DNA of 63,138 nucleotides, the filler included, from Dugesia japonica (Eukaryota): NCBI GenBank assembly GCA_001938525.1. It is 6 parts of 6 records of this genome, joined end to end, with 100 filler letters (N's around TTAATTAATTAA, not from the genome) between each part and the next. Parts side by side here need not be neighbours in the genome. Positions count along the whole stretch, not along the records: positions 8,715 to 17,024 come from MQRL01619629.1; positions 17,125 to 26,264 come from MQRL01584142.1; positions 26,365 to 42,556 come from MQRL01623036.1; positions 42,657 to 52,279 come from MQRL01639239.1; 2 more parts are not named here. One strand, 5' to 3'. This document shows, in pieces, positions 1-63,138 of the stretch. Numbering within the stretch: position 1 is the stretch's first letter; each line of letters starts with the position of its first letter. A program made the translations under genes and the position numbers. Under the pieces are notes generated by a model, which saw only the letters and a list, made by a program, of their open reading frames with translations, had not been told where the DNA came from and ran no database searches.

Positions 1-596
1 AGTATATACAACTTGAATTTTAAGTGTAAAATACAATAATTTTAGACATTTTAATAAGAAGTGAAAATTTAAGTATTTTAATAAATAGATGCTTATTATA
101 GGTACTACTTTATTAAATTTAAACTTTTACAGTTACATAAGAAAGAACCTCTACAATCTATGGTTTTACATTCAGCAAATACTAAAATAAATAAAGATCA
201 TTTTTATTTTCAATTAGGAAATTTCAATTTTAAAGCTGAATTTATAATTTTATAAATATGTTGGTTCTAAATTTTACTTTGATTGAATAAAATTTCTGTG
301 AAAAGTTAAGTAATTAAAATATTTAAATGAATAAATTAATTGATTTGAAAGGCTAATAATAAGTTTAATTGGTTAGAATTTTATTAATTCAATAAATTTT
401 ATGTTACCAGTTGATGATTAATTGGTTAATAAGGAACATTTTCAAAGTAAATTTGCTATATTATATGAATAATTAAAATATGTGAATAATTAACCGGTTA
501 TTAGTTGTAAAGTAAATATTTCATGTGAATTATAGAGTAAACTATAATGAATAAACGATGAACAGATTAATCCATGAACTGAGAAATCAATAGGTA

Positions 597-850
597 AATG
601 ATGATAACGAGTATTCTGTTTATTAAGAGCTGTCGATAACGAATATTGTGTTGATATAGCTGTAGTTAGTGAATATTCTACATGAAAAGACTTAATCGTA
701 GCGAGTATTGTATAAAATAATACTTAATGATAGTGATTATCGTATATGTTAAGACTTAATGGTAGCGAACATTATGTATTACAACTTGATGATAGTGAGA
801 GTTGTGTATGTCAAGAGCTGTTGGTAACGAGTATTGCGTATGTTTAGATA
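597..850. repeat. Degenerate tandem repeat, ~30-bp unit
   Basis: Recurring gRtaRcgaRtatt-type motifs spaced ~30 bp apart. Confidence 0.7.
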
Positions 851-1094
851 CTCTCCTCGATAATATTAACACTCAAAACCAATTTTTACTAAATAATTAT
901 ATAAAACAATCAATGGGTTATGAAACCTGCCAGTATTAGAACCATTATTTTCCATGTATCACAATCTTTGAATGATGCTAGAATGCCACGTGAGCGGTTT
1001 TCATATTGCACTTTTATTGTATTCATACTGTACATGTAATAGACTCAAACTATGTATGTAATACAACATATTATTCATTCATCTTGCATACTTC

Positions 1095-1485
1095 ATGTAA
1101 ATTTCATAAAATGTTTNAATACTTCTATACAATTTCATTAAAGAATTTGTGACTACTATGAAATTTTATAAAATAAAATGTGACTACTGTGCCAGTTTCA
1201 TAAAATAATTTGTGAATATTTTGCAATTTCATAAAAGAATTTGTGACTACTGTGAAATTTTATAAAATAATTTGTGACTTCTATGCATTTCAGATTTATT
1301 TTCCCATTCTTTTACAATTTTAGACAATATTTATCGACTACTGTGCAATTTCAGACAATATTTATCAATTACGGTGCAATTTCAGATAATATTTAACGAC
1401 TACTGTACAGTTTTAGACAACAGTTAACAACTACTGTGCAAGGTCATAAAACCTTTATCGACTACTATTTAATTACAGATAAAAT
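1095..1485. repeat. Tandem repeat, ~30-bp unit (caatttcaKaNaaNatttRtNgactactgtg)
   Basis: About a dozen recurrences of aatttca...gactact. Confidence 0.85.
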
Positions 1486-2429
1486 TTCACGGGATTTGGC
1501 GAATTTGATCATTCAAATTCTTATTCTTACTTACCATTTTTTCTAACTTAATGCAAAGAAATCTACTAAGAATGAAGCGAAACCAAGTTTGAATAAGACA
1601 AATTGAATAGATATTACTTGGTTTCCCCTGTGTTGGTTTAGGTATTAAAAAGATCAATAAATCATAATGTCATGTTTTGAATGTATCTAATTTAATGGTC
1701 TTATATTCAATGATAAAACCAATATTTCCCTTATAAAACCCATATTTTCATGATAAACTCCATATTTTGAATGATAAAATCATAACCTTATATATTGGAA
1801 CTAAACTTTTCAATGTCAAGATCAATATTTCTATATTGAACTCTTATTATTCTTTAAAAATGTAGCTGAATATAAAGTATTTAAAAAAAAGAGAATCCCG
1901 TAAAACAAAGAGCAAACAAGGTTGCCAAGTTGCAAACAAAAAAGCATAAGGATTAGAGACAAGATTTACTCTTAATTCTTAATCTTTTCTATGTCCAAAA
2001 TCATTTTCTAATGGTAAAATTTATATTTTCTATGATAACTCAATAATCTTTCATTGATAAGTTCATAATTTGTATATGATGAAACTAATATTTTCCATAT
2101 CAAAATCATATAATAATGTTTACATTATAGTCTAAAATTTGATTTTACTAAAACTGTCACTGATAAATAAGTATTTAAAAGAAAAGGAAACCCATGAAAA
2201 CCAAAAAGCAAGCAAAGAAACTAATGTGCAAGCAAGACTCAGGTGAGAAGCAAGCAAATAGTGAGGAATTTTATTCAATGGAATACATATTTTTCACATA
2301 TTATTTTCATGTTGAAACCTATATTGAACTCAAATTGTAATGGACCTAATCTTTTATCCAATAAAATAAATCAAGAGTTATTATTATTATTTGAAATATA
2401 ATAAATAAATATAAAAAATATACAAGAAA

Positions 2430-2662
2430 ATCTGGCAAAATATGGAGAAATTGAGCAAACTATGGGAAAATCAGGCAAAACCAAGTAAAATAGGGTTAAT
2501 CGGGTCAATTAGGATAAAATAGGGAAAACAGGATAAAATAGAGTAAACAGGATAAAACAGGTGTAAATAGGGGTGAAATAGGGGGAAAATAAAGGTTAAT
2601 AAGGCAAAATAGGATAAAATAGGGTAAATATGGGTAAATTGGGATAAAATAAAGGTAAAAAG
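2430..2662. repeat. Purine-rich ~10-bp tandem repeat (taggRtaaaa)
   Basis: Repeated taggataaaa/tagggtaaa/caggataaaa units. Confidence 0.8.
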
Positions 2663-2959
2663 AAAATATTTAATAATAAATCTAGTAGTAGGAGGATATG
2701 ATTGGTCTAAATTCCAGGTGTGTGATTACATAAATGATGCCATTACGAAATTATTTTTTGGGGGGCTTCAATGTGATTGGTCGCACACATGTTTCCAACG
2801 ATTTGATTGGCAAACTTTTTTATAATGGTTTTTTTGTTTAAATGAGATGAAATTATTTATTTTGTTTAAATAAAGTGGTTTAATGATTCTTTGTTTAAAT
2901 TTATCGAAATAAATGATTATTTGTTTAAATTTAATGAAATTATTAATTTTGAGTATCTT

Positions 2960-3400
2960 TATGGAAAAGTTATTGAAAAACCTATGTTTGTTTAAATTAA
3001 ACAAAACTTATTGAGTGTGATTTTTTCTAGACAATATTAACATAAAATATTCCCATTGTCAAAATTAACATTAAATTTCCCCGAAAAATATTAATATTAA
3101 CATTAAATATTCCCCTGGCAATATTAACAATTAAACTAGTCGCTCCGAGCAATATTAACATTAGTTGTTCAAGTTTCATACTAATAGATGTTTCAGTGTT
3201 CATACTATGAGATGTTGGTTGGAAACATTAGTTGTTACAAAGTACAAACTAAGAAATGTCTATGGGTACGCACTCTTAGCTGTAACTGACATAAGATGAT
3301 CCCTGAACAAAACTATTCAATGCTCTTAACATTAGATGTTCACAGTTTCATTAATATTAGCTGCTCACTAAAAGAAACGATTATTATACCGAGGAAAATA
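2960..3400. repeat. Modular repeat related to the foldback element arm at 35375-36005
   Basis: caatattaacatta subrepeats; cgctccgagcaatattaacattag resembles the reverse complement of ~35805-35835. Confidence 0.5.
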
Positions 3401-3439
3401 ATTCTTAATATTTATATGTTTAAGTAAATTATACTGACT

Positions 3440-4170
3440 TATATAAGTGTATTAATACAAAGTAACCCTGTATTATAGGGTTAATGACTACATTGTTTGC
3501 ATAGTTACCTGGTATCATTTTTTTAGCAACCATCAATATACGTTTTATGAGTACAATTTTTGCATAGTTACCTTGCATTATTTACATAGCAACCATGTAT
3601 TATAAGGTTCATGAACGTTTTAATAAATAGTAGCCCTGTATTATAAGGTTTATGAGTATATTAATATCATTGTTAACTTGCATTATTTACATAACCACCA
3701 TGTATTATAAGGATTATGAGTGGATTAAGTGTATTAACCCTGTAATATAATGTTTACGAGTATATTATTTGCTTAGGTGTCATGTAATATTTACATAACA
3801 ATCGTTTAATATATGGTTTTTGTGTGTACTATTTACATAGTAACCGTGTATAAAAGGGTTTATGAGTCTATTATTTACATAGTTACCTTGTACTATTTAC
3901 ATAGCAACCATGCATTATAAGGTTTATGAATATATTATTTACATAACAACCATGTCTTATATAGTTTATGATTACATTATTTACATTGTAACCCTGCATT
4001 ATACCGTTTATGAATGTTTTATTTACATAGCAACCGTGTAATATATGGTTTATGATGTTATTATTTGCATAAGTACCTTGTATTATGGAATTTATTTACA
4101 TAATTCAGATAATAAATCATAGTTACCTTGTAATAGTTACATAGTAACATTGTATTATTTGCATAGTTAC
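3440..4170 (+). repeat. Tandem array of ~20-bp modules (tattatttacatagYWaccNtg / tattataaggtttatgagta); left arm of a large inverted pair
   Basis: Modules visible directly; reverse complement of 6720-7755. Confidence 0.9.
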
Positions 4171-4900
4171 CTTGAGCTTGAGAAAAATTTCAACAAACTG
4201 ATGAACAACAGTTTGTATGGGAAATCGATGGAAAGTTTAAAGAAAAGGATGGACTTGTAATTATGTTATACTAGTAAAAACTAGTAACATTTGCATAAAA
4301 ATTCTGCTTTCGGAAATCATTCAAAATTGACGAAAACCTGATTGCAGCATTAATGAATAAAGAGTCAGTTTGTTTAGATCATCCAAGCTACATCGGTCAA
4401 TCTGTCCTTGACTTTAGCAAATAACGAATGTATTAGCTACCTTACATAGAGAGAGAAGTACAGTAAAGTACATACAGTAAAGTACATACATCTTCTTTAC
4501 ATGCAGTAAAGAAGAAAAATTACTAATTATATTTTAACTTGTGATACTGACAGTAATTTCTTTCTAGATTTGGTGGATATAGGTATAGGAAAACTGACTC
4601 GATTGATGAAGAAAGATGGAATATTAAATACTTCAAAGCATAGTAGAACATTGAATTCTATCATTGGTAAGTATAAAAATAAGAATAAAAGAAAGAAGTT
4701 TTAGAAAGGATATTCTTATGTTCAAAATTTACAGCTTGCTTTCTAATAAAGAAACAATGAAAGCAAAAGACTTAGCATTGACACTAGCTGCTTATTAAAC
4801 ATATATTGACTGCTATAATAATGATGAAAAGGTCTCAGTCGAGCAATTTTGAATTGTTTCTAAGGAATATGAACTATTTATGCCCAATAATATGATAGAT
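4171..4900 (+). pseudogene. Maverick/Polinton-type family B DNA polymerase, C-terminal fragment
   Basis: Translates LEKNFNKLMNNSLYGKSMESLKKRMDL (KxxxNSxYG motif B), PSYIGQSVLDFSK, and CDTDS (YxDTDS motif C), with stops and frameshifts. Confidence 0.88.
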
Positions 4901-5026
4901 TTCATCATATCTTAATTTCTTCATCTTATTTTTCTTTAATTCATCCATAATGTTTAGATTGTCTATATTTGTTTTAACGGATCAATTAAATTACCTCCAT
5001 CAAAACCTCAATGTTCCTCATTAAGT

Positions 5027-5256
5027 ATGAAAACCAATATTAATTACCGAGGTGAAGTTATGGAATAAGTAACACAGAAAATGAGCTTTCCTACAAGCAA
5101 ACCATGTCAATTTGAAGTCAAAAGTGATAAACTTACAATTATTTCCTTCAGATCAAGAAAATGTAGAATAATGAGTTGTAAAAAACCATTGGAACCACAT
5201 GATTTGAACCCTATGATATAAAAAATTTACAATTACAGTCACTAACAATTGTCGTA
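5027..5256 (+). pseudogene. TBP-like gene remnant, copy 1
   Basis: Same reading as copy 2 but with an early in-frame TAA; runs into an N gap. Confidence 0.45.
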
Positions 5257-5306
5257 NNNNNNNNNNNNNNNNNNNNNNNNNNNNNNNNNNNNNNNNNNNN
5301 NNNNNN

Positions 5307-5958
5307 TTTCTTTCTAGATTTGGTGGATATAGTTATAGGAAAACTGACTCGATTGATGAAGAAAGATGGAATATTAAATACTTCAAAGCATAGTAGAAAA
5401 TTGAATTCTATCATTGGTAAGTATAAAAATAAGAATAAAAGAAAGAAGTTTTAGAAAGAATATTCTTATGTTCAAAATTTACAGCTTGCTTTCTAATAAA
5501 GAAACAATGAAAGCAAAAGACTTAGCATTGAAACTAGCTGCTTATTAAACATATATTGACTGCTAAGGATTATGAACTATTTAAGCCCAATAATATGATA
5601 GATTTCACCATTTCTTAATTTCTTCATCTTATTTTTCTTTAATTCATCCATAATGTTTAGATTCTCTATATTTGTTTTAACGGATCCATTAAATTACCTC
5701 CATCAAAACCTCAATGTTCCTCATTAAGTATGATAACCAATATTAATTACCGAGGTGAAGTGATGGAAGAAGTAACACAGAAAATGAGCTTTCCTACAAG
5801 CAAACCATGTCAATTTGAAGTCAAAAGTGATAAACTTACAATTATTTCCTTCAGATCANGAAAATGTAGAATAATGAGTTGTAANAAACCATTGGAACCA
5901 CATGATTTGAACCCTATGATATAAAAAATTTACAATTACAGTCACTAACAATTGTCGT
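5307..5958 (+). repeat. Near-identical second copy of ~4557-5256 (PolB tail plus TBP-like ORF)
   Basis: Direct duplication across an N gap with SNPs and a ~45-bp indel. Confidence 0.9.
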
Positions 5959-6030
5959 AAATATGAGAGTGTAAAGTTTAATCTGTTGATTGTCATGGAA
6001 AAACATCAGAATGATCTTCTCAATTGTGAC
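5730..6030 (+). pseudogene. TBP (TATA-binding protein)-like gene remnant, copy 2
   Basis: ITNINYRG...LTIISFRSxKCRIMSCK...NLQLQSLTIVV...KFNL aligns by eye to TBP LQNIVST...TALIFSSGKMVCTGAK...FKIQNMVGS...PIRL. Confidence 0.5.
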
Positions 6031-6719
6031 AGTTATTTTTGTTTCCTGTGATTGATGTTTAAAAATAAATGTATTATTATTCAGTCTTTGTTTTATTTAT
6101 TACGGTTTTAATTTAATTTTTTTATAATAAAATTAAAAAGACTTTGTTTTCATAAAGATTTACTTCAATATAAAAATAACATAATGCTAAGTAAACATTA
6201 AGTAAACAAATTNATATGATTTTGACTTTCCATATAACTCCTACCGAATTAATGTATTTCTTGAAGCCTTTAATCTCCACTTNAATCATATATTGACTAT
6301 TGCCTTCATATTGGTTTTCATCTCTTTTTTTAAAACCTATATAAATAGCATCATGGATTTCAATTTGTCTGCTTAATCTTGCAAAGAGAGCTTCCAGTAT
6401 ATTTCTGGAACTGGGATTTGATTTCCAACACAATCTAAACAAGCCACATTATGATAACTTAAAAAGAAATTATTCTTAAAAGGGCTGATTACTATGATAT
6501 TTAAATGTTATTTTAATAAATATTTACAGGATAATTGTTTACTTTTATTTACTTCTTTATAATTAGATAATGTAATAGGAATGCAACATACATTCACTGA
6601 AAATAAAATACCTGATAATTTTAGTTTAATTTAAAACAATATGGTTGCAACACAACAACAAGTACCTAAGAATTTTAATTAAAACAATAAATATGCAAAA
6701 AACATGTTTACTTTATATT

Positions 6720-7755
6720 TAATACAAGGTTACTATGTAATAATGCACTCATAAACCTTATAATACTTGGTTGCTTTGTAAATAATACAAAGTAACTTTG
6801 CAAATAATATACTAATAAACCCTATAATACAGAGCTACTATGTATTAATACACTCATAATCCTTATAATACATCGTTTCTACGTAAATAATACAAAGTTG
6901 CTATGCAAATAATGTACTCATAAACCTTATATTTTATGGTTGCTATTTAAATAAAGCAAGGTAACTATGCAAATATTATACTCATAATCTTATTATACAG
7001 GGTTACTATATATTAATACACTCAGAATCCTTATAATACATGGTAACTATATAAATAACAGACTCATAAACCCTATTATACACGGCTACTATGTAAATAA
7101 TACACACAAAAATCATATATTTAACGGTTGTTATGTAAATACTACATGATACCAAAGCAAATAATATACTCGTAAACATTATATTACAGGCTTACTATGT
7201 ATTAATACACTCATAAATCTTATAATAAATGGTTGCTATGTAAATAATACAAGGTAACTATGGAAATAACAGAATCATAAACCCTATAATACACGGTTAC
7301 TATGTAATAACACACACAAAAATCATATATTAAATGGTTGTTATGTAAATATTACATGGTACCAAAGCAAATAATATACTCGTAAACATTATTTTACAGG
7401 GTTACTGTCTATTAATACACTCGTATTCCTTATAATACATGGTTGCTATGTAGATAATGCAAGGTAACTATGCAAATGATATACTCATAAACTCATAATA
7501 CATGGTTGCTATGTAAATAATACAAGTTAACTATGTAAATAACAGACTCATAAACCGTATAATTCACGGTTACAATGTAAATAACAGATTCATAAACCCT
7601 ATAATACAGGGTTACTATGTAAAAAATACACACAAAAATCATATATTAATTGGCTGTTATGTAAATATTACACTCATAATCCTCAAAATACACGGTTGCT
7701 ATGTAAATAATACAAGGTAACTATGCAAAAAATATATTCATTGACCCTATATAAC
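6720..7755 (-). repeat. Tandem array, right arm, inverted relative to 3440-4170
   Basis: tactcataaaccttataatacatggttgctatgtaaataatacaaggtaactatg modules are reverse complements of the left-arm modules. Confidence 0.9.
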
Positions 7756-8089
7756 CATAAAATTATTTTCTTATAAGTTTTTATATATGGAAAGACGCCA
7801 TGAATTTATGATTTTTATGAAAATAGTTCTATGTTTTTTATCATTTTGTTCAAAAAAATGTTCTCAGCTAATGATATTTTTTATTAAAAACTGCATCACT
7901 AATGACATTTTTAAAGGAAAATTGTCACTAGTAATGTGTTTTTTAAAAAAACATTACTTGTCTAATATGTTTTTTAAAGAAAATTAACTAGCTAATATGG
8001 TTTTAAGAAAAATAATTTCTATTTTTATCATCTGGTAAAGAAAAGAATTTATTATATAAACATCGCAGACTCCCTTCTTTAGTTATTTT

Positions 8090-8480
8090 TAATGCACTGA
8101 AAATCTTGTGCCTGAAATTTTTATTAATAAATACAATAGGTATGCAACTCAGATGCCGTTAGAATGCAACACACTATCACTGAAAATCACGTGCCTGGGA
8201 ATTTTCAGTAATAAATGCAATAGGTATGCAACTCAGATGTCACAAGAATGCAACACACATACGCCTAAGAATATTTAAAACTCAACATAGTCGCCATTTT
8301 GATTTTTTAAAACTGAAAATAGCCATTTGTAATTTTTATTGATTTTATCAATAAATGCAATAGGTATGCTACTCATATGCAACACACATACATTAAAAAT
8401 CACATGCCTGGGAATTTTTATTGATTTCTTTAATAAATGTAACTCATATGCAACACACATACACTGAAAATCACGTGACT
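8090..8480. repeat. Tandem repeat, ~75-bp unit
   Basis: cactgaaaatcacgtgcctg...aataggtatgcaactc...gcaacacaca recurs about 4 times. Confidence 0.8.
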
Positions 8481-8489
8481 CTTAATTTT

Positions 8490-8614
8490 AGACTGCTCCA
8501 TCATTTGCAAAATATCAAGTCTGCCCCATACCATTCTAAGTATAGAGACTACCTCATGCAAAATATCAAGACTGCACCATACCATGCAAAGTATCAAGAC
8601 TGTCCCATACCATG
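8490..8614. repeat. Tandem repeat, ~28-bp unit (catgcaaaRtatcaagactgcNccatac)
   Basis: About four visible copies running into the gap. Confidence 0.8.
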
Positions 8615-8714
8615 NNNNNNNNNNNNNNNNNNNNNNNNNNNNNNNNNNNNNNNNNNNNTTAATTAATTAANNNNNNNNNNNNNNNNNNNNNNNNNNNNNN
8701 NNNNNNNNNNNNNN
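8615..8714. other. Artificial contig spacer (N44-TTAATTAATTAA-N44); same spacer cores at 17069-17080, 26309-26320, 42601-42612 and 52324-52335
   Basis: The identical 12-mer, with stops in all six frames, sits centred in N runs five times. Confidence 0.97.
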
Positions 8715-9244
8715 TGATTTTCTATAATTCTAGATTAATAAATATGTGAATTTACTGTGAATTGGTTTCATATATAATTTGTTAGTTAATATATCATCAG
8801 GATTATTTTGTATGAAAGTAACCAGAGAAGTAATTCAAAAGTTAATTATGACTAGGCATATTTAACAGTAGCATTTATAAATTTAAAAAGTAGCATGAAT
8901 AATACAAAAGAAGCATTTGTGGAAAAAAAGTAGCATTTAAAAAAAAGATAAACAAAACTTTTATTTATGAATCGTAATTTATGATTTATTTTCATCCTAA
9001 ACACTCAATATATAATTTATATCTATAATCTTTTCATTTTAATATATTGACACTCTTCATAGGATTTTCAAAAATGCTACTAAAGTAGCCTTTATAATAA
9101 ACAAGAAGCAAAAAATCGCCATAATATTGACAATAATGTTTAAATATGTGTGTAGGCAATGTCAAGAATGTTTACCAGATAAGAAATGGGAATGAAGAAA
9201 ATATAAAAAGTATTTCGTTTTAAAAATATAAATAATCAAATAAC

Positions 9245-9603
9245 CTGATCATAATTATCAATAAAATGATTGCTCTTGGAATATCGTATAGATAAAATGA
9301 TGTAAATGTTGAATATTGGTGAGGAAATGAGTGGCATTTGACATGATTCGAAAATGTCTTTATTGAATGTATCACAGTATTATAGATTAAAAGTACAAGC
9401 AATACGGTCCCAATTATGGTAAGCGCCAACCAAGCATACAAACAACTTATGATATCAGTTCGATTAGTGGTTGACGTCCAAAATTTAAATGAAAGAAATG
9501 AAGACACAGTATCCCACAAATAAAGTCCAACTGTTATCCAACTGATTATAAATGAAACAATATGCCAAACTCGTTTTATTTTCTTTTTTGTTTCAAGAGA
9601 AAC
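9245..9603 (-). CDS. Possible exon of a multi-pass membrane protein
   Basis: Open frame VSLETKKKIKRVWHIVSFIISWITVGLYLWDTVSS...AWLALTIIGTVLLVLLIY...RAIILLIIMI, bounded by ttttatttaag| and |gttatt; three hydrophobic segments. Confidence 0.35.
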
Positions 9604-9750
9604 CTTAAATAAAATGATTATATTAAAATATATGTTGTATCAAAATTTGCTTGTTGCAATGTCTATCTTGCCAAATTTTGTTAATGGTAAAGACAAACAT
9701 TCATTTATGGAGTAATACACAAACCTCGAAGAGTAAGGAGAAATCATTTT

Positions 9751-10560
9751 ATACAAGTGTCTTAGGATCAACCAATCAAATTTGGGGCATGTGCGGATGA
9801 TCTTGAAAGTGCCTCAGTATCTACCAATTAGATTACGAGAGAAGTTCTTTGTTCTCATGTAGCCTGCATGAATATTTATACTTAATTAAGACAAAAAGAC
9901 AAGTCATCCGAAACAACCCATAATCTATTTATCTTATATCCATATTTTTTAGATCTTTTGCATACAATATCCGTCCATAATCTACTTTTAGTGGTTTCTT
10001 GCTTGGAAAACCTTTACATATATATCAATTCATGTAACAGGCCTATCATTCTACTTGCGCATTCTCGGGACAATTCCTTTTTGCATGACCATAACTCTGG
10101 CATGTTTCAAACCGTATAATTCAAAAAGTAAAATTCCACTTAAAAGTTGAAGTTTAAAAATTAAATTTAAAGTTAAAAAATTTAAAACTTAAAATTTAAA
10201 TTTGAAAGATATATTAAAAATTTAAGAACCAAAATCTTTATTTAAAAATTAAAAACAAATTAAAAAGTCAATAATTAAAACAAAATAACAAATAGCATTA
10301 CTCACAAAGTTGAAGGTTGTTTATTAAAATATACGTGATTATAAAAATTATGTAGGATATCAGTTGCTATGAATGAATCATCATTTTAAAAAACAACGAC
10401 TATGAGTTATCATTTCTCTAAACCAGACGTAAATATTCATGCACACATTCACGAGAACAAAGCATTTTTCGCGTAATCTAATTGGTGGATACTAAGCCAT
10501 TTTTAAGGTCATACACACACGTTTGTAATTTGATTGGTTGATACTGATACACTTATGTAT
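9751..10560. repeat. ~130-bp imperfect inverted repeats (9751-9878 / 10430-10560) around a zinc-knuckle-like fragment
   Basis: Arms share taaatattcatgca...gagaacaaag...cgtaatctaattggtRgatact...aatttgattggttgat; inner - strand reads FETCQSYGHAKRNCP. Confidence 0.75.
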
Positions 10561-11039
10561 AGAAAAATTATTCTTAAATAACTATGGAGTTTAACGTTAT
10601 GCACTACTATCTATTAAGTTTTATAAAAATAAATGGCGGTTTTTTGAAATTTTTATTTTTGATGATGACTTTTTTAATAAAACTTTGATATTTTATTATT
10701 CTAACGTATATTATATTGATAATAATATAATAGAAAGTTTTAATTAACAACAAAACATAACACTAAAGCCCTAGGGGGCCTTACACTGACTCATTTGATA
10801 CAGTTGTTATCTGTAGATTGGAACGCAACTAAGTATCTAGAAATTTAATACTTTTTATATTCTCTTCTATTTCTTCTTTTCTAGATTCCCAATATTTCTC
10901 ATCTTCTTTATATAAGTTATAAAAATTTTCCATATTTTCTGAGAGTTTTTTTGCTTAAAATCCACAATCATTTGAAATTTTATTTATTTTGGTACTCTTA
11001 AATTCTATTTATTGTTTCTATTTATTTTCTATTTTACAT

Positions 11040-11600
11040 ATACCAAGACCCTCAGCTTCAAATGGTAAAAATTTTCAGCAAGCATTACCATGTTGGACCT
11101 AGTGATATTTATGTTTCTCTCAAAATATCATATTTTTTTCTTGTGGTCTGCACTTTCAAAGCTTAAATTTGAATCAAATGGAATGTTTACATTAACAATA
11201 ATATAGTTCATCTTAAATGGATCTATAATTTGAATGTCCGGATACAGATGATGATCACAACAAAACCAGGATGCCTTCTCTTATTATTTTTTCTTTCTTC
11301 ATTAAATCCCCATATATAATATATCAAATATCTTGTCATATCTTGTGATAACCAATTTCATAATTTTAAGACAGTAGCATATAGTATGTGACGCTGTTTC
11401 TTTTAGTCTCTCTCAGGCACATCATTTCTTATCCATAATAAAACATTTCACTCTTGTAGACAAATAATTTGCTTTCAACTTGTGTAAAAGTTACCATTAT
11501 TCTCCCATTAATCCTTCTCCTCTCAAAATCTTATTTCATTTGGTGTTGATTGCGTTGTTCTCGGCTAGTAGTCATAGAATAATTTAGCCTTTCCATTTGG
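11040..11600 (-). mobile_element. R2/NeSL-like non-LTR retrotransposon 3' relic (restriction-like endonuclease)
   Basis: LHKLKANYLSTR...DKK...ETASHIL (decayed CCHC region), then LYPDIQIIDP...IIVNVNIPFD...FESADHKKK.YD and LPFEAEGLG (PD..D/E-K layout). Confidence 0.72.
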
Positions 11601-11860
11601 GATAGAAGACAAGAGACCGTAAACGCAATAACAAACGAGGAAAAGAACTCAGAGTGAAATAAAGGAAAGAGAGTGTTCTGGACTAGAATAACTAATTATT
11701 ATTATAATTATTATTATTATTGCATTATTATTATGAGTATAATTATTATGAAATTATTATATGAATTCAGAAAAATTAAAATTGGTAGTAGAGAACCCCT
11801 AATTTGAAGGAAGAAAATGATTTTTCGTTTGATAAATGAGAAGAAAATGATGAGATAGAT

Positions 11861-14219
11861 CAGTGCACCGCCACCTTTCCTCATCTACGACACATCAAAA
11901 TTCTTCGCAGAATTCTATGGCACACCAAAATCAAAAATATAAATATATTAAGTTGATACTCAAATTTTACAAAAAAAATGTTTTTATTTGAAAGATATAC
12001 ATACATATAACTGTAATATATTAATTTCACACCATTTTAATAATTAATTAATGTGATACTTGTGCTTGTTTCACTGAAATGCGAAAATATTCTTTTTTAA
12101 CGTAAATCCAGAAAGCATCTAATGGAACCTCGGAGAAGTGAAGTTTTAATGTCATGTCATTATTTAAATCTGTGAATTCTTCTCGAATTTGCAGAAGCAG
12201 TGCTTCTGTAGATTTTATTGCATTGGTTGCATAAGAATTTCGAATCCAATCATATTGTTCCGCATTAATGGAATAACAAATATTAATCAAATTTATGCTG
12301 AAAAATACTTAAATGTTCTTGGGCCAGATTCACAATTAACTGTTTGCTTTTAATTGTACTATGTGTTGGTCGATTTGAACATTTCCAAACATCCTTTTTG
12401 CTACTCTTTCTGCCAAAGTTTGAGTTTTTTTCAACCCCTGTAATTTGTCGGAGCTCGGAAATATATTCTCATTTTGAACTTGAATTTGTTATAAAGTTCA
12501 TTCAAATGCTCGAATATATCAGCCATGCATTCAAGTTTAGCTATCCAGTAATCATCATCGATGTGTTGGTATAGTTCGAGCATATTTTGATTTAAAAGAA
12601 ATTCACACACCTCGTGACGAAGCTCAAACAATCTAGCCAAAACTTTGCCTTGGATTAGCCAACAAATTTCAGTATCAAACAATGAGGATTCATATTCAGA
12701 TCCCATTTCTGCACAGAGTATTCTAAAGATTCGCGAATTTAGGGCTCTTGATTTAATTATGTTAACAATTTCAATGCATTTAGTCAAAGTTTTCAAACGT
12801 TCCTCCGGCAAATTCTTCACCATCAATGCTTCTCGATGTATGCAGCAGTGTGTAAATTGTAACGTCGGTATTGTTTTGTTTTACACAAGAGATAAAACCT
12901 TTTTAACTACCCGTCATTGCCGCAGCGCCATCCGTGCAAACAGCAATACAGTTGCTTCATTGAATATTATATTTTTTGAAGAAATTATTGGTTAATTGAA
13001 AGATTTATTCACCGGTAGTTTGCTCTGTAACTTCTTTACAAAATAAATAATTTTCTTTAATAAAGTCCTCGTCAACGAAACGTACAATAGCTATCAGCTG
13101 TGCTTTATTTTAAATATCGGTTGTATCGTCGATCTGAAGTGAAAATATTTATGCTAATAACAGTTTTCTTATCAGTGTTCCTAAAATATTGCCTGACATA
13201 TCGTGAATACGTCTTTTAACAGTATCAGCAGACAACAAAACTTTACTTACTTCCTTAACTTCATTGGTCCCAAGAATAAGTCGAACAATTTCAATGCATG
13301 CTGGTTTAATCAGTGTTTCGCCGATAGTATGTGGTGTCTTCTGACGTGCAATTAATTTTGCAACATGTTAGCTAGCTTCTAAGGTCTTAAGAAACTATAA
13401 TGGCTGATTTCATAAATTTCTTCTGTTTTTTATTTTGTTTAAGAGCTTCTTAAAATATTGTCTCGCTTCCTTGGCGTAGCTGGGATGGTTTGAATTTAGA
13501 TGGCAATTTAATTTACTCGGCACCATTGCCTCATATGATAGATTCTCGCTGCAAATGATGCAAATTGGCTTTGGAGCCGTTTCGTCACAACACCACGAGA
13601 ATCCATATTTACTGTATTCTTCGTCGTACTTTCTTTTCAATATCTTCTTTGGTTTTTTTGCAACACTTGTGCTGGCTGCTTCATCATTTTTACTTGAAGT
13701 TTGATCTTTTCCACGTAAAACTTTATCCATATTTAAAGGGGTATAAAACTAATATATTGATGCGAGTACATATATCACATGAAGAACGCTAACCAACCAC
13801 AATTAAAAGTAATTATAGTTAATGGTAGAAACTTGTTGAGGTAAATTTGTTTTGTTAAAATAGTGATAGCACTACACACGACAATAATAGCGGCGATCGA
13901 ACTTGATGTAACACGTGCTAATGCAGTTTTGCGCATGGGCATGAGTCTTCAGCCACGCACATAAGTGTCATTTTTATTTGTATATGACTAAATTTATTTT
14001 GACCACGGTGTGTACAAAACGCACTACGCAGTTTTCAAAAGTTAGCATCAGGCGTGGGACCATTGACAAATTATTTAGCTATAATTATTGTATATAATCT
14101 AGTATAGATTATATTTTGAAAAATAAGCCATTTTTTAAAAATGATAAATTGTCAAATACAATGCATTTCACCGCGGCACATCCGTATTCGGCTCACGGCA
14201 CACTGGTTCCGGAGGACTG
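11861..14219 (-). mobile_element. hAT transposon, Buster/Charlie type
   Basis: Imperfect TIRs cagtgcaccgccacc / cagtcctccggaacc; perfect 8-bp TSD agatagat (11853-11860, 14220-14227) with central TA. Confidence 0.95.
12048..13730 (-). pseudogene. Buster/Charlie (ZBED5/ZBED8-like) transposase, disrupted
   Basis: RKYDEEYSKYGF, BED-type CIIC...HL..NHP, PHTIGETLIKP, SLQIDDTTDI, CTDGAAAMTG, HCCIHREAL, EVPLDAFW. Confidence 0.93.
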
Positions 14220-15934
14220 AGATAGATAATAAAGATAATCTTAAAATACTATAATAATATGTTAAAGGGGTCTCTACGACCATATTTCATTATTGTAACA
14301 CAGATAATTATATATTGTTGTGCAGTTAATTAATAAAATTAACTGCAACTACCATTGGTCCCGGCACTAATATTTGATGATTTTCTGGTTTTCCAGACGC
14401 TGATTCACTTGGAAAACCAGACAGTAAACACAAAACCATCTACTTGACGACACGAATTTGGAAAATCCAAATTCACTGTCGACCAAACTGTACAGAGTAC
14501 CATAGAAGCAGTGGGTGAACAGCAAAATGAGACTTGCTGTGTACGAATGGTGTGTTAATAGTAGTGCATGTATGCAACAATACAGACAAGAGGAAGAACT
14601 AGCCAATGAGAGAGCAAAATTTTGAAACGGAGGACGATGATTGGTCGAGTAATGAGAACTCACCAATTCATCAATAACGAGAATAATAAAATCACTATGC
14701 AAGAAGGAACATCACTACTTTTTCAAATATCATTTTGTTAATTATTTGACTTAAAGACAATTTTTACTCGCTATTTAAAAGAAAATTTATTAGACGACGA
14801 ATTTAAAGAAAGGAGATATCTGCAAACAGAAATAAAAAGTAATTTTGAAGTTTTAATTGTTATAATCATAAAAATTTGTAAAACTACATACGTAATCCGA
14901 GTGACCCCGAAAACTAGATCGTGCTCCCATTGGTTCATGTCAACAATGCCAAAAATTTACCTGAAATTGAGAATAAAATTGTACCTCCGAAATGCAGACA
15001 ATTTACATGAAACAGACAGTAAAACTTTGTGTCAGAGATGCAAAAATTAAAGATGCGAAAATATCATAAAAAGATGTAACATCAAACTTATCACGAGATG
15101 TAGAAAATTGAGATACTGAAAATGAGATGCAAAAAATCAGTTGCCAAGAAATGAGATACAGAAAATCGAGAATCAGAAAAATGACGTATAAAAAATGAGA
15201 TGCAGAAAATGTCACAATAATCACGAAATTACAGAAAAGTGGTACGAGAGAAATTCGAAATATTATGAGTGTTGAGAGTTGTTATAATATAACTGATGAG
15301 AGAGGTCGGTCACTATCACACATGAGTATCGGTCATTGATTTCTTTTATTTTTTCATTATGGTTTACAGTAAATTGGTTATTTTAATATTTTTCTATTAT
15401 AAATAAACGTTAGTATTCGAAATTAATTTCACATTGAATTAAAATTGTTTTTTTAAATTATATTTTACAATAATTAGTTAGTAATTCGGTTTAATTTTGA
15501 TAGATAGGTAAATTTATTCAAGGTGAATTTTCATTAAAATAGGATTAATTTTAATTTCCTTTCCTTTAAAGTAATTCGTATAGAGACAAACACATTTATC
15601 TTTAATAGATAATAATGATTTTATCCTACATTTTTTTTCTTTTTATTTATTAAGTAATTCCAAAGAAAAGTTGTTTGCTTTTGTGTTTGTGTTTTTCACG
15701 AGTCTCAATTGTAGCAATTCTCTAGTTTTGAGTTGGAGAATAAATGAGTCAAGGAATTTCTTGTGAGAGCTCCGTAGAGGTTCGAACGAGAGAAGATGGG
15801 GAAAACTGCCTCAGCTTTTCTCGTTTTGATCCCAGGAGTGTTGGACGAAGACCTGACAGGGCAAAGGCCGAAGAATCGTTATAAAATTGATTCAATTTTA
15901 AATGTATTTCGTGTTTGATTTACTATATTAATAG

Positions 15935-17020
15935 AATTAAATGTCTGGAATGAGAAAAGATTACCGGAAATTAAAGGAATACATTTGGTCATACATTAAT
16001 AAATCGGGCTAATATTACCTCGAGTGGCGGGAAGTGCAACAAATGCTGAGAGAACGAGAACATCAGATGGAGGAACGACTATTGAAATTACTGGCAGATC
16101 TCAAGGTACAGGGATTACAACTAGCCTCAAAAGATAGTTACATCAAGTCACTGGTACGTCAGTGGGACGAATGGGTCACGATGTACAAGGAAGCAATAAA
16201 GGATCCATCACGGTAAGACAATTATTACACTGAAGACGTGATAAAATGACAGGCATTAAAAGACGAGCCAGGGGAAAAGGAGGAGAAAATGCGGATCTTA
16301 CGTGAGTTGATNGCCTGAGCGGTTCTATTCAACAAATCACTTTTAATGAATAAACTAATTTTAAGTCTAATATTGTGTTGGTTTTATATGTGAATAGAGT
16401 GATATGTAAGTCAATTCCTGAAATGTCAAAAGGTCAATTTCTGAAGAAGACTAAGTTGAAATATCAAATTGCTATAAATACCAAATTAAAAAAAACAATT
16501 TTGATCGAAGCTTTTATTTTAAATGAATATAAGTCATTATAAAAGGAAAATGTGTCAATCTGATTCTTTAACGTGTGTCTGGAAGAGGCCTGGATTGTAA
16601 AAAAATAATATTTTGTGCCAATGAGTTTACTAATTATTGATGAAATTAATTTGATTAATTAATTAATAAAATTAATGGATTAAGGACACGGCTACGGTAT
16701 TTATTTTAATGCGTTGCTGTCAGATGGATTTAATTTAACATTTTTTTGTTTAGTGAATAAATCTAACTGAGTATTAACTCAACAAACTCAACGGAAGGAG
16801 TTATTGAACGCACAGAAACGATGGACAGAAAAGTGTAGGGAACTGCGAAACGAAAGATTGCAGTTAAAGGGGCAAGCATGAAAATCAGCATCGAAATAAT
16901 CCCAGTTAAAACAGAAAGAACTATCCGTACAACAAGCAAACCGCCTCATAGCAAACCTAATATAGATTAACGCCGACCGTAAAGCAGTGGTGTTTAATAC
17001 ATTCAGAACGTTATGGCTAA
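15935..17020 (+). pseudogene. Degenerate coiled-coil coding segments of unknown origin (~15935-16310 and ~16755-17020)
   Basis: E/K/R/L/Q-rich readings (QQMLREREHQMEERLLKLLADLK; QKRWTEKCRELRNERLQLK) with stops, after AG acceptor-like sites. Confidence 0.35.
16435..16471 (+). ncRNA. Minimal type I hammerhead ribozyme motif within a ~100-bp dispersed repeat
   Basis: caattt-CTGAAGA-a-gac-taa-gtt-GAAA-ta-TC-aaattg; helix I caattt/aaattg. Confidence 0.75.
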
Positions 17021-17765
17021 ATAANNNNNNNNNNNNNNNNNNNNNNNNNNNNNNNNNNNNNNNNNNNNTTAATTAATTAANNNNNNNNNNNNNNNNNNNN
17101 NNNNNNNNNNNNNNNNNNNNNNNNTTTTTTATTTCCTTTTTTCAACTGCAAAAAACTAGTAGCAAAATGAATTGTGCCAAATATATTCAATGCCAGTAAT
17201 TTCTAAGAATTAGTAATGTTAAATAAACTTTCTTAATATTTGATGATAATAGAAGATAGGAAAATATTTAATATTTTATTTTATGTATATTTTAGAACCA
17301 TGCTCATTATACACCAATTATTGTGTGAATGAGGCTCACAATGGAGACTNTCATAGTATTATAGAAAAATACTATGGTCAGTGTTTTTTGGGAAAATGTA
17401 TTATATATCTCCAACATGTAAAACAATAGGTACAAACACATATACAAATGATTACATATTGAATGCAGAGCATATAGGACCATTTACCCAGAATAAGAAA
17501 AAATTAATAAAAAAACATATTAAATGAACCTCAAGCTAAGAGAAGAATAAAGGAAGCAGTTGATGACTATATAGTTTCAGATTATGAAGATCCGGCAGCA
17601 ATGGATGTTATGAAAGTTCATGAAGAAAGAGAAGTTATGTTTGAAACGGAATTTTAAAACGAATCAGATTACAAAATTACACCACCACAGCTATTTGAAA
17701 TTGATTGTGATCATTTCCAGATCATAAACGAGTTAGACGAGGAAGATATAGTTTTACAAGCTTGC

Positions 17766-19027
17766 ATGGATGCTGAAGAACAGGAACGTATTGGTGGTGC
17801 GAAAAATACTGTTGTTGAAGATGATAATATTTTCCTGCAAGAATTTATTTATGCAGAAGAAAATAATCAAGTTGTTGGTGTATTAAATCTCGCTGTTTCT
17901 AATGAAGATGTAGTTATCAAAAAGTATTTATATCGTTGCTACCAAATAATTAAAATAAATACATCAAGTTTGAACACAAATCAAATTTTGCTACCGGAAA
18001 ATTTGATCGTCCAACTACTTAAGATAATAGAAGAGTTGGAAGAAGTAAAAATTCAATTTGACATTGACGTTGAATTTATAAAGGATGACGAGATAAAAAC
18101 TTGCTTCATATCATATCGAGCTATTCCTTTAAACGAAAACTTTTTTGATGATGAAATAAAGCAACTGAATGAATAGAATAGAATAAAAGAGCGAACTCGG
18201 TTCCAGTTGGATACTGAGCAGGATTTTAAGAATAAATTTTAAAATCACAAAGGTAGCAACCATCAACAGACTGTCGGGCAATAGTTACATACCGACGCCA
18301 GTCAATCTAAAAAAGAAACGTGCAGTGGTTAATATTAAAAATGAAGATAATAAATGCTTTATTTACAGCATTTTAGCTATTCTCATAAAAGATCGAGTTG
18401 ATAGGAAATGTAGAAATAGAACATGAAAAATATATGTCAGAGTTGAAGTTTGAAGAAACAGACATGCCAATAAAATTAGATAATATTCAGAAATTCGAAA
18501 GAAAAAATCCAGGACTTTCAATTAATGTACTTTTGTGGAATTCAAATGATGTTGAAGATGATGATGAAGAGGTTTACAAACATCCCAATTCAGATATAAT
18601 TCACACGTCTAGAGTAGATAACGGTCAGAAAATCTATTTATTGATGCTAGAAGATGACAACAAGTACCATTACACGGCTGATATGGATCTGAACAGACTG
18701 TTAAATCAAGATACGAAAGGAGAAGGTGTAATAATAAGATCAAATTGGTGTTCAAATTGTTTAAATAGATTTAGGCATGAATTAGCATTTGAGAAGCATG
18801 TGATAATTTGTGAGAAAATCCAAACCGGTACAACTCTATATACCATGCCGCCAGAGAAAGATTTAGAGTTTAAGGATTTCTCTAAATGTCTGACACCACC
18901 ATTCGTAGTATATGCTGATTTTGAATTAGTTCTTCCACCAGATAATGTATACTTTGAAATACATATGCCGGTTTCAGCAAGAACGCTATTAGTAAATAAC
19001 TTTACTAACCAAACAATATACAAGTAA
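17766..19027 (+). pseudogene. Maverick/Polinton-type PolB, N-terminal region up to the exonuclease I motif
   Basis: GSSW.L..I, SGNSYIPTP..LKKKRAVVNIKNEDNKCFIYSIL, MPIKLDNIQKFERKNPGLSINV, CSNCL...HVIIC zinc finger, PFVVYADFE. Confidence 0.88.
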
Positions 19028-19729
19028 ACTTAAAAAGCTAATGTTAACACATTACCCTAAAACTAATTATGTATTGCACTGGAAACTTTTACAAATAAAT
19101 ATAAGGTTGGGAGTAAAGGTTACAGAGGTCCATAGAGTGGTAAGATTTACTCAAGCTCGTATATTCGTATATTTATTATTATTATTAGGTTTGTTTGTTT
19201 TCTTCTTCATTTAAATCAACTAAAATAAGACTTTTGATTTAATACTTTATTTAAAATAAAAATAATTCTTATTTGAAATTCTTCTTGCTTTTTTATTGTC
19301 TTTCCCAATTTATATTTTTAAATAATAATAAACTTAAACAAATTTATTATACTTATTAAAAATATATTTTGCAAATATAAAACTTTCGAATTTAAAATAA
19401 TTTAAAAATAAAACTATAAAATCTAATTATTAAACTTTTCACTAAATATTTACATTTAAAAACTTTTGTAAATAAATATTCTTATAAAGCTTTTCAATTA
19501 AATTTTAAATTTACATTTTAAAAGTTTAAACTGTATAATAATATTAAACATTGATTTTAATAAAATACTTATTGCATTAAATTTTAAAAATAATTAAAAA
19601 TTTACCTATTTTTAAAATTACTTTATTATTATTNNNNNNNNNNNNNNNNNNNNNNNNNNNNNNNNNNNNNNNNNNNNNNNNNNNNNNNNNNNNNNNNNNN
19701 NNNNNNNNNNNNNNNNNNNNNNNNNNNNC

Positions 19730-21142
19730 GACAAGTAGACTGGAAGTAAAAAATTGTCGTCAAAAAAGAAAGCGAAGCATTCAGACCTAAGAAAACATAG
19801 TTCAGTGAAAGAAGGAAATAATTAAAAAGAAAATCAAGATTTGCAGTTAAAACCAATGAAATAACCGAAATTACAACAAGAAACAACTCAGAAATAAGTA
19901 AACCAAGGAAGAAAAGAAGTAATAGAAGCTGTGGCAGGACGAAAAAATAATAATGAATAACCATCATTTCATTCGGCAAAATCAAGATAATCACATTGAA
20001 TTATACTGGAAGAAAGAAAGAATTAACTAAATTAATTAATAAATAGAAGAAAAACAATGAAATAAAATTAAAATAAATCAGAAACAACAAAGAAATGAGC
20101 ACTTAATGAAGATGTACAACGAAAATAAAATAAATAATTTATTTTATTTAAATAAAATAAATCATAAGAATTAAAATGGTTTATTTTAAATAGAAAATAA
20201 AAGTTTCTACAAAAATTAAGAAAAGTAGGACTTCTAGTGGTGCCAAAATTATTAATTCAGAAATTATGATCAAGAAAAAATCGGGAAATTCGAAAATTAA
20301 GGTTAGAAAATCATGTCAAGGATGGGAAAGAAGTTATAAGGGTTTGAAGATTGACCAATAATGTTGAAATCCTAAAATAACCACCAATAAAAAGAAAGCA
20401 TGTGACCATCTGGCCAATAAAAACGCCAAGAATTTATATCCTACCAATGAATGGAACGAGGATGTAAAGAGAAACAGTATAAATACCGTTCAAATTTTAG
20501 ACAACTGACCACCAAAAAAATAATTCTTAAGTGAAAACTCATACACAACCAAACCTCGAAGAAAAAAGCAATATTAATCAATCTTTATTATTGGAAAAAT
20601 TACCGAAGATCGAGAATATCCACGGTAAATATTTAACCATATAAAATTTGGGTTGCAACGATTTTTGACTCAGAAGAATCTACAAAAATGGGTAGAGAAA
20701 GTAGCAAATGAACTCACCCCGATGTGCTTGCTCCGGATCGAGTTTGCAGTCCATGTTAGTTTATTTTTATTCATGTAATTCTAATGTAACGGGTGGAATT
20801 CATAATAATATAACTTTTCACAACCGGATTTTCCTTTTATTTAATATGGTTTTATTTTATTCCTTTATTAAACTGANNNNNNNNNNNNAAATCAACTGAG
20901 TAGTTATCAAAATTTAGCGAGTACTACGAAATATGAATCCAAACCAAAGGGGTGCGAGTCTGTACTAGAGCTACGAGTCAACGGCTTCATTCTGAAGATC
21001 TGGATTTTTTGGGGGACACCAGATTAAAATTCATCGCGGGGTTTTACCAGGTCAATTACCTTAGACTAAATTTCATATAAAGTTTCACCCTCTTAGATGT
21101 AATAATATAATAAATCAACCCACCTAGGGTAAAACCCCAACA
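19730..21142 (+). mobile_element. Long 5' LTR (5' end in gap) of an LTR retroelement
   Basis: Clustered CCAAT boxes at 20350-20450, gtataaata at ~20478, terminus gggtaaaaccccAACA followed by a PBS. Confidence 0.65.
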
Positions 21143-21148
21143 TGAATT

Positions 21149-21166
21149 TGGGGTCTCATCCTGGAT
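21149..21166 (+). promoter_or_regulatory. tRNA-Pro primer-binding site
   Basis: TGGGGTCTCATCCTGGAT matches TGGGGGCTCGTCCGGGAT at 15/18, 6 nt after the LTR-terminal CA. Confidence 0.7.
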
Positions 21167-22275
21167 TATTTGAATAAAAGTTTCTATGTCATCGCCAAGG
21201 TGTAAATAATGCTATATTACGAAGCCTATAGGAGTGTTGTATCTTAAATAATAATATGAATTCGACTACATTAATCCCTAGACGGTAGTATCATTACCAG
21301 CTGAAGTGTATTTCGGGCACAGTATATTTGAAGTCTTGGAATAAATGAGTTGAACCTTTTCACTATTAAATACTGTAAAAGATTTCATAATTCTTTTTAA
21401 AAAAATCTTTAATCCTCAAAACCTATTAGCATCTATCATCATGTTTATCTAAGTTGTTAAGTATATACGAGTTAAAGTATAAGTGAGTTAAACCTTGCTA
21501 CAATCATTCAAAGTATTTGTACAGAAATGCCAAAGGTAGCCCGATAAATTATAACTCCAGTTATTTAACACTTATTTATAAAACAATAAACAGGTTGTAA
21601 TTATTAATCAAACAACTTTGCCAAATTATCCATATCAATGAGAATTAACATAAAAATATATAATCCTTAAAGCAAGACAAAAAACTAAAAGTTATTATTA
21701 TAATTAATAAAAAGATAAGACACGTTAATCTCTTCGATTATTACAATATAAAAGAAAATAACAACCAATAATTATGGCCCCGAAGTGGACCGTTGTTCAT
21801 TCTCGTTTCATCCAGCTTGGCAATCTAAAAATACACATCTTGACCTTCGATAAATATATACCTTCTGCTAAATCCATTATTATCTACATAACTATTTATT
21901 AAAATTAAAACCCAAATAAATGTTACTTAAATTATGAAATAGGTTATGGATTAACAATTTTCCCGAAGGTAAAATCAGACAAAAGACGAAAATATTAAAT
22001 TTGGTATTTCTTCATCCGAATAATTTGACTATATTACCTAAAGGAATCCAATTAAATTTTGATAAAAGGGATCAATGCAGCTACTTACGATTAATTATAG
22101 TATTTCAAGAGTTTTAGTATTAATTTTAATTATGATTTTAAATTTAAAATAAAATTTAACGACATGGCCGGAAAATAATAAATGAGCCGAATAAACAATC
22201 GAGCAATTTAATAATAGGTAAATAACATACAATTGAGAATAAATTGAGTATATTAACCAATATTAAGAAAAAAGT

Positions 22276-22312
22276 CAATTCCTGATGAAGACAAGGTCGA
22301 AATATCGAATTG
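22276..22312 (+). ncRNA. Minimal type I hammerhead ribozyme motif (best-preserved copy)
   Basis: caattc-CTGATGA-a-gac-aag-gtc-GAAA-ta-TC-gaattg: intact core, 6-bp helix I, 3-bp helix II, palindromic AUAU helix III, AUC cleavage triplet. Confidence 0.82.
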
Positions 22313-22849
22313 TTATCAAATATCAATAAAAAAGAAAAAAAACCAAAATTTTGATCAAACCTTTGATATTAAATATTAAGTAATGTTAAAATAAAATTCA
22401 ATAATAGAAATAAATGAAAATAAATACGATGCGGTTAAGAGGAAGTTAATAATAATAAAATTAATATGGATTAATGAAATTAACGCAAACTTGGAATAAC
22501 GTAAACACTTTAAGAAATTACAAATAAGTTTAAAAAAAATTAAAAACAGGGTGAAGTATGAGAGTAAGGACAAAATCAAAGTAGATTAGGAATCTTGTAA
22601 CCAAAATAAATTAAAGTCAAAATAAATTAAGAAAATAAGGATAAAATTAAAAGCAAATTAAGAACATTAATCAAAATGAAGATATGTTATTATGATTATA
22701 TTGCGAATTCAAGTAAAATTTAATTAAATTAAGATCAACGGGAATGAAATAGATTCAGATTAATGAAATTAAAATGAATAAAGTTAATTAGGAACATTAA
22801 AATTAAGAATAAATTAGGAAATCACGATTGAAGTAAAGAATAATAAAGT

Positions 22850-23500
22850 TAAAGTAATTAAGAAGTTAAAATAAGCAATCAAGGAATTAAAATAAGAAAT
22901 TAAGAAGGATTAAAATAATTAAGAAATTACGGTAATAAATTAAGAAAATGAAAGTGATTAATAAGTTAAAGTAAGGAAAGTAGAAATTAGAATAATTAAT
23001 AAATAAAAGTAAGGAATTACAGTAAAAAATTAAGAAATAAACATAATTAAGATATTAAAGTTGGAAATTAGAGTAATTAAGAAATAAAAATAAGCAATCA
23101 AGGAATTAAAATAAGAAATTAAAAATGATTAAAATAATTAAGAAATTAAAGTAATAAATTAAGAAAATGAAAGCGATTAATAAGTTAAAGTAAGGAAAGT
23201 AGAAATTAGAATAATTAATAAATAAAAGTAAGGAATTACAGTAAGAAATTAACATAATTAAGATATTAAAGTTGGAAATTAGAGTAATTAAGAAGTTAAA
23301 ATAAGCAATCAAGGAATTAAAATAAGAAATTAAAAAGGATTAAAGTAATTAAGAAATTGAGGTAATAAATAAAGAAAATGAAAGCAATTAATAAGTTAAA
23401 GTAAGGAAATTAGAAATTAGAAATTAGAATAATTATTAAATAAAAGTAAGAAATTACCGTAAGAAATCAAGAAATTAACATAATTAGGATATTAAAGTAA
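22850..23500. repeat. Tandem repeat with ~210-220-bp unit (3 copies) in an A-rich, C-poor tract
   Basis: taagcaatcaaggaattaaaataagaaatt at 22872, 23091 and 23302. Confidence 0.9.
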
Positions 23501-25855
23501 GAACTTAAAGTAAGAAAAAATTAGAATAATTAATAATAATAGGAAATTAAAGTAAGAAATCAAAAAAGTAAAGCAAGTAGGATATTAAAGTAAGAAATAA
23601 TTAAGAAATTAAAGTTAGAAATTAAGGAAAGGAAAGTGATTAATAAGTTAAAGAAAGNTAAGAAATTGAAATAGGAAACTAAGAAAGTAAGTAATTAAAT
23701 TAAAGGATTAAGAAATATTTAATATGGTTCTTCACGTGTAATCAAAAAGTAAATTGAAGATGGAAAAGCAGTAAGGCATGCCACGTTTGAAGTTAGCCTG
23801 CACGGAGAAAGAGTACTCTATTATTTTTGACACGGGTGGCGTAATAAGTCCTTCTGCGATAAGGGATCCAAGTAATCATCAATATTGAGTTGGAGGTTGT
23901 GAAATTGGTCTGATCAACCAGACTTCTAAGTTACGATCGGCTTAGTTGTCCGCAACAAAGAACCAGTCAAGTATTTATGATTCTTACAAAAAAGAGGTAA
24001 CGATCGGGAGTGGATGATCACCAGGTTGAAATGTCAGGTAAACTGACTACTCAGGATCTGCAAAGATAATCTAGACGTCCACGGAACAAATCACGTGCTG
24101 GACTGATACGGCGAGATCTGATCAAGAAACGTCGACCCGGCCCGATTGAGACTGCTGGTATATCGACTACGTCATAACGGTAATAGCTACCTAAATTGCG
24201 CTTACGGTAGACCAGGGCGAAAGCCAAATCAGTAAAGATTTTGAAAGAAATGGTTCATTGGTGCATCCTTATGATTAAAAGATTGAGTACATATAAAACG
24301 ATAATAACACATGGCATATTAAAATTATATAAAAAGAATTTTTTGTGTATAATAATTTAGAAAATAAAAAAGATAATGACTGCCCTAACTGAGGAAATTA
24401 AAAGGAAAAATAAAAGAGGATTGATAAAGAACCCAGTTGGAATGAACAGAAAAGATAACGCTATTCACTGGGGCATATGAGGAACGAAGAGATGATTATG
24501 GTTCAAGAAACTTTGACGAGGAAAATATAGTAGCAAAACGAATGTTGATATTAACCGATTTTGTTAACTACGATACTTTAACTAGATGTAGTATTTAAAA
24601 GAATGCTAAACAAATTTTACTTAAGCAATTGCGATTAAATAAAGCATAGTAGCTACAAGACAGAATATGATTAAATGATTAAACAAAGATGTTGATAACC
24701 CAAACCTTCAGAGGATTTTTCATGATTATAGTTACGTTATAATCACAGTGCAAATAAGAATGCACTTTAAATAAATTTGGAAGTTTCTAGAATTAGAATG
24801 GTCAGTGGAAGAATGTGATGAGTATAGATGATTAGCGGATTCTAAAGAAATGAATTTTGAGCAAATATAATTATGACTTTAATAGTAAAAGGAGGGCCCT
24901 GGTTAAATACGATGTTAGTTAAGAAAGAGATTTCAATGGAATACAATTACGACTCAGGTATTTATTAGGTTTTACCTCGAGGTGTTTTAATGGAACACGA
25001 CTATGATATAGTTATTACATAACGTGACTAAGGCTCAACTGTTAAAAAAAACATGTTAACAAAGTAAAAAAGACAATGACGTGAATAATTGTAAATCTGG
25101 AGCCGGGCTAAATTTAAATGAATAAAACGCTAAAATGTAAACTCCAAGGAAATTTGTCACATTAACCAATAAATAGAACGTACCCCGTTGCGGGAGAAAT
25201 TGACAGGCAATGCATGTAAACTAGAAGTACTAGGGTAATTAACAGCACTATTCGAGTTAATTAATAAAAGGTTATATAAAGTACATTTTCATCAAATCCA
25301 TAAAACCTAATTATTACCAATCTAAATAGATTGTGTAATATTTTACAAACAGAATACAAAGAGCCTTTCATGAAAGATTATATTTTACAAGAATATCCAT
25401 AAACCAAGAACACAGAAAAAGTAATAACGAAGAGTTTACAAAGAACAGAACTTAGTAAAAGTAATTATTCTCACAAAAAGTAAATTCTCTACAAAATTAA
25501 AAAAACAAATATTATTGGGTAGGTAAGAAATTATATATAAAATACCAAAAACATAAAAGTTATAAAAGGCGTATCCTACTTCTGGTGGCATTATAACATG
25601 CAGTAATAGCAGCATTATATGATGGTATTGGGTGTGACTCAGAAATAAAATCAAAAGTAGCTAAAGCAGAAGCATGACTAAAGAATAAAATGAAAAATGT
25701 AGTATAGAACTAGAAAAACAAAAATTACAAATTGATCTGCAGAAATCTTATTATAAAATCTTACTGAAACCAAACGACTCTTCTCTATTCAATTAAATCA
25801 AATTAAGTTGCATTCGAAAAAGTAAATTCATTTATTTGGACTGTCCGGCCACATT

Positions 25856-26191
25856 AGTAGAGGGATTTCTACGCCTTTAAGCCTGGAGGTACCCTCCACC
25901 CTAGCGCATATGATATTTATATTTTTTTGTTAATAAAAATCCTACCTCAGTAGAAACAAATCCTCCCTCAACAGAAAATAAATAGTAGTTACATAGGTAA
26001 CAAATCATACCCAAACAAAAGCCCAAAAGGGACCTTAGAAATTTGTCATTTTGAAAAACGAAAAAAATCTCAAGTTTGAATTGTGGATTGTGAATTTTGA
26101 AAAACACACAACACATAAATCTCAGAATAAAAAAATCAGTGCGCATTTATTATAAGCATTTCCCGGCTTAAAATCGTAGAAACTCTCTACT
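25856..26191. mobile_element. MITE-like element with ~31-bp TIRs
   Basis: agtagagggatttctacgcctttaagcctgga versus reverse complement agtagagagtttctacgattttaagccggga; no clear TSD. Confidence 0.65.
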
Positions 26192-26837
26192 TGGCATTGT
26201 AATTATTCTAATACAATTTTCCTATAAGAAATGACTAGTAATAATAATAATTAAGTTTTGAGTGNNNNNNNNNNNNNNNNNNNNNNNNNNNNNNNNNNNN
26301 NNNNNNNNTTAATTAATTAANNNNNNNNNNNNNNNNNNNNNNNNNNNNNNNNNNNNNNNNNNNNTAAGCCCACATAAAGTGCTTTTAAATTATTCTGGAA
26401 TCCCTAAACCACGAAGGATCGAGTGGTTCAAAAACCAGATTTTCAAAAGGAATAAAAAGGAGGAATGTTAGGTATAATATTTAAATATATTTGTTTAAAT
26501 ATTATTGATTTATTTAATTTTAATAAACTTTGAAAATGTCTACTTTTGAATTACAAACTCTAACTAATATCATTAGTATTATTTATTGTGATTATTATTT
26601 TTATTATTATTATCATTAATAATATTTTTATTATAATTAACCCAATCTCGCTATATTTATAAATCAATTAATTTATCTATTAAAAATTTATTAAAAATAT
26701 TTAACTTAAAATTTTAATAAAATTAAGCTTTATTTAGTACTTTGAAGTAGTTATCGAGCTAAACAATATTAAAGTTTGAATAAATTAAAAAGCTTCGATC
26801 AAAATATAGTTTGTTTTAATATTCTATTAGTTGTTAG

Positions 26838-26875
26838 TAATTCGAATTTTCAACAATTGTCTTCTTCAGAAATTA
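26838..26875 (-). ncRNA. Minimal hammerhead motif, same repeat family
   Basis: taattt-CTGAAGA-a-gac-aatt-gtt-GAAA-at-TC-gaatta; helix III palindrome is AAUU here. Confidence 0.72.
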
Positions 26876-27044
26876 ATGAAAGTTATAATAATGAAGCAAA
26901 ATTTACTTCAACAAATGTTTTATGTAGATCTTTTAAATGTGAGAATATTTAATTTTCTAAAACCATCTCTGAATGGTACGCTAAGCTGCAGTATCTGTTC
27001 CACAAGCTTCGTTTACATTTTTAGTTGTTTCTGTTGCATTGTGA

Positions 27045-28492
27045 CCGAGTTTAAACTCGTGAAGTATAATGACAAGGAAAGCTATTCTGTCCATGGTAAC
27101 TAGTTCGTTCACTTATAACGAAAAATTATTATAATATCCGTGCAAAATCTTTCCAATATATGAAATAGATATTTTTCATAGATATTCTTGAAATTCTGGA
27201 CTATTGAAAAATCCACCATTACTTTTTGAATGACCTAATATGTGAACTCAACTTTGGTGTAAAGTAAAAGAATCTAGCACGATAGTATTGTGTTTATCAA
27301 CAATCACTATCATAAAAGTTTAACGGAATATAATAATGGATGGATTAGCCAATAGACCTAAGAGATTCTTACTTTAATGTGAAAGACTCAAAACTGATCA
27401 GTTGGTTCAATATCCAAAGAGAAACAAATGTGCTGTTAAGCGGCCATATTCCTTATGTGAATGCCGATGAAATCGCTGAGCAAAAAGATATTCAAACATT
27501 CAAATGAAGTTAATGTTGGATCAAAAAAATACATTAAATCCTATTCCAAACTATTAATGGATAGTGTAACGCAGTTGATCAATCAACAGTTAATGATAAG
27601 CTACAAAACGAATTACTAAAAATAACTGCAGAATATAATTACAAAAATATTTTAATGCTGATTTGTTTTTTAGTGTGCTACTTAATAAAATTCTAGCAGT
27701 CAAAAAGGAATCATATCACGGTGGTAATTTATCTAAATGAAGACTTAAAGTGATTCTTTGTGTAATTTTAACTGATGAAAAATGAACACCTATCATTATT
27801 GAAAAATATTTAAGGCCAAAACNNNNNNNNNNNNNNNNNNNNNNNNNNNNNNNNNNNNNNNNNNNNNNNNNNNNNGTATGAAAAACGATAATATAAAGGT
27901 AGAAATGATGAAGCTGGGCTAAGAATTAATGATTAAAAGAAAAATTTTATTTTTCGTTGATAGGCGTCTTGAAAATCCTAATATTAATAAATTGCTTAAA
28001 AACATTAAACTATATTTTCTGCCACAAGATACCACCAGTGTTTTGGATCCTATGGACACTGGGATTATGAAGAATTTCAAAAAATATAATAAATCAATAA
28101 TACTCGAGATAATACGAACACTTGATACAACAGGGAATGAGTTTAAATCCAGTATTTTTGACAAATGCATGATAAATAGTTTCTCTTCAAAAAATTAAAC
28201 ATTTATTCCATCATTCAATTTTATCTAAAGTTGGAATAGAAATTGGTAGCAATATAAGTGTTGAAACGATCCCTGAAATGATGACAGATGAAACTGTGGA
28301 TCTTTTCTGAAGCAAGCAATAATTGATAGAATATATTGCTATTGGTCGAAATGTACTTTGCAACTCGATTAACAATATAGAAGAAATTTATTATTAATTT
28401 ATTTTTATTTATGCCAGTTAAAGTGAAACTCCAGTTATTGTGAACTAAACACTTTAGTCCCCAAAACACCCACTATAACCGATTATAATTGT
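27045..28492 (+). mobile_element. Tigger/pogo DNA transposon, decayed (ends approximate)
   Basis: CENP-B HTH LISWFNIQRETNVLLSG; IFNAD; KESYHGGNLSK.RL; RKILFFVD...IKLYFLPQDTTSVLDPMDTGI. Confidence 0.88.
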
Positions 28493-28745
28493 AATTGTAA
28501 AATTAATTAATTAAATTAACAATTATTACTAATTCAATTAGTCAAAATGGATTATCAACTTAAATAGTAAAGATATTTAAATAATTTAAAAATACACACA
28601 TACAGGAAATTTTTAAACAAATGATAAATTTTATGTTTTTTGATGGTTTATCATATTTATTGTTATTTTTTATGCATTTATTATAAAATGTTTGAAAAAT
28701 TTAATTGATTATTGAAGTTACACTGTAATAATGTAAAATCCATTA

Positions 28746-29808
28746 GATCTAGATTAAATTATGGGAGTTAAATTAACAAAAAAATGAAAGGATTAAATTA
28801 GTTCTAATAAGTAGCCAACCAGGTTCTTCCAATCGATCAATAGCTATTGATTTTAATTTAAAATACCCAGACAACTCTTGGAGGCTAATAAAACGTTTCA
28901 AAGAAACATGAAGTGTAGGAGATAAACCCCGAACAAGCCACACACAAGTAGTATAGCAAATGTGACAATGATTTTGGGTGAAGTCGCTATGACTCCAAAG
29001 AGGTCTTTACGAAAACTTGCTCAAGCGAAATGTGTTAACAGTTGGTCCACCACACAAATTATTAAAGAAAGATAACTTTCATACATATAAAGTGCAGTTC
29101 GTTCAAGAATTGTATTGCGATGATACGGATCGTCGTATGGAATTCTGCCAATGGTTCTTAAAACAGAAAAACATCATCTCTAACATTGTATTTAGTGACG
29201 AAACCTCATTTTATCTCAGTGGTAATGTCAATAGGCGCCTGACGTAAACTGTCATTAGATGGAAGCAACTCATTTGCACCATGACTCTAAAATAACGGTG
29301 TACGCTGCATCGTTGGGTGAAGAGCTTATTGGTCCATACTTTTTTGATGTTACTGTCACGGGAGAAAGTTATCTGCAAATGTTACAGACATTCTTAATTC
29401 TTATTTTGAACAAGTGTCAATTGCAAAAACGAGCAAAAACGTTCGCAATTTTTCGAATGTTTCATTTTCAAACAAGTTGATAGGACGGGGTGGTACTGTA
29501 GAATGGCCACTTAGGTTTCCAGATCTTACGCCTTTCTACTTCTTTATGAGGGGCCACCTGAAGTCCATTGTTTTTGTAAACCATCCTAGATTTGAAAGAA
29601 AACATAATATTGGAAGGCGCAAAGATCAATGTTCAGGTGTTACAGAATGTTCGGAATTTTTGTGTACGTTGAATTTTAAAGTGTACAGATGTTCAAGGTC
29701 ATCAGTTTGAACATTTTTTGAAATAAACTGCTATTTTTATAATNAAGAAAAACTTCCTATGGTTTCATTTATTTTTTTGTTAATTTAGCTTCCATAATTT
29801 ATTCTAGA
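28746..29808 (+). mobile_element. Tc1/mariner-superfamily element (DUF4817-type), decayed
   Basis: YKVQFVQEL..DD..RRMEFC, IVFSDETSFYLSGNVN, LIGPYFF, IGRGG...WPLRFPDLTP; ~45-bp inverted repeats at both ends. Confidence 0.88.
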
Positions 29809-30439
29809 TAAAATATAATTAATATTGTTGTAACGAAAGTTCTGTCTACATATTTGAAGGAAAATTGTAAGATATAATAACTTTTATTTATTTTGATAAA
29901 TCTATAATAAATCAATGAGAAATAGCTAAGTAATCTCTTCTTTCATGCTATGCAATAATTATCAAAATAAATCACTTTAGTGTCGCAAAAATGTGCGTTC
30001 AAAATAAAAAGCACATACGACATGTTTTGTTGTATGATTTTCAGCAGGGAATACTGCAAGTTTAGCGGCAAAATCACTCAAAAGCACATGGAAATATTGT
30101 GGTAAATGAAAGAACATGCAGAAGACATTTTCAAACATTTTAATAAATCCATAAAAAATAATAATAAATATGATAAACCATAAACAATTATAAATTTTAT
30201 CTTTTTTATTAAAATCTTACATGCCCCTCGAAATGATTTGAGATTGATAAAAAATGTTAAATTGGTTAGATGATCATCTATAAAATAGCTAAATCCTCCT
30301 TCCAAGTCCTGAAGTTTATTTAAATTTTCATAAAGCATAGGAACTGTTATTCCATGTCTAAAGTATTATAATAAAATCAAAATGTAAACTAAATATATGT
30401 GAAAAACTCAATATAATCACTTGAAAATATAAATAAATA

Positions 30440-31343
30440 TTAGGTTGTACAAAAAGTTCTGTTACAGCGGGGAAAAAATACAAAAACAATATTTTATTGA
30501 GTTTAAAAACAATAACAACTATTCAAAATACAGTCCATCATTATTTTACTTATCTGAGCTGTATCGTAAATGTGATAAAACCTCGAGACCATCTAACTTT
30601 TCAAATTTCTCAAAAGTTTTCTAGGCAATGTGTGGCTTAGCGTAGTCCTGATGAAACAAGCGCACTTCCGATGGACTAAAATCGGATACTTATCCAGCAA
30701 TTTATCTTAAAAACTGCTAAGTTGCTGACAGTAGAGTTCAGCATCGGTAGCACGACCATTCAAAATTACTTAGACGTACACAAAGCTTTCAAAGTTCCAG
30801 CAGACACAAATCATGAACTTCTTGCTAAATTAAATCTGATGTAGAACTGACGCTGTTGTCTGGCTTTGTAGAACCCAGCATATGTTTCATTGTGATTAAC
30901 TAGAATGACCTACTTNTCGTCCAAGGTCACAATCTGTTTCCATAATCAATCTTCCAATGTATTTGACAGCTGACCGGAGCAAGACTGCTCGGTAGACTAA
31001 TATTGCCTGATCCAAATTTCTTGTACCACATTGACACAGTCACGTGACTAACAGATTTTTTCCCCTCAGTATCACATATCTCTTTTGAAACATCTCTTGT
31101 TACAGCAATATCTGATCAAAACTCGAAGTTCAATTTTAACATTTGGTATTTTTATTCAACTTATAAATAATTTATTAATATTATATTATACTTGTAATCA
31201 TTGCGACGATTATTTTTCGATTAATTAACTATTAAAGTTAATGCAAGTAAAGCATTTAAACCAAATTGCATTTGAAACAAAATATAATAATATATGTAAA
31301 TTGAATTTCTTGAAGCTGTAACATAACTTTTGGGACAACCGAA
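30440..31343 (-). mobile_element. Mariner-like element with internal deletion
   Basis: TIRs ttaggttgtacaaaaagttctgttacagc / ttcggttgtcccaaaagttatgttacagc, TA flanks; IVTLDE, FMICVCWN, FHQDYAKPH. Confidence 0.9.
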
Positions 31344-31846
31344 TAATATACGTTCAATTTAAATCTTGGCGGGAATAAATAAATCANNNNNNNNNNNNNN
31401 NNNNNNNNNNNNNNNNNNNNNNNNNNNNNNNNNNNNNNNNNNNAAAAAATATTATTTGTTTAAAATATGCAAGAATATTGAAGTCAAAATTCAGTTTATT
31501 ATGATAAGCACAGTAAATGTTTATCTAGTTATTGCTATTGACATACGTTGACAATCATCAGACTTTTCATAACATTGAAAAAACCAAGGTTCGTAATAAT
31601 ATAATAAAAGCATTTCAATTTATAAAATGCCTAATCCAGCCAGCTTTCGACTAATGTTGTTTTTATTTACTTTTTTTGGAAATTAATAACATTATATTTG
31701 AATACTTCATATCAAAGGTTAAAATAAAAGAATATTGTGAAAAAAGGAAGTTTTATTTTAAATAAATGAGCATTTTTAAAATGTTTAATTTATTGAATTC
31801 ATATAAATACAATAACTAGAATTAATTAATATCAAAGAAAAATTAC

Positions 31847-34800
31847 TTAAGAAATGAGTCCTTTGTAATAATTATATATCCACGAATCTTAGTACAATTC
31901 TTTAACATCTTCAGGACTTCTGATGTTAGGTAATGATCATTTGTTACGTGATTTGGAACTTTCATTAGGTCACAAGCTAAATATACATTCAAAAATACAG
32001 CAAATAAATATTCAATTGATTATAAATCAACAAGTAGATTCCACCATAAATAAAAAGACAAAACAATTAAAATCATTAAACGTTTTTGAAATAAAAAAAT
32101 AAAGATCAAATTTTAAACACGTTATTGTAAATTCACTTACGAAGATCATTTTTCGTACACATGTCACCGTAGCATTTAATACAATGATTAGATTGGTTTT
32201 TGAAATAACCTTCACTGCATCTATGCACACAGGTAGATTCTTCGGGCAACATTATCGCTGGAAAAAAATAAATCAGATATTATTTTCAACCATTTTAAAA
32301 TTAAATTTTCATGAAGTACTGCAGTAATACAGTAATAATATGTGTTTATTAATAAAATGAGTATAAATACATAGTTTGAAATAGATTTTTCGCCCAATGA
32401 ACTTAAAATTCTCTTTAAAATAAAAATTCCATTACCAGGATTCAGATTACCACCTTGTAGATTACACACGAGCATTATTACATTAGGACTACGGATGTTC
32501 ATTGCAACAACTAATAATTTATTAAACTTTTATAATAAAAATATTTTTCCAATAAATAGTGAATTTGAGTATCGGGAGTAATTAAATAGAAAATTTATTG
32601 ACAATTACAAAGATACAATTTTTAATTAGATAATCTTTGATTTTTATCATTAAAAGAAAAATCCGATAGAGAAAAAGTTTTTTCCTGGCAAATTACAGTA
32701 TTTAACAAAAGTGATATATGTAAGGCATTTGATAACATATATGATGTTTATAGGAAAAAGAGATATATAATGACACAATAACTTTATTAATGAAAAATTC
32801 TACAAGGATGAAAATTTATTAATTCCTTAATAGTTTTATTCAAAGAAGCCACCATCAGCCTAAAAAACTGCTTTTACACGAGATCGAAATTGTTTACAAG
32901 CTTTAATTAAATGGGTTTGGTTCATATTCGACATAACTTTCACTATGGTGTTATTCAGAGAATCTATAGTGTTATGAGAATGCTCCTCGATCTCTTTCTC
33001 GATAACGCTCGTATGTAGGTAGTTAAGAAACCAAATAAAATTTTAATTTAAGCATTAATTTAGGTTTGTGTGATGGTACAGAGATTTGTTGAAAAATATA
33101 AGATCTTCCATTTCATACTGAATCTATCCAAGGTTTAACAACATTTTCCAGGACCTCAATATAAGCAGCAAATTCCACTGTAATACCTTGTGGAAAGTGA
33201 GGAGGCATCACGTGTCATACATTGCTGACTATCCCTAAAACCATGACAGTTGCAAGACATGTGTTGTGCATTACTTTCAGAACTTCATTAGAGTCTCTAC
33301 ATAACCAATGATTATCTATCCCGTTAATCTTCTTATCTTGGTCAAAGTTTTTTCATCCAAGAAAAACTAAATCGCATCTTTTCTGCTGGTTTTTTGATTT
33401 TGCTTAAGAGTCTTTTTGATCTGATTAACCGATTTTCATTTTTGTTTTTTCAGACTGAAATTGTACTTTCGTCAGCACATAAGACTTATATCCGATGTTT
33501 TCATGGACAATATTTCTGATTGTTTCTTCTGAGACCTTGAGACTTTTAGCAAGTGATCTCATGGATATTCTGGGATTGTCAACAACGGTCTGCTTAACGA
33601 ATTGGATAAATATCAGCTTTTCTGACGATTTCAGAGCAGTTGTTATGCTTTTCGTTGATATATTTTCATTTTTGTTTTCTAGCACTTTACGAATAATCAA
33701 AACAAAAGATCTGACGACTATTAAAAAGTCGCCCGATTTCTAAATCGATATGATTAGATTGTAAAGCCACAATTACAGCATGCCTTTTCATTTCATTAGT
33801 AATTTGAATGTCTACCATTAGTCTATTTACTATTCAATAAAACAAATTTTACAAGAAATGCATTAATAAATAATATACAAATGTAACATCAAATTTATAT
33901 TCACAAACACCTTACGCACCCTAATTTTTTGTGCTATTCATTTGAATTAGTCATAATTAATTTTGGACTTATGGAAAAATGTCATTTTTTAGTGGTCTAC
34001 TATATAACTAGCTACCAACTTTAGATAAAGAAGTTTAGATTTACTCTAATTATTTTCATTACAGATTGAAAATTAAAAAGCGCCGCAAGCGCCTCAAAAT
34101 AAATTAGTATATATATCCAAAAGTCTTTGTGGTTGAATAATTGTATGGAACCTTGACTTGATTTTTCCGAAAGTAAGCCAAGTATTTGATATTGGAAAAT
34201 ATATAACTTTTTCCATATACTGTCAATGTTGTCATATTTAGACAATTATTCAATTTTTCATAACATTTTGTTATGAAATCTCGAAAAACTCTCTTAAATT
34301 ATTTAAATAATCCTTTTAATGTACTTTTAGAAAATCTGTAATAATTATATGCAATTATACAATTCTAAGCAATTAGTGATTGTTTTTTTATAAAAAGTAA
34401 TAATATTCCTTTCAATTATTATAAGTNNNNNNNNNNNNNNNNNNNNNNNNNNNNNNNNNNNNNNNNNNNNNNNNNNNNNNNNNNNNNNNNNNNNNNNNNN
34501 NNNNNNNNNNNNNNNNNNNNNNNNNNNNNNNNNNNNNNNNNNNNNNNNNNNNNNNNNNNNNNNNNNNNNNNNNNNNNNNNNNNNNNAAATTGAAAATATT
34601 AATACAAAATTAACAAATAAAATTTACATGGACAAGATTTAGAGCAAAAGAATCCTGCGTGATACTTGAAATCTTTATTTGTCGTTGAACCGGCAATTCC
34701 TCCAGAATACGGACCAGGACACATGTCTACACATTTATTTTCATTAAGCATATTTTTACACGACTAAAATTTAAAACTTAATTTCAAAATTTATTAATTC

Positions 34801-37800
34801 AACTGTACTAACTATGCATTTTGTTCCACCGCCACCAGAGCACCCTCCAACACATTGATCAATACAACAACCTAATTCCTCTCCATTAAAAAAATGGCAC
34901 ATAGTACATTCAGTATGATATTTAACGTTACACAAAGTTTCTAAAAAATATTAAAAATTGTGTATTATTTACAAAATTATTAAATGAATCTCTTGTAATT
35001 TTAAATAGCAGTAAAAAATGCATTTCCATTTTTGAATAAATGATATAAAATCGATTAATAAATAAATTTCTAAGGTTATTTTCAATTGTATTTGTTGCAA
35101 TAAATATATTTTTCTGGTATAAATAAAAATATTAAAATGAGTTTATATAAACTAGATTTTAATAATAATTTACAATTTACTCGTGCAATATTTAAAAATG
35201 ATTTACTTAAAATATCAACATCATCGGGAACATTATCCAATTTGATGAAAGCAGGTGATATAGTTTTTTAAACTTCTAACCTATTACATATTTGTAATGG
35301 AAAATTATTAGGTTTAGATAGATAGGATCTCACTGTACCAAATTTCCCTCGCCAGGCAAAATGAGTAAAATTAATAATTTGTTTAAATTAAATTAATTTT
35401 AATGATTTTTAAGGAAATTTTTTTTACAGATAATCGGTGGAAAAGCCTATTTTCGTTTAAAAAACCAAACTTTTTAAGTTAATATTAATGTTAATATCAG
35501 TTGCTATTCGTGATGATCAGCTACTCTCTCGAATAATTAGCTGCTTTCCCGGATTATTAGCCCTTATCCCAAATAATCAGCTTCTCCACCGAACAATATA
35601 AATACTATAAAAAAATAGTTACTGCAGGATTTCAGTTCTTTCTTCATGCGATTATTATTCTCGCAATAATTGCAATTGTAATATATATATATATATATAT
35701 AATTAATAATGTTCTGTGGAAAAGCTAATTATCTGGAGGAACAGCGAATTATCCGGGTGAGCAGCTAATAATGCGGGATAGCAACTAAGAACCCTAGGGA
35801 AAGCTAATGTTAATGTTAACATTGCCCGGAGGGCGGCTAATATTAATATTGTACGAGAAAAATTCGCTTAATTACTTATAAATTTGAAAATTTTGGTTTA
35901 TTTAAAGAAACTAGGCTTTCCGCCGATTTTGTGTCAACAAATTCCACGAAAATCATTTTTACTTTATTTAAACAAAAAGCATTAAATTAATTCAATTTAG
36001 ACAAAAAATGAATCTCTGAGGATTATTTAACGTTTATATTCATGTATGGTTTGTAGTCGTTATATTTATACATTATTTCTGGCCGAGTTATTGTACCTTA
36101 TATTAGTCTTTTATAATTTATATTATTTTATTAAATTTGTTTTTATTATATTAAATACGTTTGTTGACCCAAAGTTTGCCGAGTTGTGTGGCAACAGGTT
36201 GGGTGTACGAAGATTAATGTATTCAAATATATTTTTAGCAAAATAGCAAATGAAAAATAAAAATTCGAAACCAAATCAACTATATTATTTAACAAAGTAA
36301 ATGTAAATTTCTCGGTGTNNNNNNNNNNNNNNNNNNNNNNNNNNNNNNNNNNNNNNNNNNNNNNNNNNNNNNNNNNNNNNNNNNNNNNNNNNNNNNNNNT
36401 TTGCAGGTTTTCAGAATAATTTATTCAAAACCAACTTAAATGATGGATTTGGTTATTAATTTTCAAAACTTTTACAAAAAATAAAAAAAGTAAAAATAAA
36501 ACCATTACAGTTTACATAGTTATTACGAAATACTAAATTTGAGATATCATCGGTGCAAACGGATTACATAATAAAATATATAAACTTCCTCACCAGTTGT
36601 TGCGTATCACGTAATCGGATAAAACAAGTCTGATTGGTGGGCGAAGGAGAGGGGAAATTCGTACAATGTACTCCAATTTATCTACTATTAGTGCGTCTAA
36701 TTAAAAATGAGTGTTTGCTACAATGACTTAAATTAAAGATAACCGTGTTGAGTTTGAATTAAAACAAATTATTCATTATTGTTTAATAATCTGCAAACCT
36801 TTCTGAATAAATAAGTTTATTTTATTTTTACTGACATTGCTTTAATTTGACATTTTTAGCGCCAAAGATTACAGTAAAATATGAAATTTTGGTAATTTTT
36901 TTACATTATTGGAAACAAAAGATGTCTGCTTCCGAAGCTACCCGGTTTATCGCATAGCAAAAGGCTCGGGTGAAATTAAGAAAAGCACAGCAAGACGGTT
37001 GTTCATCAAGTTCAACAACGCCTGAACGCAAATCATGCTCTGATAGAATGGGTCTATTAGAAGAAAGTGTTTTGCAAGAGTATGTAAAATCCGATCTATC
37101 TCTTTCTACACATCAAATGCAGGAACACTCAGCTCTTCAAAATTAGTCATCTTTCGATATCTATGCACAGTGGGCAAAAAATATAGTGCTTCTAAAATGG
37201 ATCTTTAGGAACTAATGGATGTTCCAGAGAACAAACGACTTCAAATTTGAAAAATGTTAATAAATAACTCATTAGACGAAGGGTTTTTTAAAAGTATTGT
37301 TACAATTTACGAAAAGTGGGTATTGTTTAACAATCCTGACAAAAGATGACAATAGCTATCGACAAATGAATCACCTATTTTTATTTCAATCCACCGATTT
37401 GAAAAAAAGATAATCATTTCTGATTTTGGGAATTGTGATGGCATCTTGTTTTTTGAACTTCTTTCAGATATTCAAAGTATAAACTCCGATATTTACTCAA
37501 CACAGTTAGAAATACTTCAAGAAGTTATGAAAGCAAAGTATCCTCATTTAATTAACCGGAAGAAATTTTTGTTATAAACAAACAATACTAGGCCACATTT
37601 CTTACGATATCAACGGAAACTATAAACAGTCTTGACGGAATTGAGATACTACCACATCCATAACACTTGCTTGTGGTTTCTGCCTTTCATATGTTTCGAC
37701 CGATGGTACATTTTTCCGAGAGCAGGGCTTTTTTCGAATAAACTTAACCTTCAGAATAACGTCACAATTTTCTTTAACTCAAAATCTTCGGATTAGTACA

Positions 37801-40307
37801 AAAGGGGGATCGAAAAAATTGCTCAAGGTTGGACACTTGTTTGTCAAAATGATCGATATTATTTTACTTACTAAATTTTGTTTTGAGAAATAAAATTTTA
37901 GTTGAAATTTCTTATAGCGAAAACGCACATTTTCTATGGGACAGCCTAATAAATTTATTAATATAAACAATTTAATTTAATTATTGTATACGAAGATGGC
38001 AGTTATGTTGTCGAAACATGTTATACAGAAATATACTAATATATTTAAATGGCGTTTCAAAGTTTTTATTAAAAAATTGCCATGTTTCTTTGATTATTTA
38101 AATTTAATACAGATTTTTTTATTCTGATAAATGTTGATCTATTTATACTAATTTCTTTATTATTCCATTTGAAAATTCATAAAAAAATTATCCCATAATG
38201 CATACTGACATTTACTAAAAGATTCTAGAAACATATTTATACAGTTACACAAAGAATAAAACTGTTGTAGAAATCTCTAGCTGATTTTGATTTAGTTCGC
38301 CTTTAATGTTTAATAATAAAAAATTACAGTAATATTTAAATGGTAAATAAATCAATATAATCCGTAACAATCATTACGAATAAATGACAATTAAAAATAA
38401 ATTAAGAGAAATAATTTAGATTTATTATTGATCTCATAATTACCATATAAAAATTAGAAATTTTTTCAAATAATTAGTTGAATTCCTCGGTAATGAACGT
38501 AAAATATCAAAAATAAATTACAATAAATTGAATATTTTTAAAATCTAGCTTAAAAAAATTTGCAAAATTTGAGTCAAGAATCTGAACATTAACCGATTAA
38601 ATTAAATGAAAATAAAAGTATTTTAAAATAATAAAAAGAAATGTATTGAATGAAAACATAAATATAATCCTTCATTCAATGACAATTTATCCTGTTTTAA
38701 CAAAAGCGCAAGGTTGTTATCTGAAAGAAAACATGTTAACCTTACCTAAGCAACTTTATTAATTAAAATCATTCAATTTACAATTGATTTATATTTGTGC
38801 CTGGTGTAGAAATATACAAGTTGTGATGTGTTTTAAAAATATTATTAATTAAGTGTAGTTTTCAAATAAATTTTAGTTACTTTATTGCTTATCAATAACA
38901 TGGCTTCACGAACATTGCTGGAATAACTTATCGATTGGTTAAATTAAAAAAAGTTGTTTTCCAAGAAATTTATAACCGGAAAAAATATTTCTATTCATAA
39001 AATTTGCTGAAGAAAAAAATATTGGGGATCCAACACAAGGCTCAGAGAAGTTATTGAAAAGTTTGGAAGAAGAAGCATTTTTCGAACTCCAATCAATTCC
39101 AGAGTTTAAATGCAATAAAGCAAATAACGAATAGCTGAAAACAAAATTAATTGAATTATATCATGTGAAGTCAACCAAGGTATCTCCAATAATTAATATT
39201 TTATACTTAAAGCAGGAAGATATGACTCTTATACAGTATCTAACTGCCACCAGAGTAGCTGGAATTTGAAGAATGCAAGACTATGATGAGTTTGATAGAC
39301 AGAAACTCTCTTATCAATATTTTTGAAAGGAGTAAATAATCGTTTGGCAGCCAGAGCTACGGAAATTATGAAACCAAACACTTTGAAAGCTTTTAATTTC
39401 ATGAAAAAGCAAGATAAAAGTCAATATAATTATAAATTGCGAATTATTAGCAATGACATCAACACAGAAAAATGGCAAGAAATGAAAATTTTAAAACGGA
39501 GAATAATTGAGCTTAAAAATCGTATAAAGTACTTGGAAAGAAACCATGAAACCGATTCTCCAAAGTATACAGTTCAAAAGATCAAACAAGAAATAAAATG
39601 CTAAAATTGCAATGAGAAAGGTTATATTGCTTGAAATTGTAACCAACCATTGCCATGCAGGAACTGTCAAAAATTCGGAAATATATCTCAATTTTGTCAA
39701 GCAGCAAAAAGAACCAATATTCAGAAAGAAACTTTTCGAAGGCTCGAAGAAACAAAAGTCAAATCCCAAACATATGATTAACTCTTAATGTGTTTTAATA
39801 ATATTTTTAATTAAGTGTGATTCTCTAATAAAATTTTAGTAACTTTATTGCTTATCAATAACACAAGTGTAATCGAATATTACTCGAGAATGTTATTAGA
39901 GAATAAAAATTTCATAATTAACAATAAAATAAAAAAAATCTATTTATGATTTTTCTATTTAAATATTGAAATTAAACAAAAAATATATTTTACAATAATA
40001 ATTATTGGAAGAATAATTGTTGCACTTTAACCATTAACTGCATTTGAGATTTCATTAAAATAAAATTAAATATAAACATTAAAAATATAAATATATCGAC
40101 ACGAATTTTAAATCATCAAAAAACATGGAATACAACATTACTTCTAAATCTAGTTATTCAGCTAATAGTTTACTTATTAAAAACACCTTAAAAAGCAATA
40201 AAACTAACGTTTCTGACACTGATTTCCTAAAGGACCCCAACAATAAGATTGATTAAAATTAGTCCATTTTCTACATTCATCTGAGCATTTATCACGAATC
40301 AACAAAT
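31847..40307 (-). CDS. egfr: EGFR/ErbB-family receptor, partial ectodomain; exons 40307-40209, 34940-34813, 34763-34628, 32257-32141, 31976-31847
   Basis: GT-AG exons with matching phases give CSDEC...YCWGPLGNQCQKQTLC...CCIDQCVGGCSG...KCISCKNMLNENKCVDMCP...KYHAGFFCSKSCPS...TCVHRCSEGY...CIKCYGDMC...LKNCTKIRGYIII (furin-like Cys-rich domain then L2). KY..G..C.K.CP fits EGFR rather than the insulin receptor; paralog not resolved. Confidence 0.88.
32710..33925 (-). mobile_element. Tc1/mariner element (maT/DD37D-like), decayed, inside an egfr intron
   Basis: NPRISMRSLAKSLKVSEETIRNIVHE, DEKNFDQD, VMVLGIVS...VMPPHF, KACKQFRSRVKAV..ADGGFFE*. Confidence 0.88.
35375..36005. mobile_element. Foldback/MITE-like element with long modular inverted arms
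   Basis: aatcggtggaaaagccta versus taggctttccgccgatt; inner ~20-bp subrepeats mirrored around an (AT)n-containing centre. Confidence 0.7.
36688..37949 (+). mobile_element. Mariner element of full-length size, decayed
   Basis: Degenerate TIRs with TA flanks; FLKSIVTIYEKWVLFNN, GILFFELL, INSDIYSTQL, NNTRPH, ILPHP. Confidence 0.88.
37985..38027 (+). ncRNA. Degenerate hammerhead motif (Penelope pLTR-like relic)
   Basis: tgtat-aCGAAGA-t-ggcag-ttatg-ttgtc-GAAA-catg-TT-ataca; core damaged; downstream tttaaatggcgtt shared with the 41381 copy. Confidence 0.5.
38822..39863 (+). mobile_element. 1.04-kb gag-only LTR element with ~79-bp LTRs
   Basis: LTRs 38822-38900 and ~39784-39863, 5-bp TSD caagt on both sides, PBS-like tggcttcacgaaca, decayed gag with two CCHC knuckles, no pol. 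Confidence 0.88.
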
Positions 40308-41380
40308 CTAGAAAAAAAACCAAATTTTGAACCAATTACTATAATAAAAACGATCTAATAAATCAAAATTTGCTAATCTGCTTTACAAAATTATAAAAGA
40401 AATTATCATCTGCGATTAAACAAGCTGAGTCTACAGAAGCAGTTGTAAAAAAATGTTTTCGTTTTCATTTTATTAAAAAAAAGTAAGTTACTTACTGTAA
40501 GTAACTCAATTCTCTGATATTTAAAGTATAACTGAATATAATTATTATATTTTTGTTTAAAATATTTATTTGTATAAATAATCAGGAATATTTATTTGTG
40601 ATTAAAAATATCAATTGAAAAAAAATGCAGAAAGAAATATTTCATCACCACATTTGTGTATATTCTCCAGAATTCGTCAGCTGATTAGAGGCATGCACCG
40701 AAAGTCTACAAAATCAATGCGCGTACACGAGTATAAATTTAGTGAGATTTAAATAGGCACACAAAATTTGTAGAGTTGTAGACTTCACATACTATAAAGA
40801 ATGTATAAATAGCACGCTGTTATAGCACAGGAAATTTATTGATTAATGGTTAAGTTTATATAAAATCTCAATTTTAATGGAATGCCTAAAATGGAATTAG
40901 ATGATAATTAAATTTCGATTCAATTTTCACACTGAATTTGACATGATTACTTAATCAGTGAATGACAAGAGAATCTCTATAAAAGCAAAATTAATAAATT
41001 AAATATCTGTAACATTTTGCGTCAATAATGTAAATTAACAAAATTAGTTTTTAGAAGTCAAAAACAAATACAAAATTTTTTTTGATTTTTTTTCTTAAAA
41101 AATGTAAAATTTCAATTAATTAAATTTTGAAATAATTTGCCACTTAATAGACCGTTCATTGTCCTTAATGATTTTCTTGTAAAATATCTTGAGATTCTAA
41201 ATAATGAAATAAATTTTCATAGTTAATTTCTTATCAATTTAGAAGTTTTATCTTGATTTACGAGAAAAATAATTCATTATTCATTATCAAGATAAAATAG
41301 GCCGAATATTTTAAATTTATCATTATTAATAATAATATTATTATTAAAAAATAAATAACGCCATTTAAAATAAAATTTAG

Positions 41381-41975
41381 TTGTTATATATTTCGACGGA
41401 TCAACCGTCATCAGACAAAAATGAAAAAATGAGTTTATTAAAGTCTAAATTATTTAAAACAAAGATTCAAGCAATTATACTGAATATAAGACAGCTATAA
41501 TTCTTAATTTTTTAAATTTAAATAATTTTTCAATAAAAAATTAATTTATATTTTAATAAAATATTTTTCTATAATAATATTTTATTAAAATCACTATTTT
41601 AAACCTGTATAAATCAGAAAAACCAAAAAAAAATGTTTTTCAAAAGTATTTAAAATTTTTAAAATTTGAATTTTTGTGCAGTCTACAACGTATGTAGCAT
41701 ACCACCCATTACATTTAAATTGATAAACAAAGTTAGAACACAAACCAATTGGGGTATGGGATTTATTAACAAAGCTATTATCCATCTTATGTCAAGTAGA
41801 AACCATTTTCAATAAAGGAAGATCCTTAGCAGATTTCAGAATCTAATTCTTAAACTTTTTAAAACCTTCAGAATAAGGAATCGGTAAAACAAATGGACCA
41901 ATACAGTTTGATAAAGTGTTATCAGGTTCAGGATTATTCAACACAGTTTCAATCTTTTTATCGAAATCAATTTGA
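41381..41975 (-). mobile_element. Penelope-like element 3' relic (GIY-YIG endonuclease plus hammerhead-like motif at 41381-41418)
   Basis: LPIPYSEG...FVNKSHTPIGLCSNFVYQFKCNGWYATYV; downstream ttgt-CTGATGA-cggttgatccgtc-GAAA-tata-TA-acaa. Confidence 0.82.
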
Positions 41976-42500
41976 TTACTTTAGTCAATATCGAATGACA
42001 TAATTGAAATCAAAAGAATCCAAGTAATTTGAAAAGTATTTATTTCAATAAAATAGATGATATAAACAAAATTAATTAAAATTTTTAATATATTTAATTA
42101 ATAATTTTCTTAGTGTAATACTACATCACTCCCCATTCAGATGGAGGAGCATTTAATATAAAGACTGAACAAATTATGTCTATGAAAATTCACTCTGCTT
42201 GTCCTCGTCACATTACTTCAATAACTTAGCCATCTTCATTTCTCCAAGATACCAGATATGGACCTTCATAGACTGGCTGTAGTGGTTTTCTTAATTTGCG
42301 TTTGATCCATACAAATTTGCTCGCCCGGGCTATGAAATTTCTGATCGAGACAAGAGCAAACTTATTAATCACATTAGCGCAGAACCCAACCTGGTACTGC
42401 ACAGGTTCATTTTCAACAACCATGATCCCAGACATCCTACTGAGATTGTCTTAAGGAGACGTTTGCAATGTAGAAAGTTTTTCTGAATGTTCTCCTTCAA
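41976..42500 (-). mobile_element. Gypsy 3' end (integrase GPY/F tail, PPT, short LTR)
   Basis: FVWIKRKLRKPLQPVYEGPYLV; gaatggggagtga followed by TGTAGT at ~42126. Confidence 0.75.
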
Positions 42501-42656
42501 TGGTGTGTTTTAATATAAATAAAATTTATTTTTAGGTGTCAAAATTTTCTTTTTTTNNNNNNNNNNNNNNNNNNNNNNNNNNNNNNNNNNNNNNNNNNNN
42601 TTAATTAATTAANNNNNNNNNNNNNNNNNNNNNNNNNNNNNNNNNNNNNNNNNNNN

Positions 42657-42886
42657 TTTAACCAATTTTAGTTTATTTTTGTTTATAAATTAATTAATTT
42701 ATTGGCATTAATTAATTTTTTTCTGTATTACTTTTTCTGGTTATTTCTTTTTTGAGTATTAATTTCTTTTAATTATTGGGCATAGTTAACTTCCATTTTC
42801 TTTCCACACTNCCTTTATTTCTTCTACTGTTGTATTTTGTGCTCTATCTTTTTTCTTGAGTTATTTAGGGGTGTTTCACCCCAACA
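42657..42886 (-). mobile_element. Start of an LTR-like sequence (TGTTGGGGTGAAACACCCC...)
   Basis: Hairpin terminus ggggtgtttcaccccAACA resembles those at 21127-21142 and 44261-44278. Confidence 0.45.
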
Positions 42887-42899
42887 TTATTAATAATAA

Positions 42900-44278
42900 A
42901 AAAATAGAAATATGAACAGTAATGTTAATAATAATAGTTTGAGTATGAATCAGTAATAACGATATGAATCTAGTACATTGACTACTCCTAATGGGTCTTC
43001 ATAGATGATGATAATAACTAAGACATGATCATTAAGGAGTCGAAGCATGGTTTATAATGTTTATCAACGACTGGGATATTAATGGATACGAACGAAAAGG
43101 TTTATTAATACTGGGTAATATAATAGTCTATAGATAATAATAATAATTTGAAAACGATATTATATCTCGATAAATGAAGCATTTTTAATGTTAGAATATT
43201 AGAAAATTTTAAAAAATAACTAAATAAACACTGTTATTTTCAATACATTTAATTAAAATACGGATAAGAATTACAAATACTAATGTACCTCTTGACTGCT
43301 ATGCTGGAACTGGAACAATAAATTTTGACTTAAAGAAAATGAAAAATCGATAGAATTGTAATTGAATAGGAATAGGAATTTAGAACTGGATTGTTAGCTT
43401 TACCGAGCTGTTTATTCTTTGATTATACGAGGGGTTGAGAATTTATTTTCTTGTTATGACTGAAACGAACGTAGAGCAACAATATCAATGATTTGGTGTT
43501 GGTATTGTTGAAGAGAATTTTCGAAATAATGAAGTTTCTCGATTAAATTTGCTACTGAATGGAAATCGTATTTATACTATGAAGTTGATGATTGATTTTG
43601 ATTCTTGGCAGGTTAATTTCCTGGATTCTCGAAATTAATGGACTACTTTCTGTATAAACTATTCGTGTCTAGATAATGGATCTTATATTCCGGAGATGAG
43701 TTGACGGTTCTACGGAAGCTTTCGTGCTGAAAATGGATTTCTGAAAAACGGTTAGATGATCATTAATTTTAAAATCTAATATGGGATATTCTGGAAATTG
43801 AAAATTTTAATTAGTCTTCTGATTGGCTGGAACGATTGATTAGGTGAGTTTTGAATTTGATTAATGGTGTTTTAATTAATCTTTTTTATTAATTAATTTT
43901 TGTGTTTTTCAAGACCCTTTTATAGTTGATTTTGGTCCCAATTCCAACCTCATTGGTTATTTGTTCTAAATTATTCCGTTAATTACTTCAAGAAATGTTT
44001 GATTTTCCAGAAAAATAAAAAAATTTGATGGTAATTTTATTTTGATTTACTTTTTAATTTTACCATTTTTTATAGATTTGTTTGTTATTTCTAATTGCAA
44101 TCCAGACAATTTGAAAATCATTTGACTTTCTTCCAAATATTTCGAGATATCTTGTAATTTGTAGTTGATTTTTTACAAATAAATTTTGTTTTTAATCTCG
44201 TTTTTAATTTCATTTATCCATTTTTCATTTGATTTGTATTTAATTTGGTTATATCATTGATTGGGTTCTGTCCCAACA
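42900..44278 (-). mobile_element. Solo LTR-like unit
   Basis: Begins TGTTGGGACAGAACCCAA; CCAAT boxes then gtataaatac at ~43570, the same layout as 19730-21142; distal end unclear. Confidence 0.5.
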
Positions 44279-44298
44279 ATAATAATAATAATATTAAT

Positions 44299-44506
44299 AA
44301 TTTATTTAAAATAAAAGCTTCGATCAAAAATTATTTTTATTATTTTTTTGAGATTGATTCTATATTTCGACTTTGTCTTCGTCAGGAATTGACTTTTTAT
44401 GACTTTAAAAAAGTCAATTCCTGACGAAAACAAAGTCGAAATATCGCATCAATCTAAAAAAAGCAATAAAATAATTTTTGATCGAAGCTTTTATTTTAAA
44501 TGAATT
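44299..44506. repeat. ~200-bp palindrome made of two inverted copies of the hammerhead-bearing repeat
   Basis: Minus-strand motif 44356-44391 (caattc-CTGACGA-a-gac-aaa-gtc-GAAA-ta-TA-gaatc) and plus-strand motif 44415-44450. Confidence 0.9.
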
Positions 44507-44567
44507 CTAAAAAATTATCAATGATTATGTCCAACAATTATTCTCGCAATAATTGTAATTGTAAAAC

Positions 44568-44598
<31 letters not shown>

Positions 44599-44660
44599 NN
44601 NNNNNNNNNNNNNNNNNNNNNNNNNNNNNNNNNNNNNNNNNNNNNNNNTAATAATAATAT
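44568..44660. repeat. (AAT)n microsatellite (interrupted by a gap)
   Basis: Direct. Confidence 0.95.
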
Positions 44661-45812
44661 CATTTCTTATAAGTAGTAAATAAAAACATATTTTGAATAA
44701 GTAATTGCAAATATAATTTTATATTAATATCGTCTTTTGTAATTATGTAAACATTTAAATGATAATAATAACAACAAATATTGTTTGAAAGGTCATGGTT
44801 TAATTGTGAAATTTCACACCGTAAAAAATACTATTTGAGACTATTATTTTCCATGAACAAATTGTAAAGAGTGTGCAAGTTCATAAATAATAAAAAATAT
44901 TTTATTAACGATAACAATTATCTTTTTGAATATTCACATGCCAATAAAAAATAATTAGGTATAAAAATTCCTACGTCTATAAAATTTCATTGTTTGCATG
45001 ATAAGTTCTTGTCACGGTATGAAAATTTTTGAAACAAGAAAAAATTCATTGTTTTCAATAAGGTCTGAAAATTCTCACGGTTAAAGAAAACACTTAATCA
45101 TATGGTCTCGATCCGTCATATCCACCTACTAATATTTTAATTTAATTTAATTAATTATAGATTACTTTAAATTTAATTTAACATTTATAATAATCTTTTA
45201 TTTTCCTACTTAAATGAATCACAATAAGCTTTAAAATGATTTTTTTTCATTAATTTACACTAAATTTCAATTAAAANTAATAANTGATTTTATGAATTCA
45301 TCTTCAATAAGAATGGAAAACATCTAATAAAACATTAAGAAAAATAATTTTCTATTTGTATTTATATGATAACCATTTTAATAAAATCATGTTCGTTTAC
45401 TAAATATTAATAAATTAATTAAAACATTGTTAAATCCATTTCATTTAATATATCAATAATTGATAAAAAATAATTAATATATAATATGTTAATATTAATG
45501 AAAGTACACTAATAAAAAAATTAATCATGGCTATTAATTTGTCAAATATAAAAAAAACAGAAAGCCAGCTGATAACATACAACATGATAATTTTATAATT
45601 CAAAAATAATTGATGTTATCTTATATCGTTGTAGTAAATCAACCAATTCCTACTCATACGGTTTCGTGCTTCATGTCTGTGTGTAACATTGATTATTTCA
45701 ATATTGATTAATAATATTAGTACTTTTAGTTTAACATATTTTTTATGCTTATATTATGAAATGATTAATAAATGACTTATAAATGAAATGACAAGTGCTA
45801 ATATAATATATT

Positions 45813-48800
45813 TGTGATATATTTAAATTATGATATTTAAATATATCTAAATTCAAATCATTGAATATTTAAAATTAAATATTTAAATGAATTTGATTTG
45901 TTTTAATATTGCTATTTTATGTAATGTCTATAAATGCCTTATTAGTTAATATCTACATTTATAAAACTTTACATTTAGAAACTTTACCTGTAGAAATTTA
46001 TGTTTAAAGAAAAGGAAGCTAAGTTGTTCAAGTTCAGAAAGGCCTATGAAAGCTCAGTCAATATTCGAGAACATCTAAAAAACGTCAAGGAATTTTATTT
46101 ATTCGATGCTTGTAGCATCACCGCAGAAGAGAGAATTACTATATTTAGTAAATATTTTGACGACAACTTGATGAAGGAAATAAAATGTGATCCAAGCTTT
46201 GAGAGTACGATATCAATTACTTGGAAAAATATCTTATCAATTTACTGGATGTTAAACCATCAAAAATTAACCAAGATATGCCGATACTTGAATTAATGCA
46301 GTATCGAGGAGAAAAAATAATGGATTTTGTTAAGCGTATTCGTATGGAGAGCAGAGTTTTATCTGACAAGAAAGAGGAAATTATGGTAAAAGCATTTATT
46401 AATTGCTTGGGTTCATAGAAAATTGGCAAATGCACTAAATATATTCGAACCAAAATCATTGGAAGAGGCTGTAGAAAGTATAAAAGATGATAGATGACTA
46501 CGAAACGAATGAAAATGTATTATGTAATATGCGCCAAGAGAATGAAACTATAAAGAATTTGAAAATTGAAATAGAAAAGTTAAAGAATGAAATTACCGAA
46601 CTAAAGAGGCATAATTACAAATCTCGTGCAACAAATGTGTTTTATAAAAATAGGAATAATAATGCACAAAGTTCTGAAAAACCCGAAAATGGATAACTGT
46701 GAGTAGACAAGAAACAAGAACATACTTTACAAGTGGTAAAAATGGCCATATAGCTAGAGATTGAAATATCAAAAAAATTTTCAGATGTGGGGGCGACCAT
46801 CTTAAAAGAAACTGCAAACATACAAGCAATCTAAGATACTATTATTAAGAATAAGAGCAAATATAATCCGTAATCAATGATGAAATAGAAGAAAATTACA
46901 GCGATTTAAGTGAAAATAAACCATCTTGGAACTCTCAAAAATCTACTGAACTAATTAAAACGTTTAAACCGTCACTTGAAGATAAGTATGTCAATTTTAT
47001 CGAAAGAAATGGAGCCCGACCAGTACAAACACTTAAGAAATTTGAACCAACACTAATATCAGTGTCAAGGCCAGAAAAAGCAAGAAATAAACCAATTGTT
47101 GAATGTCAGGTTGCAGGGATACCAGTAAAAACTAAGTTTGACATGAGCGCTGATTTGAATGTTATAAGTCATGAATTAGCCAAGCGTATCTGTAAAAAGA
47201 ACCCTGCTGTAAGAATTTTTAAATCTATGACAAAAGTAACATGCGCAAATGNTACAANAGAAGAATGTTTGGGGAAGATACAATTAAATATGTCAATTGG
47301 ACCTGTAATGACAGCACACGTGTTTGATATTATGCCAAATATATTTCCACATCTATATTGGATTAAGAAGCATGAAAAAATACGAAATAATGGTGGATGC
47401 AGCAAATGATAGAATAATAATGTTAAGATTCCATTTATTTCAAAAACAGTTCTACCTGAGTCAATAAAAAACTAACACCGACCGTGTTAATGAGTTGTAA
47501 TACGGTATTCGGAAAAGCAGAGACTCATGAGATTTATAATGATAATCAATGTTTTAGAAGAGGGGTATCTGAAAACGTAGATGCAAGTGGAATTGGTGAA
47601 TATTTTATCAGAAGCATGATAATGGACCACTCAGATTTGAAAATTACTTATGACATGAGTAAAGAATGTATTTTCATTGGAGATGAAGAGAAAATCGCCG
47701 TGCGGAAACGTTTATTAACAGATGGAATTACAATCGATAATAATGGATACATGTGGGTAAGAATATATATGTTAGAAGGCGGATGTAAAACTCTACACAC
47801 TGAAACTACACTCGGATATGAAGAAGAGTTTAATCAAAATGAAGAAGTGTTTGAAAAAATATCACTTAGAAAATTGTCCTCAGAAAAACAAAGAACAGAG
47901 GATGAAATTACAGACAATATACTGCAGAAAATTAAAAATGATATGGAAGTTACAAACAATTACTAAGATGCGGTCAAAACATTAGCAATCCTTGAAAGGA
48001 ATAAAGATTTATTTAGTCAATATAATATGGATGTGGGTAAAACTGATATGATTGAACATAAAATCCAAACAACCGATAGCAGACCAATTGCTTTCAAGCC
48101 ACGAAGAATACCATAAGAACTCGAAGAAGAAGTAGAACATGTGGTAAAAGATTTGATATATGTTGGTGTTGTAAAGCCGAGTACTTATCCATGCAGCTTT
48201 ACAATTGTAGTGGTGAAAAAGAAAAACGGTGATAACCGTATGTGTGTTGACTACAAGGCACTGAATGATCAAACAGAAACCGACCAATATTTCCAATACC
48301 ATCATCAGAGGAAATATTTGATAGTATTGTTGGAGCTAACTATTTTTCAACTCTAGACCTTTCAAGGTGGATATCGTCAAGTGCCGATAGCTAAAAAAGA
48401 TCAGGAAAAAACAGCATTCAGCACAAAGTTTGGACAATTTAATTTTGCACAATACGAATTTACCAGAATGCCGTTTGGGTTATGCTCAGCACCAGCGACA
48501 TTTCAGCGGTTTATGAATATTGTATTGAGAAATGAAAATTGTAAATAGTGCATAATATATTTAGACGATGTTTTAATATTCGGTAAAACTGTAGAAGAGC
48601 ATAATGAAAAACTAGATCAAATATTAAGAAGAATAAGAGAAGCTGGACCTAAATTAGCACCAAATAAATGTAAATTTTTACAGGAAAAAATACAATATCT
48701 CGGACATATAATAGCTAAATATGGAATTTCAACAGATTCTGATAAGATAATGGCAATCCAAAAATGGGAGATTCCTCAATGTCGAAAAGAACTTCAAACA

Positions 48801-50946
48801 TTTTTAGGGTTTTGTAATTATTATAGACGATTCATAAAGAATTATGCAAATTTATCAGAACTTCTCAGTTCGATGCTAAAGAAAGAAAACAAATTTCGGT
48901 GGACAGATGAAAATTAAGAATATTTTTACAAGCTACATAAAAGGTTGACAGAACCACCTGTGCTAGCTTGGCCAACAAAGGATGGAAAGTATATCTTGGA
49001 TACAGATGTTTCTCACAAAGAAATTGGTGCTGTTCTTTCTCAAGTACAAGATGGCGAAGAACGAGTATTATACTATGCATCGAAGACACTAACAAAAAGT
49101 CAGAAAAAGTACTGCATCACAAGAAAAGAGCTTCTGGCAATATTTGTGTTTGTCCTCAAGTTTCAGCACTATTTAATCGGATCACAATTTGTGGAACGAA
49201 CAGATAATCAAGCATTAAAATGGATGCTTAATTGGGATAGCCCAAATACGTCACAATACTGCATATGGAAAGTTGAACTGGAAATCTTTGATATGATCGT
49301 AGAATTCAGAAAAGATCGTGAACATATTAATGTTGATGCACTTTCACGATTAGAAGATTGCGAGCAGTGTTTAATAAAACATGAGGATCCAAAAAGGAAA
49401 AGAAAGGTTAAAATATACAAACCAACAGACAAAGATGAGGAACAATGTATACGCTCAGAAAAAGTTATAAACAAAATATACCAGGAAGATGAATGAGAAC
49501 AAAGAAAATATATAAATATACGAATAATATTACAGGCTCTAGAAAGAAACAAGAGAACACTTCGTAACGTAGAGGTAAATAAGGAAATACAATCGTATTG
49601 GGAGAAAAAGAAAGAAATGCGAATACGAGGTGAGATGCTATATTTAGAAAACGATGAGAAATATCATATTGTGCCCAGACATAAAAGAGAAGATGTCATT
49701 TGAAAATATCATAAGTTATTGGGTCATCCAGGAGTAAAGAAAACAACAAGACTTATCAAAAACTAGTATTATTGTCCGTGTATGGAAAAAAACATAAGAG
49801 AACAACTATCAAAATGTAAACAGTGTAGTGCGCATACATATATTAACGGAAGAATTAAAGTTCCATTGCAGAATATGTTTATATGTTTAATTCCATTACG
49901 AACAATAACAACTGAAGACATATGTGAAGCTCTTTGGATACATTGGATATCCAAGTTCAAAATACCTTAGAATTACTTGGATTGTGGTAGTAATTTTAGT
50001 TCAGGTGCATTTCAGTAATATTGCAAGCAATCTCCATATTACCCTCAAGGAAACGAATTAGTAGAAAGATTATTTAGAACCGCAAAACCTATGATTAGTG
50101 CAGTACTAGAAGACAGGCGAATTCAAGATTGGAGTACGGTTCTACCAATAATAGAATATGGATTATGAACAACAACACAAAAAACGGCTAAGTACACTCC
50201 GTATGAAATAGTATTTCGGAGGAAACTTAGAATTGATATATGGAACGCTGGAAGGAAAGAGGAAAACAAACATCACAAAGAATTCTGATCAATATGTAAA
50301 ACAATTAAAAAGAAATATTATAAATATTCATGACCATGTAAGAAACAATATTGAAAAACATAATGAAGTTACAGCAGCTAAATATGACAAACATCGGTAG
50401 TGAGATGAAATTAAATTTGATGATAAAGTTCTGATAAAAAACAATGCACATGATGGTTTTAAAAGGAATATATTGAACCATTTAAAGTAATAAAGAAAAT
50501 TAATGAATGAACTTACACTTTGGTTGATGAAAATAGAAACACTTTAATTAAACGAAACTAAAACCACATCAAAAGAATACCAAGAGATGAAATTTCTTAC
50601 AAGTCCTGGAGCACACAAATATCAGTAAGAAGCAAACAAAAAACAGCCTTACCAGTACAACCTGACCGACGAATTGAGATCGATATCAGGAAAAGTTATT
50701 CAGAAATAATGACAAGGAATTCGAATCCTCAATATCGATAAAGTAAAGGGAGGAATATATATATTTAAATTATGATAATTTTAAATATATCTAAATTCAA
50801 ATTATTGAATATTTAATATTAAATATACACAATATTAAAATGAATTTGATTTGTTTTAATATTGCTATTTTATGAAATATAATGTTAACTTGTTAAATAA
50901 CTTATTATTTAATATCTAAATTTATATAAAAATATTATCTATTACA
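45813..50946 (+). mobile_element. Ty3/Gypsy LTR retrotransposon, near full length but decayed
   Basis: LTRs ~45813-45980 and 50756-50946, PPT aaagggaggaa, gag CCHC relics, protease FDMSADLNVI, RT RMCVDYKALN/RMPFGL/YLDD, RNase H LDTDVS...YCITRKELLA, integrase HKLLGHPG...CKQC. Confidence 0.95.
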
Positions 50947-51059
50947 CAGGAAAAATTTACACGGGAAAAATTTCAAAAAGTTACTAAATTAATAAAGTTT
51001 TAATTTCAAATTTACTTCTTTGTTACATCAATAACAATCATAGATTAAGTATAACAATA

Positions 51060-51813
51060 TAATATCAAATATTAAAAGTTAAGCAATATGAGCTATAGAC
51101 CACAAGAACTNNNNNNNNNNNNNNNNNNNNNNNNNNNNNNNNNNNNNNNNNNNNNNNNNNNNNNNNNNNNNNNNNNGAATACGCCCATAGTGTTTTGACC
51201 AGTTAAATAGTTTGTATGTTGCTAGGACAATTCCTTGATGATGTTATTCAGAAATTTCCAAATTATTGAATGGGAACACTAAAAAAGTGACTGAAATCCG
51301 AAGTGATATTCTTCTATACAATTTGTAATTCTTGCTATGCAGTTTGCTGCTGATTCCTTATTGTTTCAATTTGTAAGTTCTGTTTTTAAGTTGCCTTCCT
51401 CCAATATATGTAAGCTCAAAATAGGAGAGTATTTGATCAATTTGTTTATTATATTAATTCACATCCAAATATAGTTCAGAAACTTCTAAAAATTCCTCCA
51501 CGACTTCTTCTTCTGGTAACAAAGCAAGGGATAACAACATTTTTATATGTATAGCAAAAGACTGATTAGATTCATACAAAGTTTTCAATCCACACTCATG
51601 AAACTTACGCTGAATGGATTGTGATAGATGAAAAAAACATCCGCCAATTTCGATTTTTTCAAATACGATACGAAAGGCTTTCATTGCTGCAGTTTCAAAA
51701 TCTGTCAAGATTTTTCGTGGCTGTGCTTGAGGAATTATTTCCAGTAACTTATTTGGCATTTCCACGTATATTCTTTCTTTTGTTAGTCTAAGTTTTTGTT
51801 TTCTAATTTTCAA
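51060..51813 (-). mobile_element. MULE (Mutator-like) transposase relic
   Basis: PRKILTDFETAAMKAF...GCFFHLSQSIQRK...GL..LY...LSLALLP...YFELTYIG. Confidence 0.88.
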
Positions 51814-51944
51814 ATTTGTTATAATTTTATGTTAATTGTAATATAGCCAAGTAAATTTTATAAATTTATAATTTAAATTTTTTTTATTAAGTATATGTTT
51901 TATTAACTTTTTTTGTGTAATTCTTTCTTTGTGTAATTTCTTCT

Positions 51945-52012
51945 CATTTAAAATAAAAGCTTCGATCAAAATATTTGTTTTGTTATTGATATTTTATAAC
52001 AATTCAATTGAA
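51945..52012 (-). repeat. Truncated copy of the hammerhead-bearing repeat (3' part only)
   Basis: tcatttaaaataaaagcttcgatcaaaa...aacaattc; ribozyme core absent. Confidence 0.75.
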
Positions 52013-52379
52013 TTGTATTTTTTCCCCGCATAATTTCGTCCTGACACTAATATATATATAGAAGAGGGATACTGGTGAGAAACCTCAGCACACATTTAGT
52101 AGCCCCCTCCTGGTGACGTAATGAAATTTAATCCTAATGCATTTAGTTGGGAATTTAAAAATGACATTATATTAGGTAATATTATGTCAGAGAGGTTGTT
52201 TTTCCCTGAGTATTTAGTTGGGAAAATTTTTTGCACACAAATAATGTCATGAGAATTGTTAGGTAAATCTTCAATTGTTNNNNNNNNNNNNNNNNNNNNN
52301 NNNNNNNNNNNNNNNNNNNNNNNTTAATTAATTAANNNNNNNNNNNNNNNNNNNNNNNNNNNNNNNNNNNNNNNNNNNN

Positions 52380-52443
<64 letters not shown>
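52380..52443. repeat. (ATA)n microsatellite
   Basis: Direct. Confidence 0.98.
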
Positions 52444-52444
<1 letters not shown>

Positions 52445-52569
52445 TTAAAGTAAATTTATGGTATATGCCTATGCATATGCATATTCTTCAGTGTATACTT
52501 ATTCAAATTTGTATAAAATTAGAGAAAATTGATATAGTATTTATATATTATAATATTGTTTTATATATT

Positions 52570-53770
52570 TATGGCAGATACTTTTGATATTGGAAAAACA
52601 CATGTTGTAAAACATTTCATTTCAACAGTTGGTAATCCTATTCTACAACAACCTCGACGTCAACCAATACATCTTGAACAGAAGATTCATGAATTGATTG
52701 AGCAACATATAGAAAGCAATATTATCAAAGAATGCTGAAGTGCTTCAAATTTTCCGATGANAATTTTTGGTAAAATGAATGGCGCAATCAGAATGTGCGC
52801 TTTTAGAATGTTGAATGATTCTACAAACATGTTTCATTCCCAATGTCAGATCCGCAAACCTTTTTTGAGCACCTTTGTGGTTATACAATATTTTCAACTT
52901 TGGATGTGGGACAAGCTTATTATCAAGTTGAATTAAACAAAGAAGATAAGATTAAAATGGCATTTTCAACAAAAAAGGAACAATATTGCTACAATCTTAT
53001 GCCGTTTGGGTTATCAACAGCTCCAGTTATATTTCAGAAATTGATGCACTCCATTAAACTACTGGATTTATAAATTTGGAAAACCACAGAAAATTGTGTA
53101 AGACCGTTGTAACATATTTGAAGGGTAATTTCGACAAAATCTGGTTAGTAAGCTTAATATTTCACGAATCTTTACGTCTCCATAAGAACATAAATCAAAT
53201 GAATTATCTGAACAAGCAATCAAAACAGTTTGAGACTTGATAGTGATTTCAATGAAAGCGGGAGAGGAGGAAAATTCTTGGGATGAGCTTCTTCTTAGAG
53301 TAGAATTTGCATTCAATTATACTTTATCAAAGTATTATTGTATTCTCACCAATGGAAATCAATTATAGGAAGAAGATATATATTCAAACAAATAAGGAAC
53401 ACACCTTTAAAGAGGACGAAATTATTAATAAAGATTACGATAATATTAAACGAGCATCGCACACAATGATCAAATCAACGAAAAAACCGCAAGTAGGTGA
53501 AGATGTGTTAGTAAGGGAAGATCCCCCAAAACAGAAAAAGATCGATTTACTCTATGGAAGTTCTTAAAGCATTATTGAATTTCTAACACATCACCAAGTT
53601 CGGTCAAAAGCTACACAAGATTCTGGATTTAGAAGAAAAGAATAGTGAGATTCTAGAAAGAGGAGGAAAATTTGAATATTTAAAAAGACTAAATATTTGT
53701 TTAAATATTGTGTTTTAAGATTTAAATATATTTTAAACTTATTGAATAAATTTGAAATGGATGTTAAGAC
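52570..53770 (+). mobile_element. Internally deleted Gypsy relic (RT, integrase, PPT)
   Basis: DIGKTHVVKHFI..PILQQPRRQP, FSTLDVGQAYYQV..EDKIKMAF..MPFGLSTAP; integrase WDELL..VEFAFN; PPT gaggaggaaaa ~53660. Confidence 0.85.
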
Positions 53771-54369
53771 TTTTGATTTAACTCATATTGAAGTCAAACA
53801 ATCACCAAACTGCTTCTGGAGAACTTACATATCGTGAGTTCATGAATATTTTAATTTCATCATGATACAGAGCATTCTCTTGTATTTAAACCTTTTGATT
53901 TAACTTTCCTAACAATTGAAATTTTAAAGAAACGTTGGGAAATAATGAACTAAATAAGAAATAAATGGAAAACAAACTGGAAATTCATAAAGCTGAGTAT
54001 ATTAATTACATCTCTCTTTATCATATATTTGAGACGAATAACTAATTTAAGTACAAGAATCATCACAGGTACAGTGAGTATGTACTAGTTTTCATTTGAT
54101 GATTGAGGAATCACTTTAAAATATATATATAATAGTTCTAATATTCTCCGAGAGTATTTATTATGTAAAATAGTGACTAGTAGCAACTGTTCACTCAAAT
54201 TTCATGACAAATGATTACTTAATAATATTACTTAATAATAATTTTTTTTCATTATTGTCTGTCTACCCTTCTGCTTGCTCTTCCTTCTTCTACTTCTCTG
54301 CTTCTGTCCTTACTCCTCTGATTGCCGTGTTATTAAAGTTAAATCAGCCTTCTAAATCAATCAGATTAA

Positions 54370-55620
54370 TTTGGTTTCAAAAGAATGCCGTTTGGAATTT
54401 AGGTAAAACGAAGAAAACAACGGTGTATTTAGACGATACTCTGATATTTTCAGAGAACTTGGAAGAGCTTTGCATGACACTAGATGAAATACATCAAACA
54501 AGACTATATAAAAAAACGACGATATGTTACGGAAAGAGATCAAATTTTGGGCACATGTTATAAGTGATAAAGAAGTCTAAGCCTACCCATAAAACATGGT
54601 TGAAATTTATCCCTACGAAGACCAAAATTCGCGAAAAAATTAAGAAGTTTCCTGAAGATATATATTTATTACAGTAGTTTCATAAAAAGTAGTTTTCATA
54701 AGGAAGACTAGAGAACTAAACAAATTGTACAGTGTAAATAATAAGGCATTTGTAAAGACAGAATGCTGCAATCAAGCATTTTGAGATAAGAAAGAAAGAA
54801 TCACTTTTCGTGCTTCTGGATGTCATGAGAGAACTCACGCTTGATAAAGATGCAATACAATTGGTGCAGTATTATTCTAAAAGTACAACAGTAGATAAGA
54901 ATGGGTGATGGAATATGGTATTTGCATAACAAGAAAAGAATAGGTGGCAATAGTCTAATTTTACAACTACTTCAACCACTTTACATTTGAATATTCACAC
55001 TGTGAACGGACATAAAGTAATTAAGTTTATGTTAACAACAAAAATACCAAAAATGCAGTGGCCATAATCGACAAAAACAATAAATATACATCATTGACAG
55101 CAAAACAAGATTAATATAATAATAATAATAATAATTCGTGTGTTAATAGATAACTAGGTACTAAAGTCACTGTAATTAATTTATGCAGAATGTATGAAAG
55201 GTATTCAAATCTCATAGTATGAAGTAATTGAAAGATGAGTTTAATATAAAACTATGCTTCTCAAGTCCTTATAATTTGAATGGACTAGTAATAATGCCAT
55301 TTTGAACTACCTGGGATTGAATTAAGGCATCAATAACGCACAGAAACACGAAGTATTGGGCTTAATCTTAATAAACGTGACGTTACAAAACACAAAATGT
55401 AAAATCCCAACGGAAATAGTGTTTCATAAAAATTCAGCAGAGAAAAATATTTCCCATCTAGATCACTAGAGAGGTAGTTCTAAAACAATGGACCACAGAC
55501 TATGTACTGAACAAGGAGAAAATTTGCGATAAGGGGATACAATACTTGTCAAGGAAGAAACATGAAACAAGGATCAGTGTTGGATGTCTTTGGGATTTCA
55601 CAAAGGCAAATCAACGATTT
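54370..55620 (+). mobile_element. Second, heavily deleted Gypsy pol relic
   Basis: MPFG, VYLDDTLIFS, KFLGH, IGAVL, CITRKE fragments. Confidence 0.75.
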
Positions 55621-55751
55621 TTACTTAAGTTCAATTGAATTATTTAGAAACAAAATCTGATTAATGTTTATTTATAAAAATTTCAATAACTTATTTATTA
55701 TAGCTTAATATGTTTAATATATAAAAAAATATGCGTATAAATAAACTATAT

Positions 55752-56165
55752 ACAGTGGGATCCAATTTAAGGTTACATTTTAAATTTAATTCCATTTATT
55801 TTTGTTTTGTTTTATTAAATCAATAATTGTAGAATAAGCAATAATAATTCATGCGGTTTTTTAAAATGAGTTGTTATACCATTGAACAAAGAATATTTAT
55901 GGTAAAAAAAATTATTTTAAATACGGCGAAAAATATGCAAAGTTCGCAGAAAATTTAAGTCTGAATATGGAAGACAAAATTGTCCGTCACATGGGACAAT
56001 TCAAAAAGATATCAAACAATTTATAAAAAGTGGGTCGATAAAAGATGAACGACGCCAAGAATATCATAAAAGTGTTCGTTTAGAAACAAATCTTGCAGCT
56101 GTAAAATAAAATACATGAGAATATATTGCCAAACCATTGCATTCCTCCCAAAAATCTATCTACAA
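55752..56165 (+). mobile_element. Tc1/mariner (DUF4817-type) 5' fragment
   Basis: TA-cagtgggatccaat terminus; MSCYTIEQRIFMVK...RRKFKSEYG..CPS..TI...IKQFIKSGSI HTH. Confidence 0.75.
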
Positions 56166-56169
56166 AATT

Positions 56170-56590
56170 ACGCATTGCCCTTTTAAAATGATCTGCGTGC
56201 AATAGTGATTTAAAATTCACGTCGTCTCCAATACTCCCTCTTGCTACTTTACAGACCATTATTGATATTATTTTCTCTCTTTGTATTGGGAAAAGCATAT
56301 GTTTTCGCGCCTTCTCAATATCGTTAATTGTACAAATACCCCGCTTTTCCATATTACTAATTTTTTCCAATTTTGTTGTTCTACCAAGCTCTATCATTTC
56401 TATCATTAGCGGAGTTGGTGCTGTCTTTCTGTCCGACACTGTTATTTATACCTCTTCATTTATTTTGTACATAGGATCAAGAATGTTGCTACATTTTTCA
56501 ATTACTTTTGATTGATAGTGTTTATCTGTCAAAATTCTTGTTATTGGAAGCAAAAACACTTTTTCTCCCTTATAAATTAAATGGATTTCC
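56170..56590 (-). pseudogene. Unassigned coding-like fragment
   Basis: About 130 codons with one stop (LLPITRIL...TVSDRKTAPTPLMIEMIELGRTTKLEKI...MVCKV); family not recognised. Confidence 0.25.
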
Positions 56591-57784
56591 GTCTAAATAC
56601 TTTATTTATATTTAATGCATGTTTATTATATTTCTATTTATCAATAATGTTTTTCAAGAATATTTAATAAAATGTTTTAAAAATTTACTTTTACGAAAAA
56701 GTATATTATTTAAGAACAATCCTGATTAATGTCTCAAATTAACAGGATTCATATTATATCTGATTAAGGATAAAATAAGCTCTATAATTTGTCGAAATTT
56801 CTGAAGATTTTAAAAAAAAATTCGTCACAGAACACCAAAAAATATTTTTTTACACTTATTTTACGTGCTTTCAAAAGGTACTGTGACATTATTTAATAGC
56901 AAGGGCTTATTACTAATTTATCTTGCACTGATGTTACATGTTTATGATATATTTTTCTTAAGAATTTAAATGTTTAAAAATATTTGTCAAATTAGGAATT
57001 TTCATAAGGAAAATTTATTGAGGAATTTTATTGAATTATCGTATTAGAATATAAAAACAAACGAGAAAGACTTATGCGAATAAAACTTGGTAGTGCACTG
57101 AAAAGAGTTTAGTTATTGCGTTGTTTAATTTTGCTTTTTAATTAATAAAAATAATCATATCTTTAAATTTAGTTTTTTCAATAGATAATCTGTAGCTTTA
57201 AGTTTCAANNNNNNNNNNNNNNNNNNNNNNNNNNNNNNNNNNNNNNNNNNNNNNNNNNAAGAATTTAAATGTTTAAAAATATTTGTCAAATTAGGAATTT
57301 TCATAAGGAAAATTTATTGAGGAATTTGATTGAATTATCGTATTAGAATATAAAAACAAACGAGAAAGACTTATGCGAATGAAACGTGGTAGTGCACTGA
57401 AAAGAGTTTAGTTATTGCGTTGTTTAATTTTGTTTTTTAATTAATAAAAATAATCATATCTTTAAATTTAGTTTTTTCAATAGATAATCTGTAGCTTTAA
57501 GTTTCAATAGAAAAAAATAAAACCGTTAAAAAAAACCGTTGAAAAAAGAGTATATTTTGAGAAAATATGTATTTTCTAAAAAAAAATATATATTCTCATT
57601 AATTTTTGTACAAAAATAAGAATATTTATTGAGTATTTATTAATTAATTCTTGTTTTATTTTACTTGACTGTACTAACTTTTTAAAGTATTAATCGCATT
57701 TATAATCAAATTTTTGCAATTGATTTGGTTATTTGTATAAAACAATTCACTCATAGCAATTGATTTNAATAACCCAGTTTTTAG

Positions 57785-60700
57785 ATGTCCCTTAGGCCTA
57801 AAACTATTAATTATAACGAATATTGGAGTCGTTTAAGCGATGTTGCTTTAAATGTTTTGAGGTGTGAAAATGTTTCAAAGCTACAATGGAACTCTAGTTT
57901 CAGTGATGTTTATGAAGTTTGTGTAGCTAAAAAAGATGGAACAGAGGTTTATGCTGAGTCCTTGTACATGGATACATTTACTCTAATCGAAAAGCATATT
58001 GAAGAAATACAAACAGAATTGATAAGTGTTAGCATAAATGAATTTTTACCTATTTATGTGAAAAAATGGGAAATTCTTTATAAAGGACTGGAATATTTAC
58101 ATAGTTTATACAGGTTAATATTTTTAATGTGTAAAGTTTTAATTGTGATTATAGTTATGTTAATACACAACATGTAAAAAATCGAAGGCCAACCGAATCA
58201 GATATATGTTATTCTCAAGCAGTTATTAATGTGAGTGAAAATAATATGGAAATTAAAGAAGTAGTTTTTATAATTATAAATAATATTATATTTTATCTTA
58301 GATGGGTTTGGAATTATGGAAGGACACTGTTATTAAAGTTGGAGATAAATTAAAATGTTCCTTATTACGAGAAATCGAATGGTTGTTTTAAGTATTTAAA
58401 TTTAGTTTAGTAGATTAATTTATGTAAAATATATAAAATATTATATTGGAATTTCATGTGATTTTACTAGTGATTTTTATTTTCAAGTAAAAATATATAA
58501 TTTAGCTTTGGTCGGAAAAATACAAATTATAGCGTTAAAATAAAAAGATAATTTTATTAGAATACCCTTTGTTAACAATTTGATTAGTTTCTTATTTAAA
58601 CTAATAGTATCGATCTAAAGACGCTTAAGACATAATATTAATTTTACTTAAGTAATATACACTTAAACGTTTATTTTAGTTATTTTGATTTGTTTTTTAC
58701 TAAAATTTCTTTAATTATACACCTGCACAATTTTTGATTTCACTTGATTTTTAAGTACTCAATAAATAAACAATTTTTAAGCAAACATTTTCTTTTGTAA
58801 TTTCTTTTATCAATTTTTTTAATATAAAGTATAATCGACTTATGATATGTTATTCTTAAATTGAATATTAAAAATTTTGCATTCAATCATTCTAGAAAAA
58901 TGTGATAAATTACGAAAAAATATTTTATATGTACAAATGACTTGGAGTCTTAGACCCTAGTGAGAAATAAATTTAATTATTTATTTATAATTTATTTGCA
59001 ATCGGTGCATATAAGAGATGAATGATNNNNNNNNNNNNNNNNNNNNNNNNNNNNNNNNNNNNNNNNNNNNNNNNNNCACTTTGTTAACAATTTGATTAGT
59101 TTCTTATTTAAACTAATAGTATCGATCTAAAGACGCTTAAGACATATTATTAATTTTACTTAAGTAATATACACTTAAACATTTATTTTAGTTATTTTGA
59201 TTTGTTTTTTTACTAAAATTTCTTTAATTATACACCTGCACAATTTTTGATTTCACTTGATTTTTAAGTACTCAATAAATAAACAATTTTTAAGCAAACA
59301 TTTTCTTTTGTAATTTCTTTTATCAATTTTTTNNNNNTAAAGTATAATCGACTTATGATATGTTATTCTTAAATTGAATATTAAAAATTTTGCATTAAAT
59401 CATTCTAGAAAAATGTGATAAATTACGAAAAAATATTTTATATGTACAAATGACTTGGAGTCTTGGACCCTAGTGAGAAATAAATTTAATTATTTATTTA
59501 TAATTTATTTGCAATCGGTGCATATAAGAGATGAATGATCATTACAAACAGTTTAAAGAATTTCAATTATAATCATAGGGGATTGGAATGTGAAAGATCT
59601 CTGCAGTATATTAGACCACAATTTTCGTAATTAATTTTAAAAGGCTAATCTACCATAACGTTTTGATTTACTAGATTTGGGGGGCCTTCCATAAATGATG
59701 TAAGGCAATTTTAGTAGATTCTTCTTCATCACAGAATATCTGACATCCCAATATGACGTCCCAAAGATTCTTCACAAAATATATTTGTTATATTTCATCC
59801 TTGTCTCAGCAATAGTAAGTAGCTTTAAAACATTACAAAGTTAATATTTAAACGTAATAGTTGTTATAAAATTTCAATCATCCAAAAATTCTATTTAATA
59901 TATTTGCATTCTATAACATTGCGACATTCAAACTATATTTAATAACATCTCTATTAAGTTGAAAATAAGACTTATATGTGACATTACACTTCTTGAGCCC
60001 CTCCTACCCATTGTCATTTCTCGTCACAAATGTTTGCTCCTATGATCAGCTAAANNCATGTTTTTATTTTTAAAATCGGATTACATATCTTGTTGCAATA
60101 TAAGTAATGTTTACTGGTAATATAAAAAAATACGGCATTTTCATTTATTACAAATGTAAGTAACATTTACTATCATTATATATTTAACATTTCCATCGTT
60201 TTACTAGCTTTACTACGATTCACGTATTACAGTTAGGTTTCCTTGATTTAATGAAATGATTCATGTTAATTTAAAGATCATTAGAATTCTTAAAACGCTT
60301 TTCAAAGGGTACATTAATCTGTGGACTTAAGATCTGTCCACTTTCAACCGCAAATTTTCTTATTTAAATGGAGAATCCAGATTTCGTTAATTTTATGTTG
60401 AAATTATCATAAAATTTTTCTCGTGAATATTGTTATTTTCTAATAATATTTATAAAATAAAATATAACAGATGAAATTTTGGTATTTTAGCTGTAACATT
60501 TTATTTAAGGGATCGACGAGGGGAAAGAAGTGTTCATTTTGATTATGTACAGGAGGCTATAAATTCTCTTCTGACTGTTGGAAATACAATTGTTAGTAAT
60601 TTAGTAAGTATTAACTTAAATCAGACGTGGGCAACCTATGGCCCGCGCGCCCGGATACGGTTCGTTTAGATTTTTCATCCGACCCATGAAGTCTCTAAAC

Positions 60701-62677
60701 ATTTCCCATTATTTTTTTTAACAAATTGTATTTTATCATACATTGATAATAATAAGTATTTTTATATAAACTCTTACATCTATTTATAATTGATTTAAAA
60801 TAAATGTATGAAATGTTTTATTTTTCAAAATTGAATTTTAATGTCAACTCTTTCACCTGCACTATGAAATATTAAAATCTTATCTCTGTCACAAAAAATG
60901 TGGATTTGTAGATTTAAGGTAAATAAGAATGAAAAGGTATATTTTACTAATACACACATGATACAATGAAATAAGTTATGCATAATATCAACAGCCGCTC
61001 CTCTGGACGCAATAATCTGGTTTATGATACACTACTTAATGTTGAAAAGAGAAGTTAGTGTTACTTCTTTTGTAGATCATATATCAGCTTGTAGTGTGGT
61101 CCACAAAATATCTAGATCCTTACACATGTTTTTGGCATCGTTTGCTCAAGGAGAGAAACAAACCAAGTTCATTAATATTTATTTCAGGAGATTGAGCCAG
61201 CTGGTTAATAACAGTGCCTGCTGGAATTAGACTCCCTAAAATCATAAATTTTGCACGNNNNNNNNNNNNNNNNNNNNNNNNNNNNNNNNNNNNNNNNNNN
61301 NNNNNNNNNNNNNNNNNNNNNNNNNNNNNNNNNNNNNNGGCATGGCTTCATCATTCATCAAATCGTAAAAGTTGTTAGAGTTGATTGTGCAATCAACTTT
61401 GTACGTATCATCTTTTTTGTGATTCTTTGACGATCGCTTGGCTTCGTGGTCTGCCTGAATCCTCCAAATGCCGACTNNNNNNNNNNNNNNNNNNNNNNNN
61501 NNNNNNNNNNNNNNNNNNNNNNNNNNTCAGGAGATTGAGCCAGCTGGTTAATAACAGTGCCTGCTGGAATTAGACTCCCTAAAATCATAAATTTTGCACG
61601 TTGTTTTTGCCAACATGTGAGCGAGCATTATCCATTTGAATGAAAACGTTTTTACAACTGTGCATCCTCTTCGAAACTGCNGGCATGGCTTCATCATTCA
61701 TCAAATCGTAAAAGTTGTTAGAGTTGATTGTGCAATCAACTTTGTACGTATCATCTTTTTTGTGATTCTTTGACGATCGCTTGGCTTCGTGGTCTGCCTG
61801 AATCCTCCAAATGCCGACTTAAAATTATATCTTGAATGCGGTTTCGCAACATCAGTTAATATCATTATTTTTGATACATTAGATTTGCTTATTACTGGAC
61901 ATTTTCCACTGGGACTATTCGGACGATGTTTTCCCCGAGTAAATGATTTTAACTTGAACCATTTCTCATCAATATCCACATATTTGTNNNNNNNNNNNNN
62001 NNNNNNNNNNNNNNNNNNNNNNNNNNNNNNNNNNNNNNNNNNNNNNNNNNNNNNNNNNNNNNNNNNNNNNNNNNNNNNNNNNNNNNNNNNNNNNNNNNNN
62101 NNNNNNNNNNNNNNNNNNNNNNNNNNNNNNNNNNNNNNNNNNNNNNNNNNNNNNNNNNNNNNNNNNNNNNNNNNNNNNNNNAATTTATTTTTGGGACAGA
62201 GGTAGTACTTAAGTAAATAAGTGGTAAAAATAATATCATATACTCATACCCGATTTTTTTCTAAGTCAACATTGATTCAAATTTGGCCCGCAAGATGCAA
62301 AAAGTTGCCCACCCCTGGCTTATATAATCACATTTTAATTTATAAATCAGAGTAAAACATATCCATACGAGGATTTATTTGAAAATGATTTGTTAATTGC
62401 GACTAAAAAGTTTTATGAATTATGGGCTGCTGATAAATCGTCTAATTTATCTTGCGGAAATTACGTTATACAAGTTGGTATTAAATTATATATTTTTTAT
62501 TTTTACATGATATTTAGGCCTTAGAACTCAGAAAGAAAGAAGAACAAAGATGCCGATTATGCTATAACGAATCTTGGAAAAAAATTTCTGATTATTTTCG
62601 AGAGATTATTGTAGCTGATCAAATTGTATTTTTAAATACGTCTGTTAAAAGTATTGTAGATAACGAGTGCAAAATCG
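57785..62677 (+). CDS. cul2: Cullin-2, 5' partial; exons 57785-58113, 58155-58260, 58302-58381, 60510-60603, 62351-62473, 62518-62677
   Basis: MSLRPK...W..SFSDVYEVCVA...YVNTQHVK...TESD...MEIKEMGLELWK...LLREIEWDRRGE...YEDLFE..L..TKKFY...EEQRC...IVADQI follows CUL2 colinearly; GT-AG boundaries with consistent phases. Confidence 0.93.
60622..62317. mobile_element. Non-autonomous hAT (Charlie/Buster-like) in cul2 intron 4
   Basis: TIRs cagacgtgggcaac / caggggtgggcaac; TSD acttaaat / gcttatat (6/8, central TA); tggcccgc subterminal motifs. Confidence 0.85.
60990..61987 (-). pseudogene. DD39D (plant-type mariner) transposase relic inside the hAT ends
   Basis: VDIDEKWF, SKSNVSKIMILTDVAKP, FIQMDNARSH, QLAQSPEININELGLF. 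Confidence 0.78.
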
Positions 62678-63138
62678 GTACGTAATTATTACTTCAGAAA
62701 AATAAATTTTCTTAAAAAATATTTTATAATCAATGATAAATTATAGTTCAAGTATTTATAATTTTATTTATTTATAATTGAATTTATTAGACGATTACTG
62801 TTTCTAAATATCATTTGTAAAATATGGGATTATAACATAACGGTACCGTCTCCCGCTGGATACTTCAATGGTTACGGCTAAGGGTCCAGTGGAAAAAAGA
62901 TGGGAGTTGAGGCGGTTGTGGAATAAAATATGACAAATTATAAATATGAAAAATTCAAAAATTAATAAAAATAATAAATATTTGAGTGAAATCATTATAG
63001 CCATTATTTTTATAAATATCTCTGAGGTAAAATAAAGGGTAAAATGGGAATGTGCTAAGTTTAAATCAAATAACGTTGTTTTAATATTAGGATAAAATTA
63101 AGAACTAGTACAAAATCTTTTAAATAGTAATTTTTCTG

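Follow-up and report, generated by a model that had tools for sequence, protein, structure and literature searches.

Our results suggest that a broken gene in Dugesia japonica is the remnant of a Polinton-borne family of short TBP-like proteins, here called mini-TBP. The reading that we favour, and hold to be probable, is that the locus is a decayed, internally deleted Polinton and that the mini-TBP of intact elements binds their own TATAAAC box as a late switch. The locus as such is no more than a fossil; what makes it valuable is that it leads to the mini-TBP family.

Results

The window, by which we mean the whole stretch of DNA analysed (63,138 nucleotides, filler included), has a GC content of about 27%, and the setting of the fragment is AT-rich, repeat-rich eukaryotic DNA. 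A putative left element end with an (AGT)2 motif lies at 2684–2691 (+), which is the sole AGTAGTAG within the window; (AGT)2 is the end motif of vertebrate Mavericks in the accessible text of PMC8097293. No matching right-end motif was found in the window, so that a 6-bp target-site duplication could not be read. Several ATTGG/CCAAT-like and other factor-site-like words were seen by eye at 2684–2800, inside the putative left end. Two minisatellite arms follow, the left at 3442–4174 with units of 21–22, 42 and 105 nt, and the right at 6699–7755, inverted with respect to the left and about 75% complementary to it across 540–630 nt; the left arm likely represents the inner portion of such an element's terminal inverted repeat. 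Between the arms lie a decayed piece of a protein-primed DNA polymerase (PolB) at 4174–4879 (+), which matches the PolBs of two related loci, L004 and L023 (E 1e-19 to 5e-20), and a first mini-TBP 5′ piece at 5027–5256 (+), which carries one in-frame stop and one frameshift and stops at a 50-N assembly gap (5257–5306) with direct overlap on both flanks. Beyond the gap come a duplicate of 4557–5026, comprising the PolB end and the spacer (5307–5729, +), a second copy of the mini-TBP 5′ half (5730–5971, +) holding repeat 1 and the first strand of repeat 2, and AT-rich sequence without a protein match (5972–6614) that is fused to the broken TBP gene.

Taken as a whole, 4557–5256 recurs at 5307–5959 with 97–98% identity and a 47-nt indel, the 50-N gap standing between the two. 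Direct overlaps flank four of the five 50-N gaps of the window and one of its 19 other gaps; because overlaps are concentrated at 50-N gaps, the doubled stretch of about 700 bp is a probable assembly overlap, and the duplicate is probably the other haplotype joined by the assembly rather than a second gene. On the same counts a true tandem gene duplication was considered less likely. Like direct overlaps occur at N gaps at 56960–57507, 58567–59539 and 61184–61819, which points to a systematic assembly artefact. Two further readings of the window concern other genes. A 24-codon, ATG-started reading at 4874–4948 (−), divergent from the TBP gene and ending at the PolB break, may have opened a neighbouring gene that has since been lost, and has no homologue among the related loci. 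ORF pieces at 12431–13748 (−) are ones that we take to resemble a hAT/ZBED-type transposase.

The TBP-like reading starts from ATG 5027 in the first copy and from 5730 in the duplicate, and is broken by a frameshift near 5915 in the second copy (equivalent to 5212 in the first). When 103 natural relatives are combined into a profile, it matches the window at E 4e-19 through its positions 1–64, weakly past the frameshift and not at all beyond; elsewhere in the window the best background match has E 1.3. The closest intact relative, P0033 (150 aa), is 73% identical to the window piece across 60 residues and matches it again to about residue 81 of 150, ending at about 5971. The sequence-only reading had described one intronless ORF on the strand of the polymerase; the peptides, the strand and the lack of an intron were all confirmed, but the peptides lie in three frames and not in one ORF, and the quoted KFNL falls past the end of homology, in unrelated sequence. 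Its suggestion of a decayed FxSGKxxxxG motif agrees with the intact relatives, in which the Arg and the Ser of the window are replaced by Gly (in 86% and 100% of the 103 rows, respectively). Position 5970 is where 44 host contigs in X1, 37 in X2 and 30 of 77 RNA reads from X14 diverge from the window; the window copy is therefore broken at that point and fused to other sequence. Most of the second TBP repeat is missing from the copy, with only its first strand left. The gene is therefore TBP-like by identity, as had been proposed, but it retains only about 80 of 150 residues and is a dead copy, which, judged by its sequence, is unable to make the mini-TBP protein.

Searches with the fragment itself gave little. 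Pfam returned no families from the six reading frames of the region and no TBP match for the window piece alone, a PDB sequence search with the piece returned no chain at all, and so no solved cellular TBP, at E≤10, and a word-based search with it among longer proteins yielded 0 of 4 candidates. The piece is tied to the TBP family through its 73%-identical intact relative.

A full phmmer search found 12 relatives of 94–229 aa, and 8 of these 12 best relatives pass the Pfam cut-off for TBP (PF00352; best E 3e-18). The profile of the 12 retrieved at least 309 family proteins, of which the best 120 were listed and 103 aligned (median length 150 aa); the family profile matches 35 solved TBP-containing sequences. 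Among the 103 aligned proteins the C-terminal stirrup is conserved (E97 95%, P98 99%, E99 99%, F101 98%) and its motif aligns with the same motif of solved TBPs. Three candidates for the DNA-intercalating phenylalanines are also conserved, one in repeat 1 and two in repeat 2 (F41 100%, F101 98%, F117 99%); mapping by eye through the repeat symmetry gave no clear counterpart of the fourth in the family. In addition, the DNA-facing strands carry family-specific residues (N6 97%, M49 100%, C113 100%, N115 100%). The ratio dN/dS was 0.14–0.33 in all five hand-picked pairs of intact TBP genes, one pair being near saturation, and from these sequence comparisons the intact genes are shown to be under purifying selection. 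A search for longer or fused forms found three among 7,991 scored proteins: two are divergent TBP-like proteins, and the third belongs to the family and is extended at its C-terminus. In P0136, a mini-TBP, the extension is of about 190 aa and possibly reflects fusion with the downstream gene. An Atlas search with the member P0005 returned TBP clusters only.

In cellular TBP the second helix of the first repeat is a surface for TFIIA, Brf1 and TAF1, and host regulators grip it; the first repeat faces the 3′ end of the TATA box. The AlphaFold2 model of P0005, a natural member (pLDDT 96.5), superposes on human TBP over 145 of 148 residues in both repeats (VIA-align, Z 13.2, rmsd 2.5 Å), the best non-TBP match having Z 7.1, and with Foldseek at E≤0.001 all 44 among the matches listed are TBP chains. 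The TBP fold expected from the broken copy is thus recovered in the model of an intact relative as a two-repeat saddle. DSSP assigns no helix between strands 45–51 and 65–78 of repeat 1, and profile comparison shows a gap matching the absent second helix. Mini-TBP is accordingly predicted by the model to be a two-repeat saddle that lacks the second helix of the first repeat. In the accessible text of PMC10005294, the C-terminal stirrup of TBP holds the main TFIIB contacts and four phenylalanines kink the TATA box at steps 1–2 and 7–8. Conservation of the stirrup would allow mini-TBP to bind TFIIB.

Genes around the intact relatives were compared in 60 related loci, all retrieved through the TBP gene, which represent related lineages and not independent events. 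At least one of the ATPase, integrase, protease, PolB and putative capsid genes is present in 26 of the 60, and core Polinton genes occur in 10 of 13 loci of at least 4 kb. One of the three misses, L060 (E 5e-4), carries bacterial-type genes and was rejected as a false locus, although it is still counted among the 60. The Pfam scan, covering 48 of 299 neighbouring ORFs, found rve (E 1e-12 to 2e-14), Pox_A32 (E 2e-6) and Peptidase_C5 (E 1e-5); PolB is present in four of the 60 loci, and that of L053 matches PF03175 at E 2e-21. The closest PolBs, those of L004 and L023, have no PF03175 match. Beta adintovirus PolB is described, in the accessible text of PMC8502044, as less than 30% identical to the pfam03175 type and as having an N-terminal OTU domain, and the lack of a PF03175 match in the L004 and L023 polymerases would fit that class. 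Putative capsid-type ORFs (about 410 aa and 340–510 aa) are conserved and stand in the expected gene order; the labels capsid, penton and core were given from size, gene order and known motifs, and Pfam found a weak double-jelly-roll match in one of eight putative capsids (E 0.039). The window holds no integrase, packaging ATPase or protease. Linkage to PolB, ATPase and integrase was found beside the intact relatives, where the second TBP repeat is also present. The earlier proposal of an endogenous Polinton lineage with its own TBP-like factor is supported, as the family is predicted to fold as TBP and lies among Polinton core genes; a role as a basal transcription factor would follow from the fold, the conserved residues and a promoter-like motif.

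The commonest neighbour of mini-TBP is a cluster of 22 ORFs in 21 loci (e.g. L004:1788–2135), whose model resembles the T7 gp2.5/Enc34 ssDNA-binding proteins and ASFV CP312R (Z 8.4, 8.3, 8.0 and 6.7). Pfam found no match in the two members scanned. Several copies of this SSB-like gene seem to have an upstream intron. It had been a candidate transcription-factor partner, which its fold ruled out. No TFIIB-like protein or other viral partner was recognised in the 48 neighbouring ORFs scanned out of 299, and no RNA polymerase gene was seen in the related loci. Also near mini-TBP genes are KilA-N and phospholipase A2-like genes (L053:7142–9484) and a leucine-rich-repeat protein (L041:1918–3327).

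The promoter-like motif, YATAAAC, was chosen by eye from the same loci in which it was then counted, in the 120 nt before gene starts on the sense strand, with genes collapsed at 85% protein identity. It precedes the ATPase gene in 12 of 13 cases, 10 of them at 32–37 nt, and the gene that follows the ATPase in 9 of 10, and it is found before the putative major capsid (8/8), putative core (6/6), putative penton (6/8), integrase (6/7), exonuclease-like (7/8) and protease (3/5) genes. Antisense copies number 0 for all the motif-rich gene groups, for which shuffles expect 0.2–0.7. The count is 1 of 33 before the TBP gene itself (shuffles 1.5) and 3 of 18 before the SSB-like neighbour (shuffles 0.8), and five unnamed gene groups gave 0/4, 0/3, 0/6, 1/4 and 2/3. 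The canonical TATAWAWR stands before 14 of the 33 TBP genes, a raw count that has no shuffle baseline. No YATAAAC occurs in the window at 4171–6640, as expected ahead of a TBP gene. Many copies of the motif fall within the last coding stretch of the preceding gene and may owe something to protein constraint there. The motif also stands before the integrase gene, whose product is no structural part of the virion. Scans of viral contigs with the window piece, two TBP alignments, the ATPase and the putative capsid confirmed no locus, and those with the ATPase and the putative capsid found no TBP-independent Polintons. Because all the loci were retrieved through the TBP gene and no TBP-less Polinton was found, the motif may be common to Polintons that lack TBP.

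The polymerase piece, which also matches the PolB of L053, ends 147 bp before ATG 5027. Against a C-terminal profile of 290 positions, built from four natural C-termini, it runs to position 250 and so ends about 40 codons short. A decayed protein-primed PolB upstream of the TBP-like gene, as first reported, is therefore present, but with a spacing of 147 rather than about 130 bp. The description of the gene as directly downstream of the polymerase did not hold, since the PolB is truncated and none of the four PolB-bearing related loci has that order; the adjacency probably results from deletion, as far as the sequence can tell. Another host copy spans the junction, in a contig over 4827–5024 with 25 differences in 199 nt. 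Summed contig depth, which is not copy number, is about 220 at the junction (218), with 25 for the contig that matches the locus exactly, mostly 200–2,500 over PolB with one bin at 17,000, and about 100,000–458,000 over TBP. These depths suggest that most TBP-bearing copies in the host lack the PolB–TBP junction. We infer that the locus is an internally deleted, non-autonomous Polinton derivative. Over the TBP 5′ half (5096–5243), depth is about 100 times that of most of the PolB piece, which is again not copy number but gives a hint that the host has a TBP-bearing family present in very many copies. A second decayed PolB remnant, at 17500–19163 (+), is an N-terminal part with a large internal deletion, corresponding to residues 10–335 and 753–799 of the L004 polymerase. 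In the same numbering the polymerase piece at 4174 begins with residue 817, so the two remnants complement each other but stand in swapped order; they may derive from a single element that rearrangement or scaffolding has split.

Poly(A) RNA reads under the same species label, for which 6–26% of each run was read, cover the TBP part at low depth. A strand bias was seen in X13 and X14 (in X13 the first mate on the minus strand at 32–63 and on the plus strand at 5–18, taking the library as stranded); X16 has no clear strand bias and X12 almost no reads on the gene. Two of 346 reads match the window at 99% identity or more (0 of 217, 0 of 29, 0 of 23 and 2 of 77), so the RNA comes almost wholly from other copies. 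The mini-TBP family appears to be highly repeated in the host and weakly transcribed from these other copies.

Discussion

Two other origins of the window locus have to be weighed against an internally deleted Polinton. It is hardly credible that the window piece is a processed pseudogene or captured fragment of a host TBP or TRF gene lying beside a Polinton remnant. Such a pseudogene would likewise be intronless, decayed and situated in a repeat-rich host region; however, the piece is 73% identical to an intact mini-TBP and finds no counterpart among solved cellular TBPs at E≤10, from which we conclude that it is not a processed host pseudogene, and the lack of a Pfam TBP match, the start at the family Met and the short link in place of the second helix of repeat 1 argue the same way. 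Rather improbable, too, is that the PolB-to-TBP tandem is the native layout of the Polinton family in this genome and owes nothing to deletion. The presence of at least one other copy that spans the junction, with its 25 differences, and the variation of gene order around TBP among the loci are both what a native layout could produce. The polymerase nevertheless lacks its last 40 or so profile positions, the junction depth of 218 is far below that over TBP (neither being copy number), and the order is found in 0 of 4 PolB-bearing loci.

The more serious question is what reads the TATAAAC box. We take the C(−25) TATA variant to be TATAAAC. Wild-type cellular TBP has been crystallised on that variant (title of PDB 1qn3), and thus host TBP could read the box, in which case mini-TBP would have a different task, for instance to titrate TFIIB or the regulators of TBP as a decoy, or to bend DNA during replication or packaging. 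This tolerance of cellular TBP, the remodelled repeat 1 of mini-TBP without its second helix and with one intercalating phenylalanine lacking a clear counterpart, and the T7 gp2.5-like ssDNA-binding fold of the commonest neighbour (Z 8.0–8.4) all speak for this alternative, as does the ability of divergent TBPs, such as that of Giardia, to bind DNA in other forms (accessible text of PMC12209930). We nevertheless consider it unlikely, albeit a real contender. The invariant family-specific residues on the DNA-facing strands (N6, M49, C113, N115) are as expected for a specificity that is changed but fixed, and the motif avoids the region upstream of the TBP gene itself (1 of 33).

If mini-TBP does act as a late switch, it would be transcribed early by the host machinery from host-read promoters and would then bind TATAAAC, with its remodelled repeat 1 facing the deviant 3′ C. 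The conserved C-terminal stirrup would recruit host TFIIB and RNA polymerase II, the packaging, integration and virion genes would be switched on late, and mini-TBP would escape the host regulators that grip the missing helix. Beyond the motif distribution, we infer the steps of this model, namely early expression, DNA binding, TFIIB recruitment and regulator escape. The TBP-like BcRF1 of EBV and its TATT late promoters, as presented in the accessible text of PMC4922670, are a precedent for the logic of such a switch. The chances seem to us about even that a widespread Polinton lineage carries a one-protein late switch, consisting of the smallest TBP, without the host-regulated surface, and a TATAAAC promoter of its own. 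In that case an integrating virus of 15–20 kb would divert the RNA polymerase II of its host to the virion genes and, unlike the herpesviruses, would need no multi-protein complex.

A dedicated TBP and box would bear on how Polintons time their genes and on whether they form particles. Were the model true, the protein and its matching box would amount to a virus-like early-to-late programme for Polintons, and they would offer both a direct assay, in which the protein is paired with a 7-bp box, and a marker of those elements that can enter a late phase. From a natural TBP of 150 residues one could also learn which parts of the TBP surface polymerase II initiation can do without.

Large nucleocytoplasmic DNA viruses mostly encode their own RNA polymerase. 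Viral TBP homologues are already known from these giant viruses and from herpesviruses; for the short family and its motif we found no published account. In the accessible literature we found no analysis of a Polinton TBP or of a TATAAAC promoter beyond one figure legend, that of Fig. 5 of Starrett et al. 2021 (PMC8502044), which labels a TBP gene. The virus concerned shares with our loci a TBP-like gene, mid-sized linear DNA and an adintovirus-like PolB; in the accessible text the gene is a label only, in the section on non-animal hosts, without analysis of fold, family or promoter, and one supplement of that paper has no match for TBP. Protein-primed PolB, rve, packaging ATPase and adenovirus-type protease are common to the Polintons/Mavericks (adintoviruses) and our related loci, and the (AGT)2 end motif (accessible text of PMC8097293) is also seen at the putative left end of the window copy, which differs in being non-autonomous and degraded. 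TBP is absent from the Polinton core genes described in the accessible parts of PMC6431247 and PMC8097293.

The NCLDV TBPs in BFVD, including that of the Heterosigma akashiwo virus (A0A1C9C511, E 2.4e-8) and ASFV B263R-like proteins, share a divergent TBP fold with mini-TBP but are larger (186 to more than 500 aa) and 10–20% identical to it. EBV BcRF1 shares its logic, being a viral TBP-like protein that pairs an altered TATA box with structural genes (accessible text of PMC4922670), but it is long (577 aa in the macaque homologue) and works in a six-protein complex, whereas mini-TBP is minimal and no partner was seen. The herpesvirus late complex combines TATT promoters with five partner proteins, while the mini-TBP loci have TATAAAC and no partner homologue among 48 ORFs. 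In fold, mini-TBP matches BcRF1 weakly (E 7.8e-3) and is closer to cellular TBP/TRF (PF00352; PDB 7egb_P, 1cdw_A, 1ytb_A), with which it shares the two-repeat saddle over 145 of 148 residues, the C-terminal stirrup and three phenylalanine candidates. It differs from the cellular protein in its core of about 150 rather than about 180 residues, in an identity of 21–25%, in the modelled absence of the second helix of repeat 1, and in being encoded by a mobile element and linked to a TATAAAC box.

What the first reader, a model, noticed from the sequence alone, without database searches (positions are those of the whole stretch)
16428..52012. Dispersed ~100-bp repeat carrying a covarying minimal hammerhead ribozyme
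Seen: six copies across four contigs (16435+, 22276+, 26838-, 44356-, 44415+, truncated 51945-) of aagtcaattY-CTGANGA-a-gac-loop-gtY-GAAA-NN-TH-Raattg...ttttgatcgaagcttttattttaaatgaat. Helix I changes compensate (caattc/gaattg vs caattt/aaattg), helix II keeps pairing through G-U with a variable loop, and helix III stays palindromic (AUAU vs AAUU). Known: Penelope-like pLTRs and retrozymes carry minimal type I hammerheads with palindromic helix III thought to act as dimers. Inference: an abundant non-autonomous, ribozyme-bearing retroelement family, with a loop-less helix III that could only form between two copies.
Basis: partly seen in the sequence, partly recalled or inferred. Interest (0 to 1): 0.8.

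Follow-up and report, generated by a model that had tools for sequence, protein, structure and literature searches.

The report
Penelope retrotransposon ends with minimal hammerheads
Scattered 100-base repeats in an animal genome each carry a tiny self-cutting RNA motif and look like leftover end pieces of Penelope-type jumping genes, an arrangement already described in many animals.

Summary
The repeat is real: six copies on four of six contigs. Five keep an invariant hammerhead core. Four pass a minimal type I descriptor that 1000 simulated windows almost never produce. The core is more conserved than other columns (11/11 vs 34/66, p=0.0015) but not more than a downstream box.

'Covarying' is not shown: 34 and 65 of 500 shuffles do as well. 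Two of five copies break helix I, and the sixth has lost its core.

The loop-less palindromic helix III, the extra base after A9 and opposite-strand pairs are the published 'min-HHR' of Penelope-like elements (PLEs; PMC4209133). The window supports that origin. It holds a PLE RT/GIY-YIG remnant with its own min-HHR and the same 14-nt 3' word, and a head-to-head pair with a one-sided extension in an (AAT)n tract. One copy starts with an 18-bp palindrome. No tandem copies occur, so this is not a retrozyme.

Verdict: decaying solo 3' ends of a PLE, a new member of a known kind. What remains open is a very short helix II and a shared 5' boundary in three of five insertions.

The parts
16428..16528 (+). 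Copy c1. Core 16441-16465, predicted cut after 16465; helix I 6 bp, helix II 3 bp with G-U, helix III AUAU
16408..16421 (+). Short duplicate of the element's 5' start just upstream of c1 (stutter or deleted partial copy)
   Evidence: core-profile hit E 0.14; sequence
22268..22371 (+). Copy c2, the best-formed hammerhead. Core 22282-22306; helices I and II have pair probabilities 0.88-0.94
22259..22380 (+). Possible 9-nt target-site duplication abutting c2 (22259-22267 and 22372-22380)
   Evidence: 158 of 8279 background pairs do as well (46 of 357 locally); suggestive only
26779..26875 (-). Copy c3, the most divergent. Core 26869-26844; helix III AAUU, 4-nt loop II, U-rich lead
44300..44398 (-). 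Copy c4, inverted partner of c5. Core 44385-44361; helix I 4 bp, A at position 17
44399..44406 (.). Spacer at the head-to-head junction, containing a short duplicate of the element's first bases
44407..44505 (+). Copy c5, 93% identical to c4. Core 44421-44445; G10.1 and one helix I pair lost, predicted dead
44506..44564 (+). 3' extension present on c5 only (candidate PLE 'tail'), related to 40065-39988(-) and 35654-35683(+)
   Evidence: (78%, E 6.6e-11; 86%, E 3.4e-8)
44275..44583 (+). 19-nt direct repeat (44275-44293 and 44565-44583) in an (AAT)n tract flanking the c4/c5 unit; possible target-site duplication
   Evidence: 0 of 8282 background pairs, but it is simple-repeat sequence
51944..52016 (-). 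Copy c6: core absent; starts with an 18-nt palindrome (51999-52016) centred 2 nt 5' of the predicted cut site; lies upstream of a MULE transposase fragment
41666..41974 (-). Broken PLE coding remnant: RT thumb/linker and first part of the GIY-YIG endonuclease, two in-frame stops
   Evidence: 25 hits, best E 3.4e-16; GIY-YIG and RVT_1 on hits; iE 9e-14
41385..41414 (-). Second, different min-HHR-like motif about 250 nt downstream of the PLE remnant on the same strand (6-nt palindrome ATATAT, helix I 4 bp, weak helix II)
   Evidence: 0.004 such motifs expected per simulated window
41362..41375 (-). 14-nt word after the PLE-linked motif, identical to the 3' end of c1, c5 and c6
   Evidence: 19 of 5779 background windows share a word this long with the family

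Best explanation
The repeat is the 3'-terminal piece (solo pseudo-LTR end) of a Penelope-like retrotransposon family in an AT-rich animal genome. Shown: it carries the minimal type I hammerhead typical of PLE ends, and the genome hosts PLEs with a similar end. Inferred from known PLE biology: the PLE's GIY-YIG endonuclease nicks AT-rich DNA, its RT starts about 60 nt (or, with the tail, about 120 nt) downstream of the hammerhead, and it usually stops early. That leaves 100-nt pieces, sometimes with a head-to-head inverted copy or a fold-back palindrome at the 5' end. In the parent element, two tandem pLTR copies in one RNA, probably helped by the PLE protein, pair their 4-nt palindromes to build helix III and cut after UH. 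Selection on the core acted in the active parent lineages. The dispersed single copies cannot dimerise in cis and are decaying.
For: The anatomy matches the published consensus point by point: core, extra base after A9, G10.1-C11.1, palindromic 15.2-16.2 with no loop (vs 27). The same AUAU-C and AAUU helix III forms occur among the 56 published motifs. Most published min-HHRs are single dispersed motifs, with opposite-strand pairs also reported. Head-to-head inverted pLTRs, a one-sided tail, 5' palindromes (an 18-bp one), solo pLTRs and AT-rich targets are described PLE features (PMC3846280; PMC8557442), and the window shows each. A PLE remnant with its own min-HHR and the same 14-nt 3' word lies in the window. 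The core is more conserved than other columns. c4 and c5, from one insertion, differ at 8 columns, three of them at G10.1, position 17 and helix I, so the core region decays after insertion.
Against: No PLE coding sequence adjoins any of the six copies (140 PLE proteins by tblastn and a profile HMM). Upstream flanks share nothing, so the parent of this family was not seen. The link to the PLE remnant rests on one AT-rich 14-mer picked after the fact and on a shared 10-nt core stretch; the two hammerheads are otherwise different. Three of five insertions start within 1-2 nt of the same point, which random 5' truncation does not predict. The c5 extension (about 60 nt) is longer than the 30-40 nt tail in the literature. 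Covariation is not significant. Nearest-neighbour energies favour the double hammerhead only for c2 (-4.8 kcal/mol vs -17.1 for the best dimer fold). No cleavage was tested.
Confidence: 0.68

Rival explanations
1. A discrete non-autonomous mini-element (SINE-like, about 105 nt) derived from a PLE end and mobilised in trans by PLE proteins. Its own transcript has a fixed start 13-14 nt upstream of the core.
For: c1, c2 and c4/c5 begin at the same point; c2 has a possible target-site duplication abutting both ends. No copy extends into shared upstream sequence. Density is high: 5 insertions in 61.6 kb, 95% interval 2.6-19 per 100 kb. pLTR sequences suffice for mobilisation in trans (PMC3846280).
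Against: Only five insertion events. The boundary lies in an A-run. c3 and c6 start elsewhere. No internal promoter was identified. Run-off at a PLE transcription start, or recombination between pLTRs, would give the same fixed end without a separate element.
Confidence: 0.2
2. A non-LTR retrozyme: a tandem repeat whose hammerheads release a circular RNA that is retroposed.
For: Short repeats of the element's first bases at the junctions of c1 and c4/c5 could be more-than-unit-length copies. Retrozymes also occur as solo monomers and are related to pLTRs (bioRxiv 10.64898/2026.07.22.740005).
Against: No tandem copy in the window. The unit is about 100 nt against 150-450 nt. The ribozyme is minimal, whereas described retrozymes mostly carry canonical type I motifs (PMC7229834). 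The copies span the cut site instead of ending at it.
Confidence: 0.07
3. An ordinary AT-rich repeat whose hammerhead look is chance.
For: No significant Rfam match. Covariation is not significant. Predicted helices are weak in four of five copies. The 3' box is about as conserved as the core.
Against: The descriptor is expected 0.002 times per window, so even a single ancestral match is unlikely. The core is invariant in 55 of 55 cells while N7 varies freely (A, U, C). It fits the published consensus, and a second motif of the same build sits right behind a PLE ORF remnant.
Confidence: 0.05

Closest known systems
Minimal type I hammerhead (min-HHR) of metazoan Penelope-like elements (Cervera and de la Pena 2014, PMC4209133)
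   Same: CUGANGA core, one extra base before helix II, G10.1-Y11.1, GAAA-NN-UH with a palindromic loop-less helix III, mostly single dispersed copies, opposite-strand pairs, high variability between copies.
   Different: Helix II is 3 bp with a 3-nt loop (9 nt), shorter than any of the 56 rows of their Fig. S3 (the shortest, C. briggsae and M. japonicus, are 11 nt). The lead sequence is A-rich in four copies, not U-rich. Helix I is 6 bp rather than 3-5.
Solo and inverted pLTRs of endonuclease-bearing PLEs (Adineta vaga Pen families, PMC3846280; Penelope/Poseidon layout, PMC8557442)
   Same: Head-to-head inverted copy, extension on one side only, 5' palindrome, AT-rich or microsatellite target, solo copies without an ORF.
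   Different: The unit is about 100 nt against about 190-220 nt. The parent ORF was not found next to any copy. The PLE clade was not determined.
PAc (Poseidon of Anolis carolinensis; Frangieh et al. 2024, PMC11167929)
   Same: Hammerhead about 60-120 nt upstream of the element's 3' end(s); AT-rich target. Their two RT start sites would match ends with and without the extension.
   Different: In PAc the ORF starts inside helix II; no such start is evident here. Protein-assisted cleavage and internal RT initiation are shown for PAc and only inferred here.
Non-LTR retrozymes of animals (PMC7229834; bioRxiv 10.64898/2026.07.22.740005)
   Same: Non-coding, type I hammerhead, dispersed, related to PLE ends.
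   Different: Those are tandem 150-450 nt repeats, mostly with canonical hammerheads, expressed as circles; here the copies are single or inverted, about 100 nt, with a minimal motif.

Membership tests
PLE-type minimal hammerhead (min-HHR) | Conserved core C3-A9, G12-A15.1, U16.1, H17 | tested here: met
   0 changes in 55 cells over five copies; c6 has no core
PLE-type minimal hammerhead (min-HHR) | Extra nucleotide between 9 and 10.1, and a G10.1-C11.1 pair | tested here: met
   Extra A in 5 of 5; G-C in 2, G-U in 2, broken in 1
PLE-type minimal hammerhead (min-HHR) | Palindromic 15.2-16.2 with no loop 3 | tested here: met
   AUAU in 4 of 5, AAUU in 1 of 5
PLE-type minimal hammerhead (min-HHR) | Helices I and II supported by covariation | tested here: inconclusive
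   89% of cells pair, slid controls 7-42%; 34/500 and 65/500 shuffles match the observed values; only five sequences
PLE-type minimal hammerhead (min-HHR) | Self-cleavage as a dimer or with protein help | not testable with these tools
   Needs in vitro cleavage; folding energies are not decisive
Penelope-like element 3' end (pLTR) | Joined downstream of an RT plus GIY-YIG ORF | tested here: inconclusive
   Not seen for any of 6 copies; seen for a different motif sharing a 14-nt end. Solo copies are the published norm and only 63 kb could be searched
Penelope-like element 3' end (pLTR) | Inverted 5' copy or 5' palindrome; optional one-sided tail | tested here: met
   c4/c5 head-to-head with extension on c5 only; c6 with an 18-nt palindrome
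Penelope-like element 3' end (pLTR) | AT-rich or microsatellite targets, variable target-site duplication | tested here: inconclusive
   c4/c5 in (AAT)n with a 19-nt repeat; c2 9 nt (2% background); c1, c3, c6 no better than chance
Penelope-like element 3' end (pLTR) | Variable 5' truncation | tested here: inconclusive
   Three of five insertions share a 5' boundary, two differ
Non-LTR retrozyme | Head-to-tail tandem units each with a hammerhead | tested here: not met
   No tandem copy; the rest of the genome was not available
Non-LTR retrozyme | Expression as circular RNA | not testable with these tools
   No RNA data
Rfam hammerhead families | Score at or above the gathering threshold | tested here: not met
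   No match in the window at E<=10; 16.7 bits vs 56.3 for RAGATH-1 at c2

The most novel reading that the evidence does not exclude
The 100-nt copies are not random truncations but a fixed-end product. PLE reverse transcriptase starts internally in the first (5') pLTR copy of the transcript and runs off the RNA's 5' end 13-14 nt upstream of the hammerhead core, stuttering on the last bases. Alternatively they form a true hammerhead-bearing PLE-SINE. Copy c6, which starts at the cut site and folds back, would be cDNA of an RNA already cleaved in vivo. This would explain why solo min-HHRs outnumber full PLEs in animal genomes. It would also give genomic evidence of in vivo cleavage by one of the shortest natural hammerheads (25-nt core with helix II). 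I saw no such account in the listings or passages, which is a narrow search.
Probability: 0.2. Interest if true: 0.55.

Novelty: new member of a known kind. Interest (0 to 1): 0.25.

Why it matters
As it stands this is one more family of the widespread PLE minimal hammerheads, so it adds an example rather than a principle. Two details could be useful. Helix II is shorter than in any of the 56 published representatives, which would set a lower size limit if it cleaves. The shared 5' boundary, plus one copy starting at the cut site, suggests that copy ends across the genome could test whether PLE hammerheads cut in vivo. That question is open: no reads ending at the cut site were found for PAc.

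Tried and rejected
Rfam scan of the whole window: 13 matches, none a hammerhead. The miRNA-family matches at 44361-44445 come from the c4/c5 inverted repeat, which folds as a -110 kcal/mol hairpin.

RNAalifold on five copies gave a non-hammerhead fold.

CpG decay as the source of the apparent compensation: several changes are C>T or G>A at CpG, but CpG observed/expected is 0.86, so this was not adopted.

Pfam on 128 of 250 stop-to-stop frames (those of 62 aa or more without X) found no PLE domain. The remnant itself has no Pfam match and was identified only through its relatives.

A weak PLE-profile hit at 20609-20782 (iE 0.12), 1.5 kb upstream of c2, was rejected as noise. Descriptor hits at 40680(-), 48308(-) and 27772(+) lack helix I and were rejected. 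A U3-A8 core variant gave no hit.

Apparent similarity between downstream flanks of c1, c2 and c4 fell to 15-17 of 400 with AT-matched controls, across 28 pairs, and was rejected. No clean empty site was found for c6.

The organism was not identified. The cullin-2 exon gave two unnamed relatives, none among longer proteins, and uninformative taxa.

The paper on dimer cleavage by short PLE hammerheads (PMC5785218) is not held; I saw only its title in a reference list. No eukaryotic genome collection was open, so other copies of the family stayed unchecked.
Full report
Setting. The window is six contigs joined by artificial spacers, about 27% G+C. It is rich in transposon debris (Tc1/mariner, MULE, gypsy-type RT/RNase H) and holds a diverged cullin-2 exon. 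It is therefore an AT-rich eukaryote, by inference an animal. A flatworm is my guess from recall, and no call supports it.

The observation. Six copies of a repeat of about 100 nt lie on four contigs at the stated places; profile searches find no further copy. Five read: A-rich lead, 6-nt helix I strand, CUGANGA, an extra A, a 3-bp stem with a 3-4 nt loop, GAAA, two bases, UH, the other helix I strand, an A-rich linker, a conserved box and an AT-rich end. A descriptor for such a motif gives 4 hits with helix I of at least 3 bp, against a mean of 0.002 in 1000 order-2 Markov simulations, and 3 hits with 6 bp against 0. All 11 core columns are invariant, against 34 of 66 well-aligned other columns (p=0.0015; p=0.034 without the divergent c3). 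The 3' box does about as well as the core (14 of 17, p=0.21). c6, which has no core, was left out of these counts. The motif is real.

Covariation is not established. Of 55 cells, 89% pair, far above the slid controls (7-42%). But only three cells change on both sides, and 65 and 34 of 500 shuffles reach the observed count and score. c4 keeps 4 of 6 helix I pairs. c5 loses G10.1-C11.1 and a pair beside the cut site. These two come from one inverted insertion and differ at 8 columns, three of them in or next to the ribozyme's stems and cut site, which indicates decay after insertion. Only c2 is predicted to form helices I and II with high probability (0.88-0.94). Rfam has no matching family.

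What it is. Cervera and de la Pena (PMC4209133; I read parts 1-2 of 4 of the text and parts 1-2 of 3 of the supplement) defined a minimal hammerhead with no loop 3 on the reasoning that it would work as a dimer. They found it in PLE pseudo-LTRs and, far more often, as single dispersed motifs, with some pairs on opposite strands. Their consensus has the extra base after A9, G10.1-C11.1 and palindromic 15.2-16.2. Their 56 examples include AUAU-C (Nematostella, Latimeria) and AAUU (Crassostrea). Monomers did not cleave and dimers cleaved weakly. The differences are small: helix II here is 9 nt in all, against 11 nt for the shortest published rows, and the lead is A-rich.

Evidence inside the window for a PLE origin. 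(i) A broken coding remnant at 41974-41666(-) matches 25 proteins (best E 3.4e-16). Of the 19 of them scanned, 8 carry a GIY-YIG and/or an RT match, and the longer relatives carry RT plus PF26215. It is the only PLE coding piece in the window. About 250 nt downstream on the same strand is a second min-HHR-like motif (41414-41385; 0.004 expected per window). It is followed by a 14-nt word identical to the 3' end of c1, c5 and c6; 19 of 5779 background windows do as well. (ii) c4 and c5 are head-to-head, only c5 has a 3' extension, and that extension recurs at 40065(-) and 35654(+). The unit sits in an (AAT)n tract with a 19-nt flanking repeat. (iii) c6 starts with an 18-nt palindrome. Inverted head-to-head pLTRs, a one-sided tail, 5' palindromes, solo pLTRs and AT-rich targets are described for PLEs (passages of PMC3846280; PMC8557442; PMC8969392). 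Against this, no copy of the family adjoins PLE coding sequence, and upstream flanks share nothing, so the parent element was not seen.

How it most likely works. Shown: the anatomy, the conservation of the core and the PLE-type junctions. Taken from the literature: PLE transcripts start in the upstream pLTR (passages of PMC2377424). In the anole element the endonuclease cuts AT-rich DNA, RT starts internally at two sites that bound the tail, and the hammerhead cleaves only with the protein and is not needed for insertion in vitro (PMC11167929, parts 1-2 of 4). Inferred: these repeats are cDNA of the last 100-160 nt of such an RNA, inserted at AT-rich nicks. The hammerhead was selected in the parent, where two pLTRs in one transcript can pair their palindromes. 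The copies seen here cannot do so in cis. No two intact copies share a strand and contig, and a transcript through c4/c5 would form a long hairpin.

Rivals. A discrete non-autonomous element is the main rival, because three of five insertions begin 13-14 nt upstream of C3, two of them with short stutters of the first bases. The density is also high: 5 insertions in 61.6 kb. The sample is tiny and the boundary lies in an A-run. Run-off at a PLE transcription start or recombination between pLTRs would look the same. A retrozyme is unlikely: no tandem copies, a short unit and a minimal motif (passages of PMC7229834; parts 1 and 3 of 5 of bioRxiv 10.64898/2026.07.22.740005; that preprint's supplements could not be seen and may list similar families). 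Chance is very unlikely.

Verdict. Real, correctly recognised as a PLE-type minimal hammerhead, and overstated as covarying and as unusual. It is a new member of a known kind, interest 0.25. The fixed 5' end and the copy starting at the cut site are worth a genome-wide look (probability 0.2, interest 0.55 if they hold). Cleavage, expression and copy number outside this window are untested.

Noticed in passing
window 41974-41362 (-): PLE remnant (RT thumb to GIY-YIG start) followed by a second, different min-HHR-like motif with a 6-nt palindrome; its helix II may have lost a few bases by slippage.
   Followed up: yes
window 40130-39988 (-), 35654-35683 (+), 28485-28500 (+): Further relatives of the c5 extension. 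The one at 35654 runs into an (AT)n tract. The one at 40065 is preceded by a possible badly decayed hammerhead that does not pass the descriptor.
   Followed up: partly
window 56083-56445 (-): Frame matching Pfam Monjiviricetes_fusion (E 2.6e-11): a viral-type glycoprotein fragment, on the contig that also has an RT fragment at 52819-53070.
   Followed up: no
window 45994-50400 (+): Broken gypsy-type LTR element: RT and RNase H matches at 48357-49493, with a protease-like frame upstream (by eye).
   Followed up: no
window 17658-19211 (+): Several long frames that look by recall like Polinton/Maverick DNA polymerase B remnants; no Pfam or PHROGs match, so unverified.
   Followed up: partly
window 57785-58114 (+): Cullin-2 N-terminal exon, strongly diverged.
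   Followed up: partly
window 3456-4180 and 6615-7750: Two inverted blocks of a 21/42/105-nt minisatellite about 3 kb apart, possibly the ends of a fold-back type DNA transposon.
   Followed up: no
window 4557-5862, 56960-57507, 58693-59505: Near-identical 250-300 nt direct repeats on either side of N gaps, probably scaffolding artefacts.
   Followed up: no
window 51457-51831 (-) and 50941-50973 (+): MULE transposase fragment with short tandem units nearby; c6 appears to have inserted into such units.
   Followed up: partly
window 40305-40207 (-): Cysteine-rich 33-codon stretch after a splice-acceptor-like signal that looked like a host exon; no meaningful match among solved structures.
   Followed up: partly
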